From the NCBI RefSeq assembly GCF_902652985.1, contig NC_047021.1, forward strand, positions 16,678,001 through 16,742,000: a stretch of DNA of 64,000 nt, given 5' to 3'. The translations under genes and the position numbers were made by a program. This document shows positions 1 to 64,000 of the stretch, piece by piece; position 1 is the first letter of the stretch, and the number at the start of each line of letters is the position of its first letter. The stretch comes from Pecten maximus. Taxonomy: Eukaryota. The notes beneath the pieces were generated by a model. The model was not told where the DNA came from and did no database searches. It saw only the letters and a list, made by a program, of their open reading frames with translations.

Positions 1-265
1 ATCGACATGTTTCATTTGAGCTATCTTGGTTTACACTTATCCATTAGCCAGAGAGACGCTGGACCACAAGAAAAAAGTCAAAATGAATTCATATATGAAA
101 TTTAAAAGACATTGAACATATCTTGTCTAAATATTATTAAATAAATTAAATGAAATGTTATGTATTAGTGGATTGTAATCTGTTTTTCATCCTACAACCA
201 TAACAATTCCATTGTATACAAGTGTGCCATGGATTTCCATGTTAAATTTAGTATATCATATTTAC

Positions 266-335
266 CTGAATGGCACATGGAAACACTGAGCCACTGTATG
301 TAACACCAAGCTCGAAGTAGTAAGATCCTCTTCAT
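266..335 (-). CDS. First coding (signal peptide) exon of a further paralogue of the lectin-mucin-TM family; gene continues beyond the left edge
   Basis: ATG at 335 reads MKRILLLRAWCYIQWLSVSMCHS-G, then G|GTAAAT phase-1 donor at 266/265. Closely resembles exon 1 at 13091-13166 (MDWRILLRAWCGIQFLCGTVYLSQS-G); both ATGs are preceded by GACAAC. Confidence 0.7.
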
Positions 336-2032
336 GTTGTCTGCCACGAAATGAAGGTTTTCTGACCAGGTACCGGGCGAAAAAAGTTTGTTAACAATGC
401 ATGTAATCTGGTCCATTGTTAGTACATGTGTGTTCCTACCTCATAATTATGTTAGTTGTTATGAAGACAAAAACCATTCCGTCCCACTGTCAGTGGTGGC
501 AGTTCACGTACAGTGTGGGTATATGATCAAGTTCTTAACAAATATTTATTTTTGGTTGGTCACGGTCCTGAAAAAAATATCCTATTGTATTCTGATATAT
601 AGCTATAAAAGGAGCATTTGATGTTTGTGTATTGAGTGTTCAACGAAACGAATGCAAATCATATTGCCTTTTTTTTTCTTTTGTATTGAATGTTCAATAT
701 ATATCCCTGCGGACTCGAAGTAATTTAGTAAGTATGTACATTATATATACTTTTCTTTTGGCTTTAAATTTACTCGTAAAAGGTATTGTTTTGTATATAA
801 TTCAGATCAATCGTGTATAAACGAGATGGCGTCATTATGGATAAAAGAGCGAAAATAACAGCATTACTTAGACACCCATGGCAATTAAATAGGTAATGTG
901 TCAAGTTGCATAGATTTTTTTATATTTTTTTAGGGAAAATTTGATAAATGAGAAAATAAAGTGTATGCGTACGTTATATAAGCAATTTACAAGGTTGCAC
1001 ACCATGCCATTTAAAACAAAATAGTTTACTTAATCTTGGGAAGTGCGATTTTCATACTCTTTAATGCTCTTTTCGCTAGGATCAAGAATCCATTGCCTAT
1101 TTGGCTATAGACATACATATGTATAAACTGTATATATGTTTTCAATATCGTTTATGACGTATTCTCAAAAGCATATCTTAATGTACAGCAGCACGTATCC
1201 AAAACAACACTAGATGAGAGAAAAAGAAGGCAAACATTAACATAGAGAACACTTTTTTTTATATTTTAAGACACTGACCATGTATTCTATTTATCATGCA
1301 ACATGCATCAAAAATAAGCATTTTTAAGTGAAAAAGTATCAACAATGCCCTAATATTCGCCTTTTTAATTTTATTTCACTTGGAAATAGGTCAGTCGAAT
1401 TGACGCAGATGCTTAGATTCTAAAATACAGCTGTTTTCCGGCACTGCCGTAAACAGTACACATATATTGTGTGTGTATTCTGTGATGCAGTGCCAGTTGC
1501 AGGATAAAACGTATTAATTTACTAGTATGAGTAAGGTCTTGGCAACCTGATGTTACATAAACTGAACACCTTATATAGCCATATGGCCTGATACAAACCA
1601 ATTCAATGCCGAATGAGGAATCCAATTTTTGTTTTATTCATCTCCGATTATTCGATGATGCAGTGTATTCTTGACTTATTGAGCATAAATATTCATTGGT
1701 TACTACTAGGTATGTGAAAACAAAAGACAAGTCACCAATATTAAAACAGAATTATCTACACGATAGTGTGTACCTTACTGCTTTTCATGCAAAGGCCATT
1801 ACAATAGAAAGATTTCTAGGAAAACATCATAAACATAATTAATATCGTCACCGATTCTTCTATTTGCTGCCATGCGATTGGTCATAACGCTGTAACACTA
1901 TGCTCTGTTTATCTTTTTCAGGGTCTGCAGCGTTTTACTATAGTGTACACACCGACATTATTGTGGTGTGATATCAAGTATCTAAAACACTTTGCTTTGC
2001 CTTTTATAACCGGGTGAACGACATGCATGAAA

Positions 2033-5000
2033 TCAACAAAATGTTTTCAACGCCACAAAGAGTCTCGGTAGGTCTAACAGGAAAACTCCGCCGAATGCCA
2101 CTGTCAGAAATCCTATGCCGAGGTATCCTACGTAGGCGGAGGTTGGACGAGGGTCGCTAGCACTGGTTCTCTTACGTATCGTCGACGATAAGTTCTCCTC
2201 GTTAACTTTGGTTTCCTTCTTCAGAATATCAATCTTTTTCTGTAGTTCCTCGTGGGTAATATTCACGACAGGGTTAACACAGCAATGACAGCATGGTGAG
2301 ATGCTGGAGGCAGTGGTTACGTCAGTGGTGACGCCAAAAGTTCTGTCAGTGTTGACGTCAGTATTCTGGTTTGTGGTGACGTCAGTAGTTCTTTTATTGG
2401 TGACTTCAATGTTCCGGTGAGTGTTGACATCGGTAGTCTGGTCAGGAATAGCTTCAGTTTCCAGGTTGGCGGTAGGATCAGCAGAGAGACCACCTGTGTT
2501 TTTTTTTGTAAAGCAAACAGAAATCAGTAATACTAATAATGCGAACGTATAGGAATAGGTAGAAGACTTAGTGGTAGCATGAGCAATTAATTAGACACTA
2601 CAGTTAATCATGTTGTTAAAGGCAGTTTGCCTAATTCGACTATCAAACTCGACAACAGTGATTTATATAAGGCAATAAAACTTGATACATCAACGGTGTG
2701 TAATCTTACATGGTTAGCTAAAGACTACTCTGTTTTGTATGAGTAAGCAAACATATGCATAAACAAAATTTATCAGAGTTAAGCTTTTTAGTGACGTGTG
2801 TATAATGAACGCTGACCTATATTTTACATAGCGGATGTCTACAATGAAGTAGAAGACGCTGAACCTTTCCGAATACCTGGTCCTTTTTTCTTGTTGTTGT
2901 CGAATATACATTGTCTCATTGAAAATTTATAGTGTTGGTTCGTATTTGCCATCGTTAAACAATTTTCAAAATATTGTTACAAGTCGTGTCTTGTATTTAA
3001 TGAAACATCTCTAATCGAGTGAAATAAATGCAACATTCAACAACCACTCTTTTTGCAACCCCTATTATAGTTTATATGTATATGTACCGGTTTGGTATGG
3101 CGTTGAACATAGTGCATAAGCCTCCGTTGAGCAAATACAATCATGGAATTTCCAGTTGTAGGTGAAGATTGTAATACATTCCCCATTGTCTGTGTTGGGC
3201 TGGCCGAAATCCCAAGGTATCCAGGATTGTACAATATCGGTTCCTTGCATCACAGTATCAGTCTGTGCCGACTTCTGGTATCCAACATAAAGGAAGTTCC
3301 AACTGGAAAGCAATCGCACCATGTTATAAAACAATCTTCCAATCTGTTAGTTTTATGGGATACCACTAATATATATGTATTCGTTGAACAGCAAAAATTC
3401 AACAATTCAATAACAGCACACTTTACTTATTAACATTACACAACACATTAACGAAACACGACATTCCTTGACATTAAACAACATAATAATGACACACTCC
3501 ACTCCTTAACATTCAACGACACAATAACGACATAGTTCACTTCTCACGGATAAACATAGTGAGGTAATACACACAACCTCACGGCACCCAGACAAACATA
3601 GTGACGTAATACACACAACCTCACGGTACCCAGACAAACATAGTGAGGTAATACACACAACCTCACGGCACCCAGACAAACATAGTGACGTAATACACAC
3701 AACCTCATGACACCCTGACAAACATAGTGAGGTAATACACACAACATCACGTCACCCAGACAAACAGTGACGTAATACACACAACCTCATGGCACCCAGA
3801 CAAGCATAGTGAGGTAAAACACACAACCTCACGGTACCCAGACAAACATAGTGAGGTAATACACACAACATCACGGTACCCAGACAAACATATTGACGTA
3901 ATACACACAACCTCACGGCACCCTGACAAACATAGTGAGGTAATACATACAATTTCACGGCAAACAGACAAGCATAGTGATGTAATAGGCACAACCTCAC
4001 GGCACCCAGACAAACATAGTGAGGTAATACACACAACATCACGACACCCAAACAAATATAGTGAGGTAATACACACAACTTCACGGCACCCAGACAAACA
4101 TAGTGAGGTAATACACAAAACTTCACGGTACCCAGACAAATATTTAAGCATTGAACTGCTTTCATTTGGAAGTTATGGGCTGATGAATGCCAACTTGACA
4201 AAGGCAATTTTAATGAAGCGCGCTAGTGCTTCATGTTGAATTTGCCTTTGTCCAGTTGACATTCATCAGCCCATAACTTCCAAATGAAAGCAGTTTAATG
4301 CTTATATTTACATTTGACGACTATCTTTAAAGACTTTATCCAGGGATTTTGCTCCTACTATGAATGAACAAATTATTATCGTCAAAGACGGAACAGCCTT
4401 TTCAAAAACAATCTTTCGTTATCGCCGACGTGACAATTATGACGTTACTATAATAATGACGTCATAATAAAGATTTGGAAGTTATGGACTCGTAACCTTC
4501 AAGCAAGCTTGGTAAGGTTATGCAGTGGGGCTGCAGTGTAAATGTAAATATAGTGTGGTAATACACACAACCTCACGTCACCCAAACAAATATAGTGACG
4601 TAATACACACAACATCACGGCACCCAGACAAACATAGTGAGGTAATACACACAACCTCACGGCACCCAGACAAACATAGTGACGTAATACACACAACATC
4701 ACGGTACCCTGACAAACATGGTGAGGTAAAACACACAACCTCACGGTACCCAGACAACCATAGTGACGTAATACACACAACTTCACGGCACCCAGACAAA
4801 CATAATGAGGTAATACACACAATTTCACGGCAAACAGACAAGCATAGTGATGTAATAGGCACAACCTCACGGCACCCTGACAAACATAGTGACGTAATAC
4901 ACACAACCTCACGGCACCCAGACAAACATAATGAGGTAATACACACAACCTCACGGCACCCTGACAAACATAGTTAGGTAATACACACAACATCACGACA

Positions 5001-8000
5001 CCCAAACAAATATAGTGAGGTAATACACACAACTTCACGGCACCCAGACAAACATAGTGAGGTAATACACACAAATTCACGGTACCCAGACAAACATAGT
5101 GACGTAATACACACAACCTCACGGCACCCTGACAAACATAGTGACGTAATACACACAACCTCACGGTACCCAGACAAACATAGTGAGGTAATACACACAA
5201 CCTCACGGCACCCAGACAAACATAGTGACGTAATACACACAACCTCATGACACCCTGACAAACATAGTGAGGTAATACACACAACATCACGTCACCCAGA
5301 CAAACATAGTGACGTAATATACACAACCTCATGGCACCCAGACAAGCATAGTGAGGTAAAACACACAACCTCACGGTACCCAGACAAACATAGTGAGGTA
5401 ATACACACAACCTCACGGTACCCAGACAAACATATTGACGTAATACACACAACCTCACGGCACCCTGACAAACATAGTGAGGTAATACACACAACTTCAT
5501 GGCACCCTGACAAACATAGTGAGGTAATACACACAATTTCACGGCACCCAGACAAGCATAGTGATGTAATACGCACAACCTCACGGCACCCAGACAAACA
5601 TAGTGAGGTAATACACACAACATCACGTCACCCAGACAAACATAGTGAGGTAATACACACAACCTCACGGCACCCTGACAAACATAGTGAGGTAATACAC
5701 ACAACCTCACGGCACCCAGGCAAACATAGTGACGTAATACACACAACCTCATGGCACCCAGACAAACATAGTGAGGTAATACACACAACCTCACGGTACC
5801 CAGACAAACATAGTGATGTAATACGCACAACCTCACGGTACCCAGACAAGCATAGTGAGGTAATACACACAACCTCACGGCACCCAGACAAACATAGTGA
5901 GGTAATACACACAACCTCACGGCACCCAGACAAACAGAGTGAGGTAATACACACAACCACATGGCACCCAGGTAAACATAGTGACGTAATACACACAACC
6001 TCACGGCATCCTGACAACCATAGTGACGTAATACACACAACTTCACGGCACCCAGACAAACATAATGAGGTAATACATACAATTTCACGGCAAACAGACA
6101 AGCATAGTGATGTAATAGGCACAACCTCACGGCACCCAGACAAACATAGTGAGGTAATACACACAACATCACGACACCCAAACAAATATAGTGAGGTAAT
6201 ACACACAACTTCACGGCACCCAGACAAACATAGTGAGGTAATACACAAAACTTCACGGTACCCAGACAAATATTTAAGCATTGAACTGCTTTCATTTGGA
6301 AGTTATGGGCTGATGAATGCCAACTTGACAAAGGCAATTTTAATGAAGCGCGCTAGTGCTTCATGTTGAATTTGCCTTTGTCCAGTTGACATTCATCAGC
6401 CCATAACTTCCAAATGAAAGCAGTTTAATGCTTATATTTACATTTGACGACTATCTTTAAAGACTTTATCCAGGGATTTTGCTCCTACTATGAATGAACA
6501 AATTATTATCGTCAAAGACGGAACAGCCTTTTCAAAAACCATCTTTCGTTATCGCCGACGTGACAATTATGACGTTACTATAATAATGACGTCATAATAA
6601 AGATTTGGAAGTTATGGACTCGTAACCTTCAAGCAAGCTTGGTAAGGTTATGCAGTGGGGCTGCAGTGTAAATGTAAATATAGTGTGGTAATACACACAA
6701 CCTCACGTCACCCAAACAAATATAGTGACGTAATACACACAACATCACGGCACCCAGACAAACATAGTGAGGTAATACACACAACCTCACGGCACCCAGA
6801 CAAACATAGTGACGTAATACACACAACATCACGGTACCCTGACAAACATGGTGAGGTAAAACACACAACCTCACGGTACCCAGACAACCATAGTGACGTA
6901 ATACACACAACTTCACGGCACCCAGACAAACATAATGAGGTAATACACACAATTTCACGGCAAACAGACAAGCATAGTGATGTAATAGGCACAACCTCAC
7001 GGCACCCTGACAAACATAGTGACGTAATACACACAACCTCACGGCACCCAGACAAACATAATGAGGTAATACACACAACCTCACGGCACCCTGACAAACA
7101 TAGTTAGGTAATACACACAACATCACGACACCCAAACAAATATAGTGAGGTAATACACACAACTTCACGGCACCCAGACAAACATAGTGAGGTAATACAC
7201 ACAAATTCACGGTACCCAGACAAACATAGTGACGTAATACACACAACCTCACGGCACCCTGACAAACATATTGACGTAATACACACAACCTCACGGCACC
7301 CTGACAAACATAGTTAGGTAATGCACACAACCTCACGGTACACATACAAACATAGCTAGGTAATGCACACAACCTCGCGGCACCTTGACAAACATAGTGA
7401 CGTAATACACACAACCTCATGGCACCCAGACAAACATAGTTAGGTAATGCACACAACCTCACGGTACACATACAAACATAGTTAGGTAATGCACATAACC
7501 TCGCGGCACCTTGACAAACATAGTGACGTAATACACACAACCTCACGGTACCCAGACAAACATAGTGAGGTAATACACACAACCTCACGGTACCCAGACA
7601 AACATAGTGACGTAATACACACAACCTCACGACACCCTGACAAACATGGTGAGGTAATACACACAACCTCACGGCACCCTGACAAACATAGTGAGGTAAT
7701 ACACACAACCTCACGGCACCCAGACAAACATAGTTAGGTAATACACACAACCTCACGGTACCCAGACAAACATAGTGAGGTAATAAACACAACCTCACGG
7801 TACCCTGACAAACATAGTGAGGTAATACACTCAACCTCACGACACCCAGACAAACATAGTGTGGTAATACACACAACCTCACGGCACCCAGACAAACATA
7901 GTTAGGTAATACACACAACCTCACGGCACCCAGGCAAACATAGTGAGGTAATACACACAACCTCCCGGTACCCAGACAAATATAGTGAGGTAATACACAC

Positions 8001-11000
8001 AACCTCACGGCACCCAGACAAATATAGTGAGGTAATACACACAACCTCACGGTACCCAGGCAAACATAGTGACGTAATACACACAACCTCACGACACCCT
8101 GACAAACATGGTGAGGTAATACACACAACCTCACGGCACCCTGACAAACATAGTGAGGTAATACACACAACCTCACGGCACCCTGACAAACATAGTGACG
8201 TAATACACACAACCTCACGGCACCCAGACAAACATAATGAGGTAATACACACAACCTCACGGCACCCTGACAAACATAGTTAGGTAATACACACAACATC
8301 ACGACACCCAAACAAATATAGTGAGGTAATACACACAACTTCACGGCACCCAGACAAACATAGTGAGGTAATACACACAAATTCACGGTACCCAGACAAA
8401 CATAGTGACGTAATACACACAACCTCACGGCACCCTGACAAACATATTGACGTAATACACACAACCTCACGGCACCCTGACAAACATAGTTAGGTAATGC
8501 ACACAACCTCACGGTACACATACAAACATAGCTAGGTAATGCACACAACCTCGCGGCACCTTGACAAACATAGTGACGTAATACACACAACCTCATGGCA
8601 CCCAGACAAACATAGTTAGGTAATGCACACAACCTCACGGTACACATACAAACATAGTTAGGTAATGCACATAACCTCGCGGCACCTTGACAAACATAGT
8701 GACGTAATACACACAACCTCACGGTACCCAGACAAACATAGTGAGGTAATACACACAACCTCACGGTACCCAGACAAACATAGTGACGTAATACACACAA
8801 CCTCACGACACCCTGACAAACATGGTGAGGTAATACACACAACCTCACGGCACCCTGACAAACATAGTGAGGTAATACACACAACCTCACGGCACCCAGA
8901 CAAACATAGTTAGGTAATACACACAACCTCACGGTACCCAGACAAACATAGTGAGGTAATAAACACAACCTCACGGTACCCTGACAAACATAGTGAGGTA
9001 ATACACTCAACCTCACGACACCCAGACAAACATAGTGTGGTAATACACACAACCTCACGGCACCCAGACAAACATAGTTAGGTAATACACACAACCTCAC
9101 GGCACCCAGGCAAACATAGTGAGGTAATACACACAACCTCCCGGTACCCAGACAAATATAGTGAGGTAATACACACAACCTCACGGCACCCAGACAAATA
9201 TAGTGAGGTAATACACACAACCTCACGGTACCCAGGCAAACATAGTGACGTAATACACACAACCTCACGACACCCTGACAAACATGGTGAGGTAATACAC
9301 ACAACCTCACGGCACCCTGACAAACATAGTGAGGTAATACACACAACCTCACGACACCCTGACAAACATGGTGAGGTAATACACACAACCTCACGACACC
9401 CAGACAAACATGGTGAGGTAATACACACAACCTCACGGCACCCTGACAAACATAGTGAGGTAATACACACAACCTCACGGCACCCAGACAAACATGGTGA
9501 GGTAATACACACAACCTCACGGTACCCAGGCAAACATGGTTAGGTAATACACACAACCTCACGGTACCCAGACCAACTTCACGACACCCACACAAACATA
9601 GTGAGGTAATACACACAACCTCACGGCACCCAGACAAACATAGTGAGGTAATACACACAACCTCACGGCACCCAGACAAACATAGTGACGTAATACACGC
9701 AACCTCACGGTACCCAGACAAACATAGTGAGGTAATACACACAACCTCACGGTCACCCAGACAAACATAGTGAGGTAATACACACAACCTCACGGCACCC
9801 AGACAAACATAGTGAGGTACACATGTAATACACACAACCTCACGGTACCCAGACAAACATAGTGACGTAATACACCCAACCTCACGGTACCCAGACAAAC
9901 ATGGTGAGGTAAAACACACAACCTCACGGTACCAAGACAAACATGGTGAGGTAATACACACAACATCACGGCACCCAGACAAACAGAGTGAGGTAATACA
10001 CACAACCACATGGCACCCAGGTAAACATAGTGACGTAATACACACAACCTCACGGCATCTTGACAACCATAGTGACGTAATACACACAACTTCACGGCAC
10101 CCAGACAAACATAATGAGGTAATACATACAATTTCACGGCAAACAGACAAGCATAGTGATGTAATAGGCACAACCTCACGGTACCCAGACAAACATAGTG
10201 AGGTAATACACACAACCTCACGGCACCCTGACAAACATAGTGTGGTAATACACACAACATCACGACACCCAAACAAATATAGTGAGGTAATACACACAAC
10301 TTCACGGCACCCAGACAAACATAGTGAGGTAATACACAAAACTTCACGGTACCCAGACAAATATTTAAGCATTGAACTTTTTTCATTTGGAAGTGATGGG
10401 CTGATGAATGCCAACTTGACAAAGGCAATTTTAATGAAGCGCGCTAGTGCTTCATGTTGAATTTGCCTTTGTCCAGTTGACATTCATCAGCCCATAACTT
10501 CCAAATGAAAGCAGTTTAATGCTTATATTTACATTTGACGACTATCTTTAAAGACTTTATCCAGGGATTTTGCTCCTACTATGAATGAACAAATTATTAT
10601 CGTCAAAGACGGAACAGCCTTTTCAAAAACCATCTTTCGTTATCGCCGACGTGACAATTATGACGTTACTATAATAATGACGTCATAATAAAGATTTGGA
10701 AGTTATGGACTCGTAACCTTCAAGCAAGCTTGGTAAGGTTATGCAGTGGGGCTGCAGTGTAAATGTAAATATAGTGTGGTAATACACACAACCTCACGTC
10801 ACCCAAACAAATATAGTGACGTAATACACACAACATCACGGCACCCTGACAAACATAGTGAGGTAAAACACACAACCTCACGGTACCCAGACAACCATAG
10901 TGACGTAATACACACAACTTCACGGCACCCAGACAAACATAATGAGGTAATACACACAATTTCACGGCAAACAGACAAGCATAGTGATGTAATAGGCACA

Positions 11001-13166
11001 ACCTCACGGCACACAGACAAACATAGTGAGGTAATACACACAACCTCACGGCACCCTGACAAACATAGTGTGGTAATACACACAACATCACGACACCCAG
11101 GCAAACATAGTGAGGTAATACACACAACCTCACGGCACCCAGACAAACATAGTGAGGTAAAACACACAACCTCACGGTACCCAGACAACCATAGTGAGGT
11201 AATACACACAACCTCACGGCATCCAGACAAACATAGTGAGGTAATACACACAACCTCACGGCACCCAGACAAAGATAGTGAGGTAATACACAGAACCTCA
11301 CAACACCCAAACAAATATAGTGAGGTAATACACACAACTTCACGGCACCCAGACAAACATAGTGAGGTAATACACACAAATTCACGGTACCCAGACAAAC
11401 ATAGTGACGTAATACACACAACCTCACGGCACCCTGACAAACATATTGACGTAATACACACAACCTCACGGCACCCTGACAAACATAGTTAGGTAATGCA
11501 CACAACCTCACGGTACACATACAAACATAGCTAGGTAATGCACACAACCTCGCGGCACCTTGACAAACATAGTGACGTAATACACACAACCTCACGGCAC
11601 CCAGACAAACATAGTGACGTAATACACACAACCTCACGGCACCCAGACAAACATAGTTAGGTAATGCACACAACCTCACGGTACACATACAAACATAGTT
11701 AGGTAATGCACACAACCTCGCGGCACCCTGACAAACATAGTGACGTAATACACACTACCTCACGGCATCCTGACAAACATGGTGAGGTAAGGTATCATTT
11801 GATTTTTTTCACAAATCGTTTGATTGTGTTGTCAACCTCGTGCATTTCGCAAAGGGTATATCCAAATTCCAACAATTAAGTGAACTGAGGATGAACTTTC
11901 AAACATAAATAACCATTCATGCTTATATAGCAAAATAATCACAAATACGTCTATGTTAGGACATTTTAAACTTAAATCTAACCGAATTCTACGTATGTTT
12001 GGGTTCTTAAGGATATATTACAAATGTAAGCACTAGTGTTTAAAGTGTTATACAGAATGTAAACCTGCGAACCAATAATATTGTACGATAACAGGTGAAA
12101 TCATAGCTTAGTACCACTGTTAGTAGGGACAAAACAATTTCAATACACTCTCGAACTTAACATGTAAATATTTTATATCGGTTACTTTGATTAAAAGATA
12201 TGAGTGACCTATCATGTCAGGGTTTTTTTTGTTTAATTATTATTTCAACATGAGGTACTTGTATCATAAATCTAAACTTGAACCTCTATATTCCGTAAAT
12301 AGCGGGGAATTGTTGTAATTACACCAGGTAAATACTTAATGAACCAATTGATATTATGAGATTAAACGAATATGTATCATCACATAAAACTTACTATCCA
12401 GGAAGTTGTTGTCTTATGAATGCTGAGATGTTCGAAATGGCCTCTTCCTTTGGGAAATACGCAAGTGTACCATCACTTTCCTGGCACGCGTCTTCACTCG
12501 ATGAGGCGTCTTGCCGTCTATCTATAACCCAGTAGCAGATTTGGGTTTCGCTAACGTCGGTTAAACATTCACACAGGGGAATAACCGCTATAAAATAATT
12601 AGAAATACAACATGATGACACATTTAAAACTGTTAAATTTCAGTCCACTATTCATTTGTCTATTTTAAAACTGGTTTCATAATTTTTCTTTATTTTACTG
12701 AATTAATTCATAGTTGTGTAAAAAAAGTCACACTTTCCAGTTTGGGATCACTTGGCATTTGTCTTGTAAGCTTGATCGTTTTCCACATGAACGTTTGTCA
12801 AATTCATACTAGTCCATTTTGTCATTTTAGGTATTGTTTTCAATTTGGCTGGAATCTATCATTTACTGGTAGTTTTAATCCACTGTCAGAAAAAAGAGTA
12901 AAATTAATAGGATTGTCATGAAATGTCGTTTTGAAGATGGCTATACAAATGATAAACGCACACTTAGAACGGTGAACCTTCTGTGAAAATAATTGGTAAT
13001 CAATCTGATATATTGTTCCATTTGTTTTACTAGAAATGAATTATTGTAATAGACAGACTATATATACAATATAAAACAAGGTGCGTTTACCTGACTGAGA
13101 CAGATACACGGTACCACAGAGGAATTGTATACCACACCATGCCCGAAGCAGTATCCTCCAGTCCAT
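2033..13166 (-). CDS. Gene A: type I membrane C-type lectin with short Thr-rich stalk and conserved juxtamembrane module (~314 aa, 4 exons)
   Basis: Exons 13166-13091 (signal peptide), 12587-12395 (CTLD N-half, ICYW..AC..DGTLA), 3302-3088 (CTLD C-half, LYVGY, WDFGQPN, ECI..FHDCIC..ALC), 2493-2033 (stalk, CCHCC, helix, LSSTIRKRTSASDPRP, TM). All introns GT-AG, phases 1,2,1; 945 nt open frame. Confidence 0.85.
4142..4551. mobile_element. ~408-bp fold-back/MITE-like insert, copy 1
   Basis: Interrupts the 42-bp unit at AAATAT. First ~165 bp is an imperfect palindrome centred on GCGCTAGTGC. The remainder is bounded by TATATTTACATTT...AAATGTAAATATA. Confidence 0.7.
6272..6681. mobile_element. ~408-bp fold-back insert, copy 2
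   Basis: Near-identical to copy 1 at offset 2130, with the same flanking repeat variants. Confidence 0.7.
10363..10772. mobile_element. ~408-bp fold-back insert, copy 3
   Basis: Near-identical to copy 1 at offset 6221, with a few substitutions in the left arm. Confidence 0.7.
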
Positions 13167-13827
13167 GTTGTCTCGTGTGAGATGGTTTTCCTCACTAGGT
13201 AACGGGTGTAGCCCTGTCAACAACTACTAACTGACCCGTAATGACTTTTCTCCGTTACCTCTGATGTATTTGTTATCAAAATCCAACATATGGTACACGA
13301 ATTGCGATATTGTTATAAAGGTATTGTGCTTTTTAATAGGTTCATAACAAAGAGAACGTTATCGCTAAGCAAGAACTGATTATAAGGTGGCGTGTAGCAC
13401 GCCACCTAGCGTACACAGATAGCTAAGGTTATCTCCCTTGACTACACTCATCATTCTGAAAAAAGGCATCAAGTGTTTGAGTTCATATTTGATGAGTTTT
13501 CAATGAGACCCATTCAACCGCCCTGCTGAAAATAGTTCATTTGTGTTGATGAATGGTTTATTAAGTGCATTAAGTATAATGGGTATACAATTGTATTTTT
13601 GATTACTTTTAAACAGTATGAAGTGATCTTACTATTTTTTTTCTGAAACTTGTTTTCAATCAAACATTTTTTTAAATTTGTATTATTTGATAAAAAAAGA
13701 ATTTCCTTTTGATGAACATGGACGTTATGAGTATGTCTGTTAGATAGTCAAAATTTCTAAGCAATGCGGGTCTTAAATAAAACTGCATTTTATTCTTTAT
13801 AAGAAAAAAATGTCAAAATAGACACAT

Positions 13828-14215
13828 TGATTTGGTTTGGTTTATTTTGTTTAACGTCCTATTAACAGCTAAGTTTCATTTAAGGACGGCCTCCCGTGCG
13901 TGCGACATGCATGCGTGTGTGTTTTGGAAGGCTGTGGTATGTTCGTGTTAAGACTCCTTGTGATAGGCCGGAACTTTTGCCGATTTATAGTGCTACCTCA
14001 CTGAAGCGTACTGCGGAAGACACCCAGCATCACACCCCACCTGGTTACATTATACTGACTACAGGCGAACCGGTCGTCCGACTCCTAATATGCTGAGCGC
14101 TAAGCAAGGAGCAGTAACTACCATTTTTAAAGACTCTGGTATGTCTCGGCTAGGGGACAGAACCCAAAGCCTTCCTCACAGGGGCGAACGCTCAACTAAA
14201 GGCCAAAAAGAGGCA
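13828..14215 (-). mobile_element. tRNA-derived SINE (bivalve Meta-SINE-like)
   Basis: Minus-strand 3' tail CCTTAAATGA..AGCTGTTAATAGGACGTTAAACAAAATAAACCAAACCAAA, shared with the SINE at 61.1-61.3 kb. Core CACCCCACC..CATTATACTGAC..ATGCTGAGCGCTAAGC and a degenerate tRNA-like head. Confidence 0.6.
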
Positions 14216-14403
14216 TTGTCAAGGGAGACATTAGGAAGAAGAAAGTTGTTCAGAAAGAAGAGAAAAGATAAGATCCCAAATTTAGTCGCCACTTACGATC
14301 ATGCAATGGGGGCAGCAGGTACAATTCTTACGCCCTACCTGCAGGGCAGCGACACATTGATAACAACTAGGATTCGATAACAAGTAATGAGTGATTTTCT
14401 GAA

Positions 14404-14665
14404 CTCATCACCCTATCTTTAGGACATCATTCATTACCCTATCTTTAGGACATCATTCATTACCTTATCTTTAGGACATCATTCATCACCCTATCATTAG
14501 GACATCATTCATTACCTTATCTTTAGGACATCATTCATTACCCTATCATTTGGACATCATTCATCACCTTATCTTTAGGACAGCATTCATTACCCTATCA
14601 TTTGGACATCATTCGTCACCTTATCTTTAGGACAGCATTCATCACCCTATCATTAGGACAGCATT
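14404..14665. repeat. 26-bp minisatellite (~10 units)
   Basis: Unit TCATCACCCTATCTTTAGGACATCAT. Confidence 0.9.
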
Positions 14666-14879
14666 ACTACTTACATGTACTTTAGGATGATATAGTATTA
14701 AACACAGCAGAAGAAGGAGAGGAACTCACGGACGGAAGTAGACGGGAGGGGTCACAAAGAATTGAGGGGGAAACTTATGAGGACAAAGGAGTAACAGGAA
14801 AAACTGCATACATGGAATTAAAACCGGATTAGAATATTATTGGTGGTATAACAAGGCTTAAAACATTTACAAGGTTAAA

Positions 14880-15340
14880 ATACATTTCACAAAGTCTAAG
14901 TACACGTTCATTTACTGTATCACATTAACTTGGAACCACATAGTTTTCTGATATTCATTGACGTACAAAAGTGTTACCATCTGTTTTCTGTACGATATTG
15001 GAGGAAGTGTTTAGAAGTTTCAGCAGACTGGTTACAAATACTTATGGGACTATCGTCCAAGTTACTAAAATGAATGATTATTAAGGGAACTACTGCTCAT
15101 CCTCAGTCGAGCGTGGTGAATTTGGCCGAATATACTTCTGCAGTAATAGGATGGAACTAACTGACTACAGTAAATGGTCTCAAGGGACTTCTTAAGGTGA
15201 AAAGCTGATGGATTTTGCTTAACGTCGTCAGGAAATACATTCCATAAATCAACCGAGGAGGGTAAACATGAATCTTTGTGAAGTTAAATTTAACTAGGAG
15301 GAGGATTAGATTGTTCAATATCACATCACGATATTCTAAC
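14880..15340 (-). mobile_element. Degenerate 3' fragment of a CR1/L2-type LINE
   Basis: Minus frame reads LHKDSCLPSSVDLWNVFPDDVKQNPS..KKSL, then FGQIHHARLRMSSSSL; typical post-RT C-terminus; frameshifted. Confidence 0.55.
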
Positions 15341-17479
15341 AAAGAAAGTAAATCAAATAGTGTGAAGTTTTTTTCCGAGCCTTTGTTTATAGTACTGTTG
15401 CTGTTCGGCCGTGCGTTTCCACAATCGGCATAGTCTACACTTGGTTAAGCTCGCCCATATCTCACAATATTGGTGTCAGAAGTAGCTCAGACCGGCCAGA
15501 TGACTACATGTAGAAAGTCAATGGGTGTCCCATTGGGTTTAGCTTTAGAACCTGGTGCTGTCTTGCGTGTGGTGTCGGTCTCTCAGTCTATTGTGACTCA
15601 ACGTTTAAGAGAACATTCCTTGATGGAGGAAAAGAGGAAGTTGTCTTGCAGTCGTTATTGATCATGACTCATGGCCAGACAGCAAGTGCATGCCCTCATA
15701 GTCCGAGTTTGACTTCATACGAAGGTCGGTTCTATGTGGCGCCCTCTTGCGTAGATCAGAGCAACCGCGATGCGCTGGGGTTGCTCCTATTTCATAGACT
15801 ACCCTTCAGTATGCCGGCTGGCGTGCTTGGGGCTCCGCCAGTAGTCCCAATCCAGAGGGACCGTGTGTCATTGAATCGAATGTCTTTTGCGTAGTATCTC
15901 TGTTTACCGTGGTGAAGGGATCGCTGAAGATACATCGGATGGATGGAGAGCAGGGTTTGCTCTATTGAATGAGGGTCGGTGTTCTGTCGGTCGTGCTCAT
16001 ATAGACTGGGACTGGTGTCGACTTCAAAAATGGCTATGTTGCAGTGTGTCCTTTTCCCCACCAGTGGCGGGTGCATCGTCGTTTGTTACGACTAACCCTG
16101 GGTACTTTGGAGACGGTTGGGCGCGTCCCTCACTCTGGGTTTGTATATCCCATGATGGCCTCGGACTTGTCGTTGGGGATGATGACCGTCTCTCGGAGAT
16201 GTTCGTTGTTATGGATGCTGCTGATCCGGGGGGGCAATACCCAAGCTGATGATCTCGGTTTACGAATCAAGGTCCTATGATGAATCGAGGAGAAACACTC
16301 CTGGTTGGCAATATTGTCAGATGGTCTGCATTCCTGCACAAGACATGTTATTGGTTGGATGGGTTCCCTGCCTGTTTCCCGTGGTAAGTGGATATATAGT
16401 TACCTGTCGGTTGAGTGCCGGTTAGTCAGGGACGCCATCCAATGCTGAGATGCCGTGCGTGACTAACAATCGGCGTAGTCTACACCTGGTCAAATTCGTA
16501 TTAGGACGTATTTGACGCACCTATACTTGTTTGATTAAGTGAAGACTATGCCGATTGTGGTCACGCACCGCCAAACATCAACTTCGGGACGAAGTGACAT
16601 AAACACTTCGTTTAGAGAATCAGCTCGCCACGTACGTATACAACAATTTGCTGAATATGATCAGCCATATTTCCATTGCAAGACTCCAAGGTGTTTGTGA
16701 CATATTATTTCTGTTAATGGGATGATGTCCATAGACAGAGGGAGTGCATTGGTTTGTCATTGTCACTTGCTAGGGCCCTGAAACAAATAGTGTTAAATTG
16801 GAGCACGCTTGACGATTCCTATTGAATTCATGAAATGCCCATTTGTACTGCTCACTAGTACTACTACATGTATTTGCGTTATGAGTATTGGCGTGTGCAT
16901 TGTCAGATCGTATGTCTAGTCTGTTCGCCCTAAACATAACTCAAAGTTTGACCACGTGTATATTTTTCCAAAAACGAATACGTACAAGTGTATGTCTAGT
17001 CTTACTAAGCATGTTCTTCTTAGTGTAAGTTGTTCTTTCGTTCATATATTGTTTTTTGCTTTATCGATATTGCTGTAGAATTGCTTATTACGTTACTGCT
17101 TTTATCTAGTGCTCTAGTCATGAATATATCAGGGTATGTTTAGGAAAAGAGTCATTCTAGAGATGAAATTAATCAGAAAATACTGGCGTATTAGGGTGTC
17201 ACTCACTAAATGGGCTGGGATAAAGGCTGGGATAAATCGGGCTATAAAGTGCCCCTTAACTCGGTCACGTTTACAAATGCACTGTTCTCAAACGACCTTA
17301 AAGCGTTGGGGAAGGCCGAACAGTCACCACCACCAAAACACTGCTATGACCATATGTTCCAAGGACATTTATAAAGTCAAAGTATCAAATTGATGTTTGA
17401 TTTTTAGCAAATATTGTAGTGAAACGCATCAATTTTTTCTGGTATTCCAATGGCGCAATATTACTGGTAATCTGGTGGC

Positions 17480-18190
17480 ACAGACTACCTGGTAGTGTAT
17501 TGGCGCAGTAAACCTGATAGTCTAGTGCCGCAGTATACCTTGTAGTCTAGTGCCGCAGTATACCTGATAGTCTAGTGCCGCAGTATTCTTGGTAGTCTAG
17601 TGCCGCTGTATTCTTGGTAGTCTGGTAGCGTAGTATCCCTGGTAGTCTAGTGCCGCAGTATACCTTGTAGTCTAGTGCCTCAGTACACCTGGTAGTCTAG
17701 TGCCGCAGTACACCTGGTAGTCTAGTGCCGCAGTATTCACGGTAGTCTAGTGCCGCAGTATTCATGTTAGTCTAGGGCCGCAGTATTCACGGTAGTCTAG
17801 TACCGCAGTATTCACGGTAGTCTGGTAGCGGAGTATACCTGATAGTCTAATGGCGCAGTATTCATGGTAGTCTAGTGCCGCAGTACACCTGGTAGTCTAG
17901 TACCGCAGTATACCTGGTAGTCTAGTGCCGCAGTATTCTTGGTCGTCTAGTGCCGCATTATACCTGGCAGTCTAGTGCCGCAGTTTTCTTGGTAGTCTGG
18001 TAGCGAAGTATACCTGGTAGTCTAGTGCCGCTGTATACCTGGTAGTCTAGTGCCGCAGTATACCTGATCGTCTTGTGGCGCAGTATACCTGGTAGTCTAA
18101 TGGCGCAGTATTCATGGTCGTCTAGTGTAGCCGTATATCTGATAGTCTGGTGGCATAGTTATGCTGGTAGTCTAGAGGGGCAGAATACCT
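17480..18190. repeat. 25-bp minisatellite
   Basis: Unit TACCTGGTAGTCTAGTGCCGCAGTA, ~27 units, degenerate at both ends. Confidence 0.92.
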
Positions 18191-19056
18191 GTCTTTGTCT
18201 TTGGCAACCAGTCTTCGATTACCTGATTGTAGGGGTAAAAAAGGGAGCTCATCTGTTCAATCACGAACGTTTTCTCAGAATTCAAGTGTCGTCGTACATA
18301 AAAACTACTGCAGAAAATATGTGATATTTATAATACATTTTGTGTCGCAATTACTATAAAATGGATCAAGTTTAAAGTGTTATTTTTCGAAAGAGAAAAA
18401 TATCGGAATTCTTTATAGCGAGTCGTTTTTTTTTACTGCGATCAAACACCAATAAACCATCAGATAAATCACCATCCGGTTACTATAAAATGAATTTTGT
18501 GCTGAACGATACAGCATTTTACATTTGTATAAGCATTGTCCAAACAATCTCGTCAAACATTCTATCAATTGTATAATATTATAGATATTGACGCCTCGCA
18601 ATCAATATCAACAATCTAAACCCGAATGACATCGATTATGAGCCAAAAAAAAAAAAAACGTATCAGTGGAATATGCTCCTGATAATAAAATATTAAAATA
18701 CTGAAGATGAAAACATCCCAAGGAGAGAGAAAACATACAAAAAAATGTACAACATTAATATTTGAATTGTGCTTAACGATTCGAATAACCTTTTGTTTGC
18801 ATTGTCTTTTGAGATCCTACTCCCTTTATGCGAAAACTCCATTTGAATATTTGCAAACACAAATTGGAACCATATTTAAATTTGCACAATTAATCTATTT
18901 ATTGCTCTAGTGACATCATAATCGTTCCCGTCGACAGCAAGAATTATGATAAAAACTTGCGATTGTCTAACTCCTCGGCGCTCTTTACAGAAGAGTAGAG
19001 AATATCAAAATAAACAACTATTAAACCAGGAATTACAATAAAACCTTGGAATCAAT

Positions 19057-19976
19057 TCATAAGAAAAATGTTTTCAACATCATGATCATTCTTGGCAGGT
19101 CGAGTAGAAGAATTCCTCCAAATGTCGTGGCCAGAAGCGCTATTCCAACGTATCCAACATAAGCAGAGGATGGGCGTGGGTCACTGGCACTTGTCCTCGC
19201 CCTAATCGTCGATGACAAATTCTCCTCGTCAACCTTGGTTTCTTTCTTCAGAGTATCCAATTTCAACTGTAGCTCCTCGGTGATGTTTACGACAGAGTAA
19301 AAAATTAGTCCATTTGCATCACAATCACAAGAACAGGTGTTGCTCTGAGTAGATACAAGCACGGCCGTAGTTGCTTCACCCGTAACGTTATCGCTTGACA
19401 CTTCTGAACCTGTACATGGATAAAAGAAAAATATGATTAATAAGTCTGTACATACCCTGATCCTTAACATCTAAGGATCATTAATGACATTACACGTTTA
19501 GATGAGATATAGAGATCTGTAGTCTGTGACAATATATGTCTAAAATTGCCTCCATCACGCTTTAACTTCCTGAATATGGAGTCTGAGATCCTTTATCTAA
19601 GGTTCGGTCAAGAATAATAGACACAAGTATTTCGCTGCTTTTTTTTTTTTTTTTTCTTTTTAATTTGTGTCTTCTGAAAGCAATGTTTTAGGCTGATGGA
19701 GATAGAATGGAATAGTATTTGTCTCTATGCGATGGAGGGTATGCAACTTAAATGACATGAATAAGAAAGCATCATCTCGAATCTACAAATTGTCTCGCTG
19801 AAAAAGTAAACATTGAAACTGTGTTGAATGGTTACCATGGAAAAGTCTTATCAAATTTATTTTTGTTATTTACCAAAGATTTCCGTCTATTTAAGGATAA
19901 AAATAATCTTACTTGTATGATGGCACATAGCAATACTCAGAATCTGCATCCCACAAAACAGCGTTTTCCACGTCAT
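19057..19976 (-). CDS. Gene B: lectin-less family member (signal peptide, short stalk, juxtamembrane module, TM; ~138 aa, 2 coding exons)
   Basis: Exon 19976-19913 MTWKTLFCGMQILSIAMCHHT with A|GTAAGA phase-1 donor (in-frame upstream ATG at 20015, acceptor TTATTTTAG at 20031). Exon 19409-19057 after CATGTACAG: SEVSSDNVT..CSCDC..EELQLKLDTLKKETKVDEENLSSTIRARTSASDPRPSS-TM. The join is in frame. Confidence 0.75.
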
Positions 19977-21139
19977 GATAAGCGCATGAATTATGTAATA
20001 TTCCAATATTTCCATGCAGTATATGTCAACCTAAAATAACCTGCCGTTAGAAGCTCACATCTAAACATTTATAATATGCTGCCTTGTCCGAGTAATCTAA
20101 TTCATAATATATACTTCTAGTTAATCTATATACTTATGTTGCTACAATGTTTGGCGTATTGTTCTGAGCCATAACCAATGTTTACTCAAGCTCCATCAGC
20201 TTTTAGCACTTCAAGGTTCCATTAAACTAATCTACTAAAACTATTCGCGATATCAGTTCTCTATTTACATATGACCTACCGATAGTGGGCAAATTATGTA
20301 CAAGCAGAGAACAAATAAATCACTTGGTTGTCAGCTTATTGAATACTGAAATTAAGAAAGAAGTCTGTAAAATATATTTCACGAGGCCTTCACAACATTC
20401 CATTCATGAAAATGCATAAAAGTAAGCAAAACAATCAAACGTCATTGTCGGCGATGTGAATAATTTTATTTTACAACAGAGTATGTGATTATACTTAGTG
20501 AGAATATCACAAATAGTAGCACTCTATTCATGAACATTCACCAAAGCTGATTGTTCACACAACAACACAAGACCACAATAACAACGGATGGCATACCAAT
20601 GGCATAACAATGTATATTCACGAATCGTATCTGACAACAATGTATTCGCATCCGACAACAAAATTCCTATAAGACAAGTTGTTTCTAACAGATAACACTT
20701 TATTCGTATCCGACACTAATTTATAATAGTATCAGAAATTTATGTTTTTATAGCAATGATTATTGCACCTGATTATATACAAATGGGTGCCTGAAGGCAT
20801 GTTGATAATTTACGTCTGGCAGTAATTAGCTCAATTAAATATATGAATGATCATTTGAGGAACAAATAGATATAAACAATGCGTACTTGTTCACATGCTT
20901 CAAATCAAGAAAGAAAATGGATACGTATTGTTAGTTTTCCATTTATAAATTAGAACATCGCTGCTTACCTACCATTCAGTATTCAATGGATTGTTCCCAT
21001 CAATACGATTTTCGTGGCAGCTATTGACTACTGACGGAGAAATTAACAACACAAATATTCGAGAGAGGAAAGTTGGCGAAGACAATGAGAAAGTGTTACG
21101 GTCTACATCAGTATCTCAATTAGAAATGTTATATTGCTT

Positions 21140-21247
21140 TATGCGATATAAAGTCGGGCGTGTCTGATGCTTGTTTATGCGATATGAAGTCGGGCGTGTC
21201 TGATGCTTGTTTAAGCGATATGAAGTCGGCCGTGTCTGATGCTTGTT
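21140..21247. repeat. 36-bp tandem repeat x3
   Basis: Unit GCGATATGAAGTCGGGCGTGTCTGATGCTTGTTTAT. Confidence 0.85.
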
Positions 21248-22575
21248 GTTATGTACAGTGGTTCCGAAGTCATCACCGTAGTTTCCACTTATTCTATCTT
21301 GTTCTCTCCTAGAGGTAACAATTAGTATATGAATAAATAAACATTAACATATAATATAATGGGATGTATTTCGAAAATTAAGCATAAAGCAAATACCGAA
21401 CAAACATAAAATACGTGTTTAAATATATGGACAATATCTGATAATTTTATTAAGATATATTATCTAAACTTACCCATAACTTACCCGAATTTGACCTTGA
21501 GACGTATGTTGTTGTCGATGAAGCAAAAGGCGCTTACTCTTCCGAAACACCTTGTCTTATTCTCCTTGTATATTTCCATGGGTATATACTACATCAAACA
21601 TTACTTTCATTGCGTGACAAACTTACCCTTCTTTATTTTAGGCTTGAAGCATGCTTTCCTCAGTACTTGGGTTATTATCTATATTGATTTGATTTCCTTG
21701 TGTGTTTTGTCAGTATGCTACTGAATTATTTGAGTGTTCCAAAACGATGACTATTTTAATTTGCTCAGTGTTCTACCGACATTTTAACATTATATTCTTA
21801 ACATTCTTTTTTTTTCTTGGTTTAAAAGTTCGATATTTAGATAAGTCTTCACGCACTAGATTCGAAACGAAACATAAGTATCCAGATTTTTATCATCCTT
21901 TTTATCTAGCTATGACAATAGATAAACGTAATATTGGTAAAACACATTGCCATTAATGAATTTGTTTGTTTTTAGGGGGTTTTGTTTTATTTATTTATTT
22001 ATTTATTTATCTTATATTTTATCCGTGCACTCTGGATGATCACTTTTTGCGTTCGTTATTTATTATTAATGGAATATAACTGTAGCTGGTTAGCAATCTC
22101 GAACACTTAATATTGGACGATATCTATCGACGTAAGCACAGGATGTTAACATTAGTGGAGTAGATATTGATTTGCTTTTTAATGGTTTCTATCAGTGTAT
22201 AAAATACCGAGCAAATTAACTTACTAATGTATTGAATTACCAATCATGAAAATGTATCGAATTCAAACAATATACATTTGTATATGAACAACTATAAAAT
22301 TCACGAAGTGTGAGTTTCAATTTTACTTTTGTTTCGACCTTCTGTTCCTTTACGCTGCCGAAAATTGATATTGATAATTGACTTCAGGTCATATTATAGA
22401 TACATACCATCAACATACAAAGCTTTATCGGGACATGTTTACTTAATTAAGTGCATCATCAATACGATACCACACCGTCGTAACGCCTGATAAATGATTT
22501 TATTAGCACCTCTCTTCTACAGACAACAACAGTTAAAATCTCAGTCTTTGTTGTTGTAGTTGTAGAAGCTTCACC

Positions 22576-25500
22576 ATGCTATGGAACTTTCTGACCAGTA
22601 TATTATTACTGGCGAATTACCCAGGTAAGATTATGGTCTTTGTATAGATTTCAACATCTTTTGTGTTTGTTGCAGTTGTTCTTATACTATATTACAGAGT
22701 AGAAAAAATATTTTCAAATGAATGTCAAAATAGCGTATAAATCACGGACATACTGAATTAGCAAAATTTTTAATCGTTGACAAATATGTCGTTATTGTGT
22801 ATAATTCGTATCCCTGTACGTATATACATTACAGTAAAGGTATTCATATCATCTAACAGACGATTTGTCACTATGAACAGTGTACCACTCGACCATTTCT
22901 CTACCAATGAAATGTTCGATAACAGAACGTGGATGTGGCGCAATGGTATCAGCTGCGGGTATTACTGGCTAGGCGAATAGGTGTCGAAGGTCGTGAGTTC
23001 GAGGCTGGGTCAGGGCACATGTCATAAAATTGTCTTCCTTCGTCAGTTGTGACTGTCAGTTGTGTCAATATGTGTCTTGGTTCGTAAACCAGATATATCT
23101 TTTATTTTCTAGCATACTGTATTTTCTCTTCAGGGGGATATTCACAATGTCAAAGCGGTGCCGAGTTGTACTACCTTTTCCCACACGGAGATATTTGTTA
23201 CTGGATACTGAGTTTATATTCGCCGAGAAATGCGGCAGACAGTGAAACTGGCTGTAGGAGTGAGAACGGAGAGCTAGCTTACATCCCCAACATATATGCT
23301 CTCATCACAGTGATGCAACTATTATTGAATAATAATGCGAACGTCAGGTTAGTGACACTTAGTCCATTTAAAAACTGTTGTACAATATATTTAAGGAGGA
23401 ACATCTGTCTGATGACATGTTGTATGATTTCCAGTCTTTATTATATCAATGCCAAGTGAAGCTTTCAACGTATCAATTACGCTATGGGGTAGGAAGCAAG
23501 TGCATGATATCTTTATTTAGACTTTTGTTTTAGTATTTCCTTACTTTGATATATGATTTGTTTCCTGATTTTAAACTGATGATTATATTGTGACAAAAAG
23601 GTAAGTATTCCATTTTTGTCAAAAATGATATAAAATATATAAAAACAGATTTCTAGATTCTTCATATGTTAGATAAAGACATTGAGAACTAGGCGTGTAG
23701 AAAAATAATTTGTACGCATGACAGATGACGTCTAGTGTGGCCGATAAAAACCGATCATATTTTTTTCAGAATATAAGTACTGTGTTGTCAGAGATTCGTT
23801 ACCAATTTAAACAAAGCTTTATTAAGGTAAACTTGTTAATATTAACAACTAATATACCGCCAAAGCATGTGACACATCTTTTTTAACATGGCTGTGATCG
23901 GAATTTTTTATAATTTTTTATAATGTTGAACGCAAGAACACAATTAGTTGATAGTGAATACACGTGTAGATTGAATAAATTTCTTTTCCATTTCCGCATT
24001 TTCAGCGGCTGGTATGCTTACTTGGGATATAGTCGGGTAACCTCTTCCACTACATTATTGGAAATACAAAACAGTGGCGTTTACCAAACGTGGATACCAT
24101 GGGACCAAGTGATGGGCCAACCATTACAAAGCAGCTTGGGATGTATAGCACTTCATGGCACCTCGGGGCTTTGGCATGACATGCACTGTGCTAATAACAT
24201 AAGGGCAATATGCTCAACGCCTTATCACACAGGTATGCCAGTAGTTTTTAAATAAGCTACATTTCAAATAAAAATGACATACATTTCAATCAGATTTTTT
24301 AAAATTAGTTATGTCATTGTGAAAAACTTAAACACACTGTCTTAGCTAGTAATTTCATTGTGAAACACTTTAACATACTGTCTTAACTAGTAATGCCATT
24401 GCGAAACACTTGAACACATTGTCGTAACAAGTTATATAATTGTGGAACACTTGGATACAATGTCTTAACTAGGTATGTCATTGTGAAACACTTGAACATA
24501 CTGTCTTAATTTTTATGTGACTTGGAGGTGAAACAATTTATTTAGCAGCCATCAACAAAACAATGAAGGGTAACAGGTAAAATTATTTGAAAGGACTATA
24601 AGCATTCCAGTTACGACAAGATACCAATTTTTAATCGATTCTATTAGTATATCATCTTGTTATTCTGTGATATTGTCGTATTGGATTCCATGTTCATTAT
24701 TATTACTACAGATACAACACAGGCCCCAACGATCACCTCTACAACGACACGGGTCCCAACAACAACCACTACAACCACCCAAGAACCGACAACCACTACA
24801 ACAACAACTCAGGAACCCATAACAACAACTACTACAACAACTCAGGAACCCACAACAACAACCACTACAACAACTCAGGAACCCACAACAACAACCACTA
24901 CAACAACTCAGGAACCCACAACAACAACCACTACAACAACTCAGGAACCCACAGCAACAACCACTACAACAACTCAGGAACCCACAACAACAACCACTAC
25001 AACAACTCAGGAACCCACAACAACCACTACAACAACTCAGGAACCCACAACAACCACTACAACAACTCAGGAATCCACAACTACTACATCAACAACTCAG
25101 GAACCGACAACCACTACAACAACAACTCGGGAACCGACGACCACTACAACAACTCAGGAACCCACAACCACTACAACTCAACCACCAACAACAACGGCAA
25201 CGACCAAGGAACCGAAAACAACAACGACGACGACTACTGATGTACCGACAACAACAACGACAACAACCGATGAACCCACCACAACTACAACTACAACGCA
25301 GGATCTAACAACCAGTAGAATAACCATTGAAGAATTATCTACATCGAGCCACACGGATTGCGTGTGCCCATGCGATCATAGTCCTCATACAGAGTTTTTC
25401 TCAACCGTTAATATGACTGAGGAGCTACAGGCGAAATTGGACAGTTTAAAGGAGGAAACAAAAGTTGATGAGGAGACTTTATCGTCAACTATCAGAAAGA

Positions 25501-25637
25501 GGACCAGTGCCCACGATCCCCGTCCGTCCTCGACCTATGTTGGATACTTGGGCATAGCACTTCTCTCCTTTATATTTGGTGGCCTGATCCTTGCAGATCT
25601 GTTAAGTGTGATCATCACCTTAAAACTCATTTTATAA
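22576..25637 (+). CDS. Gene C: type I membrane C-type lectin-mucin (~471 aa, 4 exons)
   Basis: Exons 22576-22624 (MLWNFLTSILLLANYP-G), 23134-23347 (ICYW..GC..NGELA), 24006-24232 (AYLGY, WDQVMGQPL, GCIAL..LWHDMHC..AIC), 24712-25637 (QEPT7-8 mucin, CVCPC, LSSTIRKRTSAHDPRPSS, TM). GT-AG introns, phases 1,2,1; 1416 nt open. Confidence 0.88.
22800..23050 (+). repeat. Dispersed repeat with tRNA-like A/B boxes (inverted copy at ~57960-58220)
   Basis: GTGGATGTGGCGCAATGGTAT..GTTCGA..CAGGGCAC..TTGTCTTC aligns with the reverse complement of 57960-58220. Confidence 0.65.
24310..24512. repeat. Degenerate ~41-42-bp tandem repeat in intron 3 of gene C
   Basis: About 5 copies of TCATTGTGAAACACTTGAACATACTGTCTTAACTAG. 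Confidence 0.75.
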
Positions 25638-28429
25638 AAGTATATCTTCGTCGGTTTGGATGCATATATACAAATAAGGTTGATCCACGTTGCAATGTGC
25701 ACGAGTGTCGTTACAACCGATATAGACACACTGTACCGATTACCAGTTACAGCATCTTTCCGACCCGTTTATCTACACAAGATCAGTAGCCTATTCGGCA
25801 CGGTGTGAATATATATACTCTATGTCGATGTTCCATCGAGCAATAATATATAGTTACCATTTCGTCACATAGACATACAGGTAAACATGATTTTCGCTCA
25901 CACTGTAAGTCAGAGCTTGAAAAGCAACGACACTCCTACATATTGTTACGTATCTATTTGTGTAAAGATAAACCTGGTTTATACATAAATAGACTTTTTC
26001 AAAAGGACAGATGTTAAGTAAAGATAAACCTTGTTTATACAAAAATATACTTTTTTTTCAAAAAGGCAGATGTTAGGTAAAATCTTAAAATTTTAATGCA
26101 GATTTATACCGAAACATTCCAATGCTGAATCTCAACGAGGAGTTTAGTCAGGAAAACAACATCTTTGAGAGAATATCATTAGAGATAACAACTATGTTAC
26201 CGTTAAATAACGTCAGATTGACTCAGTCCACATGGATTCATCATCGGCAAAAAAATGTCTAATCATTGTTTATCGGTGAAGTTGATCAAGAATGTTGAGT
26301 TACATGCTGCAAGTATTACAAAGTGTGGAAAAAACTAGCATAACTGCAGTAAAACAATGACTTTAATACCTGTTTATGAGGTAACGCTGGTCGGCTTATC
26401 TATATTTTTAAATTAGTTTTCAAGAAGGAAAAAACATCTATATTATTATTCATTTAAGCATTTAACTGCGTTCAGATTCGGGCTATAGGAATATGTACGT
26501 CCATTGTATGATTACAGAAAAAAAGCATGAACCACAAACTGGGAAGGGGTCCAGTTTAATACTGATGAACTTAAACATTTTCACACTTACTAAGTGCAAA
26601 AAAAATAATAACGAGTGGAAAATATTTAACAGACATCTCCAATAGCCCCGGGAATGATGAATTGACGGAACAGCTCGTAGTACATGCTCACTTTCCCGCC
26701 ACTTCACAAAACCCGTTGAAAAGAACTGGCATAAAAAGGATTTCAATCATGAATCTGTTCAAACATTTTCATTGTTTGTACTGTTCTTGTTTAAAGTGTT
26801 GTAAAACCACTTGGAATAATTGGCGTTATTAAAAATGTCATAGTTTATTACATCATGTTGTGGATGCATGTCTGCTAAATTTGAAAACTCAATAAGCGAT
26901 CGCAATGAATAAAAAAAACCGTCAGCGTCCTATTTTTACAGCTGACTTAAATTGGGTTACTTGATAACCCATATGCATATTGTTAGCCGACTTAACTACT
27001 TATAGGGGCATGAGTCATCTCCAGAGACATGTGTGTCCTGTCAGCTTGGTGACAATGCCTACATTATTTTAAACAATAGGCCTACTGAAACGATACTGCA
27101 CAATCCGACATTCAGAAGACCCATGGCGGACAGTGAGCGAATAAAGGTTGTTTTTTTTCAAATTATCAAGCAGGTTTGCTTGATTCTGTCCAAAAAGTGA
27201 TAATTGTCAAAACGGAACGTCATTGGACGTGCATGTTTGTTAACATTCAGATCCTGTTCGTATTCGTAATCATTTATGTTCATAATCCTATAAACCGAAA
27301 CACAGCTTACTAGGTTTACATTGTATATAGTGACACTGCAGCGCAATTGTAAATATTGCTTTCGAAAACTTGCTTTGGCATGGAGAATATAACAAAATGG
27401 TTTATGGAATATGCTGTTATATTTTTACCATAATTGAGTATCAAATAGCTTTATGTAATGTTGTTTATAACTTTGTGTTGATAGTGACTTTCTTAATTGT
27501 GAACGAATACAATAAAGGCACAGATTTAACAAAGACACTTTTGTCATTAGCTTTTTTTGTGATAGGACTAGCTGTCACAAGGTGTCGGACTATCAGCACT
27601 TCTCAGACAATGTAAACATAGTGATTCTTCACTGCACTGCAGAATTCCACAGTAGTGAAAATCGACAATTCTTTGCCGTAAACACATTTCTCAATGGCTT
27701 CCCTTTTGGGAATGGAGCAAGTTCTTCTTCAGACTTGTCAGTAATCACGTGTGGAATTACAAGATCGAGACAATACGTGTTATGCACACGTGTTGTCTAC
27801 CGACTGAAAGATTTACACGTGTGCATGATTTAACCGACACTGCATCGTGAGGCCTATTACGCATTGATATCTCAAACGCTATCAATCCAATCAGTTTTAG
27901 ATAATAATTGTATTTATATTAAAACTTGTTTTGTTTATTGGGTAATTTGATTTGGACCATGGACTTCACATTTGGCATTCCTAGGCCTAATACTACTAGT
28001 TGTACATGTACATGTATTGGGATTTTTGCATAAATTGTAGATGACAGGTATTTTCATGTTTTCGACATTAAAAGGCCGTAGGAATTTCAGTGTTAAAATA
28101 CTTGTAACTGAGTGTTTCTAGATCTAGAACTCGTCCGAATATTGCGCGTGTCCTCGGTCGATTTCTTTCAGGAACTTTTAAAGGTTCCCCTCAGACATTT
28201 TCGCTGACTGTGTGTAATAACGTTCAGAAACATGCGTTCGTCAACATCGCCTAGGCGCTTGTCATTCGCCCGGGCACTCGTATGACTTTCAATTGAATAA
28301 ATTATGCAAATGAGAGGTTTGGCGAGCGTCCATCGGCCAATCATAACACGTGTATTAATCACCATTGCATTTGTCTGGTGGCAGAGTCTACCGACAGGTG
28401 TGTGATCGTGTACACTTGGGCTTTAGTCG

Positions 28430-29234
28430 ATGTAACACCTAAGGATATCCATAATGATATGGAAGCAACACCAGAGAAAGATGTCCTTCATATGCTACAG
28501 TAAAAAGGTGGGTGGCGGAATTTAAGCACCGCCGACAGAGCCTTGAGGATGACCCACGTCCTGGAAGGCCTGTCAATGTTGCAACCCCAGAAATGGTCAA
28601 TAAAGTGCATGATATTGTTATGACTGACAGACATTTCATAGGAAAGAATACATTCCATTCCAATCTTAACCTTGTTGAAGAAGATCCTTCCAACTTTCTT
28701 CAGAGATTTGTCACTATGGATGAAATATGGTCCATCATTTTACCCCAGCGGCCGAACAACAATCGAAACAATGGAAGCACCCTGGCTCTCCCCGCCAAAG
28801 AAGGCAAAGACTGTTCCATCAGCTGGGAAGGTTATGGCCTCGGTTGTCTGGGATACAGATGGTATTCTGCGGATAGATTATCTCCAAAAGGAACAAACAA
28901 TCAATAACACATTCTATGCTTCGCTTCTGAGGCAGTTACGGGAAAATATTCAACTTAAACGCTACGGAAAGCTCACTAAGGTGTGTTATTCCATCCGGAC
29001 AGTGCTCATGTTCACAAGTCTGTCATTGCCATAGCTGCCATTCACGATTGTGGCTTTAAATTTATTGAACATCCACCTTATTCACTTGATCACACTCCAT
29101 CAGTCTTGCATCTATTTTCAAAACTGAAAGTGTATAGATACTGAATGTGATTATGTCGAAAAAATAATACAATATGTCCGGCAAAATTCAAATTCTTCAA
29201 TATGAGACTCATAACATATCAATCAGCCCTCGTA
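28430..29234 (+). mobile_element. Truncated mariner (Tc1/mariner) transposon, transposase pseudogene
   Basis: PSYATVKRWVAEFK..SLEDDPRPGRP, FVTMDE.W, PKKAKTVPSAGKVMASVVWD..GIL.IDYL, HPPYS spread over shifting frames with an internal deletion. Right TIR ends ..TCAATCAGCCCTCG-TA; left TIR not found. Confidence 0.9.
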
Positions 29235-30959
29235 ATTAAAATCTAGATTGTCATTCTCACTATGTGACATGGATATCTGACGACACTTGGTGACCTTTTG
29301 AATTAACCAATCAAATTACTTCTTACAGCATCTTGGAAATGATTTTTGTATAATCTGTCAATCTGTTTAAAGTCATTTTGTCCAACGAAGCATATAACTA
29401 TAACCATACTGTACCGACATGGTTAGCTTCAGATGCATGAAGTGACGAATGGTTGAGATCGATGACATCGAAAAATTGAAAATTCGACATGAAAGTGAAA
29501 TATTGAGATAACGAAAGTCATCCTGACTTGACCTGTTATGCGACATTGTTAGATATTCATGTAACGTAATGAGAATAAGCATCAAGATTTTAATTAGATT
29601 GTCAGTCGATCTTGTTACCGACACCTCAGTGCTTGTCGTCGGTGTTGTTGGATGCTTTGACCAGAAAATATAGACATAAAATCAGCATATCTGTAAATAT
29701 GTAGCATCAGAGTACAGTAATATATAAATCAAATTATATTGACATTAATCAAAAGGTTGTAAAAAAAGACATTAGCATAAATACATATATCACAGCCGTT
29801 TATACATCATACTAATACATATATAAAGATATCTCCGCTGATCAATAGACAGCGTTACTATGTACGAAATATAGCATCGTGACAACTTGGTGACTGATTG
29901 GTTTGATTTGAATATTGATTAGAAGCACGCCCATGAAAGACAATATCTATATGAACAGGTACAAGGTTACCTTTCACCCCACGCTTTACTCAATACAAAA
30001 CTACTTACTGACCTTCCGGAGAAGCTCCTTGTTTTGTGGTATAATGTTTGTGTAGTAATTGGTCGATGTTCGTTTATTATGTGGTAAGAGGTGGTATTCT
30101 GATCTCTGAACAGTGACGTCCGACATGTCATTTCACGAGTGCATCAGTGTTTAAAAAATGGTAAAAACGACTTTATGTATTAATTGTAGTAATGCATTCA
30201 TTATGTACTGCATATTGTATGCAACATTGCATCATACAGCTCGTTCAACATTCTAGAACATTTCCAGAGACGCTTTGGAATCAAAAACATGGAAATCCAA
30301 AAAAGCATTTAAGAAAACACAATATTAATTTATAATATAGAAGAAGAAGGGCTTTTAAACCTTAATCAAAAGGGAGTAAGCAACCAATTAAAAAATAGAC
30401 TTTTGAGAGTTGCCCCTGTGTATTGTGATTAAGCCAGTATAAAGGCTCCTTAACAGGGAGAAGACATGATGTAAACATATCAACAATCACGTCAACCTTC
30501 ATATCACACGTGGTGAGATAATGATGTGAGTAAGAAACTTTCCCATGATCCTCATCATCCAGCATCTTTTAAAAACCTGTGTTATAAGTTGTTTTAGCAA
30601 GCTACATATTTCACATTCATCGCTATTGGTAAAAGAGTCCCTGGGCATCGAATCAACTTGGATCATGCAAACAACAGAGAAATTAAAATAATCACGTTAA
30701 TCGTTTATCATTTGACAAGTTGTAAGTTAGAATTGAGATAAGCCGCTGATGTTAAAGAGTCTGCAGATTCCTAGATTTTAAGTTCTCTACGGTATATCTG
30801 ACATTTTTATATAAATAAAAAATAACTACCATCAATATGCCAAAGGTCAAACTTGATAACATTGGTTTTATTATATCTTTTTGATCCATTAGTATGTGAA
30901 TGAAAACAAAAAAACAATCCGCCAAGTGAGGGACATCTGTTTTCATAAATGTAATAATC

Positions 30960-33750
30960 TTGAGGGACATTTGTTAATTTTGTTCCCACAAGTGTACCAA
31001 TCATAAGGGACATTTGTTCCCACAAGTGTACCAATCTTGAGGGACATTTGTTAATTTTGTTCCCACAAGTGTACCAATCATGAAGGAATTTTGTTCCCAC
31101 AAGTGTACCAATCATGAGGGAATTTTGTTCCCACAAGTTTACCTATCATGAGGAAATTTGATCCCACAAGTGTACCAATCATGACGAAATTTTGTTCCCA
31201 CAAGTGTACCAATCATGAGGGAATTTTGTTCCCGCAAGTGTACCAATCATGAGGGAATTTTGTTCCCGCAAGTGTACCAATCATGAGGGAATTTTGTTCC
31301 CACAAGTGTACCAATCATGAGGGAATTTTGTTCCCGCAAGTGTATCAATCATGAGGAAATTTCGTTCCCACAAGTGTACCAATCATGAAGGAATTTTGTT
31401 CCCACAAGTGTACCAATCATGAAGGACATTTGTTCCCACAAGTGTACCTATCATGAGGGAATTTTGTTCCCACAAGTGTACCAATCATGAGGGAATTTTG
31501 TTCCCGCAAGTGTACCAATCATGAGGGAATTTCGTTCCCACAAGTGTACCAATCATGAAGGAATTTTGTTCCCACAAGTGTACCAATCATGAGGGAATTT
31601 TGTTCCCACAAGTGTACCAATCATGAAGGAATTTTGTTCCCACAAGTGTACCAATCATGAGGGAATTTTGTTCCCACAAGTGTACCTATCATCAGGAAAT
31701 TTGATCCCACAAGTGTACCAATCATGACGAAATTTTGTTCCCACAAGTGTACCAATCATGAGGGAATTTTGTTCCCGCAAGTGTACCAATCATGAGGGAA
31801 TTTTGTTCCCGCAAGTGTACCAATCATGAGGGAATTTTGTTCCCACAAGTGTACCAATCATGAGGGAATTTTGTTCCCGCAAGTGTATCAATCATGAGGA
31901 AATTTCGTTCCCACAAGTGTACCAATCATGAGGGAATTTTGTTCCCACAAGTGTACCAATCATAAGGGAATTTTGTTCCCACAAGTGTACCAATCATGAG
32001 GGAATTTTGTTCCCACAAGTGTACCAATCATGAAGGAAGTCCACAGTTAACAGGGAGAAACAGATGTACCAATCAAAGAATTCTGTTCACCTTCATATAC
32101 AAGTGGTGAGATAATGATGTGAGTGTACCAAAGAAGAATTTTTCCCATGACTCATCATCCAGCAATCTTTTAAAACCTTGGGTAATTGTTCAGTGTACAG
32201 CAAAGCTACATTTTCCACATGTACGCATCATGGGTAAAAGAGTTCCCTGGCATGTACAATCATTGGACATGCAACACAGAAATTAAATAATACGGATTAT
32301 CGTTTCATCATGTGACAATTGAAGTTTTAGCAATTGAGATAAGCGTGAATGTTAAAGATCTGAGATTCCTAGTTTTAGTTTTCCTCTACGGTACATCTGA
32401 AATTTTTATCCAAATAAAAATAATAGAATTGCCAGGTCAACTGAGGAATTTCGTTCCCACAAGGTCCATAGAATTGTTCCCACTACAACATAGGGACATT
32501 GTTTTCCCAAATGTACCAATCTGAGTCATTGTTGTTCCCGCAAGTGTATCAATCATGAGGAAATTTCGTTCCCACAAGTGTACCAATCATGAGGGAATTT
32601 TGTTCCCACAAGTGTACCAATCATAAGGGAATTTTGTTCCCACAAGTGTACCAATCATGAGGGAATTTTGTTCCCACAAGTGTACCAATCATGAAGGAAT
32701 TTGTTCCCACAAGTGTACCAATCATGAGGGAATTTTGTTCACACAAGTGTACCAATCATGAAGGAATTTTGTTCCCACAAGTGTACCAATCATGAGGAAT
32801 TTTGTTCCCACAAGTGTACCAATCATGAAGGAATTTTGTTCCCACAAGTGTACCAATCATGAGGGAATTTCGTTCCCACAAGTGTACCAATCATGAAGGA
32901 ATTTTGTTCCCACAAGTGTACCAATCATGAAGGAATTTGTTCCCACAAGTGTACCTAATCATGAGGGAATTTTGTTCCCACAAGTGTACCAATCATGAGG
33001 GAATTTTGTTCCCACAAGTGTACCAATCATGAGGGAATTTTGTTCCCACAAGTGTACCAATCATGAGGAAATTTTGTTCCCACAAGTGTACCAATCATGA
33101 GGGAAATTTTGTTCCCACAAGTGTACCAATCATGAGGGAATTTTGTTCCCACAAGTGTACCAATCATGAGGAATTTTGTTCCCACAAGTGTACCAATCAT
33201 GAGGGACATTTGTTCCCACAAGTGTACCAATCATGAGGGACATTTTGTTCCCACATGTGTACAAATCATGAGGGAATTTTGTTCCCACAAGTGTACCAAT
33301 CATGAGGGAATTTTGTTCCCACAAGTGTACCAATCATGAGGGAATTTTGTTCCCACAAGTGTACCTATCATGAGGGAATTTTTTCCCACAAGTGTACCAA
33401 TCATGAGGGAATTTTGTTCCCACAAGTGTACCAATCATGAGGAATTTTGTTCCCACAAGTGTACCAATCATGAGGGAATTTTGTTCCCACAAGTGTACCA
33501 ATCATGAAGGAATTTTGTTCCCACAAGTGTACCAATCATGAAGGAATTTCGTTCCCACAAATGTACCAATCATGAAGGAATTTTGTTCCCACAAGTGTAC
33601 CAATCATGAAGGAATTTCGTTCCCACAAGTGTACCAATCATGAAGGAATTTTGTTCCCACAAGTGTACCAATCATGAAGGAATTTCGTTCCCACAAGTGT
33701 ACCAATCATGAAGGAATTTCGTTCCCACAAGTGTACCAATCGTGAGGGAC
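30960..33750. repeat. 34-bp minisatellite array upstream of gene D, interrupted at 32040-32530
   Basis: Unit GTACCAATCATGAGGGAATTTTGTTCCCACAAGT. Confidence 0.96.
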
Positions 33751-34391
33751 AGTTGTTCCGCCATGACTACTTATCGCCTGTCAGTCCTTAAACCCCCACG
33801 ACAGATATTGTTGATCAAAAATTCTGTCATTTCTTTCAAATTTCTATTCGGTCGGGTGTTTGCAATTTTCTTAGAAATACAATTAGAAAGTCGCTTTTGA
33901 AGTTGTTATTGATATATAACTAATTTGTTATTACATCATGAAAGACTCGTACAACAAAAGGTCAACGAGATCACATGCACAACGTTTTATCAATTTCCGA
34001 AATATCTTCGTTTAAAGAATAAAAAGCAATGGCATAAATATACATTACCTGGAATTTGGGAGTTACCAGTGATTTTGTATTACTTACTAAATAGCGCCTT
34101 TAATTATAAATTCCATAACAGATTTAGTAAAGGACGATTGATAAGCATAAAAACCTTGTCATACAGCTGTTCCTGCGTACTATTACTCGTCAGCGAGGTT
34201 AATTATAAAACCATAAAGTTCAACAGTAGCACTTATTACCCAGCGATCTCAATATTGATTACAAATTAACAAGTCTGATAAAACATAGCTATAGACATAC
34301 ACATTTTTGTGTTTACTTAACTAAAAGCAGGCCTATACGGGTTGTTGTACTCGTAACTCTCTACCTAGACCAAAATGTAATACTCAGAGCG

Positions 34392-37300
34392 ATGGACACA
34401 GATTCATTTACCATACTTATTGCATTATACCTACAGGGAGGCACTTTTGGAAGTCACATAGGTATTTTTTCTTAAAGTAGTCTTATTTTTCAGTTTGTTT
34501 AACCGAGATGTTTAATTATTGTTTTAAATATATATTTTCACATTGATGCGGAGACAACTATGATCAGCCATTGATTCTATTACATTTCCAATTCTGCAGA
34601 TGTTATACTATGATGATATAGGTGTTTACTGTTAAAAACGGTCTGGTTTTACCGAGAAGTACTCCTATTATATATTCACAGGTATCGATTACCTCGCTGT
34701 ATTATCGATTTGATATTACTGTTTCATGTTAGACCTTTTTCAATATATATGAAATAATCGTATTTGAAATTATTTTCAATGCAAATGTCCCACTAGTATT
34801 TCCGGTTTTTCGTTATGTTCAATGCAAATATACCATTTGCATTTTCGGTTTGGCGTTATGTGAATGCAAATGTTGCATTAGTATTTCCGGTTCGGCGTTA
34901 TGTATATTGGAAATGTCACAGTAGTATTTCCGGTTTGGCTTCGTTCACTGTAAATGTAATTTTCTATTTTCCAGTTTGGTGTCATTCACTTTGTAAATAT
35001 ACATCAGGTTCGGTGGTTCCATGCTATTGTACAATATTTGTTGTCTATGTGTTTGCTACTAGAACCAAACATATTGCTGATTTGTATGTTTGTCATTCCT
35101 TCAGGATGCCCAAGCGAAGGAACAGTATTGACAGATAGCATATACAACGAGACATGCTTCTGGATAGTGCAGACTAGACAACAAATCCAAGTTGGGGAAG
35201 ATAGGTGTGCTACAAATGGAGGACACTTGGCAGTTGTTTCCAGTGAATCCATTGCGATCATGCTTTACTCCTTCATAACGAACACAGGTGTTTCGTATGT
35301 ATTTATTGATGACTATCTTCACAATGTACATTGTATTCAGAATCATAGTGATTTTGTCACAACAAAGATTTCTTTAATTTTAGCGAGGCTCAATTTGGCG
35401 ATTTGGCGGCGCCGTATATAGATCGCAAAAATTTAATCCGCCAAATTTTAACACCGCCAATTAAGATGAAGCGAAAATTTCATCTTCATATTTGATAACT
35501 CCTCTAATGCTTCGATACTCCGAGATTAACTATTAGTGCGTATTGTTGGTTGTTGCCTGACAACTTTAGACAATCTAGGACGATTTTATTTTAATTTAGG
35601 TATGATGTCTTCCTATCCAATTAGTCATGTACATATAATTCAATATCTTTCCTGTAGTAGTCAATGATTTACCTGCATTCCATATATTCGTATAGACTCG
35701 CATGAGGTTTTTTTCCGGCCCGCTTGACGACAATTTAAAAATATGATTTTTTTTAAAAGAAAGCCTCTACAATTAAATTAATATTAGCAGCTTATCTATC
35801 CGTATATGTATCATACAATAGACGACCGGCAATATTATACAGTTTATTAAACACGCTTCATTATGCCATTTATTCTCTTTGTCTGTTGCATGTACATGTA
35901 GCTTATTTGTACGTATTCGTTAAAACGCTTGGTATTACGATCGCGAAAATGTTCCGCTCTCCCCACCCGTTCATTCTAACGACTTGTCCGACAAGGAGTC
36001 TCTCCATGAGTTTGGTATTGATGGCTTTATTGCCGTAGAGATCAAAGCAACCTGTTGGTGATAAGAAAAAAGTCGAGATATCTTTTAAAGACGCATACTC
36101 CCAAATAACCTAAACTTTTACATACACATGTACTAATGACAATCCAAGATGCTCATTCACGCTCTCCTAACATTAAAATGACCATTAGACTAGACACTTG
36201 ACCGGGGGAATCCTGGCGACTTCAGTGTATGAAAATACTTTGCGGTATTTATTTTTTATCGCGAGATTTGCCATGAAGCCTAGAACGAGGCTACAAGAAC
36301 GTTCACTACACATAAACTGCACACTAATCAATATAAACAAACATACAACTAAATACCTGATTTTGAAATATAGCAATATGCATACAACAAAACATCGATA
36401 AAATTGAGATCGGTGAAGTGGACACAATGTTCGAGGAATACGGTAAAACCTAACCAGCAATCCAATAGACGTCCGGAAAAATCGGAATTCGAATCTATTT
36501 CTATTTCCTCTCCTGATGAGTTCCAACGAATCGATTCTTTTCCCAGGGAAATCCTGAGGTTTTGCCGATTCTAGTCCTTTTTAAGTTTTTTTTTTTTTGG
36601 CAGAATCTGTCTGCGTTTCTAGCTGGCCCACGCTTTCGGCGTTTTGTCATTTTGTGTTTTGTTGACCGTTTCATTGAGGGACTAATTTGCATTGAAACCT
36701 GGTCCACGGACCCAGTTATTATTTTATGGAATTTTCCGTATAGTTTCATAAAGACACATTTCCTTCCAGTTTTTGATTCGCGATAACTTGTTAGGTATAT
36801 ATATGAAGTCTGAAAACTGTAAAGAGGTCAAAATGTAATCATTTATATATATTTCATTTGGGAAAGAAAAAAAACGTGTGCCACACAGCATGCATTTCCG
36901 TTAGTTTAGTTTATTTCATTGCCAATATACAGCAAAAGGATTGAGCACAAGTTATATGAACATTACAGACGCCCGTTGCTAATAATATAATTAAACATAT
37001 GTATACATCATAAGATGGTTAAATAGTGATAATCATGTACAATACTAGTTTAATTGGATAAGAAAATTAAAGGGGATAGATAATGATATATCCATGAACC
37101 GAAGGAAAAATAACAAGGACATAGTCGTCAAGATCCCCCGCCCATGCAAAAATTGTATTACATGAAATTAAAGTGGGCAACATTCATAAAAACATGAAAA
37201 ACATGACATTTAGCATTTAGAATCATTACATTTATATTCATGTTCAGGCAGCAAGTTCCTGTGAAAGTAATTAACATAATTAGTAACAATTAAATAAGAT

Positions 37301-40300
37301 ATTATACTGTACAGTGAACTATCAAAATGGGCTAATCATGCTTGTATTCTCCCTTTCTTCCTACTAGATAGATCTGACTTAATATGGTTGGAAGTGTATC
37401 GACAGATGACTGTTTTGACATGAACCATACAATTAAGTTTTTCATTGAGGCTCAGATGGTTGATACAGTGCATTCCTCTTTATATCATGTTGTATTTGTC
37501 AGACAAAAACATGATATTAACAGAAATGTGAGCAATCAGCTAATCAGGTCACAGCAGCCTCATTAAATATGCGCGGAATATGCCGATGATCGAACTTGAA
37601 CGAGGGGTTCAGGTTATAAGTGTACCAAGCAAGTTTCATCAAAATTCAATCATTCCTTCAAAAGATATCGTCCGAAAAGCAATCAGCCAATCAGGTCACA
37701 GCAGCCTCATTAAATATGCGCGGAATATGCCGATGATCGAACTTGAGTGAAGGGTTCAGGTTATAAGTGTACCAAGCAAGTTTCATCAAAAGCCAATCAT
37801 TCCTTCAAAAGATATCGTCCGGAAAGCGAATCCAGACGGACGGAAGGACCCCATTTGTATATCGTACTTCGTTGGGCGGGGGATAATAAATAATATTTGT
37901 TACTATTTAGGTAGGTTAGGCAGCGGCATATTGACAATAAACATCAATAACAATCTTGAAAACAAATCCCTAATGGGTGCACGACAGTGAAAAACATTCA
38001 GTCTGCGATTGTTTAGTCTATGAATTAAAAAATAATAAGGACATTAAAGTTTGGAAAAACTTATTATTACCATAGGTTTGTCATATGCTTGTCCCTGGCT
38101 AAATAAAGAAGTAAGGTCGTTTCCCGTTTACCTTGACCTAGGTTTAGGCCACGATACAGGTAATGAATTACGTGACACCGGTGATTCCCACAGCACCAAA
38201 ATACACCGCCATGGTCCATTGGCGCGCTGTGTGATATGAGCGGATTATGTAGTCAATCAATAACATATGAAATAAAGTTTATTGACATACCAGATAGGAA
38301 TTTTACACTATCATGTTTAATGTACATTTAACGTTAAAAATATTTTTTCAAATACGACCAAGAAAAAATGAATGGTGTTAAGAAAAACAAAAACAAATAT
38401 GAAAACATACATCTTGGTAGGTGATTCGAACTCCGAACCTACGGTTGCCTAAGCGTTGCGGTGCGCCTTTGGTTCTACCATATAAATCAAAATATTTTAT
38501 CAACTACGCTTTTTCGCTTTTTCGATGTTAGGATTTTAATTGTCTTTTACTACATAGAATAAAATTATGCATTGTAAAAATTGATCTTCCGATGCACTCT
38601 ATGTCAAATAAAGATTTGAATGCAGGAAAAAAACCCACGAACGTTGCAAATAGCTCGACTCATACCATTATTGTAGGAACATCACACGCGACATGTGGCT
38701 GTTTGATACGTTTTTTGTTTCTTTCTCGTTAATTAAGCTCGTGTCATTGTATCTTATGTATCTAACTTGAGTATTATTAACGCCGTATCCAACAACCACT
38801 TGTTTCCGTGCAACCTCTATTTCATCTGCTATTAAGTAGTTCTTCGGGAAGTGATAGCTCATTCGGTAGAACTTCGGACAGCAGCTTTAGGGGAATTCGA
38901 GGTTCAATCCCTACCCGAAGAGATTTATGTTTCTCAGAGAGCTAAAAACACGAACAGTTCTGTGATGTAGTGGCTGTTTCATGCGGCAAGATATTTCACC
39001 CCAAATGATCTTGTTGACATGCAACGGGCCTTCCGTATTGTGCCCAAGGAGATAGTCAACAGCTGTTACAAGGACACTCCGCCTCCAAATTACACTGGCT
39101 CTTTACTGAGCAATAAACGCAACAAAATACGCAAACTTATAAGTATTCAACGAATACAACCAAGTTTCATAATGCATAAAAAAAGTAAAAAATACGATAA
39201 GTATAAGAGTGAATTAACATCGTAATGATATGCTAATTAAAAGGCTACATTGTTTTATCGTATATTTTTAAACTTATAAATACTGTCTTGTGAATACGTT
39301 ACACATTTAAATTATGCTGATATATATTCTAATATTTAACCTAGTGAATTGTTAAAGTTGAAAATTTTAATGATGTAGGCATTAATTAAATACAAAGCCT
39401 ATTTTTTGTTTAATCAGATCAAACTGGCTATATATGGGATACAATGAATACAATAACAAAGTCACAGTGAGACGCACAGGGGAACAACAGTTGTGGACTT
39501 ATTGGGACAATAGAGAACCAAACGACAGAGTCTCTCCTGAACCATGTATAGCTATCAAGGTGGCCAACGGCAAATGGCATGATATTCCATGCACGTGGAA
39601 TGTATGTGCGTTATGCTCGAAACATCTCCATACAGGTTTGTCTTACTTGTTAACAAATCTTATGCATCTAAATCTAGCAGGTTTTCTTACCTTTTAAAAA
39701 AAATAATATGCATTCATTACTAGATCAATGTTAATGCACACTTGTATCAATTGAAGGCTCATTTTCCAAACATTGTTTCGATTGATTTACAGTAGGAATA
39801 AATAAAAAAAACAGTCTAAAGTTGTTAAATGTTTATAGATCTGTTTATGTAGGCTGTGATTTCTGGTCTTGGTTTTCTATGGTAAACATGACGGTAGCAC
39901 TAATTCACCACTGCACTATTCTGTTGCAGTTCTGTAAAATTTAGATTATATCATTTAAGATGACTGACGCTTTGCATATCCTAACCATTTTTTTAAAATA
40001 TGTTTGGTAGTAGTATTTAACGTAGAGTGTTCTAACTAGACGATTCAAACAAACAATTGATCTTAGAAATATATATCTATATGTCATCGGTAAAATAGTC
40101 AATGTATTTTCTATCTATTGACGTAAATAAGTTTTGGAATTTAAGTCAAAGTGCTTTTGATCCGGCTTAATGACAAAAACTTTTTTTTTTTAAGTGATTA
40201 TCAAACCGAACGATTAGATTCATTGTTGAACAAAAGAAATAACATTCTCTTCCTACATATTATTTAGTTGACTTTGTAGAATTTCAGCAAGCCATGCATG

Positions 40301-41719
40301 TTCATTTAAAGATGTAATTAATTATTGTGTCAGTTAAACATAAAGAAAAGCACAAATTGTAAATATTTTTTAAATACTGTTCCCATAGATACAACGACTG
40401 AGGAACTAACAACTGAAAAAACAACTCAGAAGCCTTATAATACAACCCCTCCCATTCCGTCAGGAATACCAACCACTTCACCTCAGGAACCGACGACCAA
40501 TAAAACAACCCAGGCACCGACAATTACTACAACAATTTGGGAACCGACATCCATCAATGCAACAACACAGGCACATACAACAATCACTGTAACTCAGGAA
40601 CCCTTAACATCAACCACTAAAACAACTCAGGAACCCACAACAACCACAACACCAACTCATGAACAAATAACCACAACCATTACAACAACTCAGGAACCCA
40701 CAACAACAGCCACTACAACAACTCAGGAACCCACAACAACAACCACTACAACAACTCAGGAACCCATAACAACAACCACTACAACAACTCAGGAACCCAC
40801 AACAACCACTACAACAACTCAGGAACCCACAACAACAACCACTACAACAACTCAGGAACCCATAACAACAACCACTACAACAACTCAGGAACCCACAACA
40901 ACCACTACAACAACTCAGGAACCCACAACAACAACCACTACAACAACTCAGGAACCCACAACAACCGCTACAACAACTCAGGAACCCATAACAACAACCA
41001 CTACAACAACTCAGGAACCCATAACAACAACCACTACAACAACTCAGGAACCCACAACAACCACTACAACAACTAAGGAACCCACAACAACCACTACAAC
41101 AACTCAGGAACCCACAGCAACAACCACTACCTTAACTCATGAACCAATAACCACAACCACTACAACAACTCAGGAACCCATAACAACAACCACTACAACA
41201 ATCACTACTACTCAGGAATCCATAACCACTTCGACAAGCACGACAACATCAAAGGAACTAACAACAGCCAGTACAACAATCCAGGAATTGACAACCATCG
41301 TTGCAGCATCTCAAGAAATAACAACTTCAAAAAAGCAGAAGCCATCAACCACTACTTCAACAATTCGGGAACTAGCAATAACTACAACAGCTGGGGCTCA
41401 AACAGCATCCACTACAACAACTATTGAGAACATAACAACACCAATCCTCATCGCCTGCTTTTGTCCGTGTAGACAGAGTAACTACACGGTCAGTGAGCTT
41501 GAAGCCAAACTAGAGAATTTAAAGGAGCAGACAAGAATTGACGAAGAAACGTTATCGTCTACGATAAGAAAGAGGACTTGTGCCGACGATCCTCGTCCCT
41601 CTGTGGCCTATGTAGGATACATTGGAATAGGGTTTCTAACTTTCATATCCTTTGGAATTTTACTGCCGGACATTTTTCAAATGATACAAACACTAGAACG
41701 ACTTCGTGAAACAAATTAA
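34392..41719 (+). CDS. Gene D: type I membrane C-type lectin-mucin with EPN/WHD site and long stalk (~602 aa, 4 exons)
   Basis: Exons 34392-34461 (MDTDSFTILIALYLQGGTFGSHI-G), 35105-35294 (TCFW..RC..GGHLA), 39418-39635 (WLYMGY, YWDNREPND, PCIAI..KWHDIPC..ALC), 40389-41719 (mucin, CFCPC, LSSTIRKRTCADDPRPS, TM). Phases 1,2,1; 1809 nt open. Confidence 0.88.
34778..34995. repeat. Degenerate ~43-44-bp tandem repeat in intron 1 of gene D
   Basis: About 5 copies of AATGCAAATGT..TAGTATTTCCGGTTTGGCGTTATG. Confidence 0.7.
36400..36865 (+). repeat. Dispersed repeat (second copy at ~48140-48610)
   Basis: Shared CAGCAATCCAATA..GACGTCCGG.AAAATCGGAAT, TTTTTGGCAGAATC.GTCTGCGTTT and CAGTTATTATTT.ATGG(G)AATT motifs in the same orientation. 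Confidence 0.75.
37111..37890 (+). mobile_element. Non-autonomous Helentron-associated (pearl/HINE-like) element
   Basis: Starts AACAAGG..ATCCCCCGCCC and ends GGGCGGGGGATAATAA (inverted pair). Two tandem 147-bp cores (37531, 37678) followed by (GACG/GGAC)n. Confidence 0.65.
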
Positions 41720-42610
41720 AACAGTGTTAGAAACAATGAAACACTGGTGACATTACCAAAATGGTGGAAAACATTAAACAGTGTGAGAAACAATGAAACA
41801 CTGGTGACATTACCAAAATGGTGGAAAACATTAAACAGTGTTAGAAACAATGAAACACTGGTGACATTACCAAAATGGTGGAAAACAGTAAAACAGTGGC
41901 GGAAAAAATTATAACGGTTGTCGAAAACATTGAAACAGTGGTCGAAAACGTTAAAGTACTGATGGAAAATATCATAACAGTGCTGGATAACATTAAAACA
42001 GTTGTGGAAAATATTAATACAGTGGTGGAAAATATTAAAACAGTGTTTGGAAACATAAAAACATTGGTGGAAAATATCAAATCAATAGTAGAAAAACATT
42101 AACAAAATGGTGGAAAAAATTAAAAAGGTGATAAAAAACATTAAAACGGTAGTAGAAAACATTAAATCGGTGGTTGAAAACATTAAAACTATGATGGAAA
42201 ACATTGAAATAATGATGGAAAACATTGAAACAGTTGTTAAAAACATTAAAAGAGAGCTGAAAACATTAAAACAATGGTGGAAAACATCAACACAATGGTG
42301 GAAAACATCAAAACAATGGTGGAAAACATTTAAACAGTGGACGAAAATATTAAAACAATATTGGGAAGCATTCAAACAATGATGAAAAAAACTAAAACAG
42401 TGTTGGAATCATTAAACATTAAAACAATGGTGGAATCATTAAACATTAAAACAGTGTTGGAAAGCATTAAAACAGTGTTGGAATCATTAAAAAAAGTAGT
42501 AGAAAACATTAAAACAGTGACTAAAAGCATTGAAGCATTGGTTGAAAACATTACAACGGCGGAGGAACGCATTAAAACAGTGGGAGAAAACAATGGTAAA
42601 CTAGAAATTG
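41720..42610. repeat. Degenerate 21-bp tandem array (starting with 57-bp x3) directly after the gene D stop; resumes at ~43880-44095
   Basis: Unit approximately GTGGTGGAAAACATTAAAACA. Confidence 0.85.
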
Positions 42611-42644
42611 TCATGGACAATTTAACGGGCTTTTCACACCTCTG

Positions 42645-43878
42645 ACAAACTTAAGGGAACATTTACCTTCATGACCTTGAATGTAGGTAAAGGTCATTCA
42701 TTTAAACAAACTTGTTAGATCGTCATTCAAGCATGCTTAAGACCCAATATCAACTCCATGGGCCTCTTGGCTATTCAGAAGACATTTAAAAATTTCGGCC
42801 AATTTGACACCTGTGACCTTGAATGTAGACCAAGGTCATTCCTTTGAACAAACTTTTAAACCTTTACCCAAGCATGTTACTGGCCAAATATCAAATCCTG
42901 GGTCTCTAGGTTTTTGAGAAGACTTCAATTTAAAGATTTATTAATGATTGTGCAATCATGAATTTTTCAAAATGGCGTACCACCTGAACCACCTGAAAAA
43001 CTGAAGGTGCCAAAATCATCAGAATGATATACGGCATTGATCTATGTAAAAACATTTCAAAAATCAAAAAGTTTTAAATTTTGTGACCTTTGACCTCATA
43101 GCTAACTTTATTATCTGACCTCTAACCTTAAACTTTTGGTGAGTAAAGGTTAGCGCCAGGCATTATCTACAAATAACATAATTACGTTGCCTCTGTTAAA
43201 TGAATCCTTTTTGAGTTATAGCCATTTAAAACTTTTCAATACATGACGTCATGGCAGCCATGTTGGATTTTGGACCGACCCCATGATAATAAGACTTGGT
43301 CAGTATCATCTAATAGTCATTTTGTCAAAGTTTGCGCAAAATAGCACCGGTGGAATTTGAGAAGAAACTGAAAATGCGAGCTGTGGCATACCAAATAGAA
43401 CAAAAATATTCAAAATGGCGTAACGCGTTAACGACAAATGTTACCGAAAAAATTAAACATATCAAAATCATCAGAATGACCTACTGCATCATACTATGAA
43501 TTTTGTTTTGAAAAAAAATTGAAAAATGAAGATTTTTTTTAAAATAGACAAACTTGACCCCTGGCGAGCTTTTTTATTTTACCTCTGACCTTTAATTTGT
43601 AATTATATAAAAGCTAGCCCCAGTACGAATGCACCATAACATTATAACATTACCTTTGTTTTTTTAAATACTTTTTGAGTAATGGTCATTTTTAACTTTT
43701 TAGGAATGACGTTATGGCGGCCATATTGGATTCTTGACCGACTTTTAAAACGTTTTTGACACATGTTTATACCTTGGCCAACAACATGCGTGAAAGACAA
43801 TTAGCCTAATATTTACCAATCAAAATATTAATACCCTACAAAAACGGCAGAAGAATAATAAGAATAAGAATAAGACCA
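42645..43878. mobile_element. Composite non-autonomous repeat (HINE-like) inserted in the 21-bp array
   Basis: Tandem TGACCTTGAATGTAG..AAGGTCATTC cores (42672, 42814), duplicated AAAATGGCG..AAAATCATCAGAATGA..ATGGC.GCCAT.TTGGATT blocks, terminal (AATAAG)n. Confidence 0.45.
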
Positions 43879-44097
43879 TTGGTGAAAAGCCCTAAAAATC
43901 AAAACGGTAGCGGAAAACATTAAAACAGTGTTTTGAAACATCAAAATAGTGGTAGAAATGATTAGAAATGGTGGTTATCAACATTAAAACAATTGTGGAA
44001 AACATTTAATAATTTGTGGAAAACAGTACAACAGTGTTTGAAAACGTTGTGAGTAGTAGGGAAAACATTGAAAGAGTGGTGGAAATCGGTTTTGGAA

Positions 44098-44910
44098 TAT
44101 AAATTAGAGAAAAATACATTAATTACTATGTATAAAGCATTCATCAGACCAATACTAGAATATGCCGATGTTGTCCTGGACAACCAGTAATAATTCATGT
44201 AAGCAATTAATCAAATCAGTTCAAATAGAAGCTGCAAGGATTGTTACAGGGCTTTGGAAAGGAACATCCCAAAACACACTTTACAAAGAACTAGGATGGG
44301 AAACTCTTGAAAACCGCCATAAAAACATAAACTTACATTAATGTACCAAATATTACATAATACTACACCCCAATACCTAAGTGATATTGTCAATCAATAC
44401 ATAAATGATACTGAAAACTCTTAATCTTCGTAGACAACGATTGTTTAATCCTCCTTTATGTAGATCTGACAGTTACTTTACCAGTTTTTTCCCCAACAAT
44501 GCTGCGTGAATTTAATTCCTTGGACTCTGAAATCCTAAACTCGCCTTCTTTGAGTAATTAAAAACCGTATTTCTCCCTTCAACATAGAACATATTCATAC
44601 TGATGTATTTAAAAAAAACGGGGGAAACAGGAAAGAAAATATTATACTTTGTCAACTTCGAAATAATGCAAGCAACTTAAATTTTGACAGACATAAAGCC
44701 CATCTGGTAGATTCATCATTACGTAGATGTAACAGAGGTGATGAAACGTAATATCACTACTTTAATGCTATCAATATGAACAATTAAGGCAGCAATTAAG
44801 GGATAAAATAAACAATTCACAACAGTTTACTCTGAAAGTACTGATTCCATTCTGGAATCTGTTCAAGAATGTATTACAGATCAAAAACGTTTTGAATAAT
44901 AATAATATTA
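44098..44910 (+). mobile_element. 5'-truncated CR1-type LINE, degenerate
   Basis: TLITMYKAFIRPILEYADVVLDN..VQIEAARIVTG..LYKELGWETLENR with stops and frameshifts; (AAT)n tail. Confidence 0.85.
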
Positions 44911-45829
44911 TGAGAAATTTTCTGACCTTTTAACGCTCTAATGCTTTTAATGCATTTTTGTAATGTATTGACATTGTACCAGCAAATTAATGGATTAATT
45001 GATTTATGTACATCATGTATGTCTAAATTTAATTAATTCACTATTGCATTATTTATACACGATAATATTCACTTATAAATTTTTATTTTGTTAATTAACA
45101 ACATAATATTTATGAAAGCTTTGTTGGAGTTTTTGGGAAACCGGTCTGAATCTAACACACCTGGGTGGAAGGCTAGAGAAGGAGGAGTTAATGGACATGT
45201 AAGCTAGAACCACTTGTGTTGATAGATTCATGACTTGATGCCATTAAAACACTCCAACAATACATGTAGTTACATGTAATACCTCTTAGAAATTTTAATA
45301 ATAAAATACATGTAGTATCTACTTTTGGATATACCTACTGCAAATCTAAATGAAGTCATGTCCTCCCTTTAACAAATAACAACTTATCAGTACAAAAATG
45401 ACATCCCTATATTGACCAATCTATATCGGGATGAACATTAAAAGTGTACCATGTTACACTTTTAAACGGTACACATTTGACTGATTGTTATGCCATTGAT
45501 GTATCGCGCAACAACATTCTTATTAGACTTCCTTTGCTCTTAAAAGTGCACCGTATCTGACGGCCAAGAATGGCCACGGGACACATTTAATCACAAAATG
45601 ATAAACGTTTCGTATTCAAATGTGTCTCTTACAAAAAGTAAATAAAATGTGTAACATATGTATAGCCAGCCGGTACAGTTTTGAACAAAAAATGATTTAA
45701 ATGTGTACCATAGCCGGCCGGTACAATTTTGAACAAAAAAATGATTTAAATGTGTACTATAGCCGGTCGGTACAATTTTGAACAAAAAGTAATTCAATGG
45801 ATAGTAAAACAAGTCAGAATGATGATTTC

Positions 45830-46350
45830 ATAAAGAATGATCGTTTAGACAATTTATTAAATACGTTGAAGTCCATTCCAAACATTACTTTACGGGCTCG
45901 ATGTAGCGAGGATACGACTGTTCATTTGGTAGAAAACTATTAGATCTTTGTAAAAACAAGTAGGCGGCTAAGAATTCTAAATAAAAGGCATTTAGATGAT
46001 TATAATGGTAGTGTAGCTTTTTAATAGTTTGGGTTCTAGTCTGAAAGGTCATTTACTTGTTAATGAGTCGAAACATGTTTGTATATCCAAATTTAAAAGC
46101 GGAGGATTTAATAAGTTCTCAGATCATTCGCCATTCATTTCTAATATTATATCTAACTTATGTAATATTGTTAATGTAAACGAGGTATCTGGTTCGAGTG
46201 AGTTAAAATTCAATGGAATAAAGACAATTAAGATATTATAAAGGAAGAGTTACGTTTAAATCTATTAGAAGTGATTTGTAATGCCGATGATGTAGCAGTA
46301 GATACAGTTGTTCGTCAGTTTACTGAACAATTTAATCATGTGCGTAATTA
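45830..46350 (+). mobile_element. Degenerate LINE endonuclease-region fragment
   Basis: R.SED..V..FGRKLLDLCKN..LRILN.R and FSDHSP motifs across broken frames. Confidence 0.55.
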
Positions 46351-46854
46351 ATTTGGTGTACATAATTTATGTAGGCTATTTACCTAGTTTGATAATTCGG
46401 TTATTGCGTTTTGCTATCGCTCAATTTAGTGCTAGAAGCTTATAAAAGGTCAACAGGTGAACACGTGTTGATAAGAATAGTATTTCATCCATAATTTGAA
46501 AGTCTGTTGTTTACGATGGTTTGACGGTACCAGTTCATCTGTCACTAACTAGGGCGTTATGTATGCCTTTCTGTTTTCGTTTCGACTTACTCGATTCCAG
46601 AATGTCTGGGATCGGATTCAAAATTAGGTGACAGTTCTAGTCATTTCGGGTCATCCATCAAAGTCCATGACATTCCACAAACACGTGAGCATTTTGTATA
46701 AATACTGGAGGGGTACAACACCCGCGGCACTTCGGTCAGAACCATCATACTAGATCTGCTGCTAGTCTAGTAGTCTGTTAGTCGAAGAGGCTTGGGGTTA
46801 CCTTTCAGGACAGGAGAGAGAAGATAGAGAACAAATACATGGATTATACCAGGA

Positions 46855-47060
46855 AATACCAGGATACAGTGCATTTTTTCTTTCAATGTTCTTTATATTC
46901 CAATTCAAGACATCATATTACATCCATTTATAATTTGTTAGGTTATGTAAATCTTCACTCTTTAGTATCTGGTATCCTCAATGCACCTGATCATTTAAAT
47001 AATTCTATTCTTAATCATGTTAATCTATATATTAAATCTTCAAAGCGTTTTTCTATGTAA
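46855..47060 (+). mobile_element. LINE 3' end fragment
   Basis: DTVHFFFQCSLY..ILNHVNLYIKSSKRF, typical C-terminus of CR1-type ORF2. Confidence 0.65.
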
Positions 47061-48139
47061 CATGATAAACTACATGTAATAAAGATACAGTCATTATGCA
47101 TATAATATTTGCAGCAAGTTTCTTATTCTTATTACTGTACATTATACCATTCTAGTACAAATGTGTGAATGAATTTGCTAATTTTCATTTTTGGGTCTGG
47201 CATTGATATGTTATGTTTCCACTCAACTATTTACCAATTCTATTTTGGAGAATTATTCCATTAATTGAAATTATCTCCCTTATATATAAGACAAGAGAGA
47301 AATTTTAGTTTTGGCATTTAATGAAACTAAAAAATACAATACAAAAAGCCCTTTCACCCCAGATCGAAATATAGAGTCACATTAAAGCTCATTCATGATA
47401 AATCGCTATGAATTCTGAACAGGGTGAAAGGGCTACAAATATGAGAATAATTTAATTTACATATGAGCCCTATAAAGCAGACAATCAATAAATTAAATGT
47501 GTTATATTAATTAAGCACATCAAACATACTATACAAGTTTCCACTCTCGCACAAATAGCACCAAATACTAATATTACATACAATAGATAAGCAAAAGTTC
47601 TCTAAATTTTATATTAAACCTATGTGAAGACAATAAATTAAAGATAATTTAACATGCTTCAAGGGAGGGTGGTTGGGTTTTTGAAGATTTCTGACCAAAT
47701 ATCAGTACATCCCGACACCTCAGGATTCTAAAATGGAGTGACCCAAGCTACAAAGAAAAAACAAGAGAAAAGTCGCCCAATAGGACTGACCAATGAAATT
47801 TCAAGGCTAATAAGGGGTCACCCCACAGACAGGTCAAGCACGTGCCAAAACTGGAAATTGAAACTGGAGGTGTGAACATATACAGGGAGGTAATTAAACA
47901 TTTTGGAACAAATATCCAAACTATTTCTATTTTTGATATAACTAATACTATACTACCATCTATTCAGTAAGCAATATTGCTTTTTAGCAATATATCATTA
48001 ATTTAGTATCTAAATATGGAACATAGCATCTTTCTGCCAGATCCAACCGGATTTCTTCAGAAGAAGACTTATATAGGCTTAGCCTGTTGTCTCATTCTTT
48101 TGACAATACCGTATTTTATATGTGTATTGTTAATAAAAT

Positions 48140-48610
48140 ATTTTGAAATCGAAAAAACAAATACATGATCACCGAGGAACCACTATACAATGTATACAAA
48201 AGCTAACAGCAATCCAATATAGACGTCCGGCAAAATCGGAATCCGCTTTTCTTTTCTCGCTAAGTTCCAGCGAATCATTTCCTTTCCTAAGGACACACTC
48301 GAGTGTTGCCGATTCCACTCACCTTTACGTCTTTTTTTGGCAGAATCAGTCTGCGTTTTTCCAGGTCCACGCTTTCGGCGTTCCGCCATTTTGTATGGAC
48401 TGCAACACCCGCTGTTGCATTGTTGGACTAATTTTCAGAGAAACTTGGTCCGGCAGCCACAGTTATTATTTATGGGAATTCCCCATATACTTTCATAAAT
48501 ACACATTTTCTTTCTGTGTCTGATTCACGATAGTCTGTTAGGTATGCATCAAGTCCGAAAACTGTAAAAAGCTCAAAATGTAAACATTGATATATGTTTC
48601 TTCGGGAGTA
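48140..48610 (+). repeat. Dispersed repeat (copy of ~36400-36865)
   Basis: Colinear similarity to the 36.4-kb copy. Confidence 0.75.
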
Positions 48611-49589
48611 TGTGGCTTTAAGTGAAGTATAGAGCTTATAAAAACGGCTTTGTGGAGGTCTTATCAATGTAAATCCAGGCAAATCACAATGAAATTATTG
48701 CCAAGAACAAATGTTACAAGAGAATTTAAAATAGACTAAAATAAGAATACAAGAAACATAGATGTTATTTGATGAAATTTCCAAGAAAACATAATCTGAA
48801 AAGTTTTATAAACTTTTTAAAAGAAAGAAAAACTATTAAACCAATTGTATATAATAACAAATGAAGAGTTTTTACAAGAATGTGACGAAAATAGTGATGC
48901 AATATCGCTGTAATATGGTTGAAACAGAGGTTAAAATGTAGTAAATAATCTTAACCATAACAAGGCATGTGAATTAGATGGTTTGTATAATGAAATGTTT
49001 ATTTCAATAATAGCTCACCACCATATAGATAATAGCGTATCGCCTCCGGCAGCCCATAATTTGCATAACAAAAATGAAAATAAATATCCCGTGAGAGGAC
49101 CCTTAATGCCCGATACGAACGCACCGCGCATGACCCAAAACCGCACTTCCGCTTATGGCAGCCATCATCCCAGAAGGATTTTGACGACAGCTCGTTTTCC
49201 CAGGGTTTTTGTTGCATTTAATTAGTTTTTCTTTTGCTTTGCTTTCGTAATTTGTTATTCTCATCTTTGTTGACAAGTTTTTCATTTTCGTTTGAACTGT
49301 CAGTCCGTTTGTGTGTCGTATTTCGTCTTTTTTGTCGAGTGGTTACTGCACACGTGGACTGTCTCGCTACGGTACCGCGGTCTAGTAGACCACTTCGGTG
49401 TCTATTTTTCTCGCTTTATTTGCTACCGTTTTGCTTTTGTCAACTCAGTTGTTTTATTTCTTTTTCATTTTGTACTTTTCTGTACTTATTTCCAGTTTAC
49501 GGGACGTTTTTCCGTAATTTTATCGGTGGATTTTTCTTCCGTTTTTTGGCTGGATTTTCTCGTTTGCTGGAAGCTGCCCGCCTAGCAGA

Positions 49590-52119
49590 ATGCGAGGTAA
49601 GAGACTTACTTCGGGTCCAAAAACTCGGTCAGGAGACTGCGGTCATGTCATCCTCGATGGGGATGACCATGACACCTGTTCTACCTGCCGAGGCTGCTCC
49701 CGGGACAACATGTGTTCCGTCTGTTTGACATGGTCAAACACTTTGTGGGACAGGGTGTTGTCCCATCAGTCTGTCGCCCGTAATAAGGGTGCTAAGTCTG
49801 GGGCAGACAGTAAACGTCAACCTAAAGTCCAGTGTGGTGCTGTTGTCAGCCTCCCACCTGGCAGTGAGGCATTTTTACCCCCTGAAGGGGAAGTAATTTT
49901 GTCTCACAGTGGTAGGCACTCTTTGGCTACAGAGGGGCCTATTCACACACATATTTCTGAGGCGGTAGGGCCTTTGGGTTCTATCGGTCATCAGAAGGGC
50001 ACTCACCCGGGAATCTCCTTGGAGGTCGAAGGGAGCGAGTGTCCAGGTACCATCTCCGTTAGCGGAATGGTTACCGAACAGGCCAGTCATGCGACCCGGG
50101 CCCCATTGAGGGGTGCCGGCGTACCCACTGACAGTAGGCCGGCTGGTACTGCCAGTTTTTACGGTGGTTCTGGAGAGGCTGCACTAGGAGCTGGGAGTGT
50201 CTCTGTTTCACTCCCAGGCATTGGTTTACCGTATTTTGAGTCTGGTTTGGGTTCCGGGGTTATGCACCCGTCGGTTCCTAGGTCTGCCTTGCCTCTATCT
50301 GGTCCTCCTCCAGTTAAAGCTCCTGGCTCAGTGGGGTTTATGGGTGCTCCAGGGCATCCCCCACCTTATCCCTACCCTCATTCTGCACCCGGGTTAGGTG
50401 GTAGTTTGCAGTCTCCTGGCAATTTTGGCCATTTTCAGCCATATTGGCCAGGCAGGTCTCCAGTAGGGGCAATTCATTTCCTGGTCCTGCGGGTGTCGGA
50501 ATGTTGCCTTCTCCCCAGTATTCTGGCTTCGGTCAACACTGGGGCCCCTCCCAGTCTATGGGATTTCCATACCCTGGGTATGGTCAAACCTTTCCAGGTT
50601 ACACTGGTCAACCTTGGGTTTCCTCAGCTGTCTATAATCAGTCAGGTGTTGAGTTGGGTCCCCCCCCCCCCCCCTTCTCGCTCACGCCCTGTTAAGTCTA
50701 AAAGGGTTCACCGTCCCTCGAAGACATTGGCTGAGACTCCCAGGTCATCGCTTCCCCAGCAGGGTTAAGCGTAAAGTCAACTTCTCTCATCTTAGTGCTG
50801 GCCTTTCTTCTGCTTCTAAGTGTAGGAGAATGGAGGCTCCAGACCAGACTGTGTCTCGGTCAACCTCCAGTTTTGGCCAGTCTCCTCAAACTGATCTTCA
50901 GGAGACTGAGGATATGGATTTTGAGGAGTCCGAGACTGAGGATGTTGGTCAGCTGACTTTGCCTGATGATGGGGACACTCTGTCGTTGGAGGCTGGGTCT
51001 GATGTGGATGCCGAGACTCGCTCATGGCTCCCATCAGTACCTACCGAGGGGTCAGATCATGAGTCTTTTCACTCTGAGGCTGATAACCCCGACTCAGATT
51101 TAGGTCTGGCTGCATCTCAGGCAGAGAGGAATCTTGATTCCTTTCGTAGCCTTCGTTTGGAGGTTGCTTCCCTTTTGGGAGTTGAATTTTGTCCCCCTCC
51201 CTCTGCTTCTAGCCTCCCAGAAAGGACTTCAACTTTAAGTGCCTTTCTTCCCTCGGAGCCAGAAGCTAAGGCATCAGGTAGGTCTTTGGCTGAAGGGACT
51301 ATGGTCTCTTCAGCATTGGCCCAAATTGAAAAGGTTCTGCAGGCCAAAGGTTCTTCTAATAGGAAGCAGGATCTTTCTGGTTTGCTTCTGGGGGTTAGCG
51401 ATATCGAGGGGTTTAGTCCTTCTCGATATTCTGTGCACAATTCCTCAGTTGAACCTACTCCAGCTAAGGTGGATCTTATCTTAGACCATCGCTGGCCTGG
51501 GAGATCAAATGATATTGTTCATTTATCTCCTAAGGAGCATAGTCGCATGGAAAGACTGCTTCGTCTTGCCATTCATGTGCTGGCTTATGCAGATTCTTTT
51601 TCCTCTGCTTTGTTCGTAGCATCTTCTCATTCTGAGGAGAGCCTACCTAACAAGACTAAGCTTCTGGCTGAACTCAGCAAGGCCATGAACCGGGCCCACA
51701 TGGATGGAACCGCGCTCATTTTGGCAGTTCTTGCTGATTTTGTTTTGGCCCGCCGTGCAGCAGTTCTGAAGCCCAGACTAGCTGTAGGTGAGCCATTCAT
51801 TTCCGATCTCATGACTGCTCCCTTGTCTGGCTCAGAAATGTTTGGAGGTATTCTCACCTCTGTCATGGACCGAGTCAACAATGACAAGGCGGCTTCAGCT
51901 AGGCTTGAGAAGCATAGGGCTAAGCCTAAACCTGGCCGGGTGCAGCGTCCAGGTAAGCCTAAGAGGGGTGCTCAGACAACTCAGTCTCAGATTCAGACTC
52001 AGCCTCCTGTAGCTTCGGCTGTTCGAGGTGGGCACTCTTCTCGGGGTCGGGGCAGTCAGAGTCACAGAGGGGGAAGGGGTGGAAAGAAGAATCCCAGCAA
52101 GAAGGGACAGAGTTCCTGA
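49590..52119 (+). CDS. DIRS gag-like ORF1, interrupted by frameshifts
   Basis: N-terminal Cys/His cluster CGHVILDGDDHDTCSTCRGCSRDNMCSVC, Pro/Gly-rich middle, helical core (ADFVLARRAAVL), RG-rich end. Split over ORFs 49590, 50444 and 50830. Confidence 0.8.
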
Positions 52120-54247
52120 CTCTTTCAGGCCCTCGGTTCCTCATTGTCACTTGTCCTCCCCATTAGACGATCCATGGTCAGGTCTCCAGCTTCCAAAGCC
52201 AGATCTGCCCGTCGGGGGTCGTCTATCCTCCTTCCTACCAGAATGGAAGGAGCTCACCAAGGACAAGTGGGCAATTTCGGTGGTTTCCGAGGGTCTAGGT
52301 ATTCCTCTCTTGAAGGATCCTCCTCTGTCTGTGGACCCTATCTTCTTTCCTCCACCAGGCGATGTAGAGAAGGCTCAAGCCCTCTTAGACGAGGTCAATT
52401 CCTTGATAGCCAAGGGTGCTGTGGAGGAGCTTCCAAGGTCACTCTGGACTCCAGGCTTTTACTCCCGGATGTTTCTTGTCAAGAAGAAATCCGGGGCCTG
52501 GCGTCCGATTATAGACCTCAGTGCATTCAACAAGCATGTAGTCTCGCCACACTTCAAAATGGAGACACCTCGAAGTATCTTGACTTCGGTAGCTCCAGGT
52601 ATGTGGGCGACCTCAATCGACCTCAAGGACGCTTATTTCCATATACCGATAAAGAAATCGGTCAGGAAATTCCTGAGATTCACTTCTCAGGGCAGAGTGT
52701 TCCAGTTCAAGGCCATGCCCTTCGGTCTGACCACCGCCCCTTTGGTGTTCACCAAGCTACTTCAGGTGGTTGTGGGCTATTTACACAGTCGCGGAGTAGA
52801 TATCCATATTTATTTCGACGACTCCCTGATGCTGCATATAGACCCAGTCTCTCTGCGTTGCAGCACCAGGTCGGTCTTGACAACTCTTCTACGCCTAGGT
52901 TTTATCCCTTCACGGGAGAAATCCGAGGTTCTTCCATCCAAGGACTTCATTTTCCTGGGAAACCGTTTCCTTACGGATCGGGGCCTCGTTCTTCCTCCTC
53001 AGTCCAAGTTCCAGAAAGCCAAGGAGTTGGTTATTCTGCTCAACAGTCTGGACTATATTCAGGTCAGGTGGTTTCTGAGGCTTCTCGGATTCCTCAATTC
53101 CCTTTCGGATGTCGTACCCCTGGGTCGGCTCCATATTCGCCCTCTTCAGATGTTTCTTCTTTCCAAATGGAAACCTGCATCCCTCGAGTGGGATGCTCGG
53201 ATTCCATTGGAAGCTTCCGTCAAGGCCTCGGCCATGTGGTGGGCTTTGGAGGCCAATGTTTTGAAGGGCGTCTCTCTTCAGAGAGCGTCCCCTACAGTAA
53301 CTCTGTATACGGACGCATCTATGACGGGTTGGGATGCCTACCTCAACGGTCAGTGTCGTTCAGGGGTCTGGCAGGGGGCTCAACTCCAGGAACACATCAA
53401 TGTGCTGGAGATGAGAGCAGTTCTGCTAGCCATTCAGTCCCTACAGCCTCTGCTGCAGGATCAGTCCATTTGTCTGGCTACAGACAATGCTACAGTGGTA
53501 GCTTATTTGGAGAATCAGGGGGGTACAAAGTCTCACAAGCTATGTGCCCTCACTATCAGGATTCTTCTTTGTCAGGATATGGGTCTGTCCCTCTCAGTGA
53601 GGCATCTTCCAGGGCACCTGAATGTTTTAGCAGACACGCTATCCAGATCACGGAGTCCAGTTATCACAGAATGGACCCTGAACAGGTCTATATTCAGGGC
53701 CATCTGCATGGTTTGGGAGACTCCTCTTGTAGATCTGTTTGCCACAGCTCTGAATTTCCAGATTCAGACGTTCGTGTCTCCAGTTCCGGATCCTTTGGCT
53801 TGGGAAGTAGATGCTCTATCCCTGAGCTGGGAGGGTCTTCTGGCATATGCCTTCCCGCCATTCAACCTCCTGGGCAGGGTACTTCACAAGGTCAGGAATC
53901 ACGATTGCTCGGTTCTCCTGATAGCACCTCTGTGGCCCAGACAGCCTTGGTTTCCGGCTCTTCTGGATTTGCTGGTAGATCTCCCCTTGGCCATTCCGGC
54001 CAGGTGGAATCTCCTCAGCCAGCCCAAATCCAGACAGTTTCACCCCAATCCGGAACACCTACACCTTCACGCGTGGAGGCTATCTCGGTCTGTCTCTTGC
54101 AGGCAGGCTTTTCTGCAGAAGTTACCGATGGCATCACAAGATCTATTCGATCTTCCTCATCTGCCATCTATGAGTCCAGATGGTCAGTCTTCTGCAGTTG
54201 GTGTATCAGCAGGAAGATTGATCCACTCGGTGCCTGTATTCAGTTAA
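52028..54247 (+). CDS. DIRS reverse transcriptase - RNase H - DNA adenine methyltransferase-like ORF
   Basis: WRPIIDL, IDLKDAYFHIPI, MPFGLTTAPLVFTK, YFDD; RNase H YTDAS, HINVLE, TDN, NVLADTLSR; MT-like DLFA, AYAFPPF, LIAPLWPRQPWF. Confidence 0.96.
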   Translation: MGTLLGVGAVRVTEGEGVERRIPARRDRVPDSFRPSVPHCHLSSPLDDPWSGLQLPKPDLPVGGRLSSFLPEWKELTKDKWAISVVSEGLGIPLLKDPPLSVDPIFFPPPGDVEKAQALLDEVNSLIAKGAVEELPRSLWTPGFYSRMFLVKKKSGAWRPIIDLSAFNKHVVSPHFKMETPRSILTSVAPGMWATSIDLKDAYFHIPIKKSVRKFLRFTSQGRVFQFKAMPFGLTTAPLVFTKLLQVVVGYLHSRGVDIHIYFDDSLMLHIDPVSLRCSTRSVLTTLLRLGFIPSREKSEVLPSKDFIFLGNRFLTDRGLVLPPQSKFQKAKELVILLNSLDYIQVRWFLRLLGFLNSLSDVVPLGRLHIRPLQMFLLSKWKPASLEWDARIPLEASVKASAMWWALEANVLKGVSLQRASPTVTLYTDASMTGWDAYLNGQCRSGVWQGAQLQEHINVLEMRAVLLAIQSLQPLLQDQSICLATDNATVVAYLENQGGTKSHKLCALTIRILLCQDMGLSLSVRHLPGHLNVLADTLSRSRSPVITEWTLNRSIFRAICMVWETPLVDLFATALNFQIQTFVSPVPDPLAWEVDALSLSWEGLLAYAFPPFNLLGRVLHKVRNHDCSVLLIAPLWPRQPWFPALLDLLVDLPLAIPARWNLLSQPKSRQFHPNPEHLHLHAWRLSRSVSCRQAFLQKLPMASQDLFDLPHLPSMSPDGQSSAVGVSAGRLIHSVPVFS

Positions 54248-55168
54248 TAGCGGAGTTTTTCCTCTACCTTTTTAAGGTTAGGGAACTAGCGCCTAGCACC
54301 ATTCGAGGCTATCGTTCAGCCTTAGCCAATGTATTTTCTTTTCGGGGTCGTTCAGATGTTGGAACATGTTCCACTCTCTCTAATCTCCTCAGGTCTTTTT
54401 CGTTGGAGAAGCCTAAGGTAAGAATCTTGACACCCCAGTGGGACTTGGCTTTAGTTTTGGACTCTCTTACAAGGTCTCCTTATGAGCCTTTGGCTTCTGC
54501 TTCTGTTAAGTTCCTTTCTTGGAAGACTGTTTTCCTGATTGCACTTGCCTCAGGTAGGCGGAGAAGTGAAATACATGCTCTTTCTTCTTCTCCGTCATGT
54601 CTCAGGTGGTCACGAAACTATTCCCTAGTGACCCTTCTCACTGACCCCTCCTTCTTGGCGAAAAACCAGGTTCCCAATTTTTCACCAGATCCTATTAAGA
54701 TTCCTGCCTTAAAGGCTGTCTCTGGTCCCAATGATCAGGATCTGCTACTTTGTCCTTGTAGGGCTTTGAAGTTTTATCTTGATAAAACTAAGGGGGGGGG
54801 GGGGGGGGGGGCGGCAGGGTCCTAGACCTCGTCTGTTCTTGTCCATCAAGGTAAAGCAGTCTGATATATCTTCTCAGACTATTTCCAGGTGGATCTGTGA
54901 AACTATTCAGAAAGCCTATGAGGGGTCTACTGCAGAGACTCGTGACAGTGTTCGGGTTAGGGCACATGAAGTTAGGGCTCTATCTGCCTCTTGGGCTTTT
55001 CTCAATGGAACCTCATATGATGAGGTCATGGCATCTGCCTTTTGGCGAGGCCGCAACACCTTTGCAGACTTCTATCTGCGGTCGCTGTCCTCCCATGCAG
55101 ATGGGTTATATTCTCTGGGTCCTCTTGTCACTGCTCAGTCAGTCACTTGTCCCCCAGTCAATCCTTAG
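52144..55168 (+). CDS. DIRS tyrosine recombinase, long ORF overlapping RT, one frameshift at a G20 run
   Basis: SAM-like N domain (YESRWSVFCSWC, LAPSTIRGYRSAL); catalytic R (ASGRRRSE), K (FLAKNQ), LCPCRALKFY; after G20 (54792-54811) HEVR, W (AFWRG), Y (TFADFYL). Confidence 0.93.
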
Positions 55169-56269
55169 GGAGGTTCCATTGCGGTTTCTGTTTTTAAAGA
55201 GTTTTATTGTAAATATCCCAGACCCTTAAGGAGTTTTTAACTGATGTCTTTGTTGCGGTCTTTTCAAGAGGTCATTGTCCTCGGAGACTCCTCTACGGTA
55301 AGACAAATTCGCTATTATCTATATGGTGGTGAGCTATTATTGAAATAAACTTGAGGTTTTTGTAGTAAAACCAATGTTTATGATATAATACTCACCACCA
55401 TATACTAGAGTTCCCACCCTCCTCCCCTCGTCTCCTCATCCAATTTATTTGGTTGCGGAAGTGAGGTTTTGGGTCATGCGCGGTGCGTTCGTATCGGGCA
55501 TTAAGGGTCCTCTCACGGGATATTTATTTTCATTTTTGTTATGCAAATTATGGGCTGCCGGAGGCGATACGCTATTATCTATATGGTGGTGAGTATTATA
55601 TCATAAACATTGGTTTTACTACAAAAACCTCAAATTTATGGTAGATAAAGATATTTTAATCGCGGAATTACTTTGGTTAGTTGTCTTGGTAAAGACTGGT
55701 CGTAGATGGTAGGCTGTATTCAAGTGTTGAAACTGGTAGATACCAAGGTTTCTCCAGAGCCCAAAGATTTTGTTTATTACATATATATTTATATGATTTG
55801 AAGATGAAACCAATTTTATATTAGTATGTCCCGTTTGTTAAGAGTTGAGAATTTTTACATCAAGCGGTATTTTTATCGGCGGTTCTCTCTTTATATTCTA
55901 GTTACAAATGTAACTGAATTATTTACAAGTGAAATGTTAACACATTGAGGAAATTTCAGTAAATAACAATTAGTGTTCCGAAGTGACCGGTCGGTATCGG
56001 CTTTCATAGAGCCGTAGTAGTCATGAAACTAGGCGCGTCACTCCATAATCTCCATCGGCATTTCTGGAAAGCTTGTGCATTTCTTTGATATGTCAACGTG
56101 AGATAAAACAAAGGAGTATGTGTATGACTTTGTGCTATACAGAAAAAAAACTTCTGGATTACGCAATATAATGCAAGAACCTTTTAATGGAAAATTACGA
56201 TGTAGATGCATATACGGTCACTCACGTTTTCATGTATATCAACTATTACGACGCTGGCTTTGAATACAA

Positions 56270-56655
56270 GTGTTCGACTCTATGTTAAAGACAAAATAGC
56301 AATTGAGAGCATTCAGTGTAGATCTACCAAACGTGTACCATCACTTCGAGATAAATCATATCCAGAGAGGCTGTTATCACTTGGTTTACCAACTCTAGAA
56401 TACCGTCGCGAAAGGGCCGACATGCTGTAAGTGTTCAAAATTCTGAACAATATTGATGTTCTTGACCGGGAAAAATTATTTACCCTATGTGACTATAGAG
56501 CAACGAGAGGTCATTCGAAAAAGTTGTTCAAGAGACCCTGTAAGAAATATCTTGTGTCCAATTATTTCAGCAACCGAGTTATAAAGCCATGGAATGCTCT
56601 ACCTGAACATGTAGTCTCAACCCCCAGTGCCAATTGCTTCAAGGATAGATTTGAC
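56270..56655 (+). mobile_element. CR1 LINE 3' fragment
   Basis: IESIQCRSTKRVPSLRDKSYPERLLSLGLPTLEYRRERADML*VFKIL..TRGHSKKL..FSNRVIKPWNALP. Confidence 0.9.
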
Positions 56656-56957
56656 ATAAATTGTGTTTTTAATTCAAAGAAAAGTTCTACACCAGGAATT
56701 GTCAAGATACATATATATCAAGTGTAAATAGTATGTGTAAATAAGTGCACATTATTTTAAGTGTACAAAATGTGCATTACCATATGTATATCTATTTAGT
56801 GAAGAAACAACCAATCCGAAGTCGCTAACCTTCTATTTGACAAACCTCATTCTGTAATGACATGGCGATAATACATCACACAAGCTATTTAAGGCTTACA
56901 TCGATGTCATACTGTGATTACTGTAATTCTACTTTTTGTGTGATGATAATGATAATA

Positions 56958-56958
<1 letters not shown>

Positions 56959-56996
<38 letters not shown>

Positions 56997-56997
56997 G
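56959..56997. repeat. (TTG)n microsatellite
   Basis: About 13 perfect units. Confidence 0.95.
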
Positions 56998-58577
56998 ACG
57001 CTTGCTTTTCCGGAACAACTTATTCATATCTTGCCTTTGGCCTGGGTATATAATGAAACATGTAAGGGCAGTTGAATTGTTCATGCATTATTTGTGTACA
57101 AAGTAAGGGACTAAAAGCGCATTTAATCCCATATTTTCATAAAAATTAAAATGTCAGTGTATCCGTTATTTATCATAATATTATTTTTATTTATTTATTT
57201 TGCTCACTATAGCGGCACCTTTGTATGTAGTTGTAATAGTACTTTAGACATACCTTGTAGAAACTTACAGAATAAGGAACATGCTCCGGATAGGATTTCG
57301 TAATGCCAGATTTTTAATGCTATAATGTAGTTATACAGGCTCCTATTGACTGAAATAGTTCTAGGAGTGAAAAGTGCAGATAGTCACTTCCATGTTTTGT
57401 ATTCGTTTCAGCACTATAAAATCTCATGCTAAGGTATCATTAAGATACCGTCATTTTATCAGGCTATTTTCCTCTGTGATAACATCCTGTATAAGTACGG
57501 TGTTATAACGAGGACCGTCCACTATATGGATTTATCTCCTATTGTCGCTTTATCAAACGTTCTCTTCAAAACAAATACTTTCTGACATATTTTAAAAGTT
57601 AAGCACTTAACGATTGATTTCTGATTATGATGGAAACAGTGGATTTCACAGAACAGCTCTATGTATACATGTATGTCCAAATATAAGTATAATTCTAAAC
57701 AATGAGTAATGTGTCAAATCGAGCCATTGGCAGGGTAAATAGGTAAAGAGCGACAACAAATGTATATGAATTGAATATGTTTATAACAACAAGAAATGTA
57801 TCTATGTATTGATATGTAAAGAAAAATAACTATATATGTGTGAGTGTGTGTATTCATCACAGTTCAACTACGACAGGAAATTCAAATCTTTACCTTCGGA
57901 TAAACAACAAAAAGCACATATGATACATTGTGCTAATAATTACATATATATAGCATAGTAACACGTATGACGAATGAAGACAACTTAAGGACTCGTGCCC
58001 TGGCCGGGTTTCGAACTAACGATCTATGGCACCCAATCGCCCAGCCAAAATACCCGCAACTTATACCGCTGCGCCACATCCACAATCTCATAAAATGTTT
58101 CAATGGCGCAGTGGTGGTCGGCACGATATCCTAACATGATCACAGTGACGAATCGGCTATTAGATGATATATGGTAATGCCTGGGACCGCAATGTATATA
58201 CCTACATGGATTCGAATTGTACACATATTATAAATATTCATCCCAGTACAACCACAAATTAAAATGAGTCATTAAATTGTCTTCCTTCATCATTTGTATT
58301 GCTAGTCTAAGGTACCAATATCATTGCGCTGTGTCTGAGTTCAATCATTTGACATGAGAAGACCCTTTATAAGTGAATGACAAATTGTTCAGCGGGCTTA
58401 ATTTTAAACATTCCATATCACAAGTGACGTGTCATCAAGTTTCTTTTTTTTTCATTTAAGATATTTGTATCATATTTAGGCGCGGAGGACAAGGCTACGC
58501 TTTGCGACTCCTTGTTTTATCATACTATAAGTTAAAGCTTGATGTAGACTCCAGTAATGTACGTGTGTGTTTCACTT

Positions 58578-58845
58578 GAAAAGGCACAACTAGGGCACTG
58601 ACCTAATGTATATAGGAAGTTTTGGTAAGCTGGAGTAATTCTGTGTTTTTGACTATGTTTCTATGTGGCAACAGAAATAAATAGATAATTAAATAAATAA
58701 ATAAAATGTCGTCGATATCAAAGGCACAACTAGGGACCTAACCTGATATATACAGACAGTACGGTTTTGAAGTTACATCCCTGAAAAAATATTAGGACGG
58801 ACGGACGAACGACGCACAGGCGGACGGACGGACGGACGGAACCCA
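58578..58845 (+). repeat. HINE-like remnant with (GGAC)n
   Basis: Two AAAGGCACAACTAGGG cores (58580, 58721) followed by (GACG)n. Confidence 0.5.
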
Positions 58846-59233
58846 ATTAAATAATAAGTGATTTTTTTTGACATTTTTATCACTGTTTGACCATAATTTC
58901 GACTTGAATGGTAAACGTTCCATCAACACAACAATCAACGGACGTCATACGCATACCGTTATATGCATACAAATGTATATTTACCATTGTATGGCACTGC
59001 CACTATATAACCCTACCAATTCAGTTGCGAGTTCACCAGCTTATGAACTGCCAACTGAAATTTGAATTTAAAAATTTAAAAAAAAAAATCGCACGACAAA
59101 TAAAAAAATCGCATATGGTAAATATAAGAGCGCGCTTCATGTTGAATTTGCCTCTGTCCAGTTGGCATTCATATTGACTATGAATGCCAACTGAAAGCCG
59201 TTCAATGCTTAAATGACAGTACGTATTGACCAA

Positions 59234-59320
59234 AGGTGCCTGACTCGTTTTTATAAAATAATAGCATATAGAGTACATGTACTCTATATGTTATTATTTT
59301 ATAAAACGAGTCAGGCACCT
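59234..59320. repeat. Near-perfect 87-bp palindrome
   Basis: AGGTGCCTGACTCG..GAGTACA|TGTACTC..CGAGTCAGGCACCT; no loop, one mismatch and one 1-nt indel. Confidence 0.92.
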
Positions 59321-59339
59321 GTGTATACACGTATACGCT

Positions 59340-59452
59340 AGCAACTACTTTCCGGATCTACGCAGCTACCACTGTCAGCTATTAGAATGTACACCTTTAC
59401 TTCCGGTATATTGATGGCGGAATTTTTAACTTCAAGTTCTGTGTGTCATCAG
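59340..59452 (+). promoter_or_regulatory. Putative housekeeping promoter / 5' exon of the downstream gene
   Basis: ETS-like TTCCGG motifs (ACTTCCGGT at ~59399), YY1-like GATGGCGG, followed by a CAG|GTAATA donor. Confidence 0.4.
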
Positions 59453-59946
59453 GTAATAGTTTTGAAAACTTAAGGACATATATCTGTCAATTATATATAT
59501 TTATCTATGTTTATATCGTGTTAAATTTGAAATTGATTTGAATTCAACTATTACATTGCTGTGGATTAAATGTAATTTGACTGACATTCCAGGAAATGTC
59601 ATAATTCGAATTCGATGCGTCTCGGCCTGTCTCACGACAGGATGATGGTTGTGAGTTTCAACCGCCCGTATCCTACGTATACTCTCGTCGTTTTCTGTTT
59701 TTGTCCATGGTCATGAATCAATATATGGGTATTCTCATTGGCTTGATAAACATGCTTCTCGGTGTGTGTGTGGTGGTGGTGGTGGCTCTATCTCCGACAA
59801 TACTTGTTATAATTTAGTTTGCTGGTCATGGGTTTATCGACACAATCACGACAGCACTGACCAGCCAATGACTCAGCTTCCCATAGTGCAAGCCAATACG
59901 AGTAGCTATATAGGGAGCCAAAAACCGCGGATCTTCACCTGAGGTC

Positions 59947-60161
59947 CACAGGTACTTGTGGACATGATTATGATGTTTCTAATTCAAATGTTTCATTATA
60001 GACGAGTAAATTATTGTATTACAATCGCATGCTTAATTTCTAAAAAAAAATATCGTACCTCGGCCTTATAAATAAGCATGCGATTGTAATACAATAATTT
60101 ACTCGTCTATAATGAAACATTTGAATTAGAAACATCATAATCATGTCCACAAGTACCTGTG
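59947..60161. repeat. Fold-back element with perfect 89-bp arms and 37-bp loop
   Basis: 59947-60035 is the reverse complement of 60073-60161. Confidence 0.93.
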
Positions 60162-60708
60162 TCATATATATGGCCCCCTAGCAAATCTAACACATCTACC
60201 GTTTACTTCTTTTCCAATACCTCCAATGCACATATAAAATATTATTTAATCAATTACAATTTTAATTTTGGAGATGTTTAATTCCTTTGAAAGTTTTTTT
60301 TTTTTTTATTATTATTATTTCTGATATTTCATAGGCCTTTCCAAAATTCTTTTATCTGCAGGCAGCCTGATAGTAATCTTATATCAAATTTATAAAAGGC
60401 TGACAAAATATCAGAAACCTTAGTATAACCAATAATGTTTGACACTAAAATCAGTAAAACTTCTTTACTTTTAAAATCCAACTAATCCTTGAGATACTTG
60501 GTTTAAGGGTATTGCGCATGTCATACTGTTCGGAAAATAATAATCTATAAGCTAGCCCCCTTCCATTTCTTTTGGAACCAGGCCTATATTCTGTAATAAG
60601 CCTCCTCCCAGGTAGTTCATGAAAAGGAAGAATAGTAATTTGTATTTTTTTTTCTGTGTGATAAATTGAACATATGTGCAATCTCCCCATAGTTATTGGA
60701 TATTAAAT

Positions 60709-61083
60709 TGTAACAGGAGAAGGAGAAAATGTAGCAGCCAGACTGGGTTCGAACCAGGGACCCTCCGAACTTGAGACGGACACTCTACCACTGAGCTACC
60801 TGGCCGCCGATGATTGACCAAGTCCAGTTCCGCTACATTCCTTCCTCCTTTTTTTCAAGACTTCGTCCCCGAAGACCACAAAGTTCAGATATCACCTTGC
60901 TAAGCAACTCCCAATGCTTTAAACAAGGGTAGGCAATGCAAGCTAACCAATTATGTAAAAGGAGAAGGAGAAAATGAAGCAGCCATACTGGGGTTCGAAC
61001 CCGGGACCCTCCGAACTCTAGGCAGACACTCTACCACTGAGCTACCTTGTCGCCGATGATTGACCCAGTCCAGTTCCGCTAGA
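60709..61083 (-). mobile_element. TRIM (mini non-autonomous LTR retrotransposon) with tRNA-like sequence in each LTR, Ajax-like
   Basis: Direct repeats 60709-60837 and 60954-61083, minus strand TGTAG...TTACA (5' copy TCTAG). Each contains TAGCTCAGTGGTAGAG (A box) and GGTTCGAACCC (B box). 116-bp interior with TGG-initial PBS-like tract and polypurine tract AAAAAAAGGAGGAAGGAA abutting the 3' LTR. Confidence 0.8.
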
Positions 61084-61124
61084 ACATAATATACATCCCC
61101 AGGGGTCTATAGAATATTATTCAT

Positions 61125-61308
61125 GGGGCCGTGGTGGTCGAAACCCATGTGGAGAGCTAGCAGTTGCCTGGTACTGACCATAGGCTGCCGCTGGTGGTTT
61201 TTCTCTGGGTACTCCGGTTTTTCTCCACCTCCAAAACCAGGCACGTCCTTAAATGACCCTGGCTGTTAATTACATCATAAGACATTAAGCAAAATAAACC
61301 AAACAAAA
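61125..61308 (+). mobile_element. V-domain-type SINE, partially deleted
   Basis: GGGGCCGTGGTGG head, GGTTTTTCTCTGGGTACTCCGGTTTTTCTCC core, CCTTAAATGACCCTGGCTGTTAAT..AAAATAAACCAAAC tail. Confidence 0.65.
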
Positions 61309-61473
61309 TCAAGCTTTATTAAATACTTATAAAATATATTATTCATTATTGTTGTAGGGGACTAACCATTAACATAAACTGCTGTTTGAAATGGACCTGG
61401 TGCAACAAGAAACAGAAATGATTTAACTTGAAGTTGAGAATATAAGTGTTATTGAGAAGGAATAATTGGGAAG

Positions 61474-63336
61474 ATGACATCCACCCGACGTGATGATTTG
61501 GATTTGGCTGTGGTGTTACAGAAATGGGCCACGGAAGAGATGCGTTTTCGTCCACAGGGTGTAGGTGTCCGCCAGCCTACTGCAGATGACTTTAAGGAGT
61601 AAGAAATTGAATATATATTATGTATGCTCACACTAGTCTTTTGATACATCGTAAAGAGGTTAATCCTTCAGTTTTAAAATTAATTATTTGAGGTACGATT
61701 ACTGTATGACCATTCAGTGCTGTACAGTGAATCTGTGAAAGTAAAAGTATAATGAGGGATGTATAATAAAAGTTAAAACAGTCAAATATTTATCATAGTC
61801 AAAGGTTAGTTGTAAATCATGTATTATTCTAATATTGTTCTCCTAGCTCGATTTTGATGAAAAAGTAAACACTTGATTGCAAGTGGAAAAATAGTTTACC
61901 GGTATCATTATTTCTGAAAACATTTTTTTAAAGGGAAATAACTACTGTACAGCAAATGATCTCCCTTGTAAATGAAAAGAAAAATAAATTATGTAAATAA
62001 ATGATCTCCCTTTAATTAATTGTTATCAGTCTTGCGGATCCCGGTGCGTGTGAAAAAAATGGCACTGCAGGTTCCTCCATAGTAAGATCTGAAGCCATGG
62101 TGAACTCTGTAACTATTGAAATAATCAAAACTTTTGGAACTGTTAATTTCACTTAAAAGTGTAACATATTTTAATAAATTTCGAGTGTTTTTAGGTCTAG
62201 TAATTGGCTAGAAATGAACTTAATTGTCTGTGTTGCCCAACATCAAACATGGCATTCCGAGCCCTAATTCATGAGCAACAAAACTCTGACATACAATTCA
62301 AATTCATTTCTAAAATAAGAAAATATGAGAATAATTATGATTAGGTAACAGACAGCTGCATTTTCCTGTCTGTGTAGGAAGCATTAGGCCATTCAATGCA
62401 TGACATTGCATTAACAACATGTGATATACTGAAATTGAAACTAGAAAAGTCACATCTGATATGGGGATGATAACATATTTATATAAAATTAAAGAAAAAA
62501 AGAAAACAAAAACATACTATAATACATCTGATAATTGTGCTTGATGATATCTTCATTTTTTTTTAATTCAGTTAGAAAAAGTTAAAAAAACATCTAAATA
62601 CATAACATACAGTAGAAAAACATTTTTAGTATGAAAAAAATAATGAACCTTGGTCATATGAGCATAAGACTGTGGTGCTTTATGATGAGGAGGATCGTAA
62701 TAACTAATAAAGCATGTAAGAATAAGTATTTAATCTAATAGTAAACACATTCTAAAAGGAAGGGCCAAATTATTTATCAGAAATAACTGTAGCATATTTA
62801 AAAAGCAACTAAAAAGATAACTTGAGGCAATATATTTTATAATATGAAACATTTTATAAAAAAAAAAATGATATTCAGATCACCATAACATTAAACCTCA
62901 TTCACTATACATCTTCCATTACTTTATGATTTCTCATCCGATTCTCAACACTAAGTCAGAATCATTTGAACTAAATTTGTGTATATACAATGTATACTTA
63001 ATAGCTCATTATGAATAAGGATTTTAATGGTAATTTCATTAATTGTATATATAATGCATTTGTTTTTCTGTATATGAAAATTTTGTTTATACATATTCAT
63101 GAATGATATCTTATTTTCATATGAAAGTACTCCAAGTACCATTGTATTTAATCACTAGAAATTATGTAACAGAAGTCTAGAAAAAATATGTCTTTTTAAT
63201 TATTCCATTATCATGATCACGTACATGTATGTAACTACAGTATTTAACCATTAGCTTATTTGTTTCGTTTCAGCGTATGTCGTGGACAGATGAAAGACAT
63301 ATGGAAGTTTGTTACATCTCATGTTTACAGTGCACA
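61474..63336 (+). CDS. HAUS5: HAUS augmin-like complex subunit 5, first two coding exons (gene continues past the window)
   Basis: Exon 61474-61598 MTSTRRDDLDLAVVLQKWATEEMRFRPQGVGVRQPTADDFK (GA|GTAAG) + exon 63274-63336 (TTTCAG|) DVCRGQMKDIWKFVTSHVYSA (CA|GTAAGT). Matches the recalled HAUS5 N-terminal pattern L..WA.EEM..P...LC.G....IW.Y/F...HV.S. Confidence 0.8.
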
Positions 63337-63579
63337 GTAAGTCCTTTGTTTAGATGGAACTCAACCTTAAAATGTACACGTAGCTGTTCAGTGATCTCCA
63401 TTAATCTTTTTTCAGAAATCTTATATTGATTCTTAGAATTTTTAAAGTGTCTGTCAAAAAGCCAACAGAACACTGACTACAGTCTATGAGATGAAATCTA
63501 GCAATAATGGGCAGTGTTATGTAGGTGGTAAACCATTACCTAAAAAAATCTGTCAATGATGGCACAGAAAACATTGAAA

Positions 63580-63741
63580 CTGGTACAGGATGTACAATTG
63601 GTACAGGATGTACAGTTGGTACAGGATTTACAGTCGGTACAGGATGTACAGTTGGTACAGGATGTACAGTTGGTACAGGATGTACAATTGGTACAGGATG
63701 TACAGTCGGTACAGGATGTACAGTTGGTACAGGATGTACAT
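63580..63741. repeat. 18-bp minisatellite x9, intronic
   Basis: Unit TGGTACAGGATGTACAGT. Confidence 0.95.
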
Positions 63742-64000
63742 GAGTCAAGTCCAGAATTATATTGTGTGTGACAGCTCAATAACTTATCATACTGCATGTG
63801 GTTATTTTGAATGAATCATTGCAGAAGAGATATATACATGTAGACTGAAGATTATTACATGGTATAATTTAATATGCCCCGCTAAATATTGTATATATAT
63901 ATATGAGACTCTTCAAAATAAGGAAAATACTAAATGTTTTTTCTAGCAAAGTTCTAATTTTTCAAATACATTGATTTCTAGGAGTAGTAATAATATCTTT

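What the first reader, a model, noticed from the sequence alone, without database searches (positions are those of the whole stretch)
266..41719. Tandem cluster of at least five paralogous lectin-mucin membrane receptors hidden from the ORF track
Seen: genes A (-), C (+) and D (+) splice cleanly with identical exon logic (signal | CTLD-N | CTLD-C | stalk+anchor; phases 1-2-1). Gene B lacks the lectin, and a fifth signal exon sits at the left edge. Lectin heads are very divergent while the membrane anchor is strongly conserved. Knowledge: CTLD-on-mucin-stalk architecture is typical of surface recognition and adhesion receptors. Inference: a modular, diversifying recognition system (variable head, variable-length stalk, constant anchor) for mucosal immunity, particle selection or gamete recognition. 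I know of no named family for it.
Basis: partly seen in the sequence, partly recalled or inferred. Interest (0 to 1): 0.82.

Follow-up and report, generated by a model that had tools for sequence, protein, structure and literature searches.

The report
Scallop lectin-mucin membrane protein cluster
Six neighbouring king-scallop genes encode surface proteins with a sugar-binding-type head, a sugar-coated stalk of varying length and a membrane anchor; the genes are real, but the "constant anchor" is an unnamed cassette that molluscs attach to thousands of other surface proteins.

Summary
The window is Pecten maximus chromosome piece C7:16678001-16742000. All nine predicted junctions are GT..AG with phases 1-2-1. 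Spliced RNA contigs and the RefSeq protein confirm gene C's three junctions exactly. The cluster has six genes, not five: two lie wholly or partly left of the window. The heads are long-form C-type lectin-like domains: they pass the Pfam cut-off, and a confident model matches solved C-type lectin domains. The stalks are Thr/Pro-rich, about 25 to 350 residues. Among paralogues the heads are 19-41% identical and the anchors 57-63%.

Three corrections:
- Against the Argopecten orthologue, head (71-72%) and anchor (69%) are equally conserved, and changes fall mostly at third codon positions. The heads diverged long ago and are now constrained, not rapidly diversifying.
- The anchor is not special to this cluster. 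A profile finds 2,743 protein clusters; every named one sampled is molluscan, and the heads include lectin, IgGFc-binding, ephrin-receptor-like, Ig, WSC, PAN and EGF domains. Pfam has no model for it. This scan already noted the cassette on other DNA of this genome (s1-786418).
- Four of the six genes are already in RefSeq under automatic names.

The tail after the membrane helix is only 11-18 residues with no tyrosine, so any signalling needs a partner. Function is untested.

The parts
266..335 (-). Gene E, exon 1 (signal peptide MKRILLLRAWCYIQWLSVSMCHS, phase 1). Its other exons lie left of the window: L033 8920-8728, 7480-7260 and 6798-6431.
   Evidence: The donor of intron 3 is GC, not GT (AG|GCACGT). 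There is no RNA evidence and no database protein for this gene.
2033..2493 (-). Gene A, exon 4: short Thr/Asp/Asn-rich stalk plus anchor cassette, stop codon included
   Evidence: part of RefSeq P0008
3088..3302 (-). Gene A, exon 3: second half of the lectin domain (motifs QPN / FHD)
   Evidence: Lectin_C positions 42-106, E 0.005; junctions
3552..11790 (.). 42-bp satellite, about 196 copies with three spacers. It fills intron 2 of gene A and produces stop-free ORFs of up to 1,284 aa on the ORF track.
12395..12587 (-). Gene A, exon 2: first half of the lectin domain; 56% identical to the matching exon of gene E
   Evidence: It is absent from the RefSeq model P0008, which starts inside exon 3.
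13091..13166 (-). Gene A, exon 1: signal peptide MDWRILLRAWCGIQFLCGTVYLSQS, phase 1
19057..19409 (-). Gene B, coding part of the last exon: short stalk plus anchor cassette, stop codon included. The 3' UTR runs on to about 18450.
   Evidence: RNA contigs; RefSeq P0023
19913..20082 (-). Gene B, first exon seen in RNA. It encodes MEILEYY...MCHHT, a hydrophobic 34-residue N-terminus with no lectin.
   Evidence: joint 19409/19913 in three runs. No significant likeness to the lectin exons.
22576..22624 (+). Gene C, exon 1: signal peptide MLWNFLTSILLLANYP, phase 1
   Evidence: P0001
23134..23347 (+). Gene C, exon 2: first half of the lectin domain
   Evidence: spliced contigs; P0001
24006..24232 (+). 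Gene C, exon 3: second half of the lectin domain (motifs QPL / WHD)
24712..25637 (+). Gene C, exon 4: about 210-residue stalk of 33-bp (TTTTTTQEP-type) repeats plus anchor cassette, stop codon included
34392..34461 (+). Gene D, exon 1: signal peptide MDTDSFTILIALYLQGGTFGSHI, phase 1
   Evidence: no RNA evidence or database protein
35105..35294 (+). Gene D, exon 2: first half of the lectin domain
39418..39635 (+). Gene D, exon 3: second half of the lectin domain (motifs EPN / WHD)
   Evidence: Lectin_C 23.2 bits from this exon alone, cut-off 22.6
40389..41719 (+). Gene D, exon 4: about 350-residue stalk with the same 33-bp repeat family as gene C, plus anchor cassette, stop codon included

Best explanation
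This is a tandem cluster of six king-scallop genes spanning about 60 kb: L1, E, A and B on the minus strand, C and D on the plus strand. They encode type I membrane glycoproteins. Five have a signal peptide, one long-form (six-cysteine) C-type lectin-like domain split over two exons, a disordered Thr/Ser/Pro-rich stalk of about 28 to 350 residues, and a C-terminal cassette of about 80 residues. The cassette reads CxCxC, an N-x-T sequon, a 14-16-residue amphipathic helix, the motif LSSxxRKxTSAxDxRPS, a glycine-bearing membrane helix, an invariant Asp, and a tail of 11-18 residues. Gene B keeps only the stalk and cassette. All of this is shown by sequence, RNA contigs, database proteins and models. 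Inferred working model: the proteins sit on an epithelial or haemocyte surface and hold lectin-like heads at different heights, set by stalk length. There they bind glycans or other ligands on mucus, particles, microbes or neighbouring cells. The tail is too short and lacks any tyrosine motif, so they cannot signal alone. Either they act as passive tethers or adhesins, or the conserved juxtamembrane and membrane part couples them to a shared partner. The cluster is one lectin-headed branch of a very large unnamed family defined by that cassette and seen in all three molluscan classes sampled.
For: Gene structure. RNA: spliced contigs for all three gene C junctions and the gene B intron in three runs of one study. 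Database proteins with identical joins: P0001, P0004, P0023. Lectin head: Lectin_C above the Pfam cut-off (30.7 and 33.9 bits against 22.6); six invariant cysteines; the L1 head models at pLDDT 90-97 and matches Endo180 CRD2, tetranectin, lithostathine and others at target TM-score 0.78-0.85. Stalk: pLDDT below 50 and 33-bp repeats. Cassette: 32 invariant columns across the six genes plus the Argopecten orthologue; helices at residues 77-92, 100-107 and 114-150 of gene B, pLDDT up to 95. Breadth: at least 115 copies in this genome; 2,743 representative proteins at E<=1e-3, with the match almost always at the C-terminus; heads of many kinds; all 28 named proteins of 30 sampled are molluscan, covering bivalves, gastropods and a chiton. 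Conserved layout in Argopecten irradians. Purifying selection: head 71-72% and anchor 69% identical between orthologues; differences at codon positions 1/2/3 are 19/14/35 of 74 codons (second lectin exon) and 19/6/33 of 77 (anchor).
Against: No ligand, tissue or cell type is known. The runs are coded and all come from one study. The sugar-site motifs are non-canonical: only D has EPN, the others have QPN, QPL, QPE or QPA, and none has WND (WHD, FHD, WKV instead). Calcium-dependent sugar binding may therefore be weak, altered or absent. Genes A (9.1-kb satellite-filled intron), D and E (GC donor) have no RNA support here. D and E were not found among database proteins, so some members could be silent or decaying. 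Decay does occur in this family: the second plus-strand gene in Argopecten has two stop codons in its lectin exon. Membrane insertion and surface location are predicted, not shown.
Confidence: 0.7

Rival explanations
1. These are primarily membrane-tethered mucins, that is glycocalyx or barrier and lubrication proteins of gill or mantle epithelium. The head is a structural or protein-binding C-type lectin-like domain rather than a sugar receptor. The conserved juxtamembrane motif is a shedding site that releases the ectodomain into mucus.
For: Long PTS repeat stalks in C and D. Non-canonical sugar-site motifs. A basic RKR/RKK stretch next to the membrane in most members. Headless members such as gene B and many 100-160-aa relatives exist, so the stalk plus cassette may work without a head. 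Automatic database names all follow the stalk: mucin-1-like, Sgs-3-like.
Against: Four of the six stalks are short (about 25-65 residues), too short for a barrier mucin. The heads are as conserved between orthologues as the anchor, so the head carries a selected function. No SEA domain is present. The dibasic pair is not conserved family-wide: RKL, RSK and RTL variants occur.
Confidence: 0.2
2. These are signalling pattern-recognition receptors of haemocytes, like the oyster receptors CgCLec-HTM and CgCLec-TM1. They would trigger Syk/ERK and cytokine expression after binding microbes.
For: Same broad build: a C-type lectin head with a C-terminal membrane span, which a 2025 review calls unusual in bivalves (PMC12842671). 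QPx/WHD motif combinations also occur in CgCLec-HTM (QPS/WHD, same review).
Against: The oyster receptors signal through a hemITAM in a cytoplasmic tail (PMC13027682). Here only 11-18 residues follow the invariant Asp and none is a tyrosine. Direct signalling of that kind is excluded; signalling through a partner is not.
Confidence: 0.07
3. Several members (A, D, E) are not working genes but decaying duplicates or mis-joined exons. Only C, L1 and B would be real.
For: No RNA evidence here for A, D or E. D and E are missing from the protein databases searched. RefSeq truncates A. E needs a GC donor. A pseudogenised neighbour exists in Argopecten.
Against: All exons of A, D and E are open and in phase, and they keep the six cysteines and all 32 invariant cassette columns. 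A and E are 56% identical in the exon that RefSeq omits. D's lectin exon alone passes the Pfam cut-off.
Confidence: 0.15

Closest known systems
Oyster transmembrane C-type lectin receptors CgCLec-HTM and CgCLec-TM1 (Crassostrea gigas)
   Same: Bivalve proteins with a single C-type lectin head and a membrane span. CgCLec-HTM has its membrane span at the C-terminus and QPS/WHD motifs (PMC12842671), close to the QPx/WHD seen here.
   Different: They carry a cytoplasmic hemITAM that recruits Syk (PMC13027682). The scallop proteins have an 11-18-residue tail without tyrosine. No mucin stalk is reported for the oyster receptors.
Vertebrate group XIV C-type lectin-like proteins (thrombomodulin, CD93, CD248/endosialin, CLEC14A); comparison from general knowledge
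   Same: Type I membrane proteins with an N-terminal C-type lectin-like domain held on a Ser/Thr-rich mucin-like stalk; non-canonical sugar sites.
   Different: They have sushi and/or EGF domains between head and stalk, and a real cytoplasmic tail. Pfam finds only Lectin_C here. There is no sequence relation outside the lectin domain.
Membrane-tethered mucins (MUC1 type); comparison from general knowledge
   Same: PTS tandem-repeat stalk of variable length, a single membrane span and a conserved module next to the membrane.
   Different: MUC1-type mucins have a SEA domain of about 120 residues and a signalling tail. Here the juxtamembrane module is a helical cassette of about 45 residues, with a lectin head at the tip.
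Chitin-binding mucins with the same anchor cassette, noted earlier in this scan (s1-786418, same genome)
   Same: Tandem scallop genes with head, graded stalk and the same unnamed cassette.
   Different: The head is a chitin-binding-type domain instead of a C-type lectin-like domain, and the locus is different.

Membership tests
C-type lectin-like domain superfamily (Pfam PF00059) | Profile match above the curated cut-off | tested here: met
   P0001 (gene C) 30.7 bits and P0004 (L1) 33.9 bits against a cut-off of 22.6. Gene D's exon 3 alone scores 23.2. A and E were tested only exon by exon: A's exon 3 has E 0.005; E was not scanned.
C-type lectin-like domain superfamily (Pfam PF00059) | Conserved cysteine framework: four core cysteines plus two N-terminal ones in the long form | tested here: met
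   Three invariant Cys in the first lectin exon and three in the second, across five scallop genes and the Argopecten orthologue
C-type lectin-like domain superfamily (Pfam PF00059) | The fold itself | tested here: met
   The L1 model has pLDDT 90-97 over residues 21-150. Foldseek top hits are all C-type lectin domains, target TM-score 0.78-0.85, E about 1e-8.
Canonical calcium-dependent carbohydrate-recognition domain | EPN or QPD tripeptide at calcium site 2 | tested here: inconclusive
   D has EPN. A has QPN, C QPL, E QPE and L1 QPA. QPN variants are reported to bind sugars in other bivalve lectins (PMC12842671).
Canonical calcium-dependent carbohydrate-recognition domain | WND motif | tested here: not met
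   WHD in C and D, FHD in A and E, WKV in L1
hemITAM-type bivalve lectin receptors (CgCLec-HTM / TM1) | Cytoplasmic tail with a YxxL motif | tested here: not met
   Only 11-18 residues follow the invariant Asp, with no tyrosine, in all six genes
Vertebrate group XIV (thrombomodulin/CD93 type) and selectins | EGF and/or sushi domains after the lectin head | tested here: not met
   Pfam finds Lectin_C only
SEA-type tethered mucins | PTS tandem repeats | tested here: met
   33-bp repeats, 11-14 copies in C and 19 in D; Thr-rich translations
SEA-type tethered mucins | SEA domain next to the membrane | tested here: not met
   No Pfam hit in any stalk-plus-anchor exon at E<=1 apart from chance-level ones
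Unnamed molluscan anchor-cassette family | C-terminal CxCxC, NxT, helix, LSSxxRKxTSAxDxRxS, Gly-bearing membrane helix and Asp | tested here: met
   All six genes; 22 other copies in this genome; 58 short relatives; profile search with 2,743 hits

The most novel reading that the evidence does not exclude
The conserved cassette is an undescribed coupling module found across molluscs. Through its invariant extracellular Arg, glycine-bearing membrane helix and membrane-edge Asp, it would dock one common partner (an adaptor, a sheddase or a sorting factor). Thousands of surface proteins with unrelated heads (lectin, IgGFc-binding, ephrin-receptor-like, Ig, WSC, PAN, EGF) would then feed into a single pathway. 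That would be a molluscan counterpart of tail-less immune receptors pairing with shared signalling adaptors, and this lectin cluster would be one set of inputs tuned by stalk length.
Probability: 0.15. Interest if true: 0.8.

Novelty: new variant of a known kind. Interest (0 to 1): 0.45.

Why it matters
Bivalves have very large C-type lectin repertoires, yet a recent review treats membrane-bound forms with a C-terminal anchor as rare oddities (PMC12842671). This cluster shows such forms are a regular, conserved gene family. In this cluster the heads have stayed fixed between two scallop species, while stalk length differs more than ten-fold among the paralogues. The wider point is the anchor. 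A short module with no Pfam model is shared by thousands of molluscan surface proteins, and database names for them are driven by the low-complexity stalk ("salivary glue protein", "mucin-1-like", "A-agglutinin anchorage subunit-like"). Defining that module would clean up annotation across mollusc genomes. It would also give a concrete handle (the invariant Arg, Gly and Asp, and the CxCxC motif) for asking how these animals connect surface recognition to a cell response.

Tried and rejected
1. Self-association of the cassette: complex prediction with three copies of gene C residues 377-471 gave 'no answer' (score 0.02). This is neither support nor evidence against, so the idea of a disulphide-locked oligomerising neck stays a guess.
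2. Gene B's first exon as a decayed lectin exon: it has the same position and phase, and a W..C..C pattern is visible by eye. But BLASTP and a DNA alignment with four lectin exons show no significant likeness, so the idea was dropped.
3. Pfam on every anchor exon and the ESM Atlas restricted to named clusters found no named family. The open Atlas search found only unnamed molluscan clusters.
4. Literature: four searches found no description of this cassette or of this gene cluster. The original CgCLec-HTM paper is not held.
5. Database proteins for gene D and gene E (expected) were not found.
6. Formal dN/dS was not run. The scripting machine was lost, so I counted differences by codon position by hand from two pairwise DNA alignments instead.
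7. Joined spliced models of A, D and E were not built or searched. Those genes were searched exon by exon, by reference. Full-length searches used only the database's own records for C, L1 and B.
8. Earlier notes near this place: none.
9. The 12-letter loose end at 20082 in one contig recurs inside the same exon (19986), so it was treated as an assembly artefact, not as a further exon.
Full report
**Where we are.** The window is G000:C7:16678001-16742000 of a 918-Mb assembly in 3,983 contigs. Database proteins encoded here are labelled Pecten maximus, the king scallop.

**Checking the observation.**
Exon lengths give intron phases 1-2-1 in A, C and D.
- The signal exons translate to short hydrophobic leaders.
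- Searched exon by exon, the second lectin exon of A, C and D each matches Pfam Lectin_C positions 42-107 (E 0.005, 0.0007, 0.0001). The first-half exons are too short to score alone.
Contigs lacking introns can only come from RNA.
- The RefSeq protein P0001 (471 aa, "salivary glue protein Sgs-3-like") has the same joins.

**Gene B.** The same contigs show an intron at 19410-19912 (GT..AG on the minus strand) and an upstream exon from 19913 to at least 20082. RefSeq P0023 (151 aa) has exactly this structure. The start of the 137-aa ORF on the ORF track is intron sequence. The real N-terminus is a hydrophobic 34-residue stretch from the upstream exon. I suspected that exon was a decayed lectin exon, but BLASTP and a DNA alignment show no significant likeness, so I dropped the idea.

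**Size of the cluster.** A six-frame search of the genome with gene C's anchor finds six copies within 60 kb on C7. I fetched the left flank and mapped two further minus-strand genes.
- Gene E owns the "fifth signal exon" (window 335-266). Its other exons are at L033 8920-8728, 7480-7260 and 6798-6431, and intron 3 has a GC donor.
- Gene L1 equals RefSeq P0004 (294 aa, "macrophage mannose receptor 1-like"). It has four exons and phases 1-2-1.

The order is L1(-), E(-), A(-), B(-) | C(+), D(+). RefSeq's model of A (P0008, 231 aa) starts inside exon 3. It misses exons 1-2, which lie beyond a 9.1-kb intron filled by an 8.2-kb array of a 42-bp satellite. Those two exons are open, and the lectin one is 56% identical to the matching exon of E. 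No database protein was found for D or E. I did not build or search joined models of A, D or E. They were handled exon by exon, by reference.

**The head.** Whole proteins pass the Lectin_C cut-off: 30.7 bits for C and 33.9 for L1, against 22.6. Six cysteines are invariant, which is the long-form pattern. An AlphaFold model of L1 has pLDDT 90-97 over the head. Its best Foldseek matches are all solved C-type lectin domains: Endo180 CRD2, tetranectin, lithostathine, type II antifreeze protein and MGL, at target TM-score 0.78-0.85.

By alignment to DCIR2, the sugar-site motifs are as follows:

| Gene | EPN-site motif | WND-site motif |
|---|---|---|
| D | EPN | WHD |
| A | QPN | FHD |
| C | QPL | WHD |
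| E | QPE | FHD |
| L1 | QPA | WKV |

Such variants are common in bivalve lectins, and some still bind sugars (PMC12842671). Binding here is unproven.

**The stalk.** It models as disordered (pLDDT below 50) and is rich in Thr, Ser and Pro. Length runs from about 25 residues (B, E) through about 50-65 (L1, A) to about 210 (C) and about 350 (D). C and D share a 33-bp repeat family.

**Head versus anchor.**

| Module | Paralogues vs gene C | Argopecten orthologue vs gene C |
|---|---|---|
| First lectin exon | 19-41% | 71% |
| Second lectin exon | 33-39% | 72% |
| Anchor | 57-63% | 69% |

Between orthologues, head and anchor are equally conserved.

The scripting machine was lost, so I could not run dN/dS. 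Counting by hand from two gap-free alignments gives differences at codon positions 1/2/3 of 19/14/35 in 74 codons of the second lectin exon, and 19/6/33 in 77 codons of the anchor. Both show the third-position excess expected under purifying selection. The head is somewhat freer at second positions. The heads therefore diverged early and have since been held.

The Argopecten locus has the same layout: two minus-strand anchors, then two plus-strand genes. Its second plus-strand gene has two stop codons in the lectin exon, a sign of birth-and-death turnover.

**The anchor is a general cassette.**
- Within the cluster, 32 columns are invariant.
- Twenty-two other copies from this genome align to the same pattern: CxCxC, NxT, a helix, LSSxxRKxTSAxDxRxS, a membrane helix with conserved glycines, and an Asp. 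The genome holds at least 115 copies.
- A profile of these, searched against 1.84 billion representative proteins, finds 2,743 at E<=1e-3 and 1,748 at E<=1e-10. The match almost always sits at the very C-terminus.
- Of 61 longer hits, 20 carry Lectin_C, 8 IgGFc_binding, 5 Ephrin_rec_like, 3-4 Ig domains, 3 WSC, 3 PAN, 2 EGF and 1 Sushi. Many hits are 100-160 aa and headless, like B.
- Of 30 hits looked up, all 28 that carry a name are molluscan: scallops, oysters, mussels, pearl oyster, a unionid, Mactra, Mya, three gastropods and a chiton. They are "uncharacterized" or named after the stalk.
- Pfam has no model and the Atlas has no named cluster. Four literature searches found no description.
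I reached the breadth result from my own searches.

**How it probably works.**
- Shown: a leader, a lectin-fold head, a disordered glycosylatable stalk, two short helices, and a long hydrophobic helix that models at pLDDT up to 95. Only 11-18 residues, none a tyrosine, follow the invariant Asp.
- Inferred: type I insertion, surface display, and ligand capture at a distance set by the stalk.
- Direct signalling of the kind described for the oyster hemITAM receptors (PMC13027682) is excluded by the missing tail.
- Residue-level conservation inside and just outside the membrane suggests contacts with itself or with a partner. The one complex prediction gave no answer and is not evidence either way.
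- Passive tether or adhesin, shed mucosal lectin, and partner-coupled receptor all remain open. I rank them in that order for this cluster.

**Verdict.** The genes form a lectin-headed branch of a large, unnamed molluscan family of anchored surface proteins. Four of the six are already in public annotation under uninformative names. Novelty is moderate. The cassette is more interesting than the cluster itself, and this scan had already noted it once.

Noticed in passing
window 3552-11790: An 8.2-kb array of a 42-bp satellite (about 196 copies, three spacers of about 400 bp, internal large duplications) fills intron 2 of gene A. It has no stop codons in several frames, so it dominates the ORF track with false ORFs of up to 1,284 aa.
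   Followed up: partly
window 30976-33749; 41762-42592; 17439-18191; 14405-14665: Further tandem arrays lie between the genes: 34-bp units x81, 21-bp x40 directly after gene D's stop codon, 25-bp x30 and 26-bp x10. The cluster is unusually rich in minisatellites.
   Followed up: no
window 28512-29034: Remnant of a mariner-type transposase (Pfam Transposase_1, E 2e-16) between genes C and D.
   Followed up: partly
window about 49200-55200: A GC-rich block (52% against about 35% around it) with long ORFs, one carrying a reverse transcriptase domain (RVT_1, E 1e-20). It is a retroelement insertion to the right of the cluster. Observed only.
   Followed up: partly
L035:17532-17756 (Argopecten irradians): The second plus-strand lectin gene of the syntenic Argopecten cluster has two in-frame stop codons in its second lectin exon. 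It is either a pseudogene or an assembly error.
   Followed up: no
protein P0009 (Saccostrea echinata, 437 aa): The database model contains two lectin heads and two cassette matches in a row. It is probably two tandem genes fused by the annotator, which suggests that oysters also keep lectin-stalk-cassette genes in tandem.
   Followed up: no
window 19671-20012, run X5: Contigs of a second study lie unspliced across gene B's intron-exon border. This is DNA or pre-mRNA and says nothing about expression.
   Followed up: no

What the first reader, a model, noticed from the sequence alone, without database searches (positions are those of the whole stretch)
19057..20030. Head-less paralogue: signal peptide spliced straight to the anchor exon
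Seen: a family-type signal exon (MTWKTLFCGMQILSIAMCHHT, compare ..WCYIQWLSVSMCHS) with a phase-1 donor lies only 503 bp from the phase-1 anchor exon. I see no lectin exons between them and the frame is intact. The two CTLD exons form a symmetric 1-1 cassette, so they can be lost or gained without frameshift. Inference: a lectin-less decoy, adaptor or hetero-oligomer subunit that keeps the constant module, arranged head-to-head with gene C. It is also the only copy with RAR instead of RKR.
Basis: partly seen in the sequence, partly recalled or inferred. Interest (0 to 1): 0.7.

Follow-up and report, generated by a model that had tools for sequence, protein, structure and literature searches.

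The report
Scallop membrane protein missing lectin head
One gene in a scallop cluster of six surface-lectin genes is spliced without the sugar-binding exons, leaving only an unnamed membrane-anchoring module found across molluscs, and it likely works as a non-binding partner of its lectin-bearing neighbours, which is untested.

Summary
Transcript-like contigs from 4 of 6 runs laid (all four from one study) splice the signal exon (19913) directly to the anchor exon (19409) across a 503-nt GT-AG intron. RefSeq has the model as LOC117331064, 151 aa.
The other five cluster genes carry both C-type lectin exons. B's signal exon is homologous to that of two of them and its intron holds no lectin remnant, so B lost the cassette.
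The retained part is a Pfam-less module: CxCxC, heptad helix, a basic Ser/Cys-A-x-D-x-R motif, then a transmembrane helix. It has at least 86 matches in this genome and 667 sequence clusters, and is joined to lectin, WSC, PAN, Sushi, Ig and IgGFc-binding heads.
B keeps the conserved residues, with dN/dS about 0.19. Head-less models recur independently in gastropods and an oyster.
Not supported: a signalling adaptor (14-residue tail, no tyrosine), special meaning of RAR, the 5' UTR exon. No head-less orthologue was found in other scallops, so a recent relic is not excluded. The more interesting object is the module itself.

The parts
19913..20078 (-). Gene B exon 1: 5' UTR plus signal-peptide-like coding part (ATG at 20015 or 19976), phase-1 donor
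   Evidence: RefSeq model P0001
19410..19912 (-). Single 503-nt phase-1 GT-AG intron standing where paralogues have three introns and two lectin exons
   Evidence: joint in 4 runs; no lectin remnant
19057..19409 (-). Gene B anchor exon, coding part: 24-residue Ser/Thr-rich stub plus the constant module; N-glycosylation sequons at N42, N76, N98
19321..19335 (-). CxCxC motif (C60, C62, C64)
   Evidence: Cys in 91, 86 and 97% of aligned relatives
19237..19278 (-). Amphipathic helix with 4-3-4 hydrophobic spacing (L81, L85, L88, T92; L92 in 86% of relatives), coiled-coil-like
   Evidence: AlphaFold helix at exon residues 44-57; column counts
19168..19215 (-). Conserved juxtamembrane motif S100..R104 A R T S108 A x D111 x R113 x S115; position 108 is only Ser or Cys
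   Evidence: 160 Ser and 21 Cys of 181 distinct modules
19093..19164 (-). Predicted transmembrane helix with G120, G123 and an invariant D138 at its inner end, followed by a short tail
   Evidence: hydropathy, model, conservation
18600..19056 (-). Gene B 3' UTR (at least this far)
   Evidence: contigs reach 18648-18659, and past 18600 in X3
22576..25637 (+). Gene C: signal exon 22576-22624, lectin exons 23134-23347 and 24006-24232, Thr-rich stalk plus anchor exon 24712-25637; 471 aa
   Evidence: Pfam Lectin_C E 0.00047, just under the curated cut-off
2033..13166 (-). Gene A: lectin-bearing paralogue of the type closest to B
266..335 (-). Signal exon of gene Z1, whose lectin and anchor exons lie left of the window; best match to B's signal exon
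35104..41719 (+). Gene D: lectin exons and long Thr-rich stalk plus anchor; signal exon not located

Best explanation
Gene B is a spliced, frame-intact scallop gene that lacks the two lectin exons its five cluster neighbours carry, and it likely encodes a small single-pass membrane glycoprotein that would pair with those neighbours through its cysteines and heptad helix as a subunit that cannot bind sugar. Shown: the splice, the open frame, descent of both exons from the Z1/A-type lectin gene, retention of the family's conserved residues, and gene C junctions in three of the same runs. Inferred: loss by one frame-preserving deletion of the phase-1 cassette; signal cleavage and type I topology; oligomerisation of the module; mixed assembly that lowers or tunes lectin valency.
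For: Junction in 4 of 6 runs laid. Five of six cluster genes carry both lectin exons. B sits among lectin-bearing scallop genes in two trees (97/93; 92/90). Signal exon homology. B keeps C60, C62, C64, N76, S100, R104, S108, A109, D111, R113, S115, G120, G123, D138. dS to Z1 and A is about 1.3 and dN about 0.2; branch dN/dS 0.19 against a background of 0.16. An odd number of cysteines (three in 113 of 148 modules long enough to count) and a heptad helix suit inter-chain bonding. Signal-plus-module models without a head exist in two abalones, Gigantopelta, Physella and Saccostrea, and do not form one clade with B (p-AU 1e-57). The abalone and Gigantopelta forms group together (98/83), suggesting long retention.
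Against: No head-less B orthologue among other scallops' proteins, and no second bivalve genome was available, so the age of the loss is unknown; the low dN/dS could predate it. Rejection of dN/dS = 1 on B's branch is marginal (p 0.08, 0.07, 0.04 on three topologies, 86 codons, my own codon model). All spliced evidence comes from one study. Head-less models in other species were not checked against RNA and some may be truncated predictions. There is no protein-level evidence.
Confidence: 0.45

Rival explanations
1. Recently decapitated relic: B was an ordinary lectin gene under selection, lost its cassette lately, and is still transcribed but drifting.
For: No head-less orthologue found in Mizuhopecten, Argopecten or Ylistrum proteins; neutrality not firmly rejected; B differs from all five neighbours at K105A.
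Against: No lectin or paralogue-intron remnant in the 503-nt intron; the same head-less splice in four samples with no coding differences listed; conserved residues kept; old head-less forms elsewhere.
Confidence: 0.25
2. The module is a working unit of its own, a sorting or self-cleaving signal or a ligand for a shared partner, and B functions independently of the lectin paralogues.
For: The same module ends proteins with at least seven unrelated head types. Position 108 is Ser or Cys in 181 of 181 modules, never Ala, Gly or Thr, although a search seeded with Ser would have favoured Ala or Thr over Cys. D111, R113, G120 and D138 are near invariant.
Against: No structural or sequence relative with known chemistry. 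Ser/Cys could reflect tight packing or an inter-chain disulfide. No processing data.
Confidence: 0.22
3. Signalling adaptor of the DAP12/FcR-gamma kind (family recalled) that carries signals for the lectin receptors.
For: Tiny ectodomain with cysteines, one transmembrane helix, an acidic residue near the membrane.
Against: The tail is 14 residues with no tyrosine. The Asp lies at the helix end and is present in all 118 aligned relatives, headed or not.
Confidence: 0.03
4. Assembly collapse or a private deletion allele hides lectin exons.
For: The window is rich in tandem repeats; two runs from other studies gave no spliced contig.
Against: Four runs splice exactly this intron, and X5 pieces match intron sequence with no differences.
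Confidence: 0.05

Closest known systems
Bivalve C-type-lectin-domain proteins with signal peptide and transmembrane helix (survey PMC10140915, passages read); neighbours such as P0004 'macrophage mannose receptor 1-like'
   Same: Same cluster, homologous signal exon and anchor exon (60-70% identity). The paper notes domain gain and loss among bivalve CTL proteins.
   Different: B has no lectin domain and almost no stalk. The passages I read do not describe the anchor module or head-less forms.
Unnamed mollusc C-terminal anchor module (no Pfam, no PDB relative)
   Same: B is a typical member and close to a minimal one.
   Different: Most long members carry a head domain or a long mucin-like stalk. 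B-like head-less forms arose separately in gastropods and an oyster.
Collectins (recalled)
   Same: Cysteine cluster plus coiled-coil helix as a likely oligomerising unit beneath C-type lectin heads.
   Different: No collagen region, membrane anchored, order of parts differs, B has no lectin.
Prokaryotic C-terminal sorting signals such as LPXTG, PEP-CTERM, GlyGly-CTERM, and self-cleaving SEA/GAIN modules (all recalled)
   Same: A conserved motif, a transmembrane helix and a short, often basic tail, shared by many unrelated ectodomains in one genome; a Ser/Cys-only position.
   Different: No sequence homology found; no processing enzyme or cleavage shown.
Biomphalaria clusters of single-pass receptor genes (PMC13712769, passages read)
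   Same: Tandem cluster of single-pass mollusc surface proteins with small tails and structural turnover.
   Different: Different head domains as described there; I did not test whether they carry this module.

Membership tests
C-type lectin domain proteins (Pfam PF00059) | A CTLD | tested here: not met
   No Pfam hit for B's anchor exon; no remnant in the intron; spliced contigs contain none
Scallop C7 lectin-anchor cluster | Homologous phase-1 signal exon and anchor exon | tested here: met
   0 of 5000 shuffles reach the Z1 score; trees
Unnamed mollusc anchor-module family | CxCxC, heptad helix, S..R...[SC]A.D.R.S motif, GxxG helix ending in Asp | tested here: met
Unnamed mollusc anchor-module family | Oligomerisation through the cysteines and helix (proposed here) | not testable with these tools
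   Inferred from sequence pattern only; needs non-reducing gels or cross-linking
Collectins | Collagen region and C-terminal lectin domain | tested here: not met
   Neither is in the 151-aa sequence
ITAM adaptors (DAP12, FcR-gamma) | Cytoplasmic tyrosine motif | tested here: not met
   Tail has no tyrosine
ITAM adaptors (DAP12, FcR-gamma) | Acidic residue in mid-membrane, specific to the adaptor | tested here: not met
   D138 is at the helix end and in all 118 relatives
Proprotein-convertase-shed ectodomains | Conserved dibasic or R-x-x-R site | tested here: not met
   Dibasic in 102 of 181 modules; B lacks it
C-terminal sorting or self-cleaving modules | Motif + TM helix + short tail on many unrelated proteins | tested here: met
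   (median tail 20 aa)
C-terminal sorting or self-cleaving modules | Demonstrated cleavage or dedicated enzyme | not testable with these tools
   No data
Pseudogene | Disabling mutations or neutral evolution | tested here: inconclusive
   No stop or frameshift; dN/dS 0.19, neutrality rejected only marginally; date of loss unknown

The most novel reading that the evidence does not exclude
Molluscs use an undescribed universal C-terminal module as a sorting or self-processing signal: a Ser/Cys nucleophile in the S/C-A-x-D-x-R motif would cleave or covalently link dozens of different ectodomains per genome at the membrane, and gene B is a natural minimal form of it that exposes the mechanism.
Probability: 0.15. 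Interest if true: 0.85.

Novelty: new variant of a known kind. Interest (0 to 1): 0.45.

Why it matters
Loss of a symmetric exon cassette is an ordinary route to a new paralogue, and the gene is already annotated as uncharacterised. What matters is what B isolates: a module present at least 86 times in this genome and across bivalves and gastropods, with no Pfam family, no solved relative and no description found in my searches. Head-less versions arising more than once suggest that the module does something by itself. B is a ready-made 138-151 residue reagent for finding out what, which would bear on how a large share of mollusc surface lectins, WSC, Sushi and Ig proteins are assembled, displayed or shed.

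Tried and rejected
Complex prediction with two copies of the module: no verdict (the alignment was not used), not counted either way. PDB sequence search with the 119-sequence profile: 0 hits at E 1. Foldseek against PDB: 0 matches; the model is mostly loop and helix, pTM 0.38. ESM Atlas: nearest clusters are unnamed mollusc proteins, no named family for the module. Pfam on 119 members: no shared family for the module. Run search listed no holder on record as RNA; runs X5 and X6 gave no spliced contig, which says nothing about silence. The matches near 21032-21066, 21301 and 21540 are repeat fragments, not a UTR exon. Mizuhopecten P0003 was considered as a headed B orthologue; it groups weakly with Z1/A instead, so this is unresolved. 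A hydrophobicity filter for head-less models passed 15 of 201 proteins: five look like intron read-through, four are near-identical signal-plus-stalk forms, and Physella P0150 was picked by eye and did not pass. The gene C comparison used a wrong frame and is disregarded. A GPI signal was considered and dropped, since position 110 is variable and many tails are long and charged. Literature: seven searches, listings only except passages of PMC10140915 and PMC13712769; none described the module or LOC117331064; subscription journals and supplements were not seen. Earlier scan findings: nothing relevant.

Full report
The sequence. On the minus strand an exon ending at 19913 encodes MTWKTLFCGMQILSIAMCHHT plus one base and is followed by GTAAG. 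An AG at 19411-19410 precedes an exon that stays open to a stop at 19057. An in-frame ATG at 20015 gives a 151-residue form identical to RefSeq XP_033745551.1, LOC117331064 of Pecten maximus.

Transcription. Contigs of X1, X2 and X4 and of X1, X3 and X4 skip exactly 503 bases with canonical ends and cover about 18650-19407 and 19911-20049/20078. That is 4 of 6 distinct runs laid. All four are from one study and the tool only guesses that they are RNA, although a canonical intron skip is what RNA would give. X5 gave two unspliced pieces matching the genome and X6 nothing on the gene. Listed differences fall only in the 3' UTR. X1, X2 and X4 also hold gene C junctions. No joint to the proposed UTR donor near 20970 appeared.

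The cluster. The anchor exon has six close copies on C7. Z2, Z1, A and B lie on the minus strand, C and D on the plus strand. All but B have both lectin exons. In C these are 214 and 227 nt, phases 1-2 and 2-1, so the pair can be removed in frame. B's signal peptide matches Z1's (0 of 5000 shuffles) and A's (9 of 5000). Its anchor is closest to Z1 and A (dS about 1.3, dN about 0.2). The intron shows no convincing lectin remnant and no similarity to paralogue introns. B nests among lectin-bearing scallop genes, so loss is the simplest reading. The exact sister gene is unresolved.

Selection. B keeps the strongly conserved columns of a 119-sequence alignment. The one exception, T92 for Leu, is shared by the whole scallop cluster. 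A codon model on 86 codons gave dN/dS 0.19 for B against 0.16 elsewhere; neutrality was rejected only marginally (p 0.08, 0.07, 0.04). Because the date of the loss is unknown, this does not prove selection on the head-less form. Two searches covering short proteins found no head-less orthologue in other scallops; their sensitivity is limited and no other bivalve genome was available.

The module. It has 86 matches at E 0.001 among 150 scored of 224 candidates in this genome and 667 representatives at 50% identity. Every relative whose species I saw named is a mollusc. It has no Pfam family, no PDB relative and no named Atlas cluster. Of 82 longer relatives scanned, 25 carry Lectin_C, 6 IgGFc-binding, 5 WSC, 3 Sushi, 3 Ig, 2 PAN and 1 Methyltransf_FA (some carry several); 41 have no hit. 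Its parts are CxCxC, an N-x-T sequon, a helix with 4-3-4 hydrophobic spacing, a short basic helix, S/C-A-x-D-x-R-x-S, a GxxG transmembrane helix ending in an invariant Asp, and a tail of median 20 residues. Position 108 is Ser in 160 and Cys in 21 of 181 distinct modules. RKR is not a family rule: 20 of 118, with RAR in 3, and a dibasic pair in 102 of 181.

Other head-less forms. Models with a signal-like start followed directly by the module occur in Haliotis cracherodii and H. rufescens (one 90% cluster), Gigantopelta aegis, Physella acuta and Saccostrea cucullata. The abalone and Gigantopelta proteins group at 98/83 and are 43% identical. Holding all six head-less rows together is rejected (p-AU 1e-57, 97 columns, 37 rows chosen by me from about 200). 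I did not verify their exon junctions.

How it most likely works. Shown: a spliced, intact gene with the constant module and no head. Inferred: a type I membrane glycoprotein whose three cysteines and heptad helix join chains, by analogy with hinge and neck regions known from memory. If paralogues assemble through this near-identical module, B would enter the same complexes and lower the number of sugar-binding heads. I give this 0.45, a recent relic 0.25, an independent function of the module 0.22, an artefact 0.05 and a signalling adaptor 0.03.

Comparison and novelty. B is not a C-type lectin, collectin or ITAM adaptor by the features tested. It is a member of an unnamed mollusc anchor-module family. 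PMC10140915 (passages) reports domain gain and loss and many uncharacterised architectures among bivalve lectins. PMC13712769 (passages) describes clusters of single-pass receptor genes in snails. Neither set of passages mentions this module, and seven searches (listings only otherwise) found no description; supplements and subscription journals were not seen. The gene is a new variant of a known kind of event. The module is the part worth following, and its Ser/Cys-only position leaves open a sorting or self-cleaving role (probability about 0.15).

Noticed in passing
window 19189-19191 (S108) and relatives: One position of the module is Ser or Cys in 181 of 181 sequences, which could mean a nucleophile or a dimer-axis position.
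   Followed up: partly
window 48994-55639: Retrotransposon with long open ORFs, Pfam RVT_1 (E 1e-20) and inverted terminal repeats 48994-49152/55455-55611 (96%); layout recalls DIRS-type elements.
   Followed up: partly
window 3536-11790: About 8 kb array of a 42-bp minisatellite inside the intron between gene A's two lectin exons; the database model P0008 of gene A starts only at the second lectin exon.
   Followed up: no
window 28458-29031: Frameshifted mariner-type transposase fragments (Pfam Transposase_1, E 2.5e-16).
   Followed up: partly
window 24705-25324 and 40390-41440: The Thr-rich stalk repeats of genes C and D are 75-85% alike in DNA while their anchors are saturated at silent sites, which hints at exchange or concerted evolution of the stalks.
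   Followed up: no
window 30450-33775, 17435-18192, 41688-42595: Further tandem repeat arrays between cluster genes.
   Followed up: no
L005 8416-9177 and L005/L006 anchor; L007 4765-4995: A further lectin-plus-anchor gene lies 2.6 Mb away on C7; the C16 anchor has no lectin exon detected within the 15 kb fetched upstream of it.
   Followed up: partly
P0012: A Saccostrea echinata model holds the module twice, the first copy without its membrane helix; probably two merged genes, but unverified.
   Followed up: no
P0085, P0095, P0101: Oyster-type members carry a small cysteine-rich head with no Pfam match in front of the module.
   Followed up: no
window 19987-19973: A short out-of-frame upstream ORF (four codons) lies between B's two in-frame ATGs.
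   Followed up: no

What the first reader, a model, noticed from the sequence alone, without database searches (positions are those of the whole stretch)
25355..25637. Conserved unnamed membrane-proximal module: CxCxC - N-x-T - helix - LSSTIRKRTSAxDPRPS - TM with terminal Asp
Seen in all four last exons (also 2033-2300, 19057-19340, 41455-41719): a Cys cluster (CCHCC/CSCDC/CVCPC/CFCPC), a glycosylation sequon (NIT/NIT/NMT/NYT), an amphipathic helix ELxxK(L/I)xxLK, T(K/R)(V/I)(D/N)EExLSSTIRxRT, DPRP, YVGYxGI, and an invariant Asp ending the TM. The ~12-residue tail has no Tyr signalling motif. Inference: a disulfide-linked coiled-coil oligomerisation neck plus a conserved basic site (RKR; RAR in gene B) for convertase shedding or for docking a signalling partner. 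Its conservation exceeds that of the ligand-binding domain, so it probably carries the shared function.
Basis: partly seen in the sequence, partly recalled or inferred. Interest (0 to 1): 0.75.

Follow-up and report, generated by a model that had tools for sequence, protein, structure and literature searches.

The report
Mollusc-wide receptor stalk-and-anchor module
Four neighbouring scallop lectin-type genes end in the same roughly 90-residue stalk-and-membrane-anchor piece, an unnamed module that many kinds of mollusc surface protein share and that probably clusters them or ties them to a common partner.

Summary
All four sites encode the same C-terminal module: CxCxC, an N-x-T sequon, an amphipathic helix, LSSTIRxRTSAxDPRPS, and a TM helix ending in Asp (36 invariant columns). 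This genome has at least 150 six-frame matches on all 19 large contigs. A library of 1.84 billion proteins holds 1654 cluster representatives, with the module almost always at the C-terminus. Every hit that carries an organism name is a bivalve or gastropod. No Pfam model, solved structure or paper found covers it (eight literature searches). Of 80 longer homologues, 25 carry Lectin_C and 10 IgGFc_binding; Sushi, EGF, Ig, PAN, WSC, TSP1 and others also occur. D-x-R, one Gly and the TM Asp are invariant in 153 instances. Among the window's paralogues the module evolves about half as fast as the lectin exon. RNA-like contigs confirm splicing of gene C. The convertase idea fails: R-x-[KR]-R occurs in 1 of 153. 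Best reading: a type I anchor that oligomerises through disulfides, a short coiled coil and one TM face. Docking of a shared partner is the main rival. The scan's notes hold no earlier record of this module.

The parts
25341..25637 (+). Module copy C (the finding): the 98-residue C-terminus of gene C plus its stop codon
   Evidence: ORF; alignment; own-genome profile hit at E 1.5e-45; covered by RNA-like contigs; identical to the end of P0195
25359..25373 (+). Cys cluster CVCPC (family CxCxC)
   Evidence: Translation; all three Cys in 105 of 153 family instances and at least two in 145 of 153
25410..25418 (+). N-glycosylation sequon N-M-T
   Evidence: N-x-[ST] at this profile position in 93 of 153
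25419..25460 (+). Amphipathic ectodomain helix EELQAKLDSLKEET
   Evidence: AlphaFold2 helix at residues 27-40; hydrophobic periodicity at 100 degrees is 3 times the mean power
25479..25529 (+). Juxtamembrane motif LSSTIRKRTSAHDPRPS, the most conserved stretch of the family, with invariant D-x-R
   Evidence: Translation; information content per position; D-x-R in 153 of 153
25536..25598 (+). Transmembrane helix YVGYLGIALLSFIFGGLILAD, with invariant Gly near its start and invariant Asp at its cytosolic end
   Evidence: Translation; AlphaFold2 helix 62-97 with pLDDT 97-99; Gly in 153 of 153 and Asp in 149 of 149 ungapped; conservation period 95-100 degrees
25599..25634 (+). Short cytosolic tail LLSVIITLKLIL with no Tyr
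   Evidence: family tails have median 20 aa and are net positive in 94% of 139
2033..2320 (-). Module copy A (end of gene A, which corresponds to P0001)
19057..19356 (-). Module copy B (end of gene B, which corresponds to P0002 and has no lectin domain)
41441..41719 (+). Module copy D (end of gene D)
24712..25340 (+). Thr-rich mucin-like stalk of gene C (33-bp coding repeats), in the same last exon as the module
   Evidence: Acceptor from the GT..AG joint 24228>24708 (cut +4) in 4 of 4 runs; tandem repeat 24717-25182; ORF
24006..24232 (+). Gene C exon for the second half of the CTLD; the following intron is phase 1
   Evidence: Lectin_C E 4.3e-4 on this piece alone; joints; donor context; the full protein P0195 scores Lectin_C 30.7 bits
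23131..23347 (+). Gene C exon for the first half of the CTLD
   Evidence: Contigs and the joint 23343>24002 (1 of 4 runs shows the joint); P0195 mapping
22576..22626 (+). Gene C signal-peptide exon
   Evidence: P0195 residues 1-17 map here at 100% identity

Best explanation
This is a previously unmodelled C-terminal stalk-neck plus transmembrane anchor module of about 85-95 residues, seen so far only in molluscs. It makes its carrier a type I single-pass surface protein, with ectodomain and O-glycosylated stalk outside and a short basic tail inside. It has been combined with many different ectodomains. In this window those are a C-type lectin domain plus Thr-rich stalk (genes A, C, D) or almost nothing (gene B).

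Shown:
- its existence and conservation;
- its C-terminal position;
- its many partner domains;
- transcription and splicing of gene C;
- the single TM segment with positive-inside tails.

Inferred: the module works as a parallel self-association unit.
- The odd-numbered CxCxC cluster would form interchain disulfides.
- The short heptad-patterned helix and one conserved face of the TM helix (G..G...L...FG.I...D) would pack chain against chain.
- The invariant juxtamembrane D-x-R and the interface Asp would lock the assembly at the two membrane surfaces.
- The result would be multivalent display of low-affinity binding domains.
For: Family size and position:
- At least 150 copies in the genome, 144 of the 150 scored without a stop.
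- 1654 library representatives at E<=0.001.
- The module ends a median of 8 residues from the C-terminus.

Partner domains: 24 Pfam families among 80 longer homologues, led by Lectin_C in 25 and IgGFc_binding in 10.

Topology:
- 76 of 80 proteins of at least 200 aa have exactly one TM-like segment.
- Tails are net positive in 94% of 139.
- Gene C has a signal-peptide exon.

Selection: dN/dS is 0.11-0.14 with saturated dS.

Self-association indicators:
- Three conserved Cys with no fourth conserved partner in the module.
- Ser is replaced by Cys at profile position 51 in 26 of 153.
- Hydrophobic positions fall at 24, 28, 31, 35, 42 and 46.
- TM conservation is periodic at 95-100 degrees, with power 4.5-4.8 against a mean of 0.95.
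- AlphaFold2 gives helix 27-40, helix 48-55, a loop, then a very confident helix 62-97.

Stalk: the 60 residues upstream are Ser/Thr/Pro-rich (median 0.42 against 0.26 overall).
Against: - No oligomer-state test was possible; there was no multimer prediction and no biochemistry.
- The predicted ectodomain helix is short, 14 residues plus an 8-residue second helix.
- The Cys cluster is modelled with low confidence (pLDDT 63-74), and pTM is only 0.40.
- The full CxCxC is present in only 105 of 153 instances.
- The most conserved part is the 18-residue juxtamembrane motif, not the helix. Self-association does not specifically predict that pattern; a shared external partner or enzyme would explain it at least as well.
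- An Asp at the cytosolic end of every chain would be brought together in a homo-oligomer, which is not obviously favourable.
Confidence: 0.5

Rival explanations
1. Shared-partner docking. The invariant juxtamembrane D-x-R, the conserved TM face and the interface Asp would bind one common membrane protein, such as a signalling adaptor, co-receptor or chaperone. That partner would serve the many short-tailed receptors. The logic is that of DAP12/FcR-gamma-coupled immunoreceptors or of plant receptor-like proteins with SOBIR1.
For: - The four invariant residues and the highest information content lie in the juxtamembrane motif and on one TM face. The ligand-binding parts and the tail are less constrained.
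- Tails are short (median 20 aa) and without a shared motif. Y..[LIV] occurs in 23 of 139, and there is no Tyr in the four window tails.
- A charged residue occurs in the TM core (positions 62-80) in only 2 of 153, while the Asp at position 81 is universal.
- The comparison with DAP12 and SOBIR1 rests on my own knowledge, not on a call.
Against: - No candidate partner was identified or could be searched for.
- The Asp sits at the membrane-cytosol boundary rather than mid-membrane.
- The acidic residue is on the receptor, the reverse of the vertebrate arrangement.
- This rival is compatible with, not exclusive of, self-association.
Confidence: 0.27
2. Regulated ectodomain shedding. The conserved juxtamembrane motif would be the recognition site of a protease that releases the lectin or mucin ectodomain. 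That protease could be a convertase at the basic triplet, or a different sheddase or intramembrane protease.
For: - The motif lies about 8-20 residues outside the membrane.
- It contains a basic cluster: dibasic at positions 48-49 in 91 of 153.
- It also has small residues (S-A) just above a Gly-rich start of the TM helix.
Against: - R-x-[KR]-R occurs in 1 of 153, and KR or RR at 48-49 in 28 of 153.
- Position 49 is Leu in 28 of 153. Gene B has RAR, and P4 is Ile in all four window copies.
- Metalloprotease sheddases, by my own knowledge, need little sequence conservation.
- A cleaved-off anchor would not need an invariant cytosolic-end Asp or a conserved TM face.
Confidence: 0.1
3. Sorting or quality-control signal. 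The module would direct ER exit or targeting to a particular membrane domain (apical, ciliary or microvillar). Or the charged TM end would hold unassembled chains in the ER.
For: - The module is strictly C-terminal and shared by unrelated ectodomains.
- The polar residue at the TM end is invariant.
Against: No localisation data exist. Sorting signals are usually cytosolic, whereas most of the conservation here is extracellular.
Confidence: 0.08
4. GPI-attachment signal. The C-terminal hydrophobic stretch would be cleaved off and replaced by a lipid anchor at a small residue in T-S-A or P-S-A.
For: - Small residues (S-A) lie upstream of a C-terminal hydrophobic stretch.
- The four window tails are only 12-15 residues and are themselves hydrophobic.
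Against: - Family tails after the Asp have a median of 20 aa and reach 71 aa. They are net positive in 94% of 139.
- A discarded signal would not keep invariant residues or a conserved helical face.
Confidence: 0.02

Closest known systems
Vertebrate group 14 C-type lectin-domain proteins (thrombomodulin, CD93, CLEC14A, CD248) and layilin
   Same: They are type I surface glycoproteins with an N-terminal CTLD, a mucin-like stalk, a single TM helix and a short tail. Genes A, C and D have this overall layout. The vertebrate architecture is from the abstract of PMC6852297 as listed and from my own knowledge.
   Different: The resemblance is in architecture only. There are no EGF repeats here, and I know of no CxCxC-helix-DxRPS-TM module in those proteins. 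The module gave no Pfam match at threshold and no PDB match.
Cys-flanked coiled-coil oligomerisation necks (collectins, DC-SIGN/langerin/CD23 necks, COMP, matrilins, thrombospondins)
   Same: These place a cluster of Cys next to a heptad-patterned helix that multimerises lectin or adhesive domains. That is the mechanism proposed here. The list of examples is recalled, not taken from a call.
   Different: Those necks are longer, and they are soluble or type II. Here the helix is about 2-3 heptads long, sits directly above a type I TM helix, and is followed by an invariant D-x-R motif. Oligomerisation was not tested here.
Receptors that depend on a shared TM partner (DAP12/FcR-gamma-coupled immunoreceptors; plant receptor-like proteins with SOBIR1)
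   Same: Many ectodomains are combined with short, non-signalling tails and a conserved TM or juxtamembrane feature that includes a charged residue. The comparison rests on my own knowledge.
   Different: The charge is acidic, it sits on the receptor, and it lies at the cytosolic boundary. No partner is known.
Oyster transmembrane C-type lectins CgCLec-TM1 and CgCLec-HTM
   Same: They are bivalve membrane-bound CTLD receptors (passages of the review PMC13027682).
   Different: They are described as signalling through a hemITAM in the cytoplasmic tail with Syk. The four window tails have no Tyr. I had no sequence of either protein, so I could not test whether they carry this module.
Biomphalaria polymorphic single-pass TM gene clusters (PTC1/GRC, PTC2, LG5R)
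   Same: They are tandem clusters of mollusc single-pass TM genes with small cytosolic parts and, for PTC2, no known domain (passages of PMC7494358 and PMC13712769). The window likewise holds a tandem cluster, six copies within about 60 kb.
   Different: No sequence comparison was possible. This is a lead only.
Pfam families built on single TM regions (ISK_Channel/KCNE, DUF3040, MGC-24/CD164)
   Same: Each is a helix or Cys/mucin region followed by one TM helix. These were the best weak hits.
   Different: All are below threshold. ISK_Channel scores 13.9 bits against a cut-off of 22.1. DUF3040 hits 7 of 56 members with best E 4.3e-4, and MGC-24 hits 1 of 56 at E 0.01.

Membership tests
Any Pfam-A family covering the module | hmmscan score at or above the family's gathering cut-off | tested here: not met
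   For the four window copies at E<=10, the best hit is 13.9 bits against a cut-off of 22.1. For 56 short family members at E<=1, only scattered sub-threshold hits appear. For 80 long members, every hit at E<=0.001 is a known ectodomain or mucin-type family and none models the module (positions of these hits were not listed).
Proprotein-convertase (furin-type) cleavage site | R-x-[K/R]-R in the juxtamembrane stretch, conserved across members | tested here: not met
   0 of 4 window copies have it; P4 is Ile. It occurs in 1 of 153 family instances, and KR or RR at positions 48-49 in 28 of 153.
GPI-anchor attachment signal | The hydrophobic stretch reaches the C-terminus, with no charged cytosolic tail | tested here: not met
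   Tails after the TM Asp have median 20 aa (range 7-71) and are net positive in 94% of 139.
Type I single-pass membrane protein | N-terminal signal peptide, one TM segment near the C-terminus, positive-inside tail | tested here: met
   The gene C product P0195 starts with a hydrophobic leader on its own exon. 76 of 80 proteins of at least 200 aa have one TM-like segment. Only 27 of 79 show a clear N-terminal h-region by a crude test, and many models look truncated.
Coiled-coil oligomerisation neck | Heptad (3-4) spacing of hydrophobic residues in a helix | tested here: met
   Hydrophobic profile positions are 24, 28, 31, 35, 42 and 46. Power at 100 degrees is 26 against a mean of 8.5. AlphaFold2 gives a helix at residues 27-40.
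Coiled-coil oligomerisation neck | Demonstrated dimer, trimer or higher state, with interchain disulfides | not testable with these tools
   Only single-chain prediction is offered, and no biochemistry is available.
C-type lectin receptor (genes A, C, D) | Lectin_C domain above the gathering score | tested here: met
   P0195 (gene C) scores 30.7 bits against a cut-off of 22.6, residues 48-158. 25 of 80 homologues carry Lectin_C. Gene B has none. The gene A model P0001 is N-terminally partial and scores nothing.

The most novel reading that the evidence does not exclude
The module is a universal receptor-coupling cassette of molluscs. Many otherwise unrelated surface proteins (lectins, FCGBP-like, Sushi, EGF, Ig, TSP1 and others) would all plug, through the invariant D-x-R motif, one TM face and the interface Asp, into one still unknown membrane partner that signals or internalises for them. 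That would be an invertebrate counterpart of the DAP12/FcR-gamma or RLP-SOBIR1 principle. It could be the anchor of the polymorphic single-pass TM clusters linked to schistosome resistance in snails.
Probability: 0.2. Interest if true: 0.8.

Novelty: new variant of a known kind. Interest (0 to 1): 0.55.

Why it matters
Mollusc genomes carry very large repertoires of lectin-like and other surface recognition proteins, and how they signal is mostly unknown. A single, strongly constrained anchor shared by many of them would have several uses:
- It gives a handle for annotation. One new profile would label more than 1600 protein clusters that now read 'uncharacterized', 'salivary glue protein-like' or 'serine-rich adhesin-like'.
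- It gives a concrete target for finding a common partner or assembly state.
- It gives a direct test of whether membrane-bound lectins of bivalves act as multivalent clusters.
- If the Biomphalaria resistance clusters use the same anchor, it would also bear on snail-schistosome compatibility.

Tried and rejected
Searches that found nothing:
- Pfam on the four copies and on 56 short members gave only sub-threshold noise.
- A PDB sequence search gave a best E of 0.11, to ZapA.
- Foldseek of the AlphaFold2 model against the PDB gave no match at E<=10. I did not run the VIA searches, because a helix-loop-TM-helix model has little fold to match.
- The ESM Atlas gave only unnamed mollusc clusters.

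Limits of the word-indexed protein search: it was inefficient here, with 18, 3 and 6 hits. It could not define the range outside molluscs, so absence from other phyla is not shown.

Readings rejected:
- Gene conversion as the cause of the module's conservation. I took the idea from note s1-794594. dS between copies is saturated.
- A GPI signal.
- A convertase site.
- An Asp-Pro acid-labile bond as in GDPH-type mucins. D-P occurs in only 41 of 153.

Things I could not test:
- Whether CgCLec-TM1/HTM or the Biomphalaria PTC genes carry the module.

Literature searches that found no description of the module.

Selections made before counts:
- The 80 proteins were the longer ones that I picked by hand from the 150 listed.
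- The 101 library proteins used in alignment A4 (103 rows with window copies A, B and D and copy C as first row) were those of at most 320 aa, minus six with atypical module positions. Two of them, P0001 and P0002, were left out because they duplicate window copies.
- One search counted only the 139 instances where a regular expression found the TM Asp and the tail was at most 80 aa.
Full report
**What is in the window**

The window is eukaryotic. Proteins returned by the searches and named by their sources as Pecten maximus map to it at 97-100% identity.

- copy A at 2033-2320 (-)
- copy B at 19057-19356 (-)
- copy C at 25341-25637 (+)
- copy D at 41441-41719 (+)

Their alignment has 36 invariant columns and 68% mean column identity.
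- the Cys clusters CCHCC, CSCDC, CVCPC and CFCPC
- an N-x-T sequon
- the helix ELxxK(L/I)xxLK
- LSSTIR(K/A)RT and DPRP
- YVGYxGI
- an Asp closing the hydrophobic stretch
- a 12-15-residue tail without Tyr

I checked the coordinates of the sub-elements of copy C by translation.

**Gene structure**

Gene C corresponds to P0195, a 471-aa model that its source names 'salivary glue protein Sgs-3-like'. Its exons are:
- 22576-22626 (hydrophobic leader)
- about 23131-23347
- about 24006-24232
- about 24712 to beyond 25886

Contigs of four public runs (kind guessed as RNA) cover these three downstream exons and leave both introns uncovered. They carry GT..AG joints: 24228>24708 in 4 of 4 runs and 23343>24002 in 1 of 4.

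P0195 has a Lectin_C domain at residues 48-158, scoring 30.7 bits against a cut-off of 22.6.

The intron before the last exon is phase 1 (donor context). The last exon encodes both the Thr-rich stalk (33-bp repeats) and the module, so the module is the end of the last exon rather than an exon of its own.

In other genes of this genome the open frame begins only about 15-35 codons before the Cys cluster. There the module may be a separate terminal exon; this is inferred, not shown.

Gene A corresponds to P0001. Its lectin exons lie at 12403-12573 and 3086-3322, with its last exon from about 2497. Gene B corresponds to P0002 and joins a short first exon (20015-19908) to the anchor exon without any lectin domain.

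Full-length products are those returned by the tools.

**How widespread it is**

A profile of the four copies finds at least 150 six-frame matches at E<=0.01 in the 918-Mb genome. That is 150 scored of 253 candidates, so it is a lower bound. The matches lie on all 19 large contigs and six small ones, and 144 of the 150 have no in-frame stop. Two more close paralogues lie just upstream of the window, so the local tandem cluster has six members.

Against 1.84 billion representative proteins the same profile finds 1654 at E<=0.001, 318 at E<=1e-10 and 7 at E<=1e-30. In the 150 listed, the module ends a median of 8 residues from the C-terminus (90th percentile 32.5). The few internal cases look like fused gene models, with six proteins showing two stretches.

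Of 30 proteins looked up by cluster, 22 carry an organism name, and all 22 are molluscs. The named hits add further genera:
- Bivalves: Pecten, Mizuhopecten, Argopecten, Saccostrea, Ostrea, Magallana, Crassostrea, Pinctada, Mactra, Tegillarca.
- Gastropods: Lottia, Littorina, Batillaria, Bradybaena, Babylonia, Nucella.

I could not examine the 1504 unlisted hits or the unnamed records. Presence in cephalopods or other phyla is therefore open.

**What is conserved**

In 153 module instances taken from the 150 proteins, the consensus is C-x-C-x-C ... N-[LIM]-T ... EEL..K[ILV]..[LI]KKEL.V[DN]K..LSS[TS][IV]R[KR][KRL][TI][SC]A.D.RPS[AS]..[IV]GY.G...L...FG.I...D.

- D-x-R is present in 153 of 153.
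- The first TM Gly is present in 153 of 153.
- The closing Asp is present in 149 of 149 ungapped instances.
- All three Cys are present in 105 of 153, and at least two in 145.
- The sequon is present in 93 of 153.

Information content peaks in the 18 residues just outside the membrane. Within the TM helix, conservation is periodic at 95-100 degrees (power 4.5-4.8 against a mean of 0.95), which means one conserved face. The ectodomain helix is amphipathic, with hydrophobic residues at 3-4 spacing.

Tails after the Asp have a median of 20 aa (range 7-71) and are net positive in 94% of 139. The 60 residues upstream are Ser/Thr/Pro-rich, with a median fraction of 0.42 against 0.26 overall.

AlphaFold2 with a 103-row alignment gives:
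- a poorly defined Cys region (pLDDT 63-74)
- helices at 27-40 and 48-55
- a loop over S-A-H-D-P-R
- a very confident helix at 62-97
- no compact fold (pTM 0.40)

**Selection**

Between the window's copies the module has dN 0.25-0.45 and dN/dS 0.11-0.14, with dS above 1.8 or not computable. The second lectin exon of A, C and D has dN 0.66-0.77. The module is thus about twice as constrained as the lectin exon. Saturated dS argues against recent gene conversion as the reason.

**Is it known?**

Nothing I could search covers the module:
- No Pfam family reaches threshold on the four copies or on 56 short members.
- In 80 long members, every Pfam hit is a known ectodomain or mucin-type family and none models the module.
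- There is no PDB sequence match and no fold match.
- The ESM Atlas gives only unnamed mollusc clusters.
- Eight full-text searches found no description.

A bivalve C-type lectin survey only records whether a TM domain is present (passages of PMC10140915). InterPro signatures other than Pfam could not be checked. One source name ('CFEM domain-containing', P0063) hints at a weak automatic signature on one member; I did not follow it up.

**Partner domains**

Among the 80 longer homologues, which I picked by hand from the 150 listed, 24 Pfam families appear. The main ones:

| Pfam family | Members of 80 |
|---|---|
| Lectin_C | 25 |
| IgGFc_binding | 10 |
| Ephrin_rec_like | 4 |
| Sushi | 4 |
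| PAN_1 | 4 |
| WSC | 3 |
| EGF types, Ig types, TSP_1 | 2 each |
| F5/8 type C, HRM | 1 each |

The module is therefore a promiscuous anchor rather than a feature of one lectin family.

**Mechanism**

Shown: it is the C-terminal membrane anchor of type I surface proteins and is under strong purifying selection.

Inferred, and my preferred reading (about 0.5): it is a parallel self-association unit.
- Three Cys with no conserved fourth cannot all pair within one chain.
- They sit beside a heptad-patterned helix.
- The TM helix keeps one face.
- Position 51 switches Ser to Cys in 26 of 153 instances.

Clustering would give avidity to low-affinity lectin and adhesive domains held on a stiff O-glycosylated stalk.

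The main rival (about 0.27) is docking of one shared membrane partner through D-x-R, the TM face and the interface Asp. It fits the very high conservation of the juxtamembrane motif and the short, motif-less tails. The two readings are not exclusive.

Three other readings are less likely:
- Shedding by a convertase is not supported. R-x-[KR]-R occurs in 1 of 153, P4 is Ile in the window copies, and the supposed P1 is Lys or Leu in most members.
- Shedding by another protease stays possible at about 0.1.
- A GPI signal is very unlikely, given the long basic tails and the invariant residues in the part that would be discarded.

**Leads not closed**

- Biomphalaria resistance regions are clusters of single-pass TM genes with small cytosolic parts and, for PTC2, no known domains (passages of PMC7494358 and PMC13712769).
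- Oyster CgCLec-TM1 and CgCLec-HTM are membrane lectins said to signal through a hemITAM (passages of PMC13027682).

I had no sequences for either group, and the gene lists are in supplementary files that I could not open. Whether they carry this module is untested.

**Verdict**

The module is a new, unnamed mollusc anchor family. The convertase idea is not. I found no earlier record of the module in the scan's notes.

Noticed in passing
window 3552-11790: A 42-bp minisatellite of roughly 196 units (98.7 copies of an 84-bp double unit) is open in several frames on both strands. It lies between the two lectin exons of gene A (12403-12573 and 3086-3322), so it is most likely intronic rather than coding.
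   Followed up: partly
window 49590-55230: A GC-rich block (52% against about 35% around it) has long ORFs. One carries reverse transcriptase (RVT_1, E 1.4e-20) and RNase H. A downstream frame gives a weak phage-integrase SAM-like hit (E 0.003). It looks like a tyrosine-recombinase (DIRS-like) retrotransposon.
   Followed up: partly
window 28512-29034: A mariner-type transposase remnant is split over two overlapping frames (Transposase_1, E 2.1e-16), so it appears frameshifted.
   Followed up: partly
window 19057-20015 (-): Gene B (P0002, 151 aa) joins a short first exon directly to the anchor exon and has no lectin domain or long stalk. A module-only member suggests that the anchor may act on its own.
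   Followed up: partly
window 25633: Some contigs of runs X2-X4 carry T>G here, together with three further differences in the 3' UTR. That would turn the last sense codon of gene C into a stop, giving a tail one residue shorter. It is probably an allele.
   Followed up: no
window 30976-33749 and 41762-42592: Two further tandem arrays: a 34-bp unit in 81 copies between genes C and D, and a 21-bp unit in about 40 copies just downstream of gene D that gives open frames of ENIKTVV-like repeats.
   Followed up: no
window 24010-24234, 3086-3301, 39425-39637: At the usual sugar-binding positions, the lectin exons of genes C, A and D read QPL/QPN/EPN and WHD/FHD/WHD rather than the classical WND. The position assignment is from my own knowledge. 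The ligand specificities of the paralogues probably differ.
   Followed up: no
G000:C7:16659907-16660179 and 16674449-16674727 (L006, L005): Two more close paralogues lie just upstream of the window. One of them is P0194, named 'macrophage mannose receptor 1-like' by its source, with a Lectin_C domain. The tandem cluster therefore has at least six genes.
   Followed up: partly
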